Below are positions 1 through 43,501 of a stretch of 43,501 nucleotides of DNA, piece after piece; the first letter of the stretch is position 1; every line of letters begins with the position of its first letter. The position numbers were made by a program, and so were the translations under genes. This DNA is from Clostridia bacterium (GTDB taxonomy: Bacteria; Bacillota; Clostridia; Oscillospirales; CAG-272), in contig JAFSSR010000011.1 of NCBI GenBank assembly GCA_017450885.1, positions 1-43,501 on the forward strand, written 5' to 3'. A model generated the notes under the pieces. It was not told the DNA's origin. It saw only the letters and a program-made list of their open reading frames with translations, and did not search any database.

Positions 1-229
1 CCTCGGGAAGCTCGGAACGCTTATCTGGAAGTCGGAAAAAGCCCTTTCCGAAGCCTCGGACGGTCTGAAAGAGGCGGGCGATACGCTCGCCGCCGCCGAA
101 TACTGCCGCGACAGGATCATCCCCGCGATGGACGAGCTGCGCAAATACGCCGACGAGGCGGAGACGCTTGTCGGGCGCGAATACTGGCCTTTCCCCACCT
201 ACGGCGACATACTGTTCGGCGTGAGATAA
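1..229 (+). CDS. Glutamine synthetase type III, C-terminal fragment (5'-truncated by window)
   Basis: Frame 2 read by hand: ...YCRDRIIPAMDELRKYADEAETLVGREYWPFPTYGDILFGVR*. WPxPTYxDxLF is the typical GSIII C-terminus. Confidence 0.85.
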   Translation, partial: LGKLGTLIWKSEKALSEASDGLKEAGDTLAAAEYCRDRIIPAMDELRKYADEAETLVGREYWPFPTYGDILFGVR

Positions 230-257
230 TTATTAGATTACCAAATCATATACTGTT

Positions 258-396
258 AAAAGAGACTGTTAAAAAACTCAGAATTTCATCCTAGACGCAA
301 CGAAGGATCTACGGAATTCTTTTAAATTCTCGCAGATCCTTCGTCGATTTAATTATCAGGATGACACGCTTGGAAGTTTTCAGAACAGTCTCTTTT
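258..396. repeat. Nested palindromic (REP/MITE-like) element; may also act as terminator between convergent genes
   Basis: Nested inverted pairs: AAAAGAGACTGTT(258-270)/AACAGTCTCTTTT(384-396), TCATCCT(286-292)/AGGATGA(358-364), ACGAAGGATCT(300-310)/AGATCCTTCGT(334-344), GAATT/AATTC. Confidence 0.7.
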
Positions 397-416
397 TTAT
401 GATAAATCTTTATCGA

Positions 417-803
417 TTATTCTTCTACCATTTCTGTTTGCGTACAGATCACAATATATGCGATCAACCAAATTGGCCAAAAAGGAATTAAAACCGCTAT
501 CGCACGTCCGATCCAGCGATTCATGCCATAACACTTTTCGATACCGGAAAAGACTCCTCCCAAGATTTTTCCGTTTTTGACTCTTACGAATTTATTCCCG
601 GTAGAAACCTTTAACGGAGATGTCTGCATAAATGATCTATTAGAGTCGAGTTTGACTCCGCATTTAATACATACCGCTTGGTTGGAATTTGTCGGAGAGC
701 CGCAATTCTGACAAAAATTCTCTCCTTTTCCTTTCGACGCTCCGCATTTTACGCAAAAATCCGCATTTTCGTTCAATTCTGCTCCACAATTTCTGCAAAA
801 CAT
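417..803 (-). CDS. Double zinc-ribbon protein with C-terminal PspC-like membrane domain
   Basis: Four CxxCG motifs (CRNCG, CVKCG, CQNCG, CIKCG), then KILGGVFSGIEKCYG..WIGR plus a hydrophobic helix resembling PspC. GGAG RBS upstream. Confidence 0.8.
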   Translation of the reverse strand: MFCRNCGAELNENADFCVKCGASKGKGENFCQNCGSPTNSNQAVCIKCGVKLDSNRSFMQTSPLKVSTGNKFVRVKNGKILGGVFSGIEKCYGMNRWIGRAIAVLIPFWPIWLIAYIVICTQTEMVEE

Positions 804-845
804 AATTATACTCTCCTTTTATCCGGCAAAAAGCCTTTTTTAATT

Positions 846-890
846 ATTATACTCAATCTTTGAGTATTTGTCAATACTCAAAGATTGAGT
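846..890 (-). promoter_or_regulatory. Consensus sigma70/sigmaA promoter overlapped by a double palindromic operator
   Basis: Minus strand TTGACA (874-869), 17 bp, TATAAT (851-846). Perfect 18-bp inverted repeat ACTCAATCTTTGAGTATT(851-868)/AATACTCAAAGATTGAGT(873-890), each arm containing ACTCAA-N3-TTGAGT. Confidence 0.75.
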
Positions 891-910
891 TTTTATAATA
901 ATTACAGGAG

Positions 911-1144
911 GTGCTTATGAATTACAGGAAACGGATAAGAGAAGTCAGAGAAGACAGAGATTATACTCAAGCGCAAATCGGAGCTATTCTGAATAAGACC
1001 CAAAAAGGATACAATCACATCGAGAACGGACGAGCTGAACTGAAAATAGATGACCTTATTTTGTTATGCAGATTTTATAATCTTTCCGCCGATTATTTGA
1101 TCGGATTGACAGATGATTTAAAAACACTCAAGATGAAAAACTGA
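911..1144 (+). CDS. XRE/Cro-CI family HTH transcriptional regulator
   Basis: RIREVREDRDYTQAQIGAIL..TQKGYNHIENGR..L..L..LCRFYNLSADYLIG is a classic HTH_3 pattern. AGGAGG RBS; ATG at 917 is an alternative start. Confidence 0.9.
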   Translation: MLMNYRKRIREVREDRDYTQAQIGAILNKTQKGYNHIENGRAELKIDDLILLCRFYNLSADYLIGLTDDLKTLKMKN

Positions 1145-1145
1145 T

Positions 1146-1184
1146 ACAATTAATGGGTCAGATATAATCTGACCCATTAATTGT
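1146..1184. terminator. Perfect 18-bp inverted repeat between convergent XRE and peptidase genes (probable terminator)
   Basis: ACAATTAATGGGTCAGAT-ATA-ATCTGACCCATTAATTGT; U-tracts are weak. Confidence 0.55.
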
Positions 1185-1197
1185 TCAAAACTCAATT

Positions 1198-2895
1198 TCA
1201 CCCAATCTTCGCCTTTAGCGCTTCCGCCTGCTTTTCGGCAAACTCGGCGGTCGCTTTTACCGTTTCGGGGTCGAGCGGGTTGGGGATGCCGGCGCGTTCG
1301 AGCGTTTCGAAATATCCGTACATTCCGCCCATCGAGCAGAGCTTGAGGTAGCTTCCCCACGCGTCCCCGCCCTCGACCTTCTTGCGGTAGAGCGAGGCGG
1401 CGCCCATCTGCGCCAGCGCGTAGTCGATATAGTAGAACGGGTAGAGGAAGATGTGCTGTTTTTGCATCCAGAAGCCGCCGCCCTCGAGAAATTCGTTTCC
1501 GTCGTAGCTGCGCCAGGGCATATACTTCTTTTCGATCTCACGCCAAAAACGCCGCCAGTCGGCGGGACCGGAGGACGGATTTTCGAATACGCGGTGCTGG
1601 AACTCGTCGACCGAGACGAGATAGGGGATGGTCTTTATCGAGTCGCAGAAATGGGCGTATCTGTATTTGTCCGCCTTGTCGCCGAAGAAGCTCTCCATAT
1701 ACGGATATGCGAAATACTCCATGGACATCGAGTGTATCTCGTTGATCTCGCTCGTCGAATGGGCGAGCTCGGCGAGCGGAAGCCGCCGCGAGGCGTAGTA
1801 CGACTCGAAGGCGTGTCCCGCCTCGTGGGTCAGCACGTCGACGTCGGCGGAGGTGCCGTTGAAGTTGGAGAATATGAACGGCGCCTTGTACTCCGCCATA
1901 GAGGTACAGTAACCGCCGAGATGTTTGTTTTCGCGCGTAACGAAGTCGAACAGCTCGTGCTCGACCATGAAGTTGAAGAACTCGCCGGTCTCCGGGGACA
2001 TATCCTCGTACATCAGGCGCGCCTTTTCGGTCAGCTTCTCGGGAGTGCCGATCGGGGCGGCGTTGCCGTCCGGGAAGACGAGGGACTCGTCATACCAGCA
2101 CAGCTTATCGACGCCAATGCGTTCGCGCTGCTCCTCGAACATTTTTTCGCAGATGGGGGTGATATACTTCCGCACCGCCTCGCGGAATTCGGCGGCTTTT
2201 TTCGCGTCGTAATCGTATCTCCCGCGGGAAAGGTAAACGTAGTCGATATAGCTGTCGAAGCCGAGTTTTTTCGCTATCGAGCAGCGGACCTTGACCAGCT
2301 TTCCGTACTGCTCGTCCAGCTTCCCGGAGATGCCCTCGTACAGCTTCGCCCACTCGACGAAAGCGGCGCGGCGCTCCTCCCTGTCGGTCGACTGCATATG
2401 CTTGAGCAGTCCGTAGAAGTTGCACTTTTCGCCCATGAATTCGACCGAGCAGGTCGCCGCCGTCTTGGAATACTCGGTAGTCAGCTTGTTTTCCTTGATG
2501 GACGGCAGGACGATAGCCGGCTTGACCAGCTTGTCCTGCGCCTCGGCGTCGCGGAACATCTGCGCGCCGTACTTCTCCTCGAACTGCGCGCGGAAGGGGG
2601 TCTTCAGCATGGCGGTGTTCGCCTTTTTGAAGACCATCATCATTTTGGGGACCTCTTTATTGAAGAACTCCATCTCGCCGTCGTAGAACTCGTCCTTCAT
2701 GTTCATTGTGTTGCGGACGCTGGCGATGACGTACTGCGTCATCACCTTTTCGCTCACCTCATGCCAGCCGAGAAAAGCGGCGTCGGCTTCTTCAAAGCTC
2801 TTCGCGGCCTTGAACTTTTTGACGTATCCGAGAAAATCGCGTTTTATCTCCTCCGGGTCGGGTCGGGTGTATTTCAGATCCTTGAATTTTTCCAT
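1198..2895 (-). CDS. M3 family oligoendopeptidase (PepF-like)
   Basis: HEAGH zinc motif (DVDVLTHEAGHAF), EIHSMSME, HIFLYPFYYIDYALAQ, GGYCT. Start placed at MEKFKDL (ATG 2895, GGAGG RBS) rather than the 3084 track start. Confidence 0.92.
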   Translation of the reverse strand: MEKFKDLKYTRPDPEEIKRDFLGYVKKFKAAKSFEEADAAFLGWHEVSEKVMTQYVIASVRNTMNMKDEFYDGEMEFFNKEVPKMMMVFKKANTAMLKTPFRAQFEEKYGAQMFRDAEAQDKLVKPAIVLPSIKENKLTTEYSKTAATCSVEFMGEKCNFYGLLKHMQSTDREERRAAFVEWAKLYEGISGKLDEQYGKLVKVRCSIAKKLGFDSYIDYVYLSRGRYDYDAKKAAEFREAVRKYITPICEKMFEEQRERIGVDKLCWYDESLVFPDGNAAPIGTPEKLTEKARLMYEDMSPETGEFFNFMVEHELFDFVTRENKHLGGYCTSMAEYKAPFIFSNFNGTSADVDVLTHEAGHAFESYYASRRLPLAELAHSTSEINEIHSMSMEYFAYPYMESFFGDKADKYRYAHFCDSIKTIPYLVSVDEFQHRVFENPSSGPADWRRFWREIEKKYMPWRSYDGNEFLEGGGFWMQKQHIFLYPFYYIDYALAQMGAASLYRKKVEGGDAWGSYLKLCSMGGMYGYFETLERAGIPNPLDPETVKATAEFAEKQAEALKAKIG

Positions 2896-2974
2896 AAACG
2901 CCTCCGATGTTTTATCTTGATAATATGATATCACACGGCGGGTAAAAATGCAACATCGTCCCGACAAAAATCGG

Positions 2975-3003
2975 TTGACAGAATAAGAGGTATATGTTAT
3001 AAT
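2975..3003 (+). promoter_or_regulatory. smpB promoter (consensus sigmaA, extended -10)
   Basis: TTGACA(2975-2980), 17 bp, TATAAT(2998-3003) preceded by TGn. Confidence 0.75.
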
Positions 3004-3035
3004 ACTATCCCAAACCGGAAGAAGGAGGTGCGCCC

Positions 3036-3500
3036 GTGGCAAAGAACACAGGGAAAAAGGTAATAGCGCCGAACAAAAAGGCATATCACGACTATTTCGT
3101 GCTGGAGACCTTTGAAGCGGGCATCGAGCTCTGCGGGACAGAGGTCAAGAGCCTCCGCGCCGGGGCGGTGAACCTCAAGGACTGCTACTGCACGGTGGTG
3201 CGCGGCGAGATGATAGCCCACGGGATACATATCTCCCCCTACGAGCAGGGCAACATCTACAACCGCGATCCCCTGCGCGACAGGCGGCTGCTCATGCACA
3301 AGCGCGAAATACTTCGCCTCGCCGGAAAGGTCGCGCGCGAGGGACTTACGCTGATACCGCTTTCGCTCTACTTCTCCGGCTCGCGCGTCAAAGTCGAGCT
3401 GGGGCTCTGCAAGGGCAAAAAGCTGTACGACAAGCGGGACGCAGCCGCCGAAAAGTCGGCGAAACGCGACATCGAACGCGCGACGCGCGGCAAAGAGTAG
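3036..3500 (+). CDS. smpB: SsrA-binding protein SmpB
   Basis: [52 protein letters not shown]; immediately upstream of tmRNA. Confidence 0.98.
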
Positions 3501-3541
3501 GATCTCGATCTGATACAGTACGTTATACCCCATCCGTCCAC

Positions 3542-3887
3542 GGGGATGCAATGGTTTCGACGGGGACGATGAAGCCGGGTAAGCGGGCGGAGGTGGGATA
3601 CCTCCTTAAACAGTCTCAACTTTTAAAAATAAACGCTAACGATACTGTAGCACAGGCTGCCTGACGCGGCCCGTCCTGTGAGAGAGCGCCGCGGCTCTCA
3701 TAAGGGCGTCGATTATGCGGCGAACATGAAGTGCGAGTTCGCTTTTCTAACACTCAGGAATAAAAAAGCTGCCGTACGGGTCATTTGACGGCTTCGACCC
3801 GCGCGGGAGACTATAAACCGTCTGCGCCCGGAGAAAGCCCTGTGGATTTGTTTTCGGACAGGAGTTCGATTCTCCTCATCTCCACCA
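3542..3887 (+). ncRNA. ssrA: tmRNA; tag peptide ANDTVAQAA* (3635-3664)
   Basis: 5' GGGGATG..GGTTTCGACGGGG pairs with 3' CATCTCC-ACCA, including the G3:U alanine identity pair. T-arm CAGGAGTTCGATTCTCCT; resume context AAATAAAC|GCT AAC GAT...GCT GCC TGA. Confidence 0.95.
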
Positions 3888-3930
3888 AATCGAAGATCCC
3901 GCCGACTGTCGTCGGCGGGGTCTTCGATTT
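3887..3930 (+). terminator. Hairpin terminator after ssrA
   Basis: AAATCGAAGATCCCGCCGAC-TGTC-GTCGGCGGGGTCTTCGATTT long stem. Confidence 0.7.
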
Positions 3931-4038
3931 GTATTATTCATTCTTAAGTCTTTAGTATTCATCGAGCCTCGCCGGGTACGGCTTTCGATACTGTCATCCC
4001 GCGAAAAAACATACCGCGCTTTTTTATTATATCGTATA

Positions 4039-4067
4039 TTGACAATCGCGCCCGCCTCGCGTATAAT
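4039..4067 (+). promoter_or_regulatory. Consensus sigmaA promoter of the Na/Pi cotransporter
   Basis: TTGACA(4039-4044), 17 bp, TATAAT(4062-4067). Confidence 0.75.
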
Positions 4068-4101
4068 AATGACGATCAATTATACCTTTGATTGGAGACC
4101 T

Positions 4102-5907
4102 ATGGAAATCGTTTTTACGGTAATCAAGCTGCTCGGAGGCTTGGCTCTTTTCCTGTACGGAATGAGGCTGATGGGCGACAATTTAAAAGAGAGCTCGTCC
4201 GGAACGCTCAAGATCGTGATGGAGAAGGTCACGGACAACCCCGTCAAGGCCTTCCTGCTCGGTATAGCGGTGACGGCGGTAATTCAGTCGTCGACCGCCT
4301 GCATAGTCATCACTTCCGGACTTGTCTCGGCGGGAGTTATCAAGTTCCGCCAGTCGCTCGGGATAATCATAGGAGCTAACGTCGGTACCACCGTTACCGG
4401 TCAGATCATCCGTCTGCTCGACATCAACGCGGAGGGCTCGTTCCTCCAGTTCTTCCAACCGTCCACGCTCGCGCCTGTCGCGCTGATCATCGGCATCGTG
4501 CTTATCATGTTCATCCGCATGAAGAAGTCGCAGGTCGTGGGGAATATCGCGCTGGGCTTCGGTATTCTTTTCACCGGACTTATCAACATGACCGGCGCGG
4601 TCAGCGGGCTGACCGGCGTACTCGGCAACCTTTTCACCAACCTCGGCGACAACCCATTTCTCGGCTATCTCTCCGGCGCGGGAGTCGCCTTCGTCCTCCA
4701 GAGCTCGTCTGCGACCATCGGTATCCTGCAGGCCTTCTCCACCAGCTTCGATCTGCCCTTCTACACGGTATACATCATAATCGTCGGAATATACCTCGGC
4801 GACTGTGTGACCACCGCCATCGTATGCTCGATCGGCTCTAAAGCGGACGCGAAGCGCGTAGGTCTGGTCAACATCCTCTTCAACCTCAGCGAGACGGTCG
4901 TCGTTCTTGTCGCTGTCAATCTCGCCCACGGCTTCGGCTGGCTCGACGGACTCTGGGACAAAAACCTCACTCCCGGCAGCATCGCGAACACCAATACCAT
5001 CTTCAACCTCGGATGCGCCATACTCCTGCTCCCGATGGTCAACGTTTACGCAAAGATCAGCGAGAAGCTGATAAAGGATAAACCCGGGCCGGAAAACAAG
5101 TACGCCACCCACATCAACGCCCTCAACCCGATATTTTTCAGCACCCCGGCGCTCGCCTTCAAAAGCTGCTACGACGCGCTCCGCACAATGCTGACGGTCT
5201 CGCGCGGCAGCATCGACAAGGCGATCTCCCTGCTCTTCAAATTCGATCAGAAGATATACGATAAGATCGACGAGGAAGAGGACAACATGGATACCCTCGC
5301 CGACCGGGTGAGCGAATATCTTGTGCGCCTGTCGCCGCACATAACCGAGCAGGACCACGTCCTGATACTTGACCAGTATTACAAGCTGGTAAACGAATTC
5401 GAGAAGCTGAGCGACTACGCGAAGAACATTTCCATCATCGCGCGCGATCTCAACGCCGCCAACGCCCGTTTTTCGGACGAAGCCTGCCGCGAGATAGGCA
5501 TAGCCGTCGATCTGCTCTCAAAGATACTCGATTATTCCGAGGCCGCGTTCGAGAAGCGCGACTTCGACGCGGCGAAGCATATCGAGCCCTATGAAGAGGT
5601 CATGGACGATATCGTCAACGCCCTGCACGACAACCACATCGAACGGCTCCGCGAGGGCACCTGCAATATTGAGGCGGGCGCGTGCTTCCTCGACGTCATG
5701 TCAAATCTGGAGTACATCTCCGACTCCTGCTCCAATATCGGAGTTGCGATAGTCGCCCGCGTAAGCCCCGAGGTGTCAAAGCAGGCGCATATGTATATCT
5801 CTTCCCTGCATCAGGGCAGCGACGAGTGGTATAACGATCTGTATCACACCGAGCACGACGAGTATTTCGCCCGTCTCGGGATAAAAGCGGAAGGAACGCC
5901 GCGGTAA
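4102..5907 (+). CDS. Na/Pi cotransporter family protein with C-terminal PhoU-like domains
   Basis: LLGGLALFLYGM, repeated QSS motifs (VIQSST, VLQSSSA), GANVGTT, and helical C-terminus (HIERLREGTC). Start MEIVF at 4102 after GGAG, downstream of the promoter. Confidence 0.92.
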   Translation: MEIVFTVIKLLGGLALFLYGMRLMGDNLKESSSGTLKIVMEKVTDNPVKAFLLGIAVTAVIQSSTACIVITSGLVSAGVIKFRQSLGIIIGANVGTTVTGQIIRLLDINAEGSFLQFFQPSTLAPVALIIGIVLIMFIRMKKSQVVGNIALGFGILFTGLINMTGAVSGLTGVLGNLFTNLGDNPFLGYLSGAGVAFVLQSSSATIGILQAFSTSFDLPFYTVYIIIVGIYLGDCVTTAIVCSIGSKADAKRVGLVNILFNLSETVVVLVAVNLAHGFGWLDGLWDKNLTPGSIANTNTIFNLGCAILLLPMVNVYAKISEKLIKDKPGPENKYATHINALNPIFFSTPALAFKSCYDALRTMLTVSRGSIDKAISLLFKFDQKIYDKIDEEEDNMDTLADRVSEYLVRLSPHITEQDHVLILDQYYKLVNEFEKLSDYAKNISIIARDLNAANARFSDEACREIGIAVDLLSKILDYSEAAFEKRDFDAAKHIEPYEEVMDDIVNALHDNHIERLREGTCNIEAGACFLDVMSNLEYISDSCSNIGVAIVARVSPEVSKQAHMYISSLHQGSDEWYNDLYHTEHDEYFARLGIKAEGTPR

Positions 5908-5915
5908 ATACTGAA

Positions 5916-5943
5916 AAAACAGCAACCGTCAGGCTGCTGTTTT
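5916..5943 (+). terminator. Probable intrinsic terminator
   Basis: AAAACAGCA-N10-TGCTGTTTT just after the stop codon. Confidence 0.55.
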
Positions 5944-5994
5944 ACGTTGGAAACGTATCAGAAAGAAGACTGAAAAAACCGCCGGGGGTGGATC

Positions 5995-7257
5995 GTGATG
6001 AAAGAACTGAAAGACCATTCCGGACTCGACTGGAGCTCCTGGTTCTGGGTAGACAAGGAGGAATACGGCGGCGCGTGGAAAACGGGAAGATGCCGGTATC
6101 GTATAGAAAAGTCGGTGGGGCGCGACAACGAGGGCAGACAGATCCTCATGGTGTGGGTCAACCTCGACAAATATGATCCGCACAAGTTCAGACAAACATT
6201 CTACGAGATATCCTTTGACGAATATCTCGTTTTCCTCGACCGCGCGATCGAGCAGGGCGAAGTGAAGCCGAACGAGCGTCAGCATTTTATTGACAAGGCG
6301 AACTCCCCGTTCATCCCGCCGTGGGACGCAAGTAAGGATATCGTCGTCTATCGGGACGGACGATATACCCTCGGACAAAAGAACGAGCGTCCCTATCTCA
6401 TTGCCGACGGCGAGGAATACGCTCTGACCTGCCACCCTTACGAGCCCTGCCTCTATATCACCGATAAAAACGGGAACATGACCGCGGTACACAACGCCTT
6501 CGACCCGTTCGACGTGCTCGAATGCTTTCACAGAGGCGATATCCTGACCTCGATAACCGGTTTCGAGTACGACGCTGCGGACTTTTGCCGTATGGCGGAA
6601 TACGCCGCCGGCATGATGGATATAAGCATCAGCGACGCGGAAGCGGTGTTCGGCGACCGTCCGAAAAACAAGCGCCGAAAAGCGCCCGGCATCGAAAAGA
6701 CGTCCTCTCCGGATAATCACGAAGACGAGACCGGCGCAAAAAATGCCGCCGGATCACACGGTCCTGACCGCACCCCCGACGATCCGTTTTACGAGCTTAT
6801 CGCCCGGTATCCCGATTCGGTCGTGGATTACTGCATCGTAAGCAGCGAAAACGACATCGGACGGAACGCGCATTGGATGGCGTTGGTATGGGCGTGCCGC
6901 AAGCTGTTCATCGACGAGGACGGCGAGACGTTATGGAACTTCGACGTCAGTAAAGCCGACGCGAAGAAGATAAGCGCGGACGAGCTTTTCTCCCGCGAGA
7001 AGAAAAAAGGCGAGCTTACTTACCGTACGGCGTTTCTGGATCCGCCGCATAAAAACCGCTATACCGGCGCCGACTTCGAGAAGGTGAACGCCGCCCTCTT
7101 CCCGCGCGGAACGGACGGCATCGAGGTCTATAAGTGGACGACGGACTGGTCGGATTACTTTGACGACGGACACGAGTGGTGGGGGACTCTCTGCCTGACC
7201 GTATACGATAAGGCGCTTGACCGCTTTGCGGTGATAATGGCGTCGGCGACCGATTGA
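5995..7257 (+). CDS. Hypothetical protein, apparently two domains joined by a charged linker
   Basis: 420-aa ORF with codon style matching neighbours. Linker KNKRRKAPG...PDRTPDD; C-terminal WTTDWSDYFDDGHEWWG...MASATD. Confidence 0.75.
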   Translation: MMKELKDHSGLDWSSWFWVDKEEYGGAWKTGRCRYRIEKSVGRDNEGRQILMVWVNLDKYDPHKFRQTFYEISFDEYLVFLDRAIEQGEVKPNERQHFIDKANSPFIPPWDASKDIVVYRDGRYTLGQKNERPYLIADGEEYALTCHPYEPCLYITDKNGNMTAVHNAFDPFDVLECFHRGDILTSITGFEYDAADFCRMAEYAAGMMDISISDAEAVFGDRPKNKRRKAPGIEKTSSPDNHEDETGAKNAAGSHGPDRTPDDPFYELIARYPDSVVDYCIVSSENDIGRNAHWMALVWACRKLFIDEDGETLWNFDVSKADAKKISADELFSREKKKGELTYRTAFLDPPHKNRYTGADFEKVNAALFPRGTDGIEVYKWTTDWSDYFDDGHEWWGTLCLTVYDKALDRFAVIMASATD

Positions 7258-7274
7258 CCGGAGAGGATCTGAAA

Positions 7275-7691
7275 ATGAAAATAATGGTCAGCGCCTGCCT
7301 GTTGGGCGAAAAATGCAAATACAACGGCGGGGACAATTATTCGGAAAAGGTGATCGAGTATATAAGCGGACACGAGGTCATCCCCGTCTGCCCGGAAACG
7401 GCGGGCGGACTTCCGACTCCGCGCCTTCCCTGCGAGATAGTCTGCGGCGAAGTGTTCGACTCCTCCGGGACGAGCAGGGACAGGGAGTTCCGCGACGGGG
7501 CGAAAAAATGCCTCGAGCTTGCAAAAGCGGAAGGGGCGGACCTTGTCATACTCCAGTCGCGCAGTCCCTCCTGCGGCGTCGGGACGATTTATGACGGCAG
7601 CTTTTCGGGAAAGCTGATCCCCGGTTCCGGCGTGTTCGCCTCGCTGCTCCGCGAAAACGGCGTCAGGGTGATCGACGTAAAGGACCTGTAG
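7275..7691 (+). CDS. DUF523 family protein (2-thiouracil desulfurase-like)
   Basis: VSACLLGEKCKYNG, PVCPE..GGLPTPR, SRSPSCG, YDGSFSG...G.GVFA. Start MKIMVS at 7275. Confidence 0.9.
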   Translation: MKIMVSACLLGEKCKYNGGDNYSEKVIEYISGHEVIPVCPETAGGLPTPRLPCEIVCGEVFDSSGTSRDREFRDGAKKCLELAKAEGADLVILQSRSPSCGVGTIYDGSFSGKLIPGSGVFASLLRENGVRVIDVKDL

Positions 7692-7710
7692 ATCAAAGGA
7701 GACCTCCCGA

Positions 7711-8250
7711 ATGACAAGCGAAATAATCATCGGCAACGTCTGCAGTCTTTGCGCCCTGGCGTCCGACTCGATCGCCGGAACGCGCAAAAAGACCGATCAG
7801 ATACTCGGCATACAGATAATCAGCCAGTTTTTTTACGCCGCCGGATCCATAGTCCTGAAGGGATACAGCAGCACGGCGCAGAACGCGGCGGCGGTGCTGC
7901 GCAACCTCGCCGCCATGAAGCGGATCAAGAGCAAGGCGATAGAGTGGTCGCTTATCGCCCTCGGAGTCGTGCTCGGTATCGTTTTAAACAACCGCGGGCT
8001 ACTCGGATTTCTGCCGATAGTCGCAAATCTCGAATATTCGATAGCCGTTTTCCGCTTCAAGGACAACGAAAAACTGTTGAAGATCGCGCTGATCGTCAAT
8101 CTGATAATGTTCTCCGCTTTCAGCCTTGTGATATCCAATTACGTCGGCGTGGCGGCAAATCTGGTGGTAGCGGCCGCGACCTTTATCTCTATGATAAAAA
8201 CGGCGAGAGCAAAGAAAAAAGGCGGCGCGGAAAAGACCGCGGAAGAGTGA
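7711..8250 (+). CDS. YgjV-like inner membrane protein
   Basis: Multiple hydrophobic helices; KK..ILGIQI, GYS..AQN, LLGFLPIVA pattern; AAGGAG RBS. Confidence 0.7.
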   Translation: MTSEIIIGNVCSLCALASDSIAGTRKKTDQILGIQIISQFFYAAGSIVLKGYSSTAQNAAAVLRNLAAMKRIKSKAIEWSLIALGVVLGIVLNNRGLLGFLPIVANLEYSIAVFRFKDNEKLLKIALIVNLIMFSAFSLVISNYVGVAANLVVAAATFISMIKTARAKKKGGAEKTAEE

Positions 8251-8265
8251 GTCCGCGATATACAA

Positions 8266-8305
8266 AAAAGACGCGGGAAAACGCTATGTTTTCCCCGCGT
8301 CTTTT
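8266..8305. terminator. Bidirectional intrinsic terminator
   Basis: AAAAGACGCGGGAAAAC-GCTAT-GTTTTCCCCGCGTCTTTT between convergent genes. Confidence 0.75.
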
Positions 8306-9122
8306 ATATTATACGCCGTGTAAAAAAGTCGTACAGCCTGTCTCTGAAATCGGGGGCCGTATCGTACGCCGCGTGTCCGTATCCTTTATAAACGTGGTAA
8401 ACAAAATCGGTCTTTTCGCGGAAAACGCCGGCTATCTCCTCTATCGCGCCGCCGCCCAGCACCATATCGTCGCTCGATCCCGCGGCAAAGAGCGGACAGC
8501 GTATCTCCCCCGCGCGGTCCCTGAAGTCAAAGCCCCTCGCCGCGTTTGCAAGTACGGCAAAGCGTTCCAGCTCCTCCCCTGTCGCCGCTCTGCCCGCCTC
8601 GGCGAGCGCGTCCCTGAACATAGCGAACAATCCGGGAGGATAGAGCGCGCCGCCGAACGCGAGGTACAGCCCTTCCCCGTCCCCGCGCGCCGCTTTTTCG
8701 ATCCATTCTCCGACGGCTTTTGCGTTTTCCTCCGTCACGTTGACCGAGGTGGACGCCACCGCCAGCTTTTTTACCAGATCGGGACGGCTTGCGGCGATCT
8801 CGAGAGATATCATACCTCCCTGGGACGCGCCGAAAAGGCATATATCCCGAAGTCCGAGTGCGTCGAACGCCGCCGCGGAGCCGCGCGCCAGAGCGGATAT
8901 CGAACAATCCGCCGGGAGAGGCCGTCTCCTGTCGAAAACGAAGACGGTGAATTCATCCTCCATCACGCTGTACTCGCGCGCCACGGCGTCAGCCGACAGC
9001 ATAACGCTCTGCACGCTCAACCCGGGGATGATGACCATGGTCCTTTTTCCTCTTCCGAAGCGGAAAAAGTCGGTCTCAAAATCACCCGTTTTTACCGTTT
9101 CCGTTCTGATGGTCATATTCAT
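8304..9122 (-). CDS. Alpha/beta fold hydrolase
   Basis: IIPGL oxyanion region, nucleophile elbow GASQGG, GSSDDMV acid, GYGHAAY histidine. Confidence 0.9.
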   Translation of the reverse strand: MNMTIRTETVKTGDFETDFFRFGRGKRTMVIIPGLSVQSVMLSADAVAREYSVMEDEFTVFVFDRRRPLPADCSISALARGSAAAFDALGLRDICLFGASQGGMISLEIAASRPDLVKKLAVASTSVNVTEENAKAVGEWIEKAARGDGEGLYLAFGGALYPPGLFAMFRDALAEAGRAATGEELERFAVLANAARGFDFRDRAGEIRCPLFAAGSSDDMVLGGGAIEEIAGVFREKTDFVYHVYKGYGHAAYDTAPDFRDRLYDFFTRRII

Positions 9123-9781
9123 CTTTTCAGGTACGCGGAGGATACCGGAAATTCAAAATAGGTGTCCGGGTAGGGCTCCTCCTTCAGCCGGAAATGCCAC
9201 CACTCGCATTCCAGGGGCTCAAAGCCGCTGCGGATCATCGCCTTCCGGAGCGTCATGCGGTTTTCATACTGCTCGTCGGTGATCCCGCGGAAGCCGGGAT
9301 GCGACACCTCGCTGAAAAGATCGAACGGGCTGCCCATATCGAGCTCCTTCCCCGTCTTCATATCAAGGAGGGTGAGATCGACCGCGCTGCCGCGGCTGTG
9401 ACTGGACATTTTTGCGATATATCCCTCGGCAAAAAGCTCCTGCTTTTCGAGCTCGGGATAGAAATACGGCTTCATACGGATATCCTGATCCTCTATTCCC
9501 CACAGCACGAAATGCCTGACCGCGCAGGCGGGACGGTAGGCGTCGAACACCTTGAGCCGGTATCCCCGGACCGCCATCTCGCTGCTGACCGCCTTCAGAG
9601 CGCGCGCCGTCTCCACCGTAAGGAGGGCGACCGGCTCCTCATACCCGTCGATGCGCTCGCCTATGAAATTATAGGTGGAATAATACCTTATCTCCTGCAC
9701 TATATGAGGAACGAAATCCGCAAGTACGACAAATCCGGAAGGGTCGTTCTCCACCCTGTTTTTGTATTCTTCTCTCATCAC
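9119..9781 (-). CDS. D-alanyl-D-alanine dipeptidase (M15, VanX/DdpX-like)
   Basis: DAYRP, SSHSRGSAVD (SxHxxGxAxD), DMGSPFD, EWWHF. Confidence 0.92.
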   Translation of the reverse strand: MMREEYKNRVENDPSGFVVLADFVPHIVQEIRYYSTYNFIGERIDGYEEPVALLTVETARALKAVSSEMAVRGYRLKVFDAYRPACAVRHFVLWGIEDQDIRMKPYFYPELEKQELFAEGYIAKMSSHSRGSAVDLTLLDMKTGKELDMGSPFDLFSEVSHPGFRGITDEQYENRMTLRKAMIRSGFEPLECEWWHFRLKEEPYPDTYFEFPVSSAYLKR

Positions 9782-9922
9782 CGCGCCTCGCTTTGGTCGG
9801 AAATGACGCTCCTGTTTTTTCGGGAAAGGGCGTCGGGCGGCGTTGACGCCGCTTATCGCTATTATATCATATAGCCGGGAAAAAATCCACCGTCAGTTCA
9901 AATATCGGTCCGGGTCAAAGAG

Positions 9923-9953
9923 AAAAAAGATCCCGCGGCGCGGGTCCGCGGGA
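9923..9953 (-). terminator. Intrinsic terminator after the ZIP transporter
   Basis: Minus strand TCCCGCGG-N7-CCGCGGGA followed by TCTTTTTT. Confidence 0.65.
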
Positions 9954-9971
9954 CTGTCATATATGTTCAAT

Positions 9972-10742
9972 TCATCCCAGAGCGACGTCGAGCGCCATCA
10001 TCAGAGTAAAGCCGAAGGCAAACCACATGACTCCCGTGTTCGACCTGCCCCCCGCGGACATCTCGGGGATCAATTCTTCAACGACCACGCAGATCATCGC
10101 TCCCGCCGCGAACGAGAGAAGATAGGGCATAGCCGGAGTCACAGCCTCGGCGGCGATCACGGTCAGAGCGCCGAAGACCGGCTCAACGGCTCCGGAAAGC
10201 GCGCCGTAAGAAAAGGAGCGCAGCTTGCTCTTTCCGTCCGCTCGCAGCGGCATGGAGATTATCGCCCCCTCGGGGAAATTCTGTATGGCTATCCCCAGGG
10301 CGAGCGCAAAGGCTCCGCCCGCCGTAATGTCAGCCGAGCCTCCGATGAGTCCGGCGTATATGACTCCAACCGCCATCCCCTCCGGGACGTTATGCAGCGT
10401 AACGGCAAAGACCATCATGGTCAGCCCTTTTACCCCTCCCTTTTTTCCCGCGTCCTCAGCCTCAAAAAGCGGGACAAGCCGGTCGATCAGCTTGAGAAAA
10501 AGCACGCCGCCCCAAAATCCGATAAGCGCCGGAAGAAAAGACAGCCTGCCGAGCCTCGCCGACCGTTCTATCGCGGGGATGATAAGGCTCCAGACCGACG
10601 CCGTAACCATTATCCCGGCGGAAAAGCCGGTAAGCGCCCGCCTCACCCGGAGGCTGAGGTCTTTTTTCATCAAAAACACGCAGGCGGAGCCGAGCGCCGT
10701 GCCGATAAACGGCACCGAAAGTCCGATCACAACATCCTTCAT
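9972..10742 (-). CDS. ZIP family metal transporter (ZupT/GufA-like)
   Basis: GFSAGIM..AS.WSLI.P, AVTLHNVPEGMAVG, GIAIQNFPEG, FAAGAM, ELIPE. Confidence 0.93.
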   Translation of the reverse strand: MKDVVIGLSVPFIGTALGSACVFLMKKDLSLRVRRALTGFSAGIMVTASVWSLIIPAIERSARLGRLSFLPALIGFWGGVLFLKLIDRLVPLFEAEDAGKKGGVKGLTMMVFAVTLHNVPEGMAVGVIYAGLIGGSADITAGGAFALALGIAIQNFPEGAIISMPLRADGKSKLRSFSYGALSGAVEPVFGALTVIAAEAVTPAMPYLLSFAAGAMICVVVEELIPEMSAGGRSNTGVMWFAFGFTLMMALDVALG

Positions 10743-10993
10743 TTTTACACCTCCAAAGGTTATTTTATGAAAGATGAAGGTAAGATGCCAAAGGCGGGCG
10801 CCGCTTATCCCGCGAAAAAATCCGGGTATTGTAAAAAAATCCGAAAAAACCGGGATTTTTTTACGCTTTGATTGTTGTTTTTTGAAAATATATATTATAT
10901 AATATAAAGTGATCGAATATTTGATAATTTGGTTTTTTGGTAACTCGCTCGCCTTTTCATTCGATTTGATGTCAAAGAAATCGGGAGTTCAGC

Positions 10994-12157
10994 ATGGAAA
11001 ACACCTATTTTCTGGAATACTACGTCATAGTCAGCGCCTTTATTTTCATATTCTCCGCTTACATTTTCGTTAAGCTCAGCCGCGACGTGCTGAGAAAGAG
11101 CGAGTTCATAGTTTTCCGCGCCTTTATCGTTTCCTTCCAGTTTTATCTTTTGATGAACACCGTCTGGACGCTCTGCGAGTTCGAGGTCATACGTCTGCCC
11201 AACAAGCTGTTCACAACGGTGTGCCTGCTGTCGTTCGCAAGCGTAGCCTACATCGCCTTCGCGTTCTATTGCTACACCATTATCCATTTCAACCTTGCCG
11301 TCTCAAGGAGCAAGTGGGCGAATATCCTCGGCTTTATGCCGCTTGCCGCTGCGTTCGTCATGCTTCTCGTCTCGCTCCGTAACGGAATGATATTCTCCGT
11401 CACTCCGGAAGGACATATAGTCAACGGCCCCGCGTACATCGCGCTTCCGATCTGCTCTTTCGTCTACTTTATCGTCATCGCCGCCGTAGCCGTATATAAA
11501 GCGTTCAAGGTCCGCTCGAACAGCTCGCGGCGCAACGCGCTTTCCATCATCGGATCGGTCGTTTTCCTTATCGTATGGGTGCTCCTCGACGCCAAGTTCG
11601 ACCGGATAACGATCATACCCATAGCCGTTTTCTCGGTCATATTCTTCCTCTTTATCAACATCCAGCAGTCGAGCATTTATACGGACGCCCTGACGGGGCT
11701 GAACAACCGCCGCAGATCGGAGGAATATCTCGTCGATATGCTCGAGAACGTTTCGGAGCAAAATCCGTTCTATCTCTTTATCGGCGATCTTAACTCTTTC
11801 AAAAAGATCAACGACAAGTACGGACATATCGAAGGAGATAACGCGCTCGTCGTATTCGCAAACGTACTAAAGGAACACGTTGCCGCGAATTTCGGATTTG
11901 CCGCGAGATACGGCGGCGACGAGTTTATCTGGACCTGGCGCCCCTCAAAGGAAGACTTTTCTCCCGAGAGCGTGATATCCGCCATCAACTCCGCGCTCAA
12001 GGACCGCTGCCGCGAGGAGTATAAGGAATACACCGTGACCGTATCCATAGGATACGCGATCTGCGCCGACCCGCGGCGCTCGACATCCTCCTATATAAAA
12101 GAAGCGGACGAGATGCTGTACGCCAACAAGAAGGTATTTCATAATAAAACAGCGTAA
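10994..12157 (+). CDS. Membrane-bound diguanylate cyclase (multi-TM sensor + GGDEF)
   Basis: About 7 hydrophobic helices, then DALTGLNNRR, DLNSFKKINDKYGHIEGD, RYGGDEF, SIG, ADEMLY. Confidence 0.92.
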   Translation: MENTYFLEYYVIVSAFIFIFSAYIFVKLSRDVLRKSEFIVFRAFIVSFQFYLLMNTVWTLCEFEVIRLPNKLFTTVCLLSFASVAYIAFAFYCYTIIHFNLAVSRSKWANILGFMPLAAAFVMLLVSLRNGMIFSVTPEGHIVNGPAYIALPICSFVYFIVIAAVAVYKAFKVRSNSSRRNALSIIGSVVFLIVWVLLDAKFDRITIIPIAVFSVIFFLFINIQQSSIYTDALTGLNNRRRSEEYLVDMLENVSEQNPFYLFIGDLNSFKKINDKYGHIEGDNALVVFANVLKEHVAANFGFAARYGGDEFIWTWRPSKEDFSPESVISAINSALKDRCREEYKEYTVTVSIGYAICADPRRSTSSYIKEADEMLYANKKVFHNKTA

Positions 12158-12190
12158 TTTAAAATATCATATAAAGGACGGTAAACAACC

Positions 12191-12544
12191 ATGTTATTCG
12201 GTAAAAAAGACATTTTCGCAAAGATCGACTCGCTCGCCGAAAAAGGACACCTCGGAAAGCTGATCGACATAGCGCAGACCAACGGCGACGAAAACGCGCG
12301 TATCGCCGCCTACAAGGCGATCGGAAATCTGCACGCGAAGGAAGCGGTCGACTCCCTTCTCGCCGTTTTCCGTACCGACGAAACGACCGAGGTCAAGCTC
12401 GCGGCGGCTGAAGCCCTCTCCCGCATAGCGACCAGAGCGGAGTTCGACGCCATGTTCCACGCCGCCGACAACGAGAGCGACGAGCAGGTCGCAAAGGCTC
12501 TGCGCGACGCCGCGGTAGAAGCCAAGGAAAGACAGAAATATTGA
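12191..12544 (+). CDS. HEAT/PBS-lyase repeat protein
   Basis: Repeated R.AA..A.G / VK.AAAEAL..I helical-repeat pattern. Confidence 0.75.
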   Translation: MLFGKKDIFAKIDSLAEKGHLGKLIDIAQTNGDENARIAAYKAIGNLHAKEAVDSLLAVFRTDETTEVKLAAAEALSRIATRAEFDAMFHAADNESDEQVAKALRDAAVEAKERQKY

Positions 12545-12562
12545 TCTCCGGAGGAATATACA

Positions 12563-12934
12563 ATGGCAGAACTGGGTAAAAAGAACTGGGTGTTCGCCGA
12601 CGGCGAGCTTCCGCCCAAGGACGGCACCGCGATCGAGGCGCACGAGTCGCTTATGATCCTCAACCTCAACGACAAGCCCGCCACCGTAAAGGCGACATTC
12701 CTCTTCGAGGATCGCGATCCCGTCGAGAATGTGACCCTGCACGTCGACGCGAAGCGCGTAAAGTGCACCCGTCTCGACAGACCGGTGGGCGACGAGGGCT
12801 ACAAGGTCCCCTTCGGTCAGTACGCGCTTGTTCTGAACAGCGACCTTCCCGTTTTCGCGGTGTTCGGCAGGCTTGATACCCGCCAGCCCAATATGGCTTT
12901 CTACACCGTTCAGGGACACAACTACGAGGATTGA
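12563..12934 (+). CDS. Sensory rhodopsin transducer (ASRT) family protein
   Basis: GKKNWVFADG..P, HESLMILN, FEDRDP, V.AKR...R, SDLPV....RLDTRQ. Confidence 0.85.
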   Translation: MAELGKKNWVFADGELPPKDGTAIEAHESLMILNLNDKPATVKATFLFEDRDPVENVTLHVDAKRVKCTRLDRPVGDEGYKVPFGQYALVLNSDLPVFAVFGRLDTRQPNMAFYTVQGHNYED

Positions 12935-12952
12935 AAAGGACACGAACCCACC

Positions 12953-13729
12953 ATGGCAAAAACATTCAAAAAAGACAATCTGACCGTTAAGATCTCCGAC
13001 TCCCGCGTCGGGATGGGAAAGACCGCCGCCGCAGACGCAGCGGAAGCGCTGCGCCGCCTGCTTTCCGAAAAGGAGGAGGTCAACGTGATATTCGCCGCCG
13101 CTCCCTCCCAGAACGAGACGCTCGCCGCGCTCGTCAAGGAGCCGGGGATAGACTGGTCCCGCGTAAACGCCTTCCATATGGACGAGTACATCGGGCTCGC
13201 CCCCGACGCTCCGCAGCGTTTCGGAAAGTATCTCTACGACCACGTTTTCGGGCTTCTCCCCTTCAAGTCGGTCAACTACATCAAGCCCGACAAGGACGAC
13301 CCCGAGGCGACCTGCCGCGAGTACTCCGCCCTGCTCGAAAAGTATCAGCCTGACGTCATCATGATGGGCATAGGCGAGAACGGACATATAGCTTTCAACG
13401 ATCCGCCTGTCGCCGACTTCAACGATCCGAAGCTCATCAAGGTGGTAAAGCTGGACGAGATCTGCCGAAATCAGCAGGTCAACGACGGATGCTTTGCGTC
13501 GATCGGCGAGGTCCCGACTCACGCTCTTTCGCTCACCATCCCCGTCTTTATGAAGGCGGGAAAACTGATATGCAGCGTCCCCGCGCCGACAAAGGCGCAG
13601 GCGGTGTATGATACCATCCACAACGAAAAGTGCGACGAGACCTGCCCCGCGACCTGCATGAGAGGGCACAAGGACGCGACGCTCTATCTCGATCCCGACA
13701 GCGCCGCGCTTCTCGGCGAGGCGGAATGA
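12953..13729 (+). CDS. Glucosamine-6-phosphate deaminase/isomerase family protein (NagB-like)
   Basis: FAAAPSQ, FHMDEYIG, GIGENGHIAFNDP, CRNQQV, ALSLTIP. Confidence 0.88.
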   Translation: MAKTFKKDNLTVKISDSRVGMGKTAAADAAEALRRLLSEKEEVNVIFAAAPSQNETLAALVKEPGIDWSRVNAFHMDEYIGLAPDAPQRFGKYLYDHVFGLLPFKSVNYIKPDKDDPEATCREYSALLEKYQPDVIMMGIGENGHIAFNDPPVADFNDPKLIKVVKLDEICRNQQVNDGCFASIGEVPTHALSLTIPVFMKAGKLICSVPAPTKAQAVYDTIHNEKCDETCPATCMRGHKDATLYLDPDSAALLGEAE

Positions 13730-14664
13730 GCCCGCGCGCCGGCAGCCCGTTTCCCTATTCGGACACAAACAAGCGTTATCACACATACGACTATTATCTG
13801 CGTCGGAAATTCGGGCGTAAATGCGCCCGGATCACTCTCGACGCAGGTTTTTCCTGCCCTAATATAGACGGCGTGAGCGGGACCGGCGGATGCGTCTACT
13901 GCACCGCTCCGCTGACGCGCGGCAGGACGGTCGCCCCGCTTGCCGAGCAGTTCGCCGAAAGGAGAGCGGTCGAGAGCGCAAAGTGGCCGGGGAGCGCGTC
14001 CGTCGTTTATTTCAACGAGGGAACGAACACCTACGCCCCGACCGAAAAACTGCGCCAGCTTTTTGAAGAAGCCCTTTCCTTTCCCGACGTCGTCGGACTG
14101 GCTGTCGCCACCCGCGCGGACGCCTTATCCGACGAAACGGTCGATCTTTTGCGCGAGCTCGACCGCAGGACCTTCCTTGTTATTGAGCTCGGACTTCAGA
14201 GCATACACGACGAGACGGCCGTGCGGATAAACCGCGGTCACGACTACGCTTCCTTCCTCGCCGGGTATAACAAGCTCGCCGGACTCAACGTCTGCCTGCA
14301 TATCATAAACGGACTGCCGGGCGAAGATAAGGAAATGATGCTCGCCACCGCGCGGGAGATCGCGCGGCTCCGCCCGATGATGGTAAAGATACATATGCTG
14401 TACGTCACCGATGGGACCCCGATCGCCGAAATGTGGAAGAGAGGAGATCTTCCGCTCCTCACTCGGGAAGAATACGTCGGAACGGTCTGCGATCAGCTCG
14501 AATATCTGCCGCCCGAGACAGTCATCGGGCGTCTGACCGGCGACGGCGAGCGCTCTTCCCTTCTGGCTCCGAGCTGGACGCTCAAAAAGCTGGTCGTGCT
14601 GAACGAGATAGACAAGACGTTCGTAAAACGAAACAGTTATCAGGGAATATACTTCAAAGGATAG
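13726..14664 (+). CDS. Radical SAM protein, YhcC/TIGR01212 family
   Basis: DAGFSCPNIDG..GTGGCVYC, TNTYAP, ELGLQS.HD, INRGHD, HIINGLPGE, RLTGD. ATG at 13726 overlaps the upstream stop (ATGA). Confidence 0.9.
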   Translation: MSPRAGSPFPYSDTNKRYHTYDYYLRRKFGRKCARITLDAGFSCPNIDGVSGTGGCVYCTAPLTRGRTVAPLAEQFAERRAVESAKWPGSASVVYFNEGTNTYAPTEKLRQLFEEALSFPDVVGLAVATRADALSDETVDLLRELDRRTFLVIELGLQSIHDETAVRINRGHDYASFLAGYNKLAGLNVCLHIINGLPGEDKEMMLATAREIARLRPMMVKIHMLYVTDGTPIAEMWKRGDLPLLTREEYVGTVCDQLEYLPPETVIGRLTGDGERSSLLAPSWTLKKLVVLNEIDKTFVKRNSYQGIYFKG

Positions 14665-14674
14665 GTCGATAAGA

Positions 14675-15658
14675 ATGAGAGTTTTCGAGTTCATCGGACG
14701 CAACCGGAACAAGGCGTCGAGGACGCGCGTCGGATGCCGCGGCATCATCGTTCGCGGCGGGAAGATACTCATATCCAACGAGGTCAACGTAAAGCGCATG
14801 GAGACCCCGGGCGGCGGTATGGACGAAGGGGAGACCTTCGAGCAGTGCTGCGTGCGCGAGGTCGAAGAGGAGACCGGCTGTATCGTAAATCCGGGAAGGT
14901 ATATCGCCACCGTGCGTGAATTCCTCGACGATATGCTTTATATCAACTACTACTTCGAGTGCGGGCCGATCCGCGAGGACGGAAAGACCGGCTATACCGA
15001 GTCGGAGATACGCAACGGAATGAGACCGGAATGGATGCCGCTCGACGAGGTATACGACCGTTTTTCCCGCTATGAGAACTACCGGGATACCGACATGGAC
15101 ACGCGCAACCTTTTCCTGCGCGAGTTTTCGGCGATCGACGAGTATCTCTACGGAAAAAAGCGGGAGTACAGCGAAATAGATCTATACGGCAGGTTCGATC
15201 ACAAAACAGAATTCGAATACCTCCGTCTGACCGCCCGCGGAGCCGTTCTGCGCGGAGACGAGATCCTTATGTCGCACGAAAGAGAGACAGATCAGTGGCT
15301 TTTTCCGGGCGGAGGGCTCGAAAAGGGCGAGACGCTCGAAGAATGCTGCGCGCGTGAAATAGAGGAAGAGACCGGCGTCCTCGTCGATGTCGAAAGACAG
15401 TTTGCCCTTGTAAACGAACACTACGGCGACGCAAATTATCAGCACGCCTACTTTTTGTGCCGGTCAACAGGCGAAGGAAAGATCGAGATGACCGAGCGCG
15501 AGATAAGTTCCGACACGGCGCCCGAATGGATCAGGATCGACCGCCTGCTTGAAATACTCAAGCGCGACGCGGAGGGCGACGAAGACGCGGAAAATTTCTG
15601 CATCCATCGGCGGGAGTACCACGCTCTGTGCGCTCTGCTTGAAAGCTCGAAAAATTAA
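14675..15658 (+). CDS. Tandem (two-domain) NUDIX hydrolase
   Basis: Two intact Nudix boxes: GGGMDEGETFEQCCVREVEEETG and GGGLEKGETLEECCAREIEEETG. Confidence 0.9.
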   Translation: MRVFEFIGRNRNKASRTRVGCRGIIVRGGKILISNEVNVKRMETPGGGMDEGETFEQCCVREVEEETGCIVNPGRYIATVREFLDDMLYINYYFECGPIREDGKTGYTESEIRNGMRPEWMPLDEVYDRFSRYENYRDTDMDTRNLFLREFSAIDEYLYGKKREYSEIDLYGRFDHKTEFEYLRLTARGAVLRGDEILMSHERETDQWLFPGGGLEKGETLEECCAREIEEETGVLVDVERQFALVNEHYGDANYQHAYFLCRSTGEGKIEMTEREISSDTAPEWIRIDRLLEILKRDAEGDEDAENFCIHRREYHALCALLESSKN

Positions 15659-15673
15659 TCGGCGGTCAAATAG

Positions 15674-15717
15674 AAAATCTCCGTGAGCGATCCTATAGGA
15701 TCGCTCACGGAGATTTT
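15674..15717. terminator. Perfect 44-bp palindrome; bidirectional terminator
   Basis: AAAATCTCCGTGAGCGATCCTA|TAGGATCGCTCACGGAGATTTT between convergent genes. Confidence 0.8.
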
Positions 15718-15727
15718 ATTATCGGTA

Positions 15728-16381
15728 TCAGAGATCGAATTTTCCGGAAAGCTGTGAGAAATCGTAAACGTACTCGTCGCAGAGCTCGCGCATCGCCTTC
15801 TCGTTCGGAGCGGCGGTGCCGTCATATACGCCCACGGTGTAAAATCCGAGCTTTTTCGCCGTCTGCGCCGCGATAAGCGCGTCCTCGAAGACCGCCGTCT
15901 CGGGGATGGGCGCGCCGACGTATTCGAGCGCTTTGAGGTATATGTCGGGCTCGGTCTTGGATGCGCCGACGTCGGTGCAGTTGATTATCTTTTCGACGTA
16001 TTTGTCAAGTCCGAAACGTTCGACCGCTATGTCGACCAGTATATGCTCGGTCGCTGTGGCTATCGCCATATTCACGCCGGCGCGCTTCAACCGCTCCATA
16101 AGCTCCAGCGCGTGCGGCTTGGGCTGAACTCTCGCGCGGTAGAACCTCGCCGCGGTGTCCATCATGCCCTGTATAATCTCTTCCGGCGTTTCGGAGAGCC
16201 CGTAATCCTCGATTATCATCTCGGCGGTCGCCTCGGTGGAATAAACGTAGTATTTATCCCGGAAATCGGGGCGCGGGACCTTTCCACGCTCGGCGAGGAA
16301 CTCTTCGCCGAAGCGGTCCCAATACCACATCGAGTCGAGGAGCGTCCCGTCGAGATCGAATATAACACCTTTTATGCTCAT
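15728..16381 (-). CDS. HAD family phosphatase
   Basis: IFDLDGTLLDS motif I, IATAT, K.EPDIY, VFEDA. Start MSIKG at 16381 overlaps the thiN stop. Confidence 0.92.
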   Translation of the reverse strand: MSIKGVIFDLDGTLLDSMWYWDRFGEEFLAERGKVPRPDFRDKYYVYSTEATAEMIIEDYGLSETPEEIIQGMMDTAARFYRARVQPKPHALELMERLKRAGVNMAIATATEHILVDIAVERFGLDKYVEKIINCTDVGASKTEPDIYLKALEYVGAPIPETAVFEDALIAAQTAKKLGFYTVGVYDGTAAPNEKAMRELCDEYVYDFSQLSGKFDL

Positions 16382-17061
16382 ATTTTTTCTCCGTTTGTTT
16401 TTTTCTCTTCCGGTATAGCCCCTGTATCCCGCCATACGACAAGCAGCGCTCCGTCCGAAACGGAGATCGACGACTCCGCTCCGGTGAAGGAATTGCTCAA
16501 TCCCACGGGGCGGTAAGGGGAAAGAGTCACGCGGTCAGCAGCGTAATCGAGACCCGTCTCTGTCACTCCGCGCGCTTCGCCGCCGTAAGCGAAAACCGAT
16601 ATCTCGCCCTCCGCGCCTTTTCCGAAGCGGAGCAGTCCGCCGCGTATGACAGCCGCGGTGTACGCGCGGTCGAAAAGCATCGCGAACGCTCCGTGACCGG
16701 CGGCGTAGGCGAGCGCCTGGAGGCTCCCCACGGTATGGTCGAAGCGCTCCCCGCCCGTGCATCCGTGCAGGATGAACCGCCCGTATCCGCGGCGGAGCCC
16801 CTCGTCGATCGCCAGCACCGAGTCGGGATCGTCCTTGCGTACGGGGTGAACTGTCACGTTGTCTCCGCGCGGGACGTATCCGAGAGAATCGAAGTCGCCG
16901 ACTATGAGATCGGGTTTAAAACCGATCTTTTCAAGCAGAGCGGCTCCCGCGTCGCAGGCGACGACGAGATCCCCTTCCGCCGGACGAAACCGGTCGGCGG
17001 CAAAGTCGGCGGCGCCGACTATATGACACGTCTTTTCTTTTTCACGCTTCATTTTTTCCAC
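16378..17061 (-). CDS. thiN: Thiamine diphosphokinase
   Basis: VACDAGA, PDLIVGDFDS, KDD.D, GG.RFDH, GL.Y, GLSN. Confidence 0.88.
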   Translation of the reverse strand: MEKMKREKEKTCHIVGAADFAADRFRPAEGDLVVACDAGAALLEKIGFKPDLIVGDFDSLGYVPRGDNVTVHPVRKDDPDSVLAIDEGLRRGYGRFILHGCTGGERFDHTVGSLQALAYAAGHGAFAMLFDRAYTAAVIRGGLLRFGKGAEGEISVFAYGGEARGVTETGLDYAADRVTLSPYRPVGLSNSFTGAESSISVSDGALLVVWRDTGAIPEEKKTNGEKI

Positions 17062-17063
17062 CG

Positions 17064-17636
17064 TCAGATTACGCCTATCCCTTCAAGCAGTATCTTTATC
17101 CCGATAAGCAGGAGTATCATCCCTCCGACGATCTCCGCTTTTGATTTGAATTTCGCGCCGAATTTGTTTCCTATCACAACGCCCGCGCCGGAGAGCAGGA
17201 AGGTGACTACGCCTATCTCGGCGATGGACCACCAGATGTTGATATCCGGCAGCACGGCGAAGGTGATACCGACCGCGAGCGCGTCGATAGAGGTGGCGAC
17301 TGAGAGAACGAAAAGCTCCTTGATATCAAGCCGGGAGTTCTCTTTTTCCTCGTCCTCCTCCTTTTCGCGCACCGCCTCGACTATCATCTTTACGCCGATA
17401 AGCGCGAGCAGGCCGAAGGCTATAAAGTGGTCGAACTTTTCAATATAGGAGGCAAAGCTGCTCCCCACAAGCCATCCGATAAGCGGCATAAGCGCCTGAA
17501 ATCCGCCGAAAAAGAGCGAGATCACAAGCGCGTGGTTATAGTTGATGCGCCGCATCTTCAGCCCGCGGCAGACGGACACCGCGAAGGCGTCCATCGCAAG
17601 CCCGACCGACAAAAGCGTTAATTGGACAAATGACAT
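17064..17636 (-). CDS. mntP: Manganese efflux pump MntP
   Basis: GLAMDAFAVS, FGGFQALMP, DHFIAF, ATSIDALAVG, AEIVGG.IL. Confidence 0.92.
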   Translation of the reverse strand: MSFVQLTLLSVGLAMDAFAVSVCRGLKMRRINYNHALVISLFFGGFQALMPLIGWLVGSSFASYIEKFDHFIAFGLLALIGVKMIVEAVREKEEDEEKENSRLDIKELFVLSVATSIDALAVGITFAVLPDINIWWSIAEIGVVTFLLSGAGVVIGNKFGAKFKSKAEIVGGMILLLIGIKILLEGIGVI

Positions 17637-17668
17637 CGCAAGCCTCTATTTTACAGTATAACAAAGGT

Positions 17669-17698
17669 ATTATAGCACAAAGGCAACGGACTTTACAA
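17669..17698 (-). promoter_or_regulatory. Extended -10 promoter for mntP-thiN-HAD
   Basis: Minus strand TTGTAA(17698-17693), 18 bp, TATAAT(17674-17669) preceded by TGC. Confidence 0.55.
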
Positions 17699-17816
17699 GA
17701 CCTATTTAAAAAAATGGACGATTATGCCTGTTTGTAGAAATGTATGATTATTCTCCGAAAAGCTTGTTTTTGCGATGACTGAGGCCCGCGTCCGTTTACA
17801 GACTTATTCCGGTGAT

Positions 17817-17859
17817 AAAAAAGGATCTGCAACGACCGACATGGTTTTGCAGATCCTTT
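17817..17859 (-). terminator. Intrinsic terminator closing the large minus-strand cluster
   Basis: Minus strand AAAGGATCTGCAA-N14-TTGCAGATCCTTTTTT. Confidence 0.7.
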
Positions 17860-17889
17860 GCTTTTGTTCAAGGCGGCGTCCGACTTAAC

Positions 17890-17937
17890 GGATCGTTCGC
17901 CTCGCTCAGGACGACAGCCTTTACACTAGGGATGACA
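17890..17937. repeat. Degenerate half-copies of the palindromic repeat seen at 258-396
   Basis: GGATCGTTCGCCTCGCTCAGGACGACA and GGGATGACA resemble AGATCCTTCG...TCAGGATGACA (334-366). Confidence 0.45.
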
Positions 17938-17983
17938 GTCGTTAAGACCGGCGACGCGTCCAAAAAAACAGTTATTTGTAAGT

Positions 17984-19945
17984 TTATTTCTTACCTTTAC
18001 CTGACTCTTTTTTCGGAGCGGACCGTTTTACGGCCTTGTCCGGCTTCTTTTGCGGAACGGGCTTTTTATCTTTTTCGCGCGCTTCTTCAAGCATTTCGCG
18101 CATGATCTTGTCGCGCAGATCCTCATCGGTCATCGCTTTTTCCGAACCCGCCGACGCCTTCGCCGCGGCGCGGCTCTTTTGCATATGATTGCGGGTGATC
18201 ATTATCACCGCGACTACAAGGATCATTAAGCCGAGCGCGACTCCAACGTACATCGCGAATTGTCCGCCCGTAATCCCCCAGCGAGAGGTTCTGCCGGTGA
18301 TCTTGTAGAGATTTCCGTTTGAGTCAACAAGACCGCTCCCGCCATACTCACCATACATTGAAGGAGGCACTATTGAATTATCACGCGAAACTCCCTTAAC
18401 ATCTATCCCGATGAAATAGTCAGTACGCTTATCAATATTTGCAAGATAAAACCAGGCGTTCCCGTATGTATCTATCCAAACATTCTGAATGTTCTCATAA
18501 TCCGAACCGTTTTTTTGATAGAGAGTAGCGTAACGACCCGCATTGGAAAGGCCAAGTTTGACTTTGACTTTGACGTTGAAATCGTGATCGGATCCAAAGC
18601 TGATACCGTAAACTCTTTCACTGTCTATTCCTTCGATCGACTCTTCAATATCTTTCAAAACATACGAGAAATCATAGACCTCATCTGCACCAATGATCTC
18701 TTTATCGACTTGACTCATATCTATCTGCCAGGACGATCCATCAGATGTTGTAAACTCGACGATGATATTTTCCCCCGCATATTCAGAGATAAACTCTCCG
18801 GGAACGGTACTATCCGGGATCTGAACTGTTACAGTGATCACAGGTACATCTTCTGATGCACCGGGATCTAAGCCGTTATTGGAATCATTTACCCGTTCTA
18901 TGATCTCGTCAAGAACTTCCTCGAGTTCATTCCAACCATCTTCATTTACAATAGTTACAACAATTTCTTCTTCCCGGATCGTGGGAGTATAATCCTCATC
19001 GTACGAAACGGTATCCCCCACCGTTATGATCGAATTATCAGACTCTATAACAGTCGTGTGCGAAACCTCGTTATCCTCATTGTTTTCTGAAGCCGTTCCC
19101 GCATTCGGGTCAACGTCGTCCTGTACGATACCGCCGTTTGAAATAATGTCGTCATTATGGTTTACAATCTGGTCGTAAATATTATCCACTACCTCTCCTT
19201 TATAGTAGATAGTAGTAAGAGACGGGCAATTATAAAACGCAAGAGATCCGACATTGGTCAAACTATCCGGTAATCCAACGGCTGTTAGATTATTGCACCC
19301 GTAAAAGGTCCAGTCCGGAAGCTTTTCTATAGGGCAACGAATATCGGCACGAATCAGGTTCTCACAATAAGCAAATACGACCATTCCGAAAAAATCAACC
19401 GATTCCGGAATGATAATAGACGTCAAAGAAGAGCATCTGTAAAACGCTTTATCCCCGATGACCGTTATCCCCTCCTCAAGACGTATACCGTTTAAAGAAG
19501 CACAGTTTTCAAAAGCCGATTCTGAGATAGCAAAGACATTTCCGGGAAGATTAAGATATGCAAGTGAAACGCAGCCCTTGAACGCACGTATGCCTATTTC
19601 GCGAAGAGTGGACGGCAAAACTACGTTGGCAAGACTCTTGCAATCAAAAAATGTCAATTCTCCGATAGTGGTTACGCCCTCCTCAATGACAGCAGACGTT
19701 ATCTCATCTGCATATTTATACCAGGGCGGCATATTATTATCGGAGAAATTTGTCATTGCACCCGAACCGGAAACGGTCAGTCTGCCCCCGTTATATGTCC
19801 ATGTAAGATTATCTCCGCACGAACCGTTTTCTGCGGCAGACGCCTCCATACGCGGCAACATCAAGACACACATTACGACCGCACACAGCAAGACAAAAGT
19901 ATTCTTGATCATTAAGCGCACGCTTATTCTTCTTGAAGAACTCAT
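17984..19945 (-). CDS. BspA-type leucine-rich-repeat surface protein with C-terminal membrane anchor
   Basis: Sec signal (ASA|AE), GSCGDNLTW..G.LTVSGSGAM cap, repeats of IG..AF..C.SL..I.LP, acidic middle, C-terminal TM (FAMYVGVALGLMILVVAVIMI) and Lys-rich tail. Confidence 0.88.
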   Translation of the reverse strand: MSSSRRISVRLMIKNTFVLLCAVVMCVLMLPRMEASAAENGSCGDNLTWTYNGGRLTVSGSGAMTNFSDNNMPPWYKYADEITSAVIEEGVTTIGELTFFDCKSLANVVLPSTLREIGIRAFKGCVSLAYLNLPGNVFAISESAFENCASLNGIRLEEGITVIGDKAFYRCSSLTSIIIPESVDFFGMVVFAYCENLIRADIRCPIEKLPDWTFYGCNNLTAVGLPDSLTNVGSLAFYNCPSLTTIYYKGEVVDNIYDQIVNHNDDIISNGGIVQDDVDPNAGTASENNEDNEVSHTTVIESDNSIITVGDTVSYDEDYTPTIREEEIVVTIVNEDGWNELEEVLDEIIERVNDSNNGLDPGASEDVPVITVTVQIPDSTVPGEFISEYAGENIIVEFTTSDGSSWQIDMSQVDKEIIGADEVYDFSYVLKDIEESIEGIDSERVYGISFGSDHDFNVKVKVKLGLSNAGRYATLYQKNGSDYENIQNVWIDTYGNAWFYLANIDKRTDYFIGIDVKGVSRDNSIVPPSMYGEYGGSGLVDSNGNLYKITGRTSRWGITGGQFAMYVGVALGLMILVVAVIMITRNHMQKSRAAAKASAGSEKAMTDEDLRDKIMREMLEEAREKDKKPVPQKKPDKAVKRSAPKKESGKGKK

Positions 19946-20021
19946 TGTTTTTCCTTTAAATACAGAAACAAATTAAAGCAACCGCTAAACTGAATAAAGA
20001 CAAAACCTACGCTGTTTTTAA

Positions 20022-20750
20022 CTATTCTTCTTTCGTATCGGTGTTTTCGGATACGCTGTCTTCAACAGAACTCTCCGCGACAGGGTCCGTATTATTGCCT
20101 TTGTTTATCAACCGGTAAAAGACGATCCAGGCGATCGCGATCAGCACCGCAACTATCGACCAGAAATTGCCTGCCGGAAGCTTCCAGACAAAAGGCGTCG
20201 TTTCCCTGAGCAGATTAAGGCCGAAACGTGTAACTCCATATAAGATGAGGAAGACCGGATAGACAAGATCGCGGAAAGCCCCCTTGGCAATGAAGACGAT
20301 CAGAATGAGCATCAGGACTATCGCCACGATCATTTCGACCAACTGACTTGGGAATCTTTTTTCCACTCCATCCGCGCCAACGTGTAAGACCATTCCTTTG
20401 CAGCATCCGGTAGTTAGACATTTTACCTTGTTCAACGCAAGCATAGCGCAGACCGCCGGAGCACAGGCGTCCATAAGCTCACCGTATTTCATCCTGATCA
20501 AGAGTGAAACAAAAATAAAACAAGCAGGAATCAACAATATTGATCCGTAGAATGAGATCCCGCTCCAGCGACCGTTTTCAATATAATATAATAAATATGC
20601 GCCAAAGGTTCCGGATACAGTCAACACAATATTGATAATCGGAATTTTCCAGATAGGAATCTTTATCCATCTTCTGCAAATCACCATTACGATTATCATA
20701 AGCACAGTTCCGATTGCCAGCGGGATGATTCTCTCCAAATTCATAATCAT
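20022..20750 (-). CDS. Divergent prolipoprotein diacylglyceryl transferase (Lgt)-like membrane protein
   Basis: GISFYG, D..AP, CLTTGCCKG, RFPSQLVE, YGVTRF..N.LR align with Lgt motifs; about 7 TM helices. Confidence 0.75.
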   Translation of the reverse strand: MIMNLERIIPLAIGTVLMIIVMVICRRWIKIPIWKIPIINIVLTVSGTFGAYLLYYIENGRWSGISFYGSILLIPACFIFVSLLIRMKYGELMDACAPAVCAMLALNKVKCLTTGCCKGMVLHVGADGVEKRFPSQLVEMIVAIVLMLILIVFIAKGAFRDLVYPVFLILYGVTRFGLNLLRETTPFVWKLPAGNFWSIVAVLIAIAWIVFYRLINKGNNTDPVAESSVEDSVSENTDTKEE

Positions 20751-20819
20751 ATCCTTTCTTTACAGAGTATGCATACTTCTTCCTCTAATGAGGAAGAAGT
20801 ATGCATCAATAGTCCTGAA

Positions 20820-23800
20820 TTAATTTGGCAAAGTAGGTTCTGCCGTTCTGATCCAGTTATTATCATACGGATCGCTTGAATTGCCCCATCCAAAGCCATT
20901 GCTCGACGGGTTTTTAGGATATGCCTGACTTGCGGCTGTGTTTGCAGCCGTTTGACTTGCGGTACTGCTTTGCCTACTTCCAGTAATTGTTTTGGTGATG
21001 GGATTGATATCCTGAATAGTCTGTGTAGTAAATGTTTCAGTACTCTCATCGACCATTACCTTGCTCTTTGCCCCAATGATAGGATCTGCCACAAATGAGC
21101 CGGAAACAGTAACTGTATCTCCGGGATTGTACCTTACGCCGTTGATCATCCATCCGACCAAATGATTTACAACGTCATAGGTCGTTGCAGTCGTAGTCTT
21201 GGAATAGGACTTCGTCACACGGGTATAGACTTTGCAAGTAAATGTAGGTGTTGAGTAATAAGTCTTAGTACAAGTACCAGAAGATTCCTCCTTATAACTA
21301 ACTGCGCTTATATATCCCAGATTGGTCTCTGTCGTATTATTAAGAGTCCACTCAGCGTCTCCGGTAGCTTCTACAGACTGACCGGAAATCTCACCGATGT
21401 CCGTGGGAAGAACACATTCAAACGGCAAGCCGTCTTCGCTTATCTGCGCCTCAACTGAAGCATATCCTATCGCTCTTGTAAACGAGATGGAAGGAGGCGT
21501 CTCGTTGGTCTGATGGAACGTAACGGAATGTGCAAGCTCTGCGTTATACGTAACTCCGCCCGACACCACGTTGATACTGCTTACAGTCTGTGATCCTGCA
21601 AATCTACACATCTCGTATGTGAAATCAGAGTCGTCGCACCATCCTCCGTTTTTAGTTGTATCTGTATCGATATGGCCGAATTCTTTTGTATTGCTGAAAG
21701 AACTCGGGCTGAACGAATATGAAGTTGAATTACTGGTACTTGCAGCGTTGGGAACGGTGAACGACGCCGACGTAAACGCCGAACCAATATTCGAAAGAGA
21801 AGCCGTAACTTCGGGCAGAGTGTAGTGTACGACATTTTTATACTCGTTCTCGCCCACCTGTATCTGGTCGCCTGAATTATCTGCGGAAATGTAGGCGTTT
21901 ACATAGTAGTCGTTGAAGAAGTTCTTTACTTGCAGAGTTTTATTGGAATTCCATAGATAATCCTGATCATCGGTCGCCTGATAGATCGTAACCTCCTCCG
22001 AAACGCTCGGGCTTACTCCGGTGATCTTTACAGTAGGCTTTAATGAGTAGACCTGGAAGTCGGAGAAGTTATAGTCAAGGTCGACCTCGTTTCCGTTAAG
22101 ATAAACCTTTCCGGTGACGCCGTATTTACCCGCCAGCAAGCTGTACGAACCGGTCGTATACGGTATACCATTTGAAGTATTGCCTCCCGCGGTCAGATTA
22201 ACGGTAATATTCTCAAGGTCGTTATTGCCCGACCAGCTGTACCCTCCGTTGGGAGCGGTTTTTCCGTCCTTGTAGGTGAATGTCAGCTTAATGGCCAGAT
22301 CATCCAGTTTTGCGTACTCTGCAGTACGTTCAACGCCCGCTTTATCAAAGTAAGTAACACGAGCGGTGACGGTAATATCCGGATTCTGAGCGGCAAGGAA
22401 CAGCCCGTGTACCGTTTCGTCGGTCTTTCCGAGTACAAGGCCCCTCTGTCTTATCGTATACTTGAGATTGCTCTCGGGTCCCTTAGATTTGATCGTGATC
22501 TTTTGAGGCACGCCGTGCTCGCCCGGTCCTACGGAGAAGGTGGAATTATCCGCCATAGTAAGGACAAGGGATTCTACTGTATAATCACCGACATACTGAG
22601 CGGCAAAGTCCTGGCTGACAGACCAGGTCCCGTCGGTCCCGTCCGTGTTGAACTTGATGCTGGGCTTACGTGAATAGCCTGACACGATATATCCGTAACT
22701 ACGATCGGTGTTGTCCACATAGCTCAGATTGAGAGTAATATCGGATACCTTCATTCCGGGAATAGCGCGGCCATCGTTATCAAGCAGGGACACCGACATA
22801 CCCGTTTCTCTTGCCATCTGATGCTCTGACATAAATTCGGAATTGCTGCCGCCGAGATCAGTCGAGCTGCTTACGATCATTTCCAGATTGACCGAGCATG
22901 AGACTATGGTCGAGAGCGGTTCAAAATCGTATCCTCCTTCTCCGTCTGTCCAGACCAGCTTATTACTGATAGTGTGTTCTTGTTTATTAGTATCCATAAC
23001 GTCCCACAAGCTGATGCTCTTGACAGTCCATAAGCCCTCTTGTGTAAGGTCGCCGAATCTTCCGTCTTCAAGCTCCGGACGATATGTGGGAAGATTGATG
23101 TACCATGCGCCGCCGGTATAATAGATCGTGCCTTTCTTACCTGCGTCGGCGCTCTGAACTATCTCATAATCCTCGTTGGAAATACTGTTATGAACTACCG
23201 CGGAAATGAACGCTGTATCGGAGTTGTTGATCCTGATAGGACCGATAAACGCGTCAAGCGAGACCGGAGCAAACTGAACGTTATCCTCTCCGTGATAAGT
23301 GCTTGCCGACGACGTATTATAAGTTACGGGATCGGGGTTCTTGATCGTAAACGTAGGATACGAAGATGCGCTGGTTATCCTGTTGTTTCCGATAGTAACG
23401 TCATAGAATTTATATATACCGGGTCTAATGATAGAAAGCGTACCGGCGTAGTTTAGTTTTTCATTATCCCATTCGAGAGGAGTATCAACTGTATCGGTCC
23501 CGGATCCTCCTCTGGAATAAGTCAGGACCGCCCCGTCCAGATTGGTAAGTTCCTGACCTGAGTTGTCTTTTAGGACCACGGTAACATCTTTTGCAAATGT
23601 TTGATTTGCCACAAAGAAGTCTCTTGTTCCGCTGTCTGTCTCGATCTCCGCCGTAATTCCGACCGACAGTTTCAGCACCTTGACAAACGCCGAGCTATAA
23701 CTGCTCAAATCGAACCACTCGCCGTCTATCACTACGTACTGAAGCGTATACAATCCGGACGTTCCGAAGTTTGCGGTGCCTTCCCATTGCATAGTAACCG

Positions 23801-26570
23801 CGTTGAAAACCATCTTTGCGCTGACGTTATTTCCGGTTGAACTGCTGAACACCGCCCTTACGGAAGAAGAGCTTGTCACCGCTTCACTCGAACCGAAGCT
23901 GATATAGAGGTTCTCCGGATAGTTGTTTGCTGCAGTATATACGGAGGCGTAATTCTCCGGCTCTCCCCACATTACGTATTCCGGGGCAAATCCGGTAATG
24001 CTAACGCTTATCGGATCATTGAGCCAATACTTAACGCCGTCAAGCATGACCTCACGGAGATAATAGTTTCCCGGCGCGTTGAATGTGTATGTTGCTTCCC
24101 ATATCCCGTCGCCCTTGTCAGTAAACGTTTCGGAGGGCATACGTTTACCCTGCATACTGTTGATCGCTCTCTGGAAGAATGCGGAAACGTTTGCGGGGGA
24201 ATCACCCTCGACCGTTAACGTGACCTTGACATTAAGATCGTCTTCTCCGTACACCAGTTCGGTTTTGTTTACCGAGGCGCTTATGACACGCTTTGCATTT
24301 TCGAGAGCATAGTCTCCGGCGGGGTACAATTTTTCAGAAGATGTAAACTGGAAATTGAGCTGACCCTGGATATTGGACGACGCCATAACGTCTTCATTTC
24401 CGAGCATCGAGCCCTCAAGGTATATCAACGCAGTCAACATCGTGGAGACGTTTTTCTGCAAAGGCATGATACCGTATATAGGATTGCCTTCTCCGTCGAG
24501 TACCCGCTCTGAAATATATTCCTCTCCCTCATTGGGTTCTTCACCTTCATTGGGAAGGCGTTTGACCGTCAGCGGTTCTGTGATCACGAGAGGGACCGTG
24601 ACCTTTCCGTTTACGGCGTAATAATCTTCTACATTGAGCTTTGCGGTTGCAAGGAGAACTCCGTCAGCGTCAATAAATACTACGCGGAATGCATCCAGCA
24701 GTTTAAGGAAGCGTCCTTGATCGTCAGGAGAATCGGCATAGAATATGAAACAGCTGCCGCTTCCCTGAGTTGTACTGTCATTGGTGATAAGAAGGTTGTC
24801 GTCATTATCCCAGATACGGTTAGATCCCTGGTACCCGGAAACCGTGGTTTCAAGCTTCTGCTTTTCCGAGGGCGTTCCGATAACCGTTACTTCATTGTTA
24901 GTCTCGTTTCTATACCATTTTCCGTCTTTTCTATAAACGTCAACTTCGATCTCTGTGCCGTTGTGATCTTCTTTTGCGGTATAGAGAGGAACCTGAACTC
25001 CATCCCCGTCATAGCCCATCACTCTTACAAAACGTTCCTCAGCGTCCGCAGCCCCGTCAAGAAGAAGATATGAATCGTCGATATTTGTCCGAACCCAAAG
25101 ATCGAGCGCAAGTCCGTAATTATCGGTCGCTATCTTACTTAGGCCCGGCGTGAGCTGCTTAGCCTTCTCCTCGGCAGAAGCAGAATTTGATTCACTGTAT
25201 GCATTACCGGAAGCGTTTGTCTTAAGATTGGCATTATTAATCTTGGAAAAAAGCGGTACGCCCGACAGGGGTATCGTCATAGTGATATCCATCCTATAAC
25301 TTGCCGGGACGGCAATCTGCTCGAATTGTTTAAGATATCCGTTGGTCAAGACCACATGGGGTGAGTTTGTCATCCCAAGTGCATCTGAAGTACCGATACT
25401 GCTTATCGGCGTACCGTTAACAGTAGCAGTACCGGCGGACGTAAGCCTTGAAATAATATCATCAATTTGTCCGAATGTATATTCCGTATTATTCTGTTCG
25501 CTATCCTCCTTCATCGTCTTCAACGTAGCAAGGTCCTTCCCTGCCTGGGTATAGGATGTAATAAAGTCGGTAAGACCGGTCAATGATACTATCTTGTCTG
25601 TACTGACGGCGTTAACCGTCTTCGTGTTATACTTTGCTTTGTCTCTGCTGATCTCTTCCCAAGTCAATTCAACGTATTCTTTCCCATCGGGAGACAACGA
25701 ATTAACAAAACGCTGGAAGTTGGCAAGCTCCGTAAATGTGGTTTTCTGCAATTCCATTGCTTTATAAAATTCGTTATATAAATTATATATTTTTGCAAGA
25801 TCGGATTTAGATATTACAGTATTCGCAGTCGCGTCTTCATCACCGTTTAATTTTTCCTTGGCTTTTCCGCTGATAACAATAGAAAGCAATGACTTTAATC
25901 CGTTAATATTATCGGCAGACAGGGCTTTCTGTTTATATTGAATGCCAACCGCTGTTATTGCATTTTTGACTCTCTGATTGGCACGGGATATAGTTGTCAG
26001 CAGCGCTTGTGTATCAGCTTCTGCGACTATCTCTTCGTATGCAGCAACAGCCCGAACGCCTTTGTCTCCATCGCCTTCTATAGCCTTAAACTGATAACCG
26101 TCCCAAGACGCAAACATATAGTTTGTATCCCGAGAGGTAATACGTCCGTCCGAACCGTATTCCGCGCCGAACAGCGGGTTATTATTAAGTCCGTCAGCGT
26201 TAAGTGTCGCGGGGCGGAGTGAGATATTCTGGATACCGTAAACCGGGTCAGACAAGTTGACAAGGTTTCCCCACGTAATATTCGCGCGGGCAATATCATT
26301 ATCGACCGCCGAAGAATCACCACGACCGGATGTCGGGTACTCAGTCCCGTCGCCATGTACAAGGGCGATTTCAAGACTGCCGTTTGCAGAAACGGTAGTA
26401 TTGATAGAATTAACTTCCGGTTTAGAAGAAAGAGTGATCCATGCGAAAGTCGCGGATACCATCATCGTGATAGCAACCACGAGCATTAACACAGCTCCGG
26501 CTACACGTTCTTTCATACCCGGGAGACAGCGCTCATATAGTTCTATCTTCTTTTTAGTCTCGGCTCTCAC
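20820..26570 (-). CDS. Giant (1916 aa) SipW-type secreted protein: N-terminal fibre-subunit domain plus tandem Ig-like modules (putative tip adhesin)
   Basis: Signal ...MMVSATFA|WITLSSKPEV; shares NGSLEIAL, TWGNLVNLSD, YGSDGR, DLWVRTN, AFRVVF, IYLEG, LNFQF with other cluster proteins; recurring G.Y.L..V beta modules. Confidence 0.8.
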   Translation of the reverse strand: MRAETKKKIELYERCLPGMKERVAGAVLMLVVAITMMVSATFAWITLSSKPEVNSINTTVSANGSLEIALVHGDGTEYPTSGRGDSSAVDNDIARANITWGNLVNLSDPVYGIQNISLRPATLNADGLNNNPLFGAEYGSDGRITSRDTNYMFASWDGYQFKAIEGDGDKGVRAVAAYEEIVAEADTQALLTTISRANQRVKNAITAVGIQYKQKALSADNINGLKSLLSIVISGKAKEKLNGDEDATANTVISKSDLAKIYNLYNEFYKAMELQKTTFTELANFQRFVNSLSPDGKEYVELTWEEISRDKAKYNTKTVNAVSTDKIVSLTGLTDFITSYTQAGKDLATLKTMKEDSEQNNTEYTFGQIDDIISRLTSAGTATVNGTPISSIGTSDALGMTNSPHVVLTNGYLKQFEQIAVPASYRMDITMTIPLSGVPLFSKINNANLKTNASGNAYSESNSASAEEKAKQLTPGLSKIATDNYGLALDLWVRTNIDDSYLLLDGAADAEERFVRVMGYDGDGVQVPLYTAKEDHNGTEIEVDVYRKDGKWYRNETNNEVTVIGTPSEKQKLETTVSGYQGSNRIWDNDDNLLITNDSTTQGSGSCFIFYADSPDDQGRFLKLLDAFRVVFIDADGVLLATAKLNVEDYYAVNGKVTVPLVITEPLTVKRLPNEGEEPNEGEEYISERVLDGEGNPIYGIMPLQKNVSTMLTALIYLEGSMLGNEDVMASSNIQGQLNFQFTSSEKLYPAGDYALENAKRVISASVNKTELVYGEDDLNVKVTLTVEGDSPANVSAFFQRAINSMQGKRMPSETFTDKGDGIWEATYTFNAPGNYYLREVMLDGVKYWLNDPISVSITGFAPEYVMWGEPENYASVYTAANNYPENLYISFGSSEAVTSSSSVRAVFSSSTGNNVSAKMVFNAVTMQWEGTANFGTSGLYTLQYVVIDGEWFDLSSYSSAFVKVLKLSVGITAEIETDSGTRDFFVANQTFAKDVTVVLKDNSGQELTNLDGAVLTYSRGGSGTDTVDTPLEWDNEKLNYAGTLSIIRPGIYKFYDVTIGNNRITSASSYPTFTIKNPDPVTYNTSSASTYHGEDNVQFAPVSLDAFIGPIRINNSDTAFISAVVHNSISNEDYEIVQSADAGKKGTIYYTGGAWYINLPTYRPELEDGRFGDLTQEGLWTVKSISLWDVMDTNKQEHTISNKLVWTDGEGGYDFEPLSTIVSCSVNLEMIVSSSTDLGGSNSEFMSEHQMARETGMSVSLLDNDGRAIPGMKVSDITLNLSYVDNTDRSYGYIVSGYSRKPSIKFNTDGTDGTWSVSQDFAAQYVGDYTVESLVLTMADNSTFSVGPGEHGVPQKITIKSKGPESNLKYTIRQRGLVLGKTDETVHGLFLAAQNPDITVTARVTYFDKAGVERTAEYAKLDDLAIKLTFTYKDGKTAPNGGYSWSGNNDLENITVNLTAGGNTSNGIPYTTGSYSLLAGKYGVTGKVYLNGNEVDLDYNFSDFQVYSLKPTVKITGVSPSVSEEVTIYQATDDQDYLWNSNKTLQVKNFFNDYYVNAYISADNSGDQIQVGENEYKNVVHYTLPEVTASLSNIGSAFTSASFTVPNAASTSNSTSYSFSPSSFSNTKEFGHIDTDTTKNGGWCDDSDFTYEMCRFAGSQTVSSINVVSGGVTYNAELAHSVTFHQTNETPPSISFTRAIGYASVEAQISEDGLPFECVLPTDIGEISGQSVEATGDAEWTLNNTTETNLGYISAVSYKEESSGTCTKTYYSTPTFTCKVYTRVTKSYSKTTTATTYDVVNHLVGWMINGVRYNPGDTVTVSGSFVADPIIGAKSKVMVDESTETFTTQTIQDINPITKTITGSRQSSTASQTAANTAASQAYPKNPSSNGFGWGNSSDPYDNNWIRTAEPTLPN

Positions 26571-26593
26571 CTTGATTTTCCTCCTTATGCACC

Positions 26594-28006
26594 TTATCCG
26601 TGACGGACGAAAACTATCATTTCCGTCGCGTACAAGGTGTTGTCATTAACAGTCCATGAAAAATTGATTTTGTATGTGCCCGCGGGGACGCCGGCTGTAT
26701 TGAGGGAGATGCAGCCGTCCTCGTCAGACGAAATCGTAATATCCTGCGCGATGTTCCATATCGCGCTGCCGTCCTGCTGGACGACCAGCTTTTCAGCTGA
26801 AAAGTCCGGGGTCACCCCTCCCCAGCTGTACGGCAGCCCGATGCTCGTCTCGTCGGCGACCGCAGTCACCGGGAGCCCGCCTTCCCTGTCCTCGATAGCG
26901 TCTATTTCGCGTATCTCGAAATTGGATGAGTCGGTGTAAAGCTTGAGCGTTCCGCCGTAGTCTGTGCCGGAGATGTCGATCAGCAGGTTTCCTCCGCTGT
27001 CGATATCAATATATCCCGGGTCGTAGAGGAGCGTCCTTGTTCCCTCGAACTCGTAGATCGTTCCCGCCGGGAACTTCTGCGGTTCTATTTCTCCTTCGGG
27101 TGAGATCTTCAATCTCGCCGCTCCGGAAAGAGTAAGCAGCATCGGATATCGCGAGGAGTACCAGCCGAGGGGGTCGGTAAATACTCCGTTGAGGAGGTGT
27201 TCCTCAATGAACTCCGAATTGCGCGTCTCTTCTTTTATCATTTCGACCGAAGCCGTAAGGCTTGAAGTCGCGTCCGTCCAGGCTATTTCAAAGGTCAGCC
27301 TGTCCGGAGTCAGATCTTCCGGTTCTTCGGTCTCGGCGGGGTCGGTCTCCGGCGCGGTGGTTTCCGACACGGTGGTTTCCGGCGCGGTGGTTTCGGGAGT
27401 GTCGATATCGTCGTCGTCTTCGATCATTCCGTCTCCGCCGCCGATTATTTCTTCATCGTCGTCGTCTTCTTCCAATTCTCCGCCGGCTCCGCCGTCGACG
27501 TACCTCCTGTTGGGATCGGCCGTTCCGGTCGTTTCCGCAGGACCGGTGTCTGGCTCTTCCGGTACGACGTCTACCGCTCCGGCGACGGTCGTTTCCGCTG
27601 ATGTGGTGACCGCCGGTCCCGCCGAGTCGCGTATCATCGTCACGGTCAGTTCAACGGTCTGCGATTCGCCTGCCTCCAGCGTTACGTCGGCGCTCAAAGG
27701 ATATACCGTGAACCACTCGCTCTGCGGAGCCGTGACGGTTATCCTGCCGGTGCAGGCCTCCAGCGCCGTAAGGTCGACCGGAATGACTACGCCGTCCCGC
27801 CTCATATCGAGAAGGACCTGCTGTCCGCCGCTTTTTAGCAGCCGGCTTTCGACCTTTGACGCTCCCTGCCTTTCGTAGGGACCGACCTGACCGCTCCAGG
27901 TATCCGTGTTGAGCGTTCTTGCCGAGGACGGAGCAATCAGGCAACCCACACTGCCCGCAAGCAGCGCAAAAGCCGTCAGCCAAGCCGCAGCTATTCTGTT
28001 TTTCAA
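26594..28006 (-). CDS. Secreted protein with acidic/Pro-Glu-Thr linker (accessory fibre component)
   Basis: TTG start with AAGGAG RBS; signal ending PSSA|RT; poly-acidic tract and PETT repeats; beta-rich C-terminus. Confidence 0.8.
   Translation of the reverse strand: MKNRIAAAWLTAFALLAGSVGCLIAPSSARTLNTDTWSGQVGPYERQGASKVESRLLKSGGQQVLLDMRRDGVVIPVDLTALEACTGRITVTAPQSEWFTVYPLSADVTLEAGESQTVELTVTMIRDSAGPAVTTSAETTVAGAVDVVPEEPDTGPAETTGTADPNRRYVDGGAGGELEEDDDDEEIIGGGDGMIEDDDDIDTPETTAPETTVSETTAPETDPAETEEPEDLTPDRLTFEIAWTDATSSLTASVEMIKEETRNSEFIEEHLLNGVFTDPLGWYSSRYPMLLTLSGAARLKISPEGEIEPQKFPAGTIYEFEGTRTLLYDPGYIDIDSGGNLLIDISGTDYGGTLKLYTDSSNFEIREIDAIEDREGGLPVTAVADETSIGLPYSWGGVTPDFSAEKLVVQQDGSAIWNIAQDITISSDEDGCISLNTAGVPAGTYKINFSWTVNDNTLYATEMIVFVRHG
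27325..27402 (-). repeat. 15-nt coding tandem repeat (PETTA/PETTV/SETTA/PETDP/AETEE)
   Basis: Repeated GGTGGTTTCCGG-type units; protein TPETTAPETTVSETTAPETDPAETEE. Confidence 0.7.
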
Positions 28007-28067
28007 GCGCCTTGCTCCTTTCTCCCGGAATTGTATGTCAAAAATCGTTGATGGCGTTATTTGCCCG

Positions 28068-28727
28068 TCAATCCGACGGTATGCCAGTGGCTATCACGGT
28101 AAATGCGCCGGGGGTGTCGAATTCTCCCCAGACCGTGATCTCCACCGGGAACGTGACCGGTGTGCCGCCCGGAAGATCCCAGGTGATCGGCTCGCCGCTC
28201 GTATTGGTAAAGCGATAGATCCAGCCGGGGCCGTAAGCCTCATATATGGAGCTGCCCTCCTGTACCGCCGTGCCGGACGCCGTGAAGACGCCGCCCTCGG
28301 TGTTGAGCTGGATTATCAGATCGTCCGCGCCCGGGATACCGGCCGTGGCGAATATCTCTATATATCCCTTCTGGCTGTACTGTACCGGATGGCCGATCTG
28401 CTTGACGTTTGAAAGCAGCATCTTTATCTGATACACCCCCCGGTCCGCGGAGATCATCGTCCAGTCCCCGGGGGACAAATAATGCTGACCGTCGCCGTCC
28501 GCGACCGGAGCGTGGGTGTAGTCCCCGTTCTCATCCCTGCCGTCGGCAAGAAGATAGATGCTGTCCGGCGCGAAAGCGTATTCCATACTGATCTGCGAGG
28601 CGGAATTGATCCTGGTGCGGTATCTCGCATAGGCGACGCCGCTGGTGACGACCGCCGTTATCAGCACTAACAGTACCGCGGCTGCAATTCTTATCACCGC
28701 TGTGCGGCGTGACGTCTCCTTTCCCAT
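28068..28727 (-). CDS. Small secreted protein with SipW-like signal (AYA|RY)
   Basis: Basic N-region, hydrophobic core, GVAYA|RYRT; beta-rich mature region; starts 1 nt after the upstream stop. Confidence 0.8.
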   Translation of the reverse strand: MGKETSRRTAVIRIAAAVLLVLITAVVTSGVAYARYRTRINSASQISMEYAFAPDSIYLLADGRDENGDYTHAPVADGDGQHYLSPGDWTMISADRGVYQIKMLLSNVKQIGHPVQYSQKGYIEIFATAGIPGADDLIIQLNTEGGVFTASGTAVQEGSSIYEAYGPGWIYRFTNTSGEPITWDLPGGTPVTFPVEITVWGEFDTPGAFTVIATGIPSD

Positions 28728-28728
28728 A

Positions 28729-30828
28729 TCAACCGTTTCCTTCCGTCTCCGCGGGTTCAGTCTCGGCGGGTTCAGTCTCGGCGGGGGTCGGGAGCAGGTC
28801 GTATCTCGATATGCTCTCCGGGATCACCGCAGCGCCGAAGTTGCCGCCGTAGATCGAGAACTCTCCGATCTCGTTCCAGTTGGCGACGCCAAGAGCGCCG
28901 GTATACGTACCGTCATTGATGATTATCTTTCCCTTTCCCGCGCCCTGCTTGCCGACCATTTCGACAGCGTATGAGTGCGCGCTGGAGATGGTGCTGTTGC
29001 CGTCTATCGAGATGGTGGCGTTCCAGTTGTACGCGCCTTCGAGATAGACGCCGTCGCCGGTATCGGTCCATCCGTTGCCGGTAGCCGCCGCGTTGGTATG
29101 CGGTCCCGTACCGGTCACCGTACTGTCAACAATGTTCACAGTACCGCCCTTGACCGCAATCCCGGTGATACCGGTCAGAGTACTGCGGCTGATAAGAGCA
29201 GTAGACCTCTGCTGCGGCTGGAAATATGCGGCGTAATATCCGCTGACCTCGCTGTCGAGGATAACGACATCGGTGCCCCAGCGGTTTGTTGAACCCTGCC
29301 CGCTGATACCGATGTAACCGGTACTGTTAATGCGGCTGTCCTGTATGATGAGCTGCGAGAGCGCCTCGGAGGCGTCGCCGTTGCCCATAAAGAATATGGT
29401 CGGATTTTCCGTTTCGAGGTCGCAGTGATAGATCCTCATTATCGTATCGGAGCCCGTGCCGGCATAGTCCGCGGCGTAGACCGCGGTATCGAAATCGCGG
29501 ATGTTGACGTTGCTGAGCGTCACCTCTCCGCCTATCGACGAAACGCCGATGCTGGAAACGACGCCTTCGCGTCCGCTTCCGTTGCCGTTGCCGACGATAT
29601 CGCCGTTCATAATAGTCAGTTTAGCGCCGTTTCTTGCGACTATAGCGGAATATTCGGATTCCGAGCCGGTATAGGTTATATTGTACCCGTTCAAGTTTAT
29701 GGTAGCTTCATCTCCGTTTATTACCGAAACGGGCATCGAGAGCGAAAGATCGTTCGTAAGCTCGACCACCTCTACGTTTGGATCTCTGATCGCGCTGTAG
29801 AATTCGGTATCGGTTCCGACCGGCTGCGAGCGGGACGGTATATTGACGACCGAAACGTTGAGCGTGGCGGTGATCTGGAGCGGATGCTCTGAGGACGAAA
29901 TAGAGGTATCGTACTCTATCTCCCTTTCGATCTCACCGTACGTCATAAGATAAGCCCAGACGCCGTTGCCGTTTTCGTCTACGGCGACGGGATAGTAATC
30001 GGAAGTCCCCACCGTTACGGCGTCAAGCACGTCGATAGTGCCCTCGTAGCCGTCGGCCGCGGATATCGCGGCGAGATAATCAGCCGTGCTGACGCCTCCG
30101 ACAGAGAGCAGTTTTCCGGTGTTGAGATTTCCGACAAGATCGAATACCGCGTTGTCAAAATCGTACTCGATAGGGCGCAGATACTCGTCAAGCGTAACGC
30201 CCGAGCCGTTTACAGTTCCGCGGAAGTAGTAACCCTCCACGTCGTATACCCATTCCCATTTGATCGGGACGTCGTTATAGTAATCGTCGGACATTATAAG
30301 CTGTCTGCCCGGCAGGATGTCATAGGAAAACGTATTGTCTTCCGTGCTTCCGAGATAGATGCGCGAGACGTTTTCATCATTGATCCTGCGCGAGGTATCT
30401 GCGTAGAAATATATCCTGCGGCGGAGTTCGTTTGCGCTCATAGGCGCCTTGGAGACGGTGAGATATATAGTTATACCGTCTTTAGAAGCGGCGTTGTCGA
30501 CGCTGAGCGGTATTACGCCGGATCTGCCGGGAGCGACAAGGATGGCGGCGTCCGAAACGGTGATGTTTGCGGAATCAAAGCCCCATACCTCGGTGCGGAA
30601 GACCAGCGTGCTTGCCTTGGAGACGTTGGTATACCAGGCGCTGGTCATTGCAAACAGCAGCACGACGACAGCGATAAGCGTACCTATGGCAAGGATAGCC
30701 TGACGGCGCACGAGCTTTTTTACGCGCGCGTAATCGGAGGATTCCGCTTCGGTCAGAGTCTTTCCTTGCTCCGCGTCAATCTTCTTTCCCCTCAGGATAT
30801 TCAGTTTTTCCTTCAGATGCATTAACAC
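28729..30828 (-). CDS. SipW-type secreted protein with C-terminal parallel beta-helix-like domain
   Basis: Signal ...LFAMTSA|WYTN; C-terminal repeats such as LTIMNGDI, VTLSNVNI, LIIQDSRI, VNIVDSTV, IIINDGTY; PAETE x3 tail. Start may be ATG 30822. Confidence 0.8.
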   Translation of the reverse strand: MLMHLKEKLNILRGKKIDAEQGKTLTEAESSDYARVKKLVRRQAILAIGTLIAVVVLLFAMTSAWYTNVSKASTLVFRTEVWGFDSANITVSDAAILVAPGRSGVIPLSVDNAASKDGITIYLTVSKAPMSANELRRRIYFYADTSRRINDENVSRIYLGSTEDNTFSYDILPGRQLIMSDDYYNDVPIKWEWVYDVEGYYFRGTVNGSGVTLDEYLRPIEYDFDNAVFDLVGNLNTGKLLSVGGVSTADYLAAISAADGYEGTIDVLDAVTVGTSDYYPVAVDENGNGVWAYLMTYGEIEREIEYDTSISSSEHPLQITATLNVSVVNIPSRSQPVGTDTEFYSAIRDPNVEVVELTNDLSLSMPVSVINGDEATINLNGYNITYTGSESEYSAIVARNGAKLTIMNGDIVGNGNGSGREGVVSSIGVSSIGGEVTLSNVNIRDFDTAVYAADYAGTGSDTIMRIYHCDLETENPTIFFMGNGDASEALSQLIIQDSRINSTGYIGISGQGSTNRWGTDVVILDSEVSGYYAAYFQPQQRSTALISRSTLTGITGIAVKGGTVNIVDSTVTGTGPHTNAAATGNGWTDTGDGVYLEGAYNWNATISIDGNSTISSAHSYAVEMVGKQGAGKGKIIINDGTYTGALGVANWNEIGEFSIYGGNFGAAVIPESISRYDLLPTPAETEPAETEPAETEGNG
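28744..28788 (-). repeat. 15-nt tandem repeat encoding PAETE x3
   Basis: GTCTCCGCGGGTTCA GTCTCGGCGGGTTCA GTCTCGGCGGG. Confidence 0.75.
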
Positions 30829-31561
30829 GTGAGATCAGTTCCTTCCCAAGTTCCCGTTTTAGTGACTCGTAAATTTCGTCGTAATCGCGTTTTGTAAGGG
30901 TCTTAAATCCCGGAAGCACCATATCGTCCGGGAGCTGTTCCCGCTTGGACAGCTTCTCGATGGCGTCGTCAAGCTCGCCCCTGATGTTCTTGCCCGCGTT
31001 TTGGAGGATCAGCGCGACGATTATCAAGATGGGGATGACTATGATAGCCATAAAGCCTATTTTTCCCGAAACAAAAGATAACACTTTTGTAAACACACCT
31101 TCTTTCCCAGTATACCACGTCACTTTGCCGATGAAGTTAGACTTCTGTACAAAATACGGGTCGGATGAATAGTTTGCGTCACCGCGGCTTTCAAGGTAGA
31201 GTTCACCGTTTTCGTCGTATTGGATCGACGCCACACGGTGGGTAACGATCGCCCCGTAATGGCTCGACTCCCGTGAACGAAAACATATTATATCCCCGAC
31301 CTCTATATCCTCAATATCCGCAGACTTGCAGATCAGCACCGCCCCGGTCGGGATGGTCGGCTCCATGCTTCCGGTCACTACTCGAAAAACGCTGTATCCG
31401 AAAAAGCTGGTATACCCCGTTGCAAGTGTCTGTACCATTACGATAAGACATAGAAGCACGGCTGTGACGAGTATCGTCGTGGAAACTATAACCAAACTTC
31501 GGGAGCTTTTTTTGCGATGTTTTTTATTCTTTCGCGTCTCCGCAGGTTCTTTTTCGATCAT
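30776..31561 (-). CDS. sipW: Signal peptidase I, SipW/ER-type (copy 2)
   Basis: TM, VVTGSMEPTIP (Ser), IVTHRV (His), SRGDAN..DP, second TM, cytoplasmic tail. Start overlaps the upstream stop (TAATG). Confidence 0.9.
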   Translation of the reverse strand: MIEKEPAETRKNKKHRKKSSRSLVIVSTTILVTAVLLCLIVMVQTLATGYTSFFGYSVFRVVTGSMEPTIPTGAVLICKSADIEDIEVGDIICFRSRESSHYGAIVTHRVASIQYDENGELYLESRGDANYSSDPYFVQKSNFIGKVTWYTGKEGVFTKVLSFVSGKIGFMAIIVIPILIIVALILQNAGKNIRGELDDAIEKLSKREQLPDDMVLPGFKTLTKRDYDEIYESLKRELGKELISRVNASEGKTEYPEGKED

Positions 31562-32892
31562 TATTTACTTGCTCCGGCAAGCTCAAGGTTCAGGGCGAAA
31601 TCGGTAACGGCAGAGCTGGTCGAAACGCAGTCGATATCCTGCCCCTCCAGCCATATGAACATCCTTATCCGCTGCGGTACGTTGCGTTCAAGCTCTGTAA
31701 TGACGACGTCGTCGGTCGCGCCGGAAATATCGACGTTTGCCGCAATCCTGGAAGCGGGGACCACTCCGTCCGTCGCGTTGGCGTACAGCGCTTCGGTGCT
31801 GGTAAAGAACTCGCCCGCCGTGATCAGCGAGGTGATATTCCATTGAAGATAATCGTTGTAAAAGCGGGAAGTCGCGTTTTCCGCGGTCAGTCCGCTGACG
31901 CCGCTGACCCCTGCCTGGAATATCTGGTCGATCTTGCGTTCACCGTCGACGGGAGACCATACGTTTTGGGTCTGAACTGTCAGCCGGTCGCTGATATCCG
32001 CCCTTGAGACCCTGCGCATATACCTGTCGTATGCAAGCGGCTCCGTTATTGCGTAGTCGCCCTGATCGAGCCCGGGAGCGACGTGAAGAAGTCCGTTTGG
32101 CTCGTAGATCGTGAATTTGCTTTCGTTTAACAGAATAGAGTTGTCCCCGGCGTTCTGATAGACGCCGAGCATCTTTTTGTATCTGGAATCGTAATCCCCG
32201 CTGCGGGAATAGGCGAGCATATCGCGGCTGCGCGCGGTATCCGTATTGACAAGGAAGCCGACGCGCGCGATAGACGCGATATCCCCTGTGGTACCGGAAA
32301 GCGCGAAGCCGGAGATGGTGCTGTCGTCATTCACAGCGGAAGGAAGCTCCAGAAGCGAACTGCCCTCTCCCGATTTGCGGTCCATGGAAACACGAAGCTC
32401 GTATTCAGAGCCGGGAGATACGACCCAGAAATCGAGATATACGTACTTGCCGCCCTTTTGGGAGTCGGTGACGTTGGCATATTCAAGCGTATTGTCGATG
32501 GTAAAATCGTTTTCGCCCCTGAGTTCCCCGGTAGAGCGATCGTAGGCAGGCATAAGCCAGCTTATTCCGTCGGCGGTGGAAACCGGGGTGATGCCGCAGA
32601 TCTCGCCGAGATAATCGTAGGAATCGTATCTGGAAAAGACAAGGTTGTCGCTGAACGATCCGGGATAATGCAGTGTGACCTCCTCACCGTCGACCTCGAC
32701 CGTCTCCGTGACGTCAGGCGCGAGCAGGATGGTCGTCCCTCCGGAGATCGCCACCTGAGCTCCGCTGACCGAAGGGCTTTTTGAAAGAGTGACCCAGGCG
32801 TAGGATACCGAAACGACCATTGTGACAACGATGACCAGCGTGAAGAAAGCAGCAAGGATCTTCATATAGATCTGCTTCATCCTTATATCCAT
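31561..32892 (-). CDS. SipW-type secreted fibre-subunit paralog
   Basis: Signal ...VVSVSYA|WVTLSKSPSV; YLDFWV, IARVGF, FTIYEPN, IRMFIWLEGQDIDC. Confidence 0.85.
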   Translation of the reverse strand: MDIRMKQIYMKILAAFFTLVIVVTMVVSVSYAWVTLSKSPSVSGAQVAISGGTTILLAPDVTETVEVDGEEVTLHYPGSFSDNLVFSRYDSYDYLGEICGITPVSTADGISWLMPAYDRSTGELRGENDFTIDNTLEYANVTDSQKGGKYVYLDFWVVSPGSEYELRVSMDRKSGEGSSLLELPSAVNDDSTISGFALSGTTGDIASIARVGFLVNTDTARSRDMLAYSRSGDYDSRYKKMLGVYQNAGDNSILLNESKFTIYEPNGLLHVAPGLDQGDYAITEPLAYDRYMRRVSRADISDRLTVQTQNVWSPVDGERKIDQIFQAGVSGVSGLTAENATSRFYNDYLQWNITSLITAGEFFTSTEALYANATDGVVPASRIAANVDISGATDDVVITELERNVPQRIRMFIWLEGQDIDCVSTSSAVTDFALNLELAGASK

Positions 32893-32928
32893 TTTTGATC
32901 CTCACCCGCCTTTCCTCTTAATATCCGA

Positions 32929-34776
32929 TCACCGTCTGCCGGCTTTGCGCGCAAGGCGCTCGCGGCGTCTGCGTTCGCGTTCCTCCTCGGCGCGCTGCCT
33001 CTCCTCATCCAGTCTCCGGCGAGCCTCAAGGCGGTCGGAAAGCTGTCTGGAGAAGACCGTTATCTCGGAGATAACGCCTTCAAGCGACTTTTTGTCCTCT
33101 TCTATCTGGGCGGCAAGAGCGGCAGCCTGACGCTCCTCCTCTTCCCGTTTCAGACGTTCTTCTTCCGCGAGCTTTTCGAGGCGGAGTTTTTCCTCCTCTT
33201 CCCTTGCCTTCTGATCGGCAAGCATACGCTCGCGTTTGAGCCGTTCGCGCTCCTCCTGTCTGCGCAGGCGTTCGCGTTCGGCCTCTTCTCTCTTGCGCTG
33301 TTCTTCTTCCTCTATGACGGCAGCGGCGTCGGCAAAATCGGTAAGCGCCGCTTCCTGCGCCGCCTTGACATCGTCGCGTTTAAGCTGCTGCTCGAACAGC
33401 TTGTTGTTGAAAGCGTTGACCGCCGCCATAAACAGTCCGCTCCTGCGTCTGTCTTCAAGCTCGCGCTCCATACGCTCCTGCATGATGCGTTCGCGCTCCG
33501 CTTCTTTTTCCGCGCGTATGCGTTCGCGCTCGGCGGCTTTCTCCGCGCGGATACGCTCGCGTTCCGCCGCCTTTTCGGCGCGGAGGCGCGCAGCCTCTTC
33601 CTTCTTCTGTCTCTCTCGCTCCTCGACAAGCTTGCGCCGTTCCTCCGCTTCCTGCTTGAGAAGGTCGGATTTGGTGAGTTCCTCGATCAGCACCTTGCGG
33701 ACCTCGACGTCCGGGAGATCGTAATCCTCCGTCAGCTCCTCGATGATCTGCTTTATGAATTTAGGTTTGAGAGCTCTGCGCTTTTCCTTGAGAGGCGTCG
33801 GAACCTTGCGGTCGGCCTCGTCCTGGAGATATCCCTTGAGGATAAGATAGTTGAACAGGATGTTATGATAGATATCCTCCTGCATCCTGTCGTTTATGAC
33901 CGGGCTTTGCTCGACGACCTTGACGGAATATCCTATATCATCGTATTTTCTTAAGAATTCAAACAGCTCAAGTATCTTTTTATAGTCTTTATTTTTCTTT
34001 AAGACGTTGGTCTTGTTGATCTTGCCCTTTACTCTGGGATATTTGCTGAGTTTTTTTGCGTACTCCGTGTTCATCAACACGGTGAGTATGCGATATATCT
34101 TGGAGATGCGGGCGAACACCTCCGCGTTCTTATCGTCGGTGGTCAGCGCGTCGTCGTTCTGCCTGATGTGCAGGAACAGGTCCATATGGACGTGCTCGCT
34201 TGCGCTGTCCATATCGGACTTGACCTTCAGCTTGGCGCCGAACTCCTCGCTCATCGCCTCGAGAAGAGCGTCGTGTCTGATCTTGACAAAGCGGTAGGCG
34301 TACTCCATCGTGGTAAAAACGAGACGATTCTCGTACTGACCTATGGAGTCCTCGCGATAGCGCTGCATCAGCTTTGAAGGACGGATCTTGCCGTTGTCAG
34401 GATCGTAATCCTCAACGAGACTCGCGTGCTGAGCCAGATGGCGCACCGTTTCCGGTCCCGCCTTCTTGGCGTTTGCCACGTTGACGATCAGCTCTTCTTC
34501 CTTAATGACGTTTCTCGGGTTGTCGACTATGTTCTGGAAGGCTTTGAGCGTCTCGTCGATGCCGTCGACCCAGTTGAGGTCGACGATCTTTTGCAGCTTC
34601 CTGTTGGAAAACTGGAACTCGTTGTTCGCCTTGGAAATGGCGTCCATAAAGAACTCGTAGAAATCGGTGCTTCCGATGGCGCGAACGACGCCTTTCACGA
34701 ATTTCTGATATATTGGGTCGATAAGAGAGTTCTGTTCCTCTCCGTCCTGCGCTGTTTTAAGGTCCTTGTCAGCCAT
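32929..34776 (-). CDS. DUF2357 (McrC-like N-terminal domain) protein with long E/R/K-rich helical C-terminus, no recognisable nuclease
   Basis: NPR..I.EEE.IV....AKK...ETVRHLAQH, P.K, YENRLV, N.DYKK..EL..FL; last ~250 aa are almost entirely E/R/K/A/L. Confidence 0.75.
   Translation of the reverse strand: MADKDLKTAQDGEEQNSLIDPIYQKFVKGVVRAIGSTDFYEFFMDAISKANNEFQFSNRKLQKIVDLNWVDGIDETLKAFQNIVDNPRNVIKEEELIVNVANAKKAGPETVRHLAQHASLVEDYDPDNGKIRPSKLMQRYREDSIGQYENRLVFTTMEYAYRFVKIRHDALLEAMSEEFGAKLKVKSDMDSASEHVHMDLFLHIRQNDDALTTDDKNAEVFARISKIYRILTVLMNTEYAKKLSKYPRVKGKINKTNVLKKNKDYKKILELFEFLRKYDDIGYSVKVVEQSPVINDRMQEDIYHNILFNYLILKGYLQDEADRKVPTPLKEKRRALKPKFIKQIIEELTEDYDLPDVEVRKVLIEELTKSDLLKQEAEERRKLVEERERQKKEEAARLRAEKAAERERIRAEKAAERERIRAEKEAERERIMQERMERELEDRRRSGLFMAAVNAFNNKLFEQQLKRDDVKAAQEAALTDFADAAAVIEEEEQRKREEAERERLRRQEERERLKRERMLADQKAREEEEKLRLEKLAEEERLKREEEERQAAALAAQIEEDKKSLEGVISEITVFSRQLSDRLEARRRLDEERQRAEEERERRRRERLARKAGRR
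33481..33590 (-). repeat. 33-nt coding repeat (11-aa ERERIRAEKAA x3)
   Basis: Protein RLRAEKAAERERIRAEKAAERERIRAEKEAERERIM. Confidence 0.75.
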
Positions 34777-34824
34777 CTTTTCACCTCCCGTACGCGTTCG
34801 TTACGGATCCTGTAGTATACTTCA

Positions 34825-36420
34825 TCAGTTGTTCTTCTTCAGCAGATCGACATATTCCTTGCATATCGGCATCATATTCTTGCCGAAGGTCTTGTCGAGA
34901 TATGCGTTGAATTTCGTGAGCTCGTCTTTCATAAAGCCCAAGCTCAACGACTCGAACTTACGGAGCACCTTCTTCGCCACGATAAAGTCGATTGCCTGTA
35001 TCTCGGTACCTCCGCAGGCGATAAAGCAGGGAACGAAGTCCTTGAGCTGCTTCATGATACGGTTACCGAAAGCAAGGCGGAAGTTCTTTATCAGATACTT
35101 GTTCATATCTTCAAGGAGATCAAGCATCTCGGCGGAAACGGGGAAATCCTTCTTTGCCTGCGCAAAGAGCTCCTCAAGGTGATCCGTGGTGATATGCACC
35201 GGATCGGTAAGCTCGCAGGTAAAGGCGTCGGCGCGGCTGTCGAGGTCGATCGGGATCGCGCGGTCGTAGACCTTGTCCGCGACGGCAAATGTGGAGTCGT
35301 CGTTGTTTATCGTACCGACGAACCAGATGTTGTCGCTTATCTGGATAGTACCGTTGTTTATAAGCGCGGGGTCGTTGTCCCAGGTAGCGGTGACTATGTC
35401 GATCTTCCACTCCTCTTTACGCGGCATTTCGAGTATGGACAGCATTTCCGCGAAGTAGTACTCGACACGCGCGATGTTCATCTCGTCGAGAATGACAAAG
35501 TGCGGGTCGCGGTAGAAGTTGCCCTCGTAGATGGCGCGTAGGAAGTCGGTCTCCATATACTTCCTGGTAAACTCGTTGTAGTAGCCGTAAAGCTCGGTAC
35601 GTTCACGCCAGGACGGCTGGACCGAGCAAAGCGTGGTGTCTATGCCGACGAACCGTCCGAAGGCGTACGCAAGCGAGGTCTTACCGGTACCGGATATACC
35701 CTGAAGTATCAGTATGCGCGCCGCGCCCATCGAGGCGACGTAATAGCGCATCATATCGATATCGTAATAGAGCTTGAGTTGTGAAGCCGCGTACTTTCTG
35801 AATCTCTCGCAGAACTCGGAAAGCGTGATCTCGTTGTCGTAGACCGGCGGCTGATATTCCGTCTTGTAGTAGTTGTCGACGGTGGTCAGGCGGAAGAAAC
35901 GGCTGTCCTCCGGATTGACGCAGGGAGACTGCATCGTATTGCGGTTGGCGTTGGGGACAAAGCTGTCGCCTTCTTCCTCTCCGTCCTCCCCTTCGTTCTC
36001 CGAACCGTCCTTGAGCTCGTCCTCAAGCTGGTCCTGAGGGATGCCCAGCTCGGCGACCTTCATCTGAAGGAGCTTGTCTTTTTCGTAGTTGGCGCGGAGC
36101 AGATCGCGCTGCAAATTCTTGACCTGCTTTGCCAGCTCGTCGTATTTCTTTACCGAAACACGGAACCGAAGCAGCTTTTTAAGCAGCTTGAAGACAAGCC
36201 AAATGACCACGAGAGCGACTGCTATCAGCACGACCTCGGTGATGATGAGGAACACCCACTCGAGAGTTGAAAAGTCGGGGGCGTACTCGCGGATGAGGTT
36301 AAGTCTCTCCGGGAAGTTGAACAGCATCTTGAAAAAGTTGAAAATACCTACGAAGATATTCCAGAATGCCTTTCCAAGCTCGCCGAGATCAGCCGCGAGA
36401 TATTTCAAAAAGTTACCCAT
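34825..36420 (-). CDS. McrB-like AAA+ NTPase with N-terminal membrane anchor and coiled coil
   Basis: Walker A GISGTGKTS, VQPSW....L.GYYN, Walker B ILDEMNIARVEYYFA, GTINNDDST, DKVYDRA, FGNRI. N-terminal TM (WVFLIITEVVLIAVALVVIWLVF). Confidence 0.88.
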   Translation of the reverse strand: MGNFLKYLAADLGELGKAFWNIFVGIFNFFKMLFNFPERLNLIREYAPDFSTLEWVFLIITEVVLIAVALVVIWLVFKLLKKLLRFRVSVKKYDELAKQVKNLQRDLLRANYEKDKLLQMKVAELGIPQDQLEDELKDGSENEGEDGEEEGDSFVPNANRNTMQSPCVNPEDSRFFRLTTVDNYYKTEYQPPVYDNEITLSEFCERFRKYAASQLKLYYDIDMMRYYVASMGAARILILQGISGTGKTSLAYAFGRFVGIDTTLCSVQPSWRERTELYGYYNEFTRKYMETDFLRAIYEGNFYRDPHFVILDEMNIARVEYYFAEMLSILEMPRKEEWKIDIVTATWDNDPALINNGTIQISDNIWFVGTINNDDSTFAVADKVYDRAIPIDLDSRADAFTCELTDPVHITTDHLEELFAQAKKDFPVSAEMLDLLEDMNKYLIKNFRLAFGNRIMKQLKDFVPCFIACGGTEIQAIDFIVAKKVLRKFESLSLGFMKDELTKFNAYLDKTFGKNMMPICKEYVDLLKKNN

Positions 36421-36456
36421 AGTTACCTCGGTGACGCCGCTTTGCGCGGCGGAATG

Positions 36457-37431
36457 TTACTCTGCCTTAGGGGCGTCTTCGCCGTTTTCGGTGGGAGCTT
36501 CTGCGGGCTCCTCGTTCTTCTGTGCGGCAAGCTCCGCCATTATCTTGGCGCGAAGTTCAGCTTCCATCTTTTCACGCTCTGCGGCAGCTTTTGCGGCTTC
36601 CTCCGCGGCGATCTCCTCGGCGGACTTTTCCGCGGGAGCGTTGCTTTCAAGCAACTCCTTCTTCAGGCGTTCGCGCAGTTCGGATTCCAGCTTTTCGCGT
36701 TCCGCCTTTTTGGTCTCCTCGAACTTCTGCTTCTCCTCGTCAAGCATATCCTCTGCGGTGCCGCGCTCCTGCTCGTAGCGGAGACGGTTCTTGACGTTCT
36801 GGTACTCGAAGAGCACGCGGAAGAACTGAACGAGGTGGAAGAGGAAGAATATTGCTACCGGGATAACGACTACAACAAGGAATCCGGTAGAGGTCTGCAG
36901 GAAATCGAACACCTTGCCGGCGCCCTTGATCCTGGTTCCGCCTACGTCCTTGTCGCCTTCTTTGGTAGAGTAAAGACCGACGACCTCTGACTCGTGAACG
37001 GTCAGCGGGTCCTCGTTGGTGTTGTTATCACCCTTTGTGGCAAAGATGAGATAGTTTCCGCCGTCGTAGATCTGGAAAATTCTGTGCGTATTAAGAACAC
37101 GCTCGCCGTCGATGACGGTCCAGTAGGTGATGATATCGCCGACCTTGAGAGTCTTGGTGTCCTTAACGGCCTTATCTATAATGAGGTCGCCGGGTTCAAG
37201 GGTCGGATACATTGATTCGGTCTGGATACTGAGTATCGAGCGTCCGAAGATGCTGGGTACTCCGTTGCCTGACGTGCTGACGAAAGAGACGTAGGTTGCG
37301 ACCGCAGCGATGATTATCGCGATGACAAGAATCACGTTGATAATAATGTTGGCGATCTTTTTGCCCTTCTTGACCTCTTTTTCGGGTGCGTTGTCTTCAG
37401 GAACGTTTGTCTGGTCGTATTTCTTTTTCAT
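36457..37431 (-). CDS. sipW: Signal peptidase I, SipW/ER-type (copy 1) with long charged cytoplasmic tail
   Basis: TM, IQTESMYPTL (Ser), NTHRI (His), TKGDNN..EDP, second TM, ~115-aa E/K/A-rich tail. Start MKKKY at 37431 (AGGAG RBS). Confidence 0.9.
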   Translation of the reverse strand: MKKKYDQTNVPEDNAPEKEVKKGKKIANIIINVILVIAIIIAAVATYVSFVSTSGNGVPSIFGRSILSIQTESMYPTLEPGDLIIDKAVKDTKTLKVGDIITYWTVIDGERVLNTHRIFQIYDGGNYLIFATKGDNNTNEDPLTVHESEVVGLYSTKEGDKDVGGTRIKGAGKVFDFLQTSTGFLVVVVIPVAIFFLFHLVQFFRVLFEYQNVKNRLRYEQERGTAEDMLDEEKQKFEETKKAEREKLESELRERLKKELLESNAPAEKSAEEIAAEEAAKAAAEREKMEAELRAKIMAELAAQKNEEPAEAPTENGEDAPKAE

Positions 37432-37500
37432 GAAATATCTCCTTCCTATGATTAACAAACCTAAAAGATATTTATAAATTACGGAATGATCCGTTTATTT

Positions 37501-38493
37501 TCAGGGTATGTCGTCCATACCGGACTGACCGGAGTAGTCGACGTGGAACTGTATGCTTGCCAGGATCTCAGCCTTGTCGATGCGCGAAATGCAGTCGACG
37601 TCCTGACCTTCGAGCCAGATATAAAGCTCTATCTTGACCTTTCCTCCCGATTCGAGCGGGAAGAGCTCCTTGTTGGAAACGAATCTGCCCAGGTCCTTGA
37701 TCGTCACCCCGCGCTGAACGGGATCGGCCTCGGTCCAGGTGGACCTCTCCTGCAGGATCAGGTGATCCGCGTTGATAAGCGTCTCGGAACCGTCGATGCT
37801 GGGGGTAGGCGTGTATCCGGCCTCACCGCTTTCATGCCCGTTACAGTTGGGCTCATAGATAAAGAACTCGGGGATGCCTCTCGGCTGACCGGACTCCGCG
37901 TCGACCGGGGTGATGCGGAAACCGAGACGTATGGCGGTCTCCGCTCCGGCGCCTCCGTCGGAGTGGATTATCCTTTGCGGATCCCAGACCGGAGTGCCTA
38001 TGACGTAGGTCCCGGCGCCGTTCTCGCCCTCGTTGACCTCGACTGCCTCGGCGAGCGAGACCTTGCAGGGAGAAAAACTCCTTGCGTAGAAGGTCCCCAC
38101 GACGTAGTACCCGTCACCGTCCTGACGATTGGCGTTGCGCTCGTCGGTCAGCTCGATCCAGTTGCCGGTCGAGCGGCCGTCAAAGCCGTACTGGATGGTG
38201 ACAAGGCTCTGTCTGGCGTTCGACCATGTGGCAGGCTTCAGCGGATAATCCTCGCTTACCATATCAAGGAAGTCGAGCCTCTGTCCCCACTCCTCGTCCG
38301 GAGCGTCGTATGCCAGCGCAAGCTCCAGTCCGGAGTCGGCGTTGACGTAGAGCGCCATATCGTTGACGTGCGGCGTCTGCGACAACGCGAACCACGTATA
38401 GGTTGCGGCTACCAGCAAAACCGACAGGGCGATAAGGATCCACAAATATATAAAAGTTCTCTTTTTCCGGTTTCTTTCGGCGTCTTTTTTCAA
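37501..38493 (-). CDS. SipW-type secreted fibre-subunit paralog
   Basis: TTG start at 38493 with GAGG RBS; ...LVAATYT|WFALSQTPHV, GLELAL, LKPATW, YGFDGR, AIRLGF, FFIYEPN, IWLEGQDVDC. Confidence 0.85.
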   Translation of the reverse strand: MKKDAERNRKKRTFIYLWILIALSVLLVAATYTWFALSQTPHVNDMALYVNADSGLELALAYDAPDEEWGQRLDFLDMVSEDYPLKPATWSNARQSLVTIQYGFDGRSTGNWIELTDERNANRQDGDGYYVVGTFYARSFSPCKVSLAEAVEVNEGENGAGTYVIGTPVWDPQRIIHSDGGAGAETAIRLGFRITPVDAESGQPRGIPEFFIYEPNCNGHESGEAGYTPTPSIDGSETLINADHLILQERSTWTEADPVQRGVTIKDLGRFVSNKELFPLESGGKVKIELYIWLEGQDVDCISRIDKAEILASIQFHVDYSGQSGMDDIP

Positions 38494-38555
38494 AATTGAT
38501 TTCCTCACAAAAATGCGCGCGGGTGTCTTTTCCGAAGAGGTCCGTGTTGCAGGAC

Positions 38556-38700
38556 TCAGCTGCGTACGCAAGCGCGAGGGGTCGCGGTTGTGTACGCGGA
38601 TCGGTCCTGCGGACCGACCACAAACGCCGCTTCGGCTATCCCCCATCCGAAGCGACGTTGCGTCGGCTGTCCCACACTCCCCGGGGGAGGGGAGTGTGGC
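38556..38700 (-). other. Highly structured intergenic region (consecutive stem-loops)
   Basis: Minus strand CCACACTCCC/GGGAGTGTGG; CCGAC..CGTCGCTTCGG/CCGAAGCGGCG..GTCGG; a third hairpin GCAGGAC..GCGTAC/GTACGC..GTCCTGC extends to about 38548. Confidence 0.6.
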
Positions 38701-38742
38701 TTTGCCGTTTAACCTAAAGGCTAAAGAATAATTTTTGATTAA

Positions 38743-41214
38743 TTAGCTGAGAAGATCTGCAAGTGTTCCGCCAGCATTCACGAAAGCGCCGGCAAGCGCT
38801 GTGAGCTCAGTCTTGTAGTTTTTATCAGCAACTTCAGTTACCTCATTTGCAGTATTAACTGCGCTAATAAGGTTAGTCTGAGCCTCGGTCTTGTTTTCAG
38901 CTGCAACTGCAGTTGTATAAGTGCTGCTGCTTGTAACCTTACCGAGAGCAGTTGTGAACTGTGCGAAGGTCACATTGTCCGGAATAGTGGGAGTGTTCTG
39001 GTTCTGGTTACCAGACTCGCTTACTTCTCTCATACTTCTGACGTCCATAGGCTTAAGTTCGGCACTGCTCTTGAACTGGATATTGAGCTTACCGGACATT
39101 GAAGTCTTAGCGTTAGCGACCATAGTATTGTCAACATAATCGCCATCAAGGTAAACAAGAGCGGATACCTTCTTTGCCTTGTTCTGCTGAAGGGCGCAGA
39201 GAGTGTTGTCGGCAACTGTCTGATCGTTTTCGTCGGTAGTAGTCTTCTTGGTAGTGAGAGTTACCGAGTACTCTTTGTTTGCAACGATCTCAGTAACAGT
39301 AGAATTGAACAGAACGAGCTTAGCCTTGACGGTATCTTCGCCTATCACGGAAACAGTATCGCCGGCAGTAACGGTGCGTGCTCCGGAAACATCGTCAGTT
39401 CCGACCTTAATGTCAGGAGCTGCAACGCCGAGCACCTCGTATCCGGAATTGTCATTATTAGGCGAGACAAATACAACTCGAACGGCGCTCATCAAAGCCT
39501 TAACGTCTTCAAGGCTGAAGAGATCGACATCGGCAGTCGAGAACTGCAGATAGCTTCCGCCGCCCTGAGTGCTTTCATTATCGAAATTCTCTTCATCGTA
39601 AACACGCTGTGAACCGTCGACGTCAAGCAGCAGGTTGGAACCGGCAGCATTGGTGCGAACACCGAAGTCGATGATATATCCGTAAGGATCGTCCACCGTA
39701 AGGGTACCGCCGGAAACAGGGTCGCCCGCGGCGCCTTCTCTGGAAGCGCTGGTAACGTAAGCTACAGTAGGACCGTCTTCGCCGACCTTTGTTACTTCGT
39801 GAGTTTCCTCGTCTTCTACGGTCGGAGCAACGTACCCGATGACCTTGGTGACCATCGTTGCAGGCAGATCTTCGACAGCAATGCCGTTGAACTCAGCCGT
39901 AAGAGTCAAGCCGGACGCGGTGTAATCTCCGACGAGGGCAGCGATATCGGCATATATACCGGAGCCGGGATTCATCTCAACAACGATCTGATTCTGTGCA
40001 ATGAGGTTAGAAGCAACAGTTCCTACGTCAGCGGTGCCAGGATTTCTGACTCCGTTGACAGTCAGATATTCCTTATCAAGAAGATCTCCGACGCCGGATG
40101 TTTCGGCTTGACTATACGTACTGCCGACGGTCAAGCTACCTATTCCATCCTGAGCGTTTGAGAACGCGGTCTTGAGGGCGTTATACTCTTCAATAGCTTT
40201 GTGGATCGCGGGAGTCGCTGTTGCGTCGATAGTTACGCCGAGTTCGCCAGAAAGACTGTTATCGGTGATCGTAGTCAGACCATCGACATTTTCGATCAAA
40301 GTCCGAACATCGGTATCAGTAAGCTCCGCGCTATTGGCGCTGCTCAACGCATAGGCGAGAGCGACCGACTTTATCGCGTTGCCGATAGAGTTGATCGATT
40401 TACCGAGATTAGTGATAACAGCATTCAGTGCGTTGACATCTTCTTGAGTTAACGCATAATTCGGATCCTGTACGGAAGCAAGGACCATGTTGGCCAGCTG
40501 TTGACCGTTGTCAACCAGCGATTTCTGCGCATAAGTCTTTGCGGAGTTAATATAGGTTATAACCCCGGCAGTCGCCGATCTGTAACTGGAAACACGGAAA
40601 GTAACTCCGGACGAAACGCCGACTACACGGACGCCGCCAAAATACTCGTTATCGCCAATAGCTTTGAAAGCGCTACCGTCATACTTACCGACTGTGGTAG
40701 CCTTCTGGACGTTGATGACACGTCCGTCGGAACCATAGTTGGGAGCAAGAAGCAGGGTGTTCAGTCCACCCGTGATTCCGACGTCAGAATTCTCATTGCC
40801 GGAAGCAAGGGTACCCGCACCGGAAAGATTCATAGCGGCAGGGTTGAGGATCATATTCTTGAGTCCGTATGAAAGATCGCTGAGGTCTACAAGGTTACCC
40901 CATGTCTCATTGGACTCTTTAACGTCCTTTCCCTCTTTGGCCATAGAATCGCCGATATCGGATAAAATACCAAGGTTGTCGGTAGTATCCATAAAGGACC
41001 TATTATTGAGCAGCGCTATTTCAAGGTTGCCGTTAGCACCAATATTGGTGGTGATACCGGTGACCTCGGGAGCGGTCGACAGCGTGAACCACGCGTAAGT
41101 CGAGCCGACCATCATGATCGCTGCGATCAGAAGCATGCACAGTGCGGCGGCAAACTTTTTACGGATGTCTTTAGGCATCTGAATTTTGCGCCGGCTGTTT
41201 GCGGTGTTTGTCAT
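38743..41214 (-). CDS. SipW-type secreted protein, 823 aa (candidate major fibre subunit)
   Basis: ...MMVGSTYA|WFTLSTAPEV, NGNLEIAL, TWGNLVDLSD, YGSDGR, DFGVRTN, AVRVVF, VYLDG, LNIQF; AAAGGAG RBS. Confidence 0.88.
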   Translation of the reverse strand: MTNTANSRRKIQMPKDIRKKFAAALCMLLIAAIMMVGSTYAWFTLSTAPEVTGITTNIGANGNLEIALLNNRSFMDTTDNLGILSDIGDSMAKEGKDVKESNETWGNLVDLSDLSYGLKNMILNPAAMNLSGAGTLASGNENSDVGITGGLNTLLLAPNYGSDGRVINVQKATTVGKYDGSAFKAIGDNEYFGGVRVVGVSSGVTFRVSSYRSATAGVITYINSAKTYAQKSLVDNGQQLANMVLASVQDPNYALTQEDVNALNAVITNLGKSINSIGNAIKSVALAYALSSANSAELTDTDVRTLIENVDGLTTITDNSLSGELGVTIDATATPAIHKAIEEYNALKTAFSNAQDGIGSLTVGSTYSQAETSGVGDLLDKEYLTVNGVRNPGTADVGTVASNLIAQNQIVVEMNPGSGIYADIAALVGDYTASGLTLTAEFNGIAVEDLPATMVTKVIGYVAPTVEDEETHEVTKVGEDGPTVAYVTSASREGAAGDPVSGGTLTVDDPYGYIIDFGVRTNAAGSNLLLDVDGSQRVYDEENFDNESTQGGGSYLQFSTADVDLFSLEDVKALMSAVRVVFVSPNNDNSGYEVLGVAAPDIKVGTDDVSGARTVTAGDTVSVIGEDTVKAKLVLFNSTVTEIVANKEYSVTLTTKKTTTDENDQTVADNTLCALQQNKAKKVSALVYLDGDYVDNTMVANAKTSMSGKLNIQFKSSAELKPMDVRSMREVSESGNQNQNTPTIPDNVTFAQFTTALGKVTSSSTYTTAVAAENKTEAQTNLISAVNTANEVTEVADKNYKTELTALAGAFVNAGGTLADLLS

Positions 41215-41299
41215 TTTGTGTTCTCCTTTCGGAATAAGTTAGATACGTGTTTTTGCTCCCGCCGGAGCGTTCGGTTGTTGGTCAAATTCATACCGCGCA

Positions 41300-42871
41300 T
41301 TACGGATTGACACTATCGTGTGCAGCAGTGACCGCTTCATTAAGCTGAGCGATCAAAGCACCGAGCTGCTCGGAAGAATACTCGTCATACCCGTTTGCAG
41401 AAAGCCCGTCTCTGATCGTTTCATAAAGAGTAATAAGGGCTGTCTGCTCCTGCGTAGGAGTTTCGGCTGCTGTTGCGGTGTTGTATTCCGATTCCGCATC
41501 ACCGTAGGCTGTTGCGAGTTCACTTACCGTATAGGTATGAGGAGTCGGAGTCGGCTCAGGCGTGTTGTTCTCAGTCACAGCGGCTGGAGGATTTTCCTTC
41601 AGATCGGTATTCTGAGCCGGAACGAGGGTGATGTCAGTAGCGAACTGGAGGTTAAAGACCGCTTTGTCAAGCACGTCGTTGGAAACCGCCATGTTTGCGT
41701 TGGTGACCGCCTCGCCGTCAAGCCAAACGATCGCACTGATCTGATAGGAGGTGTTCTTCGCCATCGAGTCGAGGATGACCGTGGAATTGGTAGGATTGCC
41801 GGAATAGTCACAGAGATAAAGATCACCTGTACTAAGGTTGGCACGCGCGTATGAAAGAACTCTCGCATTTCCAACGTTCTGGGCATTGCCGAGATTCTGA
41901 ACAAACGCGACCCTGATCGCTTTCAGGTACTGAGAAGCAACGTTCTGGTCATCGCCTTCAACGTTTTCACCCTGGTCGTTCTTGAACCAAAGATTGCTGC
42001 CGTTTCCACGTGTGATATCCGAGCTGCTGTCGGTATAAACACGCTGCGCATCCTCTACCTGAAGAAGAAGCTTTCCGTTGGATACGGTATCTTCCGACTT
42101 GTTCACCGCATTGAGACGGAGCGCCAGGTCGATCACATAACCGTAGGTCTCGCCATCTTCATCCACTATCACACGTACGCCGTATCCGGTTCCGGTGTAT
42201 TCGCCGCTTTCGGAATTATAGGACTTAAGATCGGTGTTAATGAGATCGACAATTCGTCCGTCGAAGCCAAATTCGGGAACCGAGAAGATGTGTTCCCCAA
42301 GGGCTCCGGTGGGAACCTGAGTAATTACCTTCTTTGCATCATCAATAGTATAGAATTCTTCGCTATTGGCTTTTTGAATGTAATTACCTTCGTTGTCCTG
42401 AATGGGGTCGCCATCTGCGTTTACGTAAGAGGTATAGGCTGAAGCGCCTTCTCCCACTGTAACTGTAACGAACGCTTCGTTATTTGCCATGACGGCATTC
42501 AGTTTTGCGGGTTTAAGCCAAACGTCTTCAAGTCCGTATGCCGCATCATTGAGGTTTACGATGTTTCCCCACGTGATGTTAGCATCAGCAGGCAACTTGG
42601 TCCCTCCTGCGTACGTACCCGAATCGCCACGTCCGGATTCAATATCACTAAACAATCCGGTTGAGGGCATAAGGGCAATCTCAAGACTTCCGTTGCCTAC
42701 CACCGACGTATCAATACCGCGTACTTCGGGCGCCGTGGAGAGTGTGAACCACGCGTAAGTCGAAGTGACCAGCATGACAGTGGAGATCAGCAACATGACG
42801 AGTGCCGCGGAAAGACGACGCTTAATGGAAACGGTGCTCTTTTCTTTCCGCTTTGTTGTGGAATTTGCCAT
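41300..42871 (-). CDS. SipW-type secreted protein, 523 aa (fibre-subunit paralog)
   Basis: ...MLVTSTYA|WFTLSTAPEV, NGSLEIAL, TWGNIVNLND, FGFDGR, DLALRLN, AIRVAF, VWLDG, FNLQF. Confidence 0.88.
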   Translation of the reverse strand: MANSTTKRKEKSTVSIKRRLSAALVMLLISTVMLVTSTYAWFTLSTAPEVRGIDTSVVGNGSLEIALMPSTGLFSDIESGRGDSGTYAGGTKLPADANITWGNIVNLNDAAYGLEDVWLKPAKLNAVMANNEAFVTVTVGEGASAYTSYVNADGDPIQDNEGNYIQKANSEEFYTIDDAKKVITQVPTGALGEHIFSVPEFGFDGRIVDLINTDLKSYNSESGEYTGTGYGVRVIVDEDGETYGYVIDLALRLNAVNKSEDTVSNGKLLLQVEDAQRVYTDSSSDITRGNGSNLWFKNDQGENVEGDDQNVASQYLKAIRVAFVQNLGNAQNVGNARVLSYARANLSTGDLYLCDYSGNPTNSTVILDSMAKNTSYQISAIVWLDGEAVTNANMAVSNDVLDKAVFNLQFATDITLVPAQNTDLKENPPAAVTENNTPEPTPTPHTYTVSELATAYGDAESEYNTATAAETPTQEQTALITLYETIRDGLSANGYDEYSSEQLGALIAQLNEAVTAAHDSVNP

Positions 42872-42997
42872 TTTGTTTCTCCTTTCGGAATTGATTTTCT
42901 GCGTGTTTTTCCCCCGCCGGGGTATATATTAGTCGCTTTGGGGGAAGCGAGTAATATCCTTTTTCCGGTCCCGCTCTCGCGGGTGAAGCGATGGTCG

Positions 42998-43501
42998 TCA
43001 TCCTGTCGTCTGAGCCTCGCTTCTCTTAAGACGGAATGTCATCATAGTGCCCAGGTGTCCGCCTATCTTGGAGTTGTCGGTGTCGACGTCGTCTCCTTCA
43101 AGCCAGAGCACCACGGTGTACTTATGCACCTCCTTCTGTTTGACCTGCGTCTGTCCGCCCTGCGCTATCAGCGTGGGCGAGATGAACTTGTCAGGTACTA
43201 TGCGGTAGTAGGTCACGCCGTTTGCCGAACGGACGACCTCAAACTGGTCGCTGTCGGGGGCAAGCTGCATGATCGGCAGATCTATGTATCCACGGGTGTC
43301 GTCGTCCTTGGGGGGCAGCGCCTCCGCCTCGCCCGTAGTTGAGTTGGCGTGAGCGTAGAAGCGCATCTTGCCGTCCTCAAAAAGCATCACCCAGGCGGCT
43401 GTCGAAAGGTTAAGGCTTTCGGAAGTGAGCTCAAGATCCCACTCGTAGTCGACTATGCTTTCGCCCTCGTTGCGGATGTAGTAGGTGTAAGCGAAGTACT
43501 C
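42998..43501 (-). CDS. Fibre-subunit-like paralog, C-terminal part (5'-truncated by window)
   Basis: Frame open to the window edge (EYFAYTYYIRNEGES...AAWVMLFEDG...); YTVVLWLEGDDVDT matches the WLEGxDxD motif of the cluster proteins. Confidence 0.8.
   Translation of the reverse strand, partial: EYFAYTYYIRNEGESIVDYEWDLELTSESLNLSTAAWVMLFEDGKMRFYAHANSTTGEAEALPPKDDDTRGYIDLPIMQLAPDSDQFEVVRSANGVTYYRIVPDKFISPTLIAQGGQTQVKQKEVHKYTVVLWLEGDDVDTDNSKIGGHLGTMMTFRLKRSEAQTTG

Follow-up and report, generated by a model that had tools for sequence, protein, structure and literature searches.

The window analyzed here, a 43,501-nucleotide stretch from a Clostridia bacterium (contig JAFSSR010000011.1), carries every gene between positions 17,984 and 43,501 on its minus strand; all coordinates below are positions of the window. 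Comparison with related loci revealed an operon, conserved among Clostridia of gut and rumen, that encodes paralogous subunits, two SipW-type signal peptidases, a McrB-like GTPase and a McrC-like partner, with a conserved gene order and four to six distinct subunit paralogs at fixed positions. The cluster opens at the window edge with a gene (42,998..43,501) represented by the C-terminal 167 residues of a protein of about 340-400 aa; this edge gene was found in 75 of 77 related loci and is always the first of the cluster where present. An HD/EAL-type protein is encoded upstream of the cluster in 73 of these 77 loci. Presence counts for the remaining genes refer to the 47 related loci that span 20 kb or more, all of which (47/47) harbor at least three members of the subunit family.

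Downstream of the edge gene lie a 523-aa short-form subunit (A type; 41,300..42,871), identified by its motif blocks and an AlphaFold model, and an 823-aa long-form subunit (B type; 38,743..41,214), in which the core is split by an insert and followed by a C-terminal helical tail, and which has orthologs in 15 of 15 related loci among those listed. They are followed by a 381-aa ORF encoding a C-type subunit (37,501..38,646), given as 330 aa in the initial annotation and probably starting later than the ORF does, its orthologs being 328-375 aa long. Next come the first signal peptidase gene (36,457..37,458), the McrB-like AAA+ GTPase (34,825..36,420), a protein with the McrC N-terminal domain (DUF2357; 32,929..34,776), a 443-aa subunit (D type; 31,561..32,892) assigned by profile and hhalign links, and the second signal peptidase gene (30,776..31,561). 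A 699-aa protein (28,729..30,828; 34/47 loci) combines an AWYTN signal motif and a TasA/camelysin-like N-terminal domain (hhalign to Peptidase_M73, 92.9%, E 3.8e-7, 88 columns) with a probable beta-helix and a weak Pfam match to Pectate_lyase_5. Beyond it are a small secreted protein of 219 aa (28,068..28,727; 4/47 loci), whose signal helix is followed by an AYARYR motif and which has an hhalign probability of 50% against M73, and a 470-aa protein (26,594..28,006) that is acidic and of low complexity in sequence and was found in 0/47 loci, marking it as lineage-specific. The last gene, recognized by its motif blocks, encodes a giant 1916-aa subunit (E type; 20,820..26,570), in which a core with insert (residues 1 to about 745) precedes some 1170 beta-rich residues that have no sequence match in the PDB; such giant subunits occur in two separate clades of the subunit tree.

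Genes for a SipW-type peptidase, a McrB-like protein and a DUF2357 protein are each present in 44 of the 47 loci. Both peptidases are of the SipW (archaeal/ER) type of signal peptidase I and pass the TIGR02228 model, with 84.6 bits for the first copy and 95.3 bits for the second against a cut-off of 51.85. The first copy bears a long charged C-terminal tail, and the second constitutes a separate orthologous group with a fixed operon position. The SM..P, THR and GD motifs are seen in both sequences, and we take them to be the catalytic Ser, His and Asp. A dedicated SipW-type peptidase in the operon is a feature of TasA systems, and is here present in two copies.

The GTPase has an N-terminal membrane helix (hydrophobic at about residues 55-78) followed by a heptad-like, coiled-coil-like stretch, and its residues 232-389 match Escherichia coli McrB in a profile comparison (6hz4_A, E 3.8e-4). 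Its Walker A (GISGTGKT), Walker B (LDEMN) and signature (INNDDS, of the NxD type) motifs are readily identified, and the Walker motifs and the residues N372, N373, D374 and D375 are invariant in 18 of 18 orthologs. These are 63-74% identical, and the McrC-like orthologs 48-60%. Against the Pfam FtsB/DivIC model no match was obtained for the GTPase at E ≤ 0.01. The McrC-like partner matches PF09823 (E 1.3e-5) with 25 bits, just above the cut-off of 23.3, has a long charged C-terminal half with ERERIRAEK-type repeats, and had no nuclease domain matched in Pfam.

This combination of genes has been seen before and has barely been studied. Bell et al. (2024) gave the name CoCoPALM to an association of a peptidase with McrB- and McrC-like proteins in a single paragraph that defers its analysis. 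As described there, the CoCoPALM GTPase belongs to a clade with an NxD signature, in which the NxD is followed by a second D, and has an FtsB-like transmembrane and coiled-coil domain, while the McrC homolog (DUF2357) usually bears a coiled coil. The locus analyzed here resembles that description in several respects: its McrB-like GTPase is of the NxD type and bears a membrane helix at the N-terminus as well as a coiled-coil-like stretch, one half of its DUF2357 McrC homolog is charged and coiled-coil-like and no nuclease was detected in that protein, and signal-peptidase-family genes are associated with the pair. The CoCoPALM paragraph itself does not describe the subunit family, its core and insert, the two orthologous groups of peptidases or the anchor-like class encoded at the cluster edge. 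Since McrBC systems are restriction systems (PMC11090510), the McrB homology and the DUF2357 domain might also denote an anti-phage defense system with the secreted proteins as unrelated neighbors, a reading made very improbable by the location of the pair between subunit and peptidase genes, in fixed order, in 44 of 47 loci, by the membrane helix on the GTPase and by the lack of a detectable nuclease in the McrC-like protein.

The initial annotation had proposed that a single scaffold is reused in six paralogs. All the sequence blocks that it listed were recovered by motif search, in the same order, in the 523-, 823- and 1916-aa proteins, and the mature parts of these three are significantly similar in phmmer comparisons (523 against 823, E 4e-22; 523 against 1916, 6e-18; 823 against 1916, 2e-13; E-values scaled to 1e6 sequences), the pairwise E-values for their common core spanning 1e-13 to 1e-24. 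The 381-aa ORF and the 443-aa protein, which had been described as more divergent relatives, yielded no pairwise phmmer match to any of the three, and their kinship holds at the profile level only. A hidden Markov model built exclusively from 523/823-type sequences matches 60 of 63 381-type orthologs and 46 of 46 443-type orthologs, chiefly by way of their N-terminal part, and hhalign links the 381 type (98.3%, 101 columns) and the 443 type (98.0%, 52 columns) to the 523/823 type, and the two to each other (99.8% over 310 columns). The common scaffold thus extends to five of the six proteins, and to describe it as reused in six paralogs overstates a relationship among old, distinct orthologous groups with fixed operon positions. 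The family is large, with 3850 cluster representatives retrieved at E ≤ 1e-3, of which 1195 remain at E ≤ 1e-30, and no sequence match to it was found in Pfam, NCBIfam or the PDB. Its members occur in uncultured Clostridia of gut and rumen.

The sixth protein, encoded at the edge, has a different architecture. Its fragment contains the WLEG block, and the N.QF block was not found in these 167 residues by motif search. The model that reaches the 381 and 443 types matched 0 of 75 edge orthologs, whose one link is to the C-terminal region of 381-type proteins (hhalign 83%, E 9e-6, 89 columns; 0.4% against the 523/823 type). Full-length edge orthologs have a long basic cytoplasmic N-terminus, a single membrane helix and an outside beta domain, and the AWFT motif is absent from them. 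Because the model misses these orthologs, only a C-terminal block is common and the N-terminus differs, the edge protein is not a sixth copy of the scaffold; more speculatively, it is a candidate for an uncleaved membrane anchor.

The short form illustrates the layout of the subunits: a signal-anchor (residues 1-40), a conserved mature N-terminus, a beta core extending to about residue 415, a Pro/Thr linker and a C-terminal three-helix bundle. AlphaFold models of this protein (pLDDT 87.2; 88.6 for the core only) predict a core that is almost all beta. The bundle (41,309..41,527) is FIVAR- or Fap1-NR-alpha-like, its model aligning with 3rgu_A over 75 aa (VIA Z 8.6, rmsd 2.6), and a Pfam FIVAR domain is present in P0005, an ortholog of the 523-aa protein. 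Between the L.PA and FGFDGR blocks, the short form carries an extra segment at a second site (residues ~121-201; 42,269..42,511), scored as a 57-residue insertion after HMM column 129, with 79 residues between columns 119 and 142, and modeled at high pLDDT as a long beta-hairpin arm with strands at 121-134 and 181-201.

Five subunits (the 523-, 443-, 823- and 1916-aa proteins and the 381-aa ORF) start with a signal-anchor whose end has the form (S/T)x(Y/F)A↓W, where the arrow marks the predicted cleavage site, with small residues at positions -1 and -3 before the W. In the 523-aa protein, the 11 residues that directly follow the predicted SipW cut, WFTLSTAPEVR (42,719..42,751), stand out by a conservation of 0.94, against 0.48 for the rest (rank 4 of 370 windows), and are left unplaced in the core-only monomer model, where their pLDDT is below 50. 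In TasA, the donor strand comprises residues 28-38, the first 11 of the mature protein (PMC9674648), and WFTLSTAPEVR occupies the same position, making it a candidate donor strand. Comparison with 20 clostridial Peptidase_M73 proteins, which start with ...GATxAWFTD...FTAGTVEI, set against ...STYAWFTLSTAPEV..NGSLEIAL in the subunits, indicates that the latter carry the TasA/camelysin signal in a variant form (STYA↓WFTLS...NGSLEIAL, against GATxA↓WFTD...AGTVEI), and hhalign of A2 with the M73 proteins gives 81.7% (E 1.1e-5, 48 columns). The likeness to TasA-family sequences extends no further than the signal, AWFT motif and first strand. PF12389 had no match among 15 locus proteins at E ≤ 0.01, no subunit passes the NCBIfam models, and a six-frame search of the organism's own genome with PF12389 returned 0 matches, with the Bacillus subtilis control detected. 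The nearest named ESM-Atlas cluster is PF12389 (score 0.83), which we treat as a lead only.

A fold search with the core-only model against 48,161 chains placed the fiber form of TasA second (8aur_A; Z 4.9, rmsd 4.1, 150 of 233 residues), in a tie with unrelated sandwiches such as a glycosidase domain (8k2h_B, Z 5.0), and the archaeal donor-strand filaments of Pyrodictium (cannulae; 9h8b, Z 4.8), Sulfolobus acidocaldarius (0406 threads; 7pnb, Z 4.7) and Pyrobaculum (AbpA bundling pili; 7ueg, Z 3.8) at ranks 3, 4 and 20. These scores are weak, Z values under 8 with this tool possibly reflecting only a common arrangement; all chains stayed below Z 5 on the first pass, and Foldseek gave no match at E ≤ 0.001. 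The archaeal subunits are likewise extracellular beta-sandwiches, and differ in being much smaller, in lacking the insert and in having no sequence similarity to the family.

Two alternative readings of the N-terminus were considered. The signal-anchor helices might remain uncleaved, so that the proteins would form a membrane-anchored coat with the SipW homologs as non-catalytic assembly chaperones, like streptococcal SipA. The edge class clearly retains an uncleavable anchor, and the CoCoPALM-associated peptidase-family protein is annotated as SipA-like (HHpred 4N31_A, E 8e-8) in supplementary file 2 of Bell et al. (2024). Both copies at this locus, in contrast to that chaperone label, exceed the equivalog cut-off of a catalytic signal peptidase I model and display the SM..P, THR and GD motifs, and together with the small residues at -1 and -3 of the subunits this makes an uncleaved coat improbable. 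Alternatively, the subunits could be non-polymerizing proteins, processed by SipW and either secreted or located at the surface, such as individual adhesins or matrix proteins, maybe held at the cell by the edge protein, with the N-terminus as a peptidase recognition element; recognition by the peptidase alone could account for the conservation of the strand. The confinement of the TasA likeness to the signal region fits this reading, as do the FIVAR-like bundles, the giant 1916-aa protein and the pectate-lyase-like match of the 699-aa protein, all of which resemble adhesin modules, and the fold search scores carbohydrate-binding modules (Z 4.0-4.2) on a par with filament subunits. Type I peptidase sites, however, usually need fewer than 11 conserved residues past the cut, and here conservation runs that far and includes the following strand. 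Four to six paralogs in fixed order also fit a heteropolymer better than redundant adhesins, and donor-strand filament subunits account for three of the four best fold matches. On balance, we consider non-polymerizing proteins unlikely, albeit worth serious attention, and infer polymerization by way of a donor strand at the N-terminus as the best reading of these analogies.

The long forms differ from the short form at one site. The initial annotation had placed 8 residues between the GVR and YG blocks of the 523-aa protein; the spacer is indeed short, with 9 residues separating GVR (231-233) from YGY (243; hairpin at 42,137..42,181). Inserts of the claimed size, about 310 residues, were recovered by motif search at the equivalent position of the 823-aa protein (residues 197-510, 314 aa, between GVR at 194-196 and YGY at 511; 39,685..40,626) and the 1916-aa protein (residues 174-484, 311 aa, between GVR at 171-173 and YGL at 485; 25,119..26,051). 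Because GVR and YGY sit on strands 232-236 and 242-253 of the AlphaFold model of the 523-aa protein, the insert site is predicted to be a beta-hairpin turn. Among proteins of related loci, 55 show a break in the profile match at HMM position ~184, with a median gap of 281 aa, and the same break is seen in most two-stretch matches among the 150 representatives listed.

Profile positions and identity comparisons bear out that the core is conserved and that a far more variable domain sits in it at one fixed site, and the proposed comparison of orthologs established that the insert diverges faster. The insert of the 823-aa protein is 0.37 and 0.35 identical to those of P0122 and P0123, against 0.58-0.63 for the core, and across 53 long forms core identity exceeds insert identity in 1378 of 1378 pairs. 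The insert evolves at about twice the rate of the core, as would be expected if it formed an exposed surface. Insert identity climbs steadily across rising bins of core identity (0.17, 0.22, 0.31, 0.45 and 0.62), which points to vertical co-divergence rather than cassette exchange.

The inserts had been called swappable, as would be expected if unrelated or recombining domains occupied a permissive site of a polymerizing core in the manner of flagellin. Pairwise, the 823 and 1916 inserts are indeed barely alike (24% over 117 residues, E 0.03), a word-based search with the 823 insert found two homologs only, and insert lengths range from 222 to 317 aa. Yet an iterated profile with the 823 insert as its seed recognizes 140 of 142 inserts at E < 1e-3 while matching none of the shuffled decoys, the 1916 insert scored E 3.3e-8 before it entered that profile, and the inserts have in common a GSGVYADIA...GDY motif. 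Given also that their identity follows that of the core bin by bin, the inserts form one homologous family and exchangeable cassettes are quite improbable; the ~310-residue segment of the 823- and 1916-aa proteins is, by these comparisons, one ancient domain, which has weak profile matches to coiled-coil chains (best E 0.0026), the one hint at the largely helical character suggested in the initial annotation. A quick tree with a tentative root suggests that the 523-aa short form lost the insert, a reading that depends on rooting by very long outgroup branches (5.2 and 5.7).

Flagellin combines a conserved assembly core with a fast-evolving D2/D3 domain placed in a hairpin, so that the chain exits the core and returns to it at a single point. 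The analogy to D2/D3 in the initial annotation survives in the geometry of the predicted hairpin site and fails for the core, which is beta-rich and unrelated to the helical D0/D1 core of flagellin; the inserts here are all homologous, the secretion route differs, and the locus proteins have no Pfam match to Flagellin_N or Flagellin_C. Sortase-dependent Gram-positive pilins were rejected as a further candidate, as no LPXTG-type sorting signal occurs near the C-terminus of any of 10 proteins examined and no sortase gene was found among 33 ORFs scanned in the window.

The Bacillus subtilis TapA-SipW-TasA system (Boehning et al. 2022, PMC9674648) resembles the locus in its dedicated SipW-type peptidase, its A↓(A/W)F(N/T) mature start and its beta-sandwich subunit, to whose fiber form the core model bears the weak match reported above. 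The subunits described here are 1.5 to 8 times larger, fail PF12389, comprise four to six fixed paralogs, have a 310-aa hairpin insert and FIVAR-like tails, and are linked to a GTPase pair that is not known from TasA systems. In Clostridium perfringens, the BsaA/BsaB-SipW-BsaC matrix operon (Kivimaki et al., bioRxiv 10.1101/2024.11.04.621531) is likewise a clostridial SipW operon with several TasA-like paralogs, for which heteropolymers formed by donor-strand exchange have been proposed. The Bsa proteins differ in being small and in belonging to one profile-defined family with TasA, and their secretion, according to the same preprint, is tied to type IV pilus genes and not to a McrBC-like pair.

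Together, these results slightly favor, with a probability of about 0.55, the interpretation of the region as one CoCoPALM-type operon for a surface fiber or pilus-like structure, whose subunits would be cut by SipW-type peptidases and linked by donor strands, with an ancient insert that the short form has probably lost. Five genes (those of the 523-, 823-, 443- and 1916-aa proteins and the 381-aa ORF) would encode old, diverged, secreted beta-sandwich subunits, and one of the two peptidases would cut the signal-anchor at A↓W, freeing the almost invariant N-terminal strand WFTLSTAPEV. The freed strand would enter the beta-sandwich of the next subunit, as in TasA, linking the paralogs into a fiber. 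More speculatively, the edge protein, with its uncleaved membrane helix, could serve as membrane anchor, the 1916-aa protein is a candidate adhesin, and the membrane-tethered McrB-like GTPase and its McrC-like partner might gate or power processing or assembly from the cytoplasmic side. TasA-type fibers are thought to self-assemble without energy, and the link to a nuclease-less McrBC-like GTPase therefore raises a mechanistic question. To our knowledge, TasA-type fibers need no NTPase and a role for such a GTPase pair is without precedent.

A more elaborate proposal, which we advance tentatively and hold to be well short of probable, is that CoCoPALM operons encode a new Gram-positive pilus, a TasA-like donor-strand heteropolymer gated or driven by a hexameric McrB-type GTPase. 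In this proposal coiled-coil tails would couple the GTPase physically both to the SipW peptidases and to a base subunit anchored in the membrane, and the insert would be an exposed, diversifying face turned toward host, phage or neighboring cells. Such a pilus would probably be under c-di-GMP control, judging from the HD/EAL-type protein upstream in 73/77 loci.

Beyond the CoCoPALM combination already named, the analysis contributes the anatomy of the subunit family, with one core and one ancient hairpin insert that diverges about twice as fast, together with the insert's probable loss from the short form, an additional insertion site and a distinct anchor-like class. If the pilus proposal were true, it would represent the first NTP-dependent assembly route for TasA-class fibers and a non-defense use of McrBC. 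If the subunits form fibers, they would constitute a major unrecognized surface structure of commensal Firmicutes, and the fast-evolving insert would be the part visible to hosts, phages and neighbors.

The window is an entire 43.5-kb contig of a 2.2-Mb genome assembled in 235 contigs (91.6% complete). Ordinary housekeeping genes occupy its left 17.9 kb, and all sizeable genes from position 17984 to the right-hand end lie on the minus strand. In the direction of transcription, these begin at the right-hand edge with a gene of which only the final 167 codons fall inside the window (the edge gene), followed by genes for a 523-aa protein, an 823-aa protein, a 381-aa ORF, a first SipW-type peptidase (36457-37458), a 531-aa McrB-like AAA+ protein, a 615-aa DUF2357 protein, a 443-aa protein, a second SipW-type peptidase, three proteins of 699, 219 and 470 aa (the last at 26594-28006), a 1916-aa protein and, finally, an Lgt-like gene (20022-20750) and a BspA-type leucine-rich-repeat protein. 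The Lgt-like gene, downstream of the 1916-aa gene, matches PF01790 (E 9e-16), and the lineage-specific 470-aa protein carries a lipobox-like ...AGSVGC sequence near its N-terminus. GC content is 0.45-0.49 at 18000-26000, spanning the leucine-rich-repeat, Lgt-like and 1916-aa genes, against 0.52-0.57 in the remaining operon, and this distal adhesin-like module may have a history separate from that of the other operon genes.

Among species-representative genomes we identified 149 stretches encoding relatives, and the best 80 of these yielded 77 related loci, mostly labelled as Oscillospiraceae, Lachnospiraceae, Clostridia or Eubacteriales bins, with many isolate or contig names that refer to the gut of goat, sheep, deer or buffalo. 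When every ORF in these loci was assigned by best hit, a recurring order emerged: edge class, optional 523 type, 823 type, 381 type, SipW copy 1, McrB-like gene, DUF2357 gene, 443 type, SipW copy 2, 699 type and sometimes 219 type. Among the 47 related loci of at least 20 kb, all contain at least three subunit-family members, and SipW, McrB-like and DUF2357 genes are each present in 44; the 699 type is found in 34, the 219 type in four and the 470 type in none. The window's own genome also encodes, on other contigs, a second McrB-like gene (C115:60-1601, plus strand; E 4.6e-188 against the McrB-like profile) and a second giant paralog (C194:4357-6687, minus strand; a 2043-aa open frame broken at the same profile position as the 1916-aa protein), and may therefore hold a second such locus.

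The initial annotation had proposed a single subunit scaffold reused in six paralogs, with conserved blocks recurring in order in the 523-, 823- and 1916-aa proteins. A motif search located all of these blocks, in the same order, in the three proteins; compared pairwise with signal peptides removed, the three score E 2e-13 to 6e-24 for a database size of 1e6 sequences. Neither the 381-aa nor the 443-aa protein yielded a pairwise match to these three. A profile built exclusively from the 523 and 823 types matched 60 of 63 orthologs of the 381 type and all 46 orthologs of the 443 type, chiefly via their N-terminal part. Profile-profile alignment with hhalign linked the 381 type (98.3%, 101 columns) and the 443 type (98.0%, 52 columns) to the 523/823 type, and aligned the two with each other over 310 columns (99.8%); on this sequence comparison, they are full-length homologs of one another. 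The 523/823 profile matched none of 75 edge-class orthologs. For this class, hhalign found a link with the 381 type alone, confined to the C-terminal part of that type (83%, 89 columns), and full-length edge-class members have a long basic start and a membrane helix and lack the AWFT motif. Given the pairwise, profile and hhalign results and the divergent architecture of the edge class, the scaffold is shared by five proteins (523, 823, 1916, 381 and 443 aa), and the sixth belongs to it only in part. No Pfam, NCBIfam or PDB sequence match was obtained for the paralogs.

The long and short forms of the subunit differ between the GVR and YG motifs. In the 523-aa protein, GVR (residues 231-233) is followed by YGY at 243 (42137-42181, minus strand, for the hairpin with both motifs), and the intervening spacer is short, as annotated, although it comprises 9 residues rather than 8. 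Segments of about 310 residues had been reported at this site in the two larger proteins, and we measured 314 residues in the 823-aa protein (GVR 194-196, YG 511; 39685-40626, minus strand) and 311 in the 1916-aa protein (GVR 171-173, YG 485; 25119-26051, minus strand). In the AlphaFold2 model, strand 232-236 of the 523-aa protein carries GVR and strand 242-253 carries YGY, which places the insert site in a predicted beta-hairpin turn. Local profile matches to the 823-aa, 1916-aa and 2043-aa proteins all break at position ~184, between GVR (columns 174-176) and YGY (columns 190-192). The same break is seen in 55 related-locus proteins (median gap 281 aa, range 102-426) and in most two-stretch matches among 150 listed representatives. 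Away from this site, between L.PA and FGFDGR, the 523-aa protein has some 57-79 additional residues of its own, which AlphaFold2 models as a long beta-hairpin arm. The alternative placement by hmmalign, which sets the big insert after HMM column 129, was treated as an artefact of the permissive insert state that these residues create, because local hmmsearch domains and the GVR/YG motifs concur on position ~184. At least 100 extra residues occur at this site in 141 of 487 family members (222-317 aa, median 275).

Compared pairwise, the 823-aa and 1916-aa inserts appear unrelated (E 0.03), and a word search with the 823-aa insert returned two homologs only. A profile seeded with this insert, however, matched 107 of 142 inserts in its first round and 140 in its second, and none of 142 shuffled decoys; the 1916-aa insert matched the insert profile at E 3.3e-8 prior to its inclusion. 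By this profile evidence, the inserts are one domain family. A search of the ESM Atlas with the 823-aa insert gave no usable match, no Pfam family was matched by more than one of 48 inserts, and the insert profile found only weak matches to coiled-coil chains in the PDB. Between the 823-aa protein and its two closest orthologs, identity is 58-63% in the core, 35-37% in the insert and 27-39% in the tail, with a conserved island within the insert (GSGIYADIA..LVGDYTASGL) at 64-66%. Pairwise comparison of 53 long forms taken from species-level loci gave mean identities of 0.49 and 0.43 for the N- and C-terminal parts of the core and 0.23 for the insert, which is the less identical region in all 1378 pairs, bearing out the predicted excess of insert over core divergence. 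Insert identity climbs steadily with core identity (0.17, 0.22, 0.31, 0.45 and 0.62 across bins). The homology of the inserts and this covariation speak against the earlier description of the insert as swappable, and fit a fast-evolving, vertically inherited domain rather than a swapped cassette. The proposed analogy with flagellin D2/D3 holds for geometry and rate of change, but not for swappability or the kind of core; membership in the flagellin family itself was rejected, with no Pfam flagellin match.

To place short and long forms, we inferred a quick maximum-likelihood tree from insert-stripped cores, using 120 random rows from 337 classified proteins and leaving out 217. Within the main clade of 523, 823 and 1916 types, 44 of 45 short forms constitute a single clade (SH-aLRT 100) nested within long and giant forms (support of 95 and 86 at the enclosing nodes), and the remaining short row sits with the long forms. 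The giants form two distinct clades (support 100 each). On this topology, the 523-aa type may have lost the insert, a tentative reading because only the 381 and 443 types, on very long branches, fix the root; a length filter had labelled their rows short.

The AlphaFold2 model of the 523-aa protein, based on a 58-sequence alignment, is confident (pLDDT 87.2, pTM 0.72) and comprises a membrane helix (residues 14-45), a beta-rich core (53-412), a disordered Pro/Thr linker and a three-helix bundle (449-521). The bundle resembles Fap1-NR-alpha (3rgu_A, Z 8.6, rmsd 2.6, 75 aa) and other adhesin bundles, and one ortholog carries a Pfam FIVAR domain. This C-terminal tail seems to vary among strains: a contig from DNA run X1 replaces 293 bases at the 3' end of the 523-aa gene (41268-41562) with 97 other letters, and P0001, a 457-aa protein with 99% identity across 85% of the query, is consistent with such a variant. 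Contigs of four DNA runs over the 523- and 823-aa genes are near-identical or fragmentary. In runs X1 and X2, contigs stack about 3- to 6-fold deeper over 40950-41100, and several of those there mismatch, at 80% likeness; contigs of paralogs or other species pile up here because the region codes for the conserved signal end, AWFTLS and NGNLEIAL.

As three-helix-bundle matches swamped the whole-model fold search, the core (residues 41-420) was folded and searched alone (pLDDT 88.6, pTM 0.87). Among 48,161 PDB representatives, the first pass yielded no chain with a Z of 5 or more. After realignment, the best rows were a plant hexosaminidase domain (8k2h_B, Z 5.0, 133 aa), the TasA fibre (8aur_A, Z 4.9, 150 aa, rmsd 4.1), Pyrodictium cannulae (9h8b, Z 4.8, 121 aa) and the Sulfolobus thread (7pnb_A, Z 4.7, 142 aa), followed by chaperone-usher pilins and lectin domains (Z 4.2-4.4), carbohydrate-binding modules (about 4) and AbpA (3.8). 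Foldseek returned no match at E<=0.001. Given the low Z scores and empty Foldseek searches, the modelled core is a much-decorated beta-sandwich without a close solved relative among the matches listed. Donor-strand filament subunits fill three of the top four places, a suggestive pattern that falls short of significance.

A connection to TasA was also examined at the sequence level. PF12389 (Peptidase_M73, the TasA/camelysin family) has no match in the window's own genome and is present in 20 of 200 sampled Clostridia. Clostridial M73 proteins begin ...GATxAWFTD....FTAGTVEI, and the window subunits begin ...STYAWFTLSTAPEV..NGSLEIAL. Profile-profile comparison aligns the subunit family with M73 over only 48 N-terminal columns (81.7%, E 1.1e-5) and the 699-aa protein over 88 columns (92.9%, E 3.8e-7), up to the PGD...N.G motifs of the M73 body. 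PF12389 is also the nearest named ESM Atlas cluster for the signal-less core (score 0.83), which we take as a lead only. PDB sequence searches gave only noise for the 699-aa protein (E 0.18) and no match for the C-terminal extension of the 1916-aa protein. Against the archaeal/SipW-type signal peptidase I model, both peptidases score above the curated threshold. SipW copy 1 bears a charged C-terminal tail of ~100 aa with Glu/Lys/Ala-rich repeats, similar in composition to the C-terminal half of the McrC-like DUF2357 protein. A sortase pilus was rejected, with no sorting motif near the C-termini of 10 proteins and no sortase in 33 scanned window ORFs.

Beyond the established paralogy, conserved synteny, peptidase family membership, hairpin site, and homology and faster divergence of the insert, we propose a mechanism in which the signal-anchor would be cleaved at A|W, where small residues occupy positions -1 and -3 of the predicted cut, and the freed N-terminal strand would act as a donor strand. 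In TasA, the donor strand corresponds to residues 28-38, the first 11 mature residues, and its deletion impairs fibre formation (PMC9674648); in C. perfringens SipW operons, BsaA-like paralogs have been proposed to form heteropolymers (bioRxiv 10.1101/2024.11.04.621531). The first 11 mature residues are the best-conserved stretch of the subunit family (0.94 versus 0.48 elsewhere, rank 4 of 370 windows), a conservation that could in part reflect recognition by the peptidase. They are also the sole part that the monomer model leaves unplaced (pLDDT below 50), and a strand both conserved and unplaced is as expected for donor-strand exchange, if its partner is another chain. More speculatively, the edge class might be a membrane anchor able to accept but not donate a strand, the 1916-aa protein might be an adhesin, and the GTPase pair might join with the charged tails, borne by SipW copy 1 and by the McrC-like protein, in a cytoplasmic complex gating processing.

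The McrB-like protein is the best-conserved component of the locus (63-74% identity), followed by the DUF2357 protein (48-60%). Its profile matches E. coli McrB (E 3.8e-4), the Walker A, Walker B and NNDD signatures are invariant in 18 of 18 orthologs, and an N-terminal hydrophobic helix precedes a heptad-like stretch. The DUF2357 protein has a long charged repeat region; no nuclease was detected in it with Pfam, and the McrC-like profile had no PDB sequence match. The pair could owe its presence to a defence island, an explanation rejected on its occurrence in 44 of 47 loci in fixed operon order. In 73 of the 77 related loci, the gene immediately preceding the edge gene encodes an HD_5 + EAL protein (e.g. 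L028:7392-8867, plus strand, 491 aa), which suggests c-di-GMP input to these loci. The window stops short of this position, and a search of its own assembly, 91.6% complete, gave no ortholog but only an HD protein of 27% identity on a different contig; the genome may still encode one. A GGDEF diguanylate cyclase gene (10994-12157, plus strand; Pfam E 1.3e-31) lies ~9 kb from the locus on the opposite strand.

Of 8000 candidates scored in a word-based search, 775 were relatives of the 523-aa protein; the 120 that were listed are mostly ~380-400 aa long and nearly all lack a name, two having NCBI names as Clostridia genome-bin proteins. At E<=1e-3, an exhaustive profile search returned 3850 cluster representatives, of which 1195 also pass E<=1e-30. 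When the class was sampled evenly, the subunit family was present at E<=1e-10 in 6 of 201 genomes, own included, and the McrB-like protein at E<=1e-30 in 11 of 200. In four of these genomes (G150, G199, G172 and G147), McrB-like proteins of the type described here score E 1e-95 to 1e-182, and the subunit profile has no match at E<=1e-10.

Bell et al. (eLife 2024, PMC11090510) reported an NxD-type McrB GTPase clade fused to an FtsB-like transmembrane/coiled-coil domain, named such systems CoCoPALM, deferring their analysis to a later paper, and labelled the peptidase SipA-like in a supplementary row. A full-text search found no microbial literature using this name beyond Bell et al. and its preprints, and the literature searched held nothing relevant on SipW and McrB together and no description of the subunit family. 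Judging by the four genomes with McrB-like proteins and no subunit-profile match, other CoCoPALM variants may use different subunit families. The locus is a member of a named but unstudied system, CoCoPALM, and the anatomy of its subunits is new detail on that system.

Follow-up and report, generated by a model that had tools for sequence, protein, structure and literature searches.

McrBC is the textbook GTP-driven restriction motor. A class named CoCoPALM by Bell et al. (2024, eLife 13:RP94800; PMC11090510), to which that paper devotes one paragraph, with no test and the promise of a later paper, is reported there as a clade inside McrB among AAA+ domains. The paper reads CoCoPALM systems as linked to pilus assembly, and proposes a likeness of their N-terminus to FtsB (HHpred E of 1.2). 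The paper also covers the CoCoNuTs, described in its text as predicted defence systems that always occur with HEPN or other nucleases. The only literature found on CoCoPALM was this eLife paper and its preprint. None was found on PDC-M26, and nothing further of relevance was found that joins McrB with a signal peptidase or SipW.

To our knowledge, the known SipW/TasA-type fibres of B. subtilis need no cytoplasmic NTPase. A SipW-type peptidase gene beside genes for subunits with special signal peptides is the arrangement described for TasA/TapA of B. subtilis and for sipW-bsaABC of C. perfringens (PMC11580942), and the Bsa operon is presented in that account without an NTPase.

The locus described here comes from a Clostridia bacterium, and the window (the whole stretch of DNA that was analysed) is 43,501 nucleotides long. 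As judged from its predicted proteins, the locus appears to be a member of the named, uncharacterised CoCoPALM class, and it is matched by the published description so far as that paragraph goes (PMC11090510). Shared with the description are an NxD-branch McrB GTPase with an N-terminal transmembrane (TM) segment and coiled coil, both present here; an adjoining gene of the signal peptidase family, represented here by two sipW-like genes; and coiled coils on the McrB and McrC homologues, found here at aa 90-124 of the GTPase and aa 371-615 of the McrC-like protein. A sequence-only reading of this DNA had overstated the novelty of the arrangement, as the same architecture and the same reading are published as CoCoPALM. 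Unlike in the published paragraph, the peptidases here keep Ser/His/Asp and do not have the look of an inactive SipA-like chaperone, and our searches did not recover an 'FtsB-like' N-terminus, for which the charge distribution would imply a topology opposite to that of FtsB. The genes of the cluster are as follows.

17984..20750, minus strand: a 242-aa Lgt-like membrane protein and a 653-aa LRR surface protein of BspA type, with synteny in some relatives (loci L001 and L004)
20820..28727, minus strand: secreted proteins of 219 aa, 470 aa and 1916 aa, the end of the cluster
28729..30828, minus strand: membrane-anchored protein of 699 aa whose pectate-lyase-like adhesive domain is a weak match (Pfam PF20585, E 0.0014, under the cutoff)
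30776..31561, minus strand: sipW-like signal peptidase 2 (TIGR02228, E 3.2e-27; Ser/His/Asp present)
31561..32892, minus strand: secreted protein of 443 aa that carries the shared signal-anchor motif and, at its C-terminus, WLEGQDIDC (motif alignment; ESM Atlas)
32929-34776, minus strand: McrC-like gene, whole, the next gene downstream of the GTPase gene
34825..36420, minus strand: McrB-like NxD GTPase gene, 531 aa (P0001; ORF and translation, PADLOC, PDB match)
36457..37458, minus strand: sipW-like signal peptidase 1, probable ATG at 37431 (TIGR02228, E 6.5e-24), which has a second TM as well as a conserved tail in the cytoplasm
37501..38646, minus strand: 381-aa ORF for a secreted protein, true start probably internal, a distant paralogue of the 443-aa protein
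38743..41214, minus strand: 823-aa secreted protein with the N-terminal motif STYAWFTLS (motif alignment)
41300..42871, minus strand: 523-aa secreted protein with the N-terminal motif STYAWFTLS (motif alignment)
42998..43501, minus strand: last 167 aa of another protein of the cluster, truncated where the contig ends, with the end motif WLEGDDVD

The GTPase gene occupies the coordinates first proposed for it, 34825..36420, and lies on the minus strand. Its ORF starts with ATG, and a Shine-Dalgarno sequence (GAGG) is present 6-9 nt 5' of this codon. A plus-strand gene at the same coordinates was ruled out, as that frame is full of stops. The following parts were distinguished in the product.

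36274..36417, minus strand: two conserved amphipathic/hydrophobic helices, aa 2-49 (AlphaFold2 helices at aa 2-33 and 36-49; conservation)
36169..36267, minus strand: TM helix and K/R-rich stop-transfer stretch (KLLKKLLRFRVSVKK), aa 52-84 (hydropathy, AlphaFold2, K+R counts)
36049..36153, minus strand: short helix with a coiled-coil heptad pattern, aa 90-124, with conserved LQRDLLRANYEKDKLL (AlphaFold2, alignment, heptads)
35953..36045, minus strand: acidic, disordered linker of variable length, aa 126-156 (pLDDT <50; gapped and variable in the alignment)
34828..35832, minus strand: AAA+ GTPase core and helical lid, aa 197-531 (fold matches over aa 180-519; McrB alignment over aa 201-389)
35677..35700, minus strand: Walker A, GISGTGKT, aa 241-248 (translation)
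35467..35487, minus strand: Walker B and McrB-type DEMNIAR, aa 312-318
35290..35316, minus strand: GTINNDDST, aa 369-377, with the N372-x-D374 signature followed by D375, at the sensor-1 position
35257..35274, minus strand: KVYDRA, aa 383-388, at the place of the E. coli McrB Arg cluster in the alignment

All of the motifs claimed for this protein (Walker A and B, DEMNIAR, GTINNDDST and KVYDRA) were found in the translation. In an alignment of 27 family members, with identity down to 32%, residues G241, G244, G246, K247, T248, D312, N315, R318, G369, T370, N372, D374 and R387 are invariant. DEMNIAR, in the context ILDEMNIAR, aligns with DEINRAN of E. coli McrB. Relatives of the GTPase share the pattern GT[AI]NxD, usually with a second D next, and N372-N-D374-D375 is a match for the NxD variant as it is given in PMC11090510. 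None of the catalytic AAA+ motifs varies, the Arg finger position among them, which suggests real turnover. The architecture and motifs of the GTPase are more than chance.

The N-terminal region is also as first proposed, with an amphipathic helix, one TM segment, a coiled coil and an acidic linker borne out by hydropathy, charge, AlphaFold2 and heptads. The N-terminal amphipathic helices have hydrophobic moments of 0.43-0.48, and an N-F-P turn at aa 35-37 is near-invariant. The TM segment is strong (Kyte-Doolittle 19-residue mean of 2.99 at aa 58-76; single AlphaFold2 helix spanning aa 52-84), and one is present in all 27 members, each scoring at least 2.46 on the Kyte-Doolittle scale. Topology was assigned on the basis of hydropathy and charge. 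Among the 27 members the median K+R count, over 15 residues on each side of the TM, is 1 before and 5 after, a distribution that would place the coiled coil in the cytoplasm, opposite to FtsB. In the best heptad register, 8 of the 12 a/d positions of the helix at aa 90-124 are hydrophobic, and the linker has 11 D+E residues within aa 131-150. A Pfam search with the N-terminal 170 aa returned no match at E <=0.01, in line with the DNA reader claimed to be absent. No DNA-binding family was found by Pfam in the N-terminus, whose 196 aa consist of helices, TM, coiled coil and acidic linker, and no DivIC/FtsB family was listed for aa 1-170 by Pfam up to E 10.

Sequence comparisons place the protein with McrB. 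A single-sequence search of the PDB matched three McrB chains (E 0.0016-0.0037), the sole hits up to E 1; the similarity is marginal, with the motifs aligned gap-free to E. coli McrB. With the family profile, McrB was matched at E 1.3e-5 to 3e-5, and no MoxR, MCM or dynein chains were present among the 10 rows up to E 1. PADLOC assigns the GTPase to the candidate defence family PDC-M26A (E 7.7e-43), whereas Pfam AAA_5 reaches 18.6 bits, below its 22-bit cutoff. Fold comparison gave Z 15.9 for the MoxR-type chain 2r44 (rmsd 4.4 Å over 280 aa), Z 14.2 for MoxR-type RavA and Z 13.4 for McrB (rmsd 3.1 Å over 181 aa), with identities of 17-18% to McrB versus 11-14% to MoxR-type chains. Foldseek with the full model returned only generic AAA+ chains (MCM, dynein, MoxR), McrB being at rank 30. 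Thus the claim that the protein belongs with McrB and not MoxR stands on sequence and profile matches and on its DUF2357 partner; on structure the separation from MoxR is not clean, because the fold Z-scores rank MoxR-type chains slightly above McrB. MoxR AAA+ ATPases (RavA, NorQ, CHU_0153) have the same AAA+ clade fold and the top structural Z-scores, but there is no match to them at the sequence level, the signature here is of McrB type, and no VWA partner accompanies the GTPase (none of the 15 scanned cluster proteins matches a VWA family).

In the tree, the forms with one or two TM segments make up one clade (SH-aLRT 98, 37 rows), and the CoCoNuT/PDC-M26 relatives fall in separate clades. 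The latter are the closest relatives of the GTPase domain and have in common with it the GT-A-N-x-D-D motif and coiled coils. Unlike the protein described here, they are soluble, with N-terminal regions of ~400-500 aa; and, unlike in CoCoNuTs, an HEPN or other nuclease is absent from the cluster.

The gene next to that of the GTPase encodes the McrC-like partner, of which three features are listed.

33667..34776, minus strand: N-terminal domain, aa 1-370, DUF2357 (Pfam, fold matches)
32932..33666, minus strand: C-terminal 245-aa ER/K-rich helix, aa 371-615, in the place of the nuclease (composition, orthologues)
33484-33588: 33-nt tandem repeat inside the ER/K tail

A DUF2357 partner had been named from the DNA and is confirmed as the adjoining gene. 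Pfam DUF2357 matches the whole protein at E 1.3e-5 and aa 1-380 at E 7.1e-7, and it matches all 17 McrC-like homologues (best E 1.7e-12). McrC chains take ranks 1 and 2 of 48,161 in fold comparison (6hz4_M, Z 9.0, rmsd 3.0 Å over 102 aa; 6ut5_G, Z 8.7), with unrelated helical rows less than 1 Z unit away and a poor model (pLDDT 61.3). Foldseek with this model found nothing at E <=0.001, and sequence and profile searches of the PDB gave no matches. There was also no match to PADLOC models, so the second component of PDC-M26 is unmatched. The tail is 53% E+R+K and has no proline, and it is kept in 18/18 orthologues and in the divergent loci L020 and L021. No PD-(D/E)xK domain or motif was identified in any of the 18 orthologues; among acidic positions D66, E149 and E178 alone are invariant, and these do not form a D...(D/E)xK pattern.

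Compared with E. coli McrBC (PDB 6hz4, 6ut6), the pair has in common the Walker A and B motifs, the DE-x-N-x-A-R/N extension, the sensor-1 N..D, the Arg cluster and a partner with the McrC N-terminal domain. It differs in that the GTPase is membrane anchored and lacks the N-terminal DNA-binding domain, and the partner lacks the PD-(D/E)xK nuclease.

The GTPase gene follows directly on sipW copy 1, as had been claimed, with a gap of 36 nt. The GTPase and McrC-like genes are co-oriented with the two sipW genes and packed 36-48 nt apart. Both sipW-like genes score above the TIGR02228 cutoff; with the Bacillus SipW equivalog model they score 82-94 bits versus a cutoff of 190. Residues S82, H125 and D150 are invariant in 7/7 aligned copies. 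From these sequences both copies look active, as archaeal/SipW-type signal peptidase I, unlike the inactive SipA-like chaperone. Conserved in SipW1 are also a cytoplasmic juxtamembrane motif and a charged helix, and SipW1 has a marginal match to PADLOC PD-T4-6 (E 0.0029).

A signal-anchor motif is common to six aligned secreted neighbours, with W41, S45 and V50 invariant, and the 219-aa protein is a seventh with a looser version. The motif (TYAWFT ... GSLEIAL) presumably resembles the TasA/camelysin signature. Searches of Pfam and NCBIfam with eight or nine secreted neighbours gave no family at useful E-values, and the Peptidase_M73 model had no match. In the ESM Atlas these proteins fall near unnamed clusters and, as leads only, Peptidase_M73 (at 0.84 and 0.81); for the 443-aa protein the nearest named cluster is Peptidase_M73, at 0.84. 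The presumed N-terminal signature and the two weak Atlas leads weakly suggest that the neighbours are TasA-like. The 381-aa and 443-aa proteins match at E 1e-6 across their C-terminal 70 aa. A homologue of the protein at the contig end (42998..43501) was identified in 13/19 loci, and PF20585 matches the counterpart of the 699-aa protein beside the second copy at E 6.9e-8. The layout is like that of the TasA/TapA and Bsa operons in having a SipW-type peptidase beside subunits with special signal peptides, but the secreted proteins here (381-1916 aa) are far larger and have no Pfam/NCBIfam family.

No nuclease, VWA or defence family was identified in the cluster proteins with Pfam, NCBIfam and PADLOC, except PDC-M26A and the marginal PD-T4-6. 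The operon boundary is not clear from a promoter/terminator scan, and no RNA runs containing the 4.5-kb stretch were listed. There is no GC island around the GTPase gene (0.52-0.55 versus 0.55 in the flank). GC is lower only at 18-26 kb (0.45-0.49).

The claimed tie of the GTPase to sipW and secreted proteins is conserved both in close loci and across the class. The close-locus set comprises 19 loci, and counts were taken where flanking DNA is visible. sipW lies immediately upstream of the GTPase gene in all 18 loci where upstream DNA is visible, and the McrC-like gene lies downstream in all 18 where downstream DNA is visible. After these come the 443-aa gene, sipW2 and the 699-aa gene, each in 17/18. 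The order sipW-GTPase-McrC-sipW is kept in divergent members (43-47% identity). In an independent class-wide sample of 12 full-length loci from 8 genera, the DUF2357 gene is present in all 12 and sipW is directly upstream in 11; in the twelfth, sipW is downstream, so that all 12 have sipW within 1.5 kb. An HD_5+EAL gene is upstream in 13/14 close loci, and EAL genes are also present in the divergent loci L021 and L022. The window's own assembly has only a weak HD match (E 1.3e-7) for this gene, and its contig stops at position 43501.

The median identities of the cytoplasmic parts (GTPase 68%, McrC N-domain 67%, SipW1 68%) exceed those of the secreted proteins (32-49%). Thus the cytoplasmic parts are best conserved and the secreted ones less so, which fits a machine with variable exposed cargo. 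The distribution is patchy (12/41 relatives; 25/400 genomes of the class, all GTPase types counted), and the same genome has a second copy, 47% identical. Identity to the GTPase over its length is at least 68% in 119 or more other protein clusters, defined at the 90% identity level. Searches of 50,697 phage and 72,556 plasmid records gave no match over the full length.

The architecture, the motifs, the loss of the nuclease and the conserved synteny are established. We infer ring formation, use of GTP, contact with SipW and the fibre nature of the products. The likeliest role would be that of a GTPase module that is tethered to the membrane and coupled to the SipW-dependent assembly of fibres. 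On balance, we think that the locus is probably a CoCoPALM-type module rather than a restriction enzyme, with an McrB-derived pair coupled to that assembly. The NxD-branch GTPase would sit on the inner side of the membrane, tethered by a single TM, and would carry a coiled-coil stalk of ~35 residues and a flexible acidic linker. Its McrC-derived partner would retain the GTPase-activating N-domain (DUF2357), with an ER/K helix of ~245 residues replacing the nuclease. The GTPase may form an McrB-like ring under the membrane, with the McrC-like protein as its plug, beside SipW. Coupling could occur via the TM/N-terminal segment of the GTPase and via the charged helices that the GTPase, its McrC-like partner and the SipW1 tail each carry. 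Nucleotide hydrolysis would be coupled in this way to SipW-dependent processing and to the step in which TasA-like fibre or adhesin subunits are polymerised or released in order, all of which may be under c-di-GMP control. Counting against this reading are the patchy distribution, the candidate defence proteins as nearest relatives of the GTPase domain, the lack of an NTPase in the Bsa operon and of any need for one in B. subtilis, secreted neighbours that match no family, the fold ranking of MoxR-type chains above McrB and the poor McrC-like model.

Other readings account for parts of these data. The PDC-M26A match of the GTPase domain could point to envelope-linked defence or abortive infection, in which the tethered pair would detect phage attack either at the surface fibre, itself a likely receptor, or at the membrane, and would trigger an effector other than an McrC nuclease. 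The sister-branch CoCoNuTs are predicted defence systems (PMC11090510), a patchy distribution is seen with accessory and defence genes, and the second copy in the same genome also fits. We nevertheless regard defence as unlikely, given a conserved cluster without a nuclease or other known effector, a McrC-like partner without a PADLOC match, no neighbouring defence genes bar the marginal match to SipW1, and no full-length copies in the phages and plasmids searched. Moreover, conservation in the cluster is highest in the pair, which is never without sipW in the 18 + 12 loci, a poor fit to a freely shuffling defence cassette. It is also improbable, in our view, that the pair is a nucleotide-dependent switch or checkpoint that does no mechanical work and gates SipW activity or cluster transcription according to c-di-GMP or cell state. 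The linked EAL/HD-GYP genes and the conserved cytoplasmic tail on SipW1 are in its favour, as is the second, regulatory role reported for the C-terminus of B. subtilis SipW. However, the real turnover suggested by the invariant catalytic motifs and Arg finger position argues against it, and a DNA-binding or c-di-GMP-binding domain was found in neither the GTPase nor the McrC-like protein.

RavA/ViaA and NorQ/NorD include MoxR-type chaperones that mature partner proteins, and the best fold Z-scores would suit an AAA+ chaperone of this type, only superficially McrB-like, that matures a partner. Yet sequence and profile searches found McrB and not MoxR, identity is highest to McrB, the GTPase bears the N-x-D signature, its partner is DUF2357/McrC-like, and the cluster lacks a VWA protein; we consider such a chaperone very improbable. 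An ordinary type IV (McrBC) restriction system, present by chance in a surface-protein locus, would share the Walker A/B and McrB-type motifs and the adjoining DUF2357 gene. We give this almost no credence, as the N-terminus has a TM and coiled coil instead of a DNA-reader domain, PD-(D/E)xK is missing from 18/18 McrC-like orthologues, and the sipW synteny is fixed. The canonical restriction enzyme reading is rejected, as both reader and nuclease are missing.

The coupling of an McrB-derived pair to SipW-dependent fibre assembly may be taken a step further, tentatively and with some doubt: the locus could encode a new surface-fibre machine in which an exapted McrBC pair replaces the energy-free self-assembly of TasA type in Gram-positives. 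The GTPase ring would dock on the conserved cytoplasmic SipW tail. GTP hydrolysis would time or drive the cleavage of signal anchors and the addition, in order, of very large subunits, and the McrC-like ER/K helix (~35 nm) would serve as a spacer or ruler. If this is true, the sister clades (multi-TM forms, and forms beside TgpA-like transglutaminases) would be further membrane machines with the same motor.

New over the published class is the anatomy, comprising the ER/K helix in place of the nuclease, two catalytically intact SipW copies, the SipW tail, the shared signal anchor and the linked EAL genes. This anatomy can be tested directly in any culturable carrier. Neither of the DNA-facing parts is left in this large McrB clade, which is tied to the membrane and has a fixed place in a surface-protein operon. 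If the coupling to fibre assembly is true, an NTP-dependent step would be added to a SipW/TasA-type process thought to need none, and a defence motor would have been re-used in the cell-surface biogenesis of abundant rumen and gut Clostridia.

The interval 34825-36420, assigned by the sequence-only reading to a membrane-anchored McrB-like NTPase, is a real gene, though on the minus strand. It holds a single ORF with a GAGG ribosome-binding site 6-9 nt 5' of the ATG; the plus-strand frame is interrupted by stops. The GTPase gene lies in a cluster with two sipW signal peptidase genes, a gene for a McrC-like partner and genes for secreted proteins (named here by length). Intergenic gaps about the GTPase/McrC-like pair are 36-48 nt.

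Genes in minus-strand order
1, secreted-protein fragment
2, 41300-42871, minus strand, 523-aa secreted protein
3, 823-aa secreted protein
4, 37501-38646, minus strand, 381-aa secreted protein
5, 36457-37458, minus strand, sipW1
6, 34825-36420, minus strand, GTPase, 531 aa
7, 32929-34776, minus strand, McrC-like protein, 615 aa, 48-nt gap after the GTPase gene
8, 443-aa secreted protein
9, 30776-31561, minus strand, sipW2
10, 699-aa protein
11, 219-aa protein
12, 470-aa protein
13, 1916-aa protein
14, Lgt-like gene
15, BspA-type LRR protein

All of the motifs quoted in the sequence-only reading were recovered in the GTPase translation:

aa 241-248, GISGTGKT, Walker A
aa 310-318, ILDEMNIAR, Walker B region
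aa 369-377, GTINNDDST
aa 383-388, KVYDRA

Residues G241, G244, G246, K247, T248, D312, N315, R318, G369, T370, N372, D374 and R387 are invariant in an alignment of 27 family members with identities reaching as low as 32%. The N-terminal third also fits its earlier description as an amphipathic helix, one TM segment, a coiled coil and an acidic linker. The AlphaFold2 model built from the 27-sequence alignment (mean pLDDT 79.5) predicts helices at aa 2-33, 36-49, 52-84 and 90-124, and pLDDT falls below 50 over aa 126-156. Helix 52-84 is strongly hydrophobic (Kyte-Doolittle 19-mer mean 2.99), the TM segment scores at least 2.46 in 27/27 members, and the best heptad register of helix 90-124 has hydrophobic residues at 8 of 12 a/d positions. 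The linker is acidic in composition and variable in length. The 15 residues preceding the TM segment have a median K+R of 1 and the 15 following it a median of 5 (27 members), so the GTPase side is predicted to be cytoplasmic; by the same charge distribution, the conserved 50-residue N-tail would be outside or interfacial.

The first 370 residues of the McrC-like protein match Pfam DUF2357, the McrC N-terminal domain (E 1.3e-5 for the entire protein, 7.1e-7 for aa 1-380), and the domain was found in 17/17 aligned homologues (best E 1.7e-12). AlphaFold2 modelled this part poorly (pLDDT 61.3), and Foldseek returned no match for the model. In an exhaustive VIA-align comparison with 48,161 chains, the two solved McrC proteins rank 1 and 2 (6hz4_M, Z 9.0, rmsd 3.0 A, 102 aa; 6ut5_G, Z 8.7), followed by unrelated helical proteins (Z 8.3). 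The C-terminal 245 residues are 53% Glu+Arg+Lys, lack proline and hold 3.2 repeats of an 11-residue unit. Such ER/K-type tails occur in 18/18 orthologues (E/R/K/A/Q 64-76%) and on two divergent homologues. No PD-(D/E)xK motif was found among the invariant columns of the alignment. The McrC nuclease has therefore been lost. The part retained is the GTPase activator in E. coli (PMC11090510). The 11-residue unit is encoded by a 33-nt tandem repeat at 33484-33588 (3.2 copies, 77% matches), and orthologues vary in tail length (full lengths 527-661 aa).

Both SipW copies match the archaeal/SipW-type signal peptidase I family over its curated cutoff (E 6.5e-24 for SipW1 and 3.2e-27 for SipW2) and retain the Ser, His and Asp residues. 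In SipW1 a second TM segment leads into a predicted cytoplasmic tail (36457-36850 of the window), where a juxtamembrane motif, FFRVLFEYQNVKN, is nearly invariant and a charged helix, EAELREKLKAE, is conserved. The SipW1 orthologues (alignment A5) share both. Signal peptidases do not usually have such features, which make the tail a candidate site for docking.

Six aligned secreted neighbours share the signal-anchor motif (S/A)T(Y/F)(A/T)W(F/I/V)(T/A)LS..P.V ... GSLEIAL, with W41, S45 and V50 invariant, and a seventh neighbour, the 219-aa protein, carries a looser version. We take this motif to resemble the N-terminus of TasA/camelysin that is cognate to SipW. These proteins matched no family in Pfam or NCBIfam; the nearest named Atlas cluster is Peptidase_M73 (0.84 and 0.81), which weakly favours a TasA likeness. 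The 381-aa ORF has about 60 Arg/Ser/Pro-rich residues ahead of its signal anchor, and its translation probably starts further in, near the KKDAERNRKKR stretch. The best Atlas cluster of the 523-aa protein is annotated as 50% viral (Uroviricota; a phylum is given for just 4 members), which may reflect prophage-borne relatives of cargo proteins. Across 18001-26000, which includes the LRR, Lgt-like and 1916-aa genes, GC is 0.45-0.49 vs 0.52-0.58 elsewhere.

A scan of the genome collection identified 19 loci in rumen and gut Clostridia MAGs with GTPases 62-80% identical. Where flanking DNA is visible, 18/18 close loci have sipW1 and the 381-aa gene upstream, and 18/18 have the McrC-like gene downstream. 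Next come the genes for the 443-aa protein, SipW2 and the 699-aa protein, each in 17/18 loci, all three being missing from one locus (L001). The GTPase, McrC N-domain and SipW1 of these loci are 68%, 67% and 68% identical to those of the window (medians), and the secreted proteins 32-49%. The sipW-GTPase-McrC-sipW order is kept in three relatives at 43-47% identity, one of them being a second copy that the window's genome carries on contig C115. This copy (L020, G000:C115:1-6395; core 47% identical) is on a short contig that encodes a GTPase, a McrC-like protein with a 259-aa K/E/A-rich tail, a SipW and a protein that resembles adhesins and has a Pectate_lyase_5 domain (E 6.9e-8). In one relative only (L009), a 110-aa GIY-YIG domain ORF lies inside the cluster (4664-4996); it is absent at the equivalent place in the window.

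When 400 genomes sampled evenly from the class were searched with the GTPase family profile, 25 had a match of any kind. These included 12 full-length loci from 8 genera, among which kin loci are not independent. A DUF2357 gene is downstream in 12/12; sipW is directly upstream in 11 and downstream in the twelfth (L036). Neither 50,697 phage records (2 partial matches) nor 72,556 plasmid records (285 matches, confined to the GTPase domain) yielded a full-length relative.

Genes of c-di-GMP turnover also accompany the cluster. An HD_5+EAL gene is upstream in 13 of the 14 close loci with enough upstream DNA, and EAL genes are present in two divergent loci (L021, L022). The window's assembly has a weak HD match only, and the window contig stops short of the expected position. 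A GGDEF gene (10994-12157, plus strand) lies about 9 kb past the cluster's far end, at a distance of about 23 kb from the GTPase gene.

Phosphodiesterase-type (HD_5+EAL or EAL) genes in homologous loci
L006, 1241-2719
L009, 1745-3220
L021, 14335-15144
L022, 5504-7792

Sequence and structure give differing answers about the family of the GTPase. Pfam reports AAA_5 only, under its cutoff (E 0.002); in PADLOC the match is to PDC-M26A, a candidate family (E 7.7e-43). Searched by itself against all PDB sequences, the protein matched three chains, all E. coli McrB (E 0.0016-0.0037). The family profile recovered the same three (E 1.3e-5 to 3e-5) and no other AAA+ protein with E <0.1; MoxR, MCM and dynein chains are absent from its ten matches up to E 1. 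The McrB alignment is ungapped over Walker B, the N..D signature and the Arg cluster. Structural comparison, in contrast, fails to separate AAA+ families of this clade: VIA-align places MoxR-type 2r44 (Z 15.9, rmsd 4.4 A, 280 aa), RavA (Z 14.2) and MCM (Z about 14) ahead of McrB (Z 13.4, rmsd 3.1 A, 181 aa, 17% identity), and Foldseek has McrB only at rank 30. A MoxR-like chaperone, as this ranking would have it, is nevertheless very improbable.

The best 150 representatives at 50% identity carry the signature GT[AI]NxD, usually with a second D next, which is the variant by which Bell et al. define the NxD branch ('NxD', E or D usually next; PMC11090510). In a tree of 135 GTPase domains from these representatives (16 rows left out as fragments or for want of a Walker A match), forms with 1-2 TM segments fall in one clade (SH-aLRT 98; 36 such rows and one with more TM segments), separate from a clade of multi-TM forms (SH-aLRT 99) and from several clades of soluble proteins whose N-termini are long. 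Three or more TM segments are predicted in 42/135 representatives (among P0157-P0268), with N-terminal regions of about 230-545 aa; these make up the multi-TM clade, a form of which the passages of Bell et al. consulted make no mention. McrB-like GTPases that are membrane-anchored but shorter (418-464 aa) form a sister clade, also with DUF2357 partners. In three of its loci (L039-L041) sipW is missing within 1.5 kb of the GTPase gene. GTPases of the clade are instead followed by large transglutaminase-like (Transglut_core, TgpA_N) surface proteins.

Sister-clade loci
L055 (G209:C80), 9145-18092, one DUF2357 gene flanked by two GTPase genes
L056 (G259:C8), 7495-19147

The pair is without both DNA reader and nuclease, and was never apart from sipW in the loci examined. 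Among the cluster proteins, Pfam, NCBIfam and PADLOC revealed no other nuclease, VWA protein or clear defence partner, the only PADLOC matches being PDC-M26A and a marginal PD-T4-6 for SipW1 (E 0.0029). These observations argue that the pair is most likely a membrane-tethered GTPase module, functionally part of a SipW-dependent surface-protein locus; a plain restriction system is scarcely credible. Against the SipW-locus reading we count the patchy distribution (12/41 related genomes), the candidate defence proteins that are the nearest relatives of the GTPase and the structural ranking of MoxR-type chains over McrB. TasA-type systems, moreover, are not known to need an NTPase. We consider it unlikely that the pair is a defence sensor, and similarly doubtful that it acts as a switch and not as a motor. 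As part of a SipW locus, the GTPase would assemble into a ring plugged by the McrC-like N-domain. Its TM segment and N-tail, together with charged cytoplasmic helices in three places (the GTPase stalk, the McrC tail and the SipW1 tail), would place it beside SipW, where GTP turnover would gate or drive signal-anchor cleavage and subunit addition.

The feature is thus real and was correctly observed, and its reading as a membrane-tethered ring motor for protein handling or fibre assembly was sensible; the class itself is already named in print. Bell et al. describe an NxD GTPase fused to an FtsB-like TM and coiled-coil domain, an adjacent gene of the signal peptidase family and coiled coils on both McrB and McrC homologues, and link the whole to pilus assembly. 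They name the class CoCoPALM and leave it for a later paper (PMC11090510), the only place where our literature search found the word. The window's module has all four defining features and thus belongs, by its features, to this class. A family search did not reproduce the FtsB likeness of the N-terminal region (the HHpred E of Bell et al. was 1.2), which fits the topology poorly because the coiled coil here must be cytoplasmic. The anatomy of the module can now be extended by the ER/K helix replacing the nuclease, two intact SipW copies and the SipW1 tail. Relative to the CoCoPALM description, the window's peptidases look catalytically competent and SipW-like, unlike SipA, an inactive chaperone. 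Also added are counts of conserved synteny, the cargo motif common to the secreted neighbours, the linkage to EAL genes and a second copy in the same genome.
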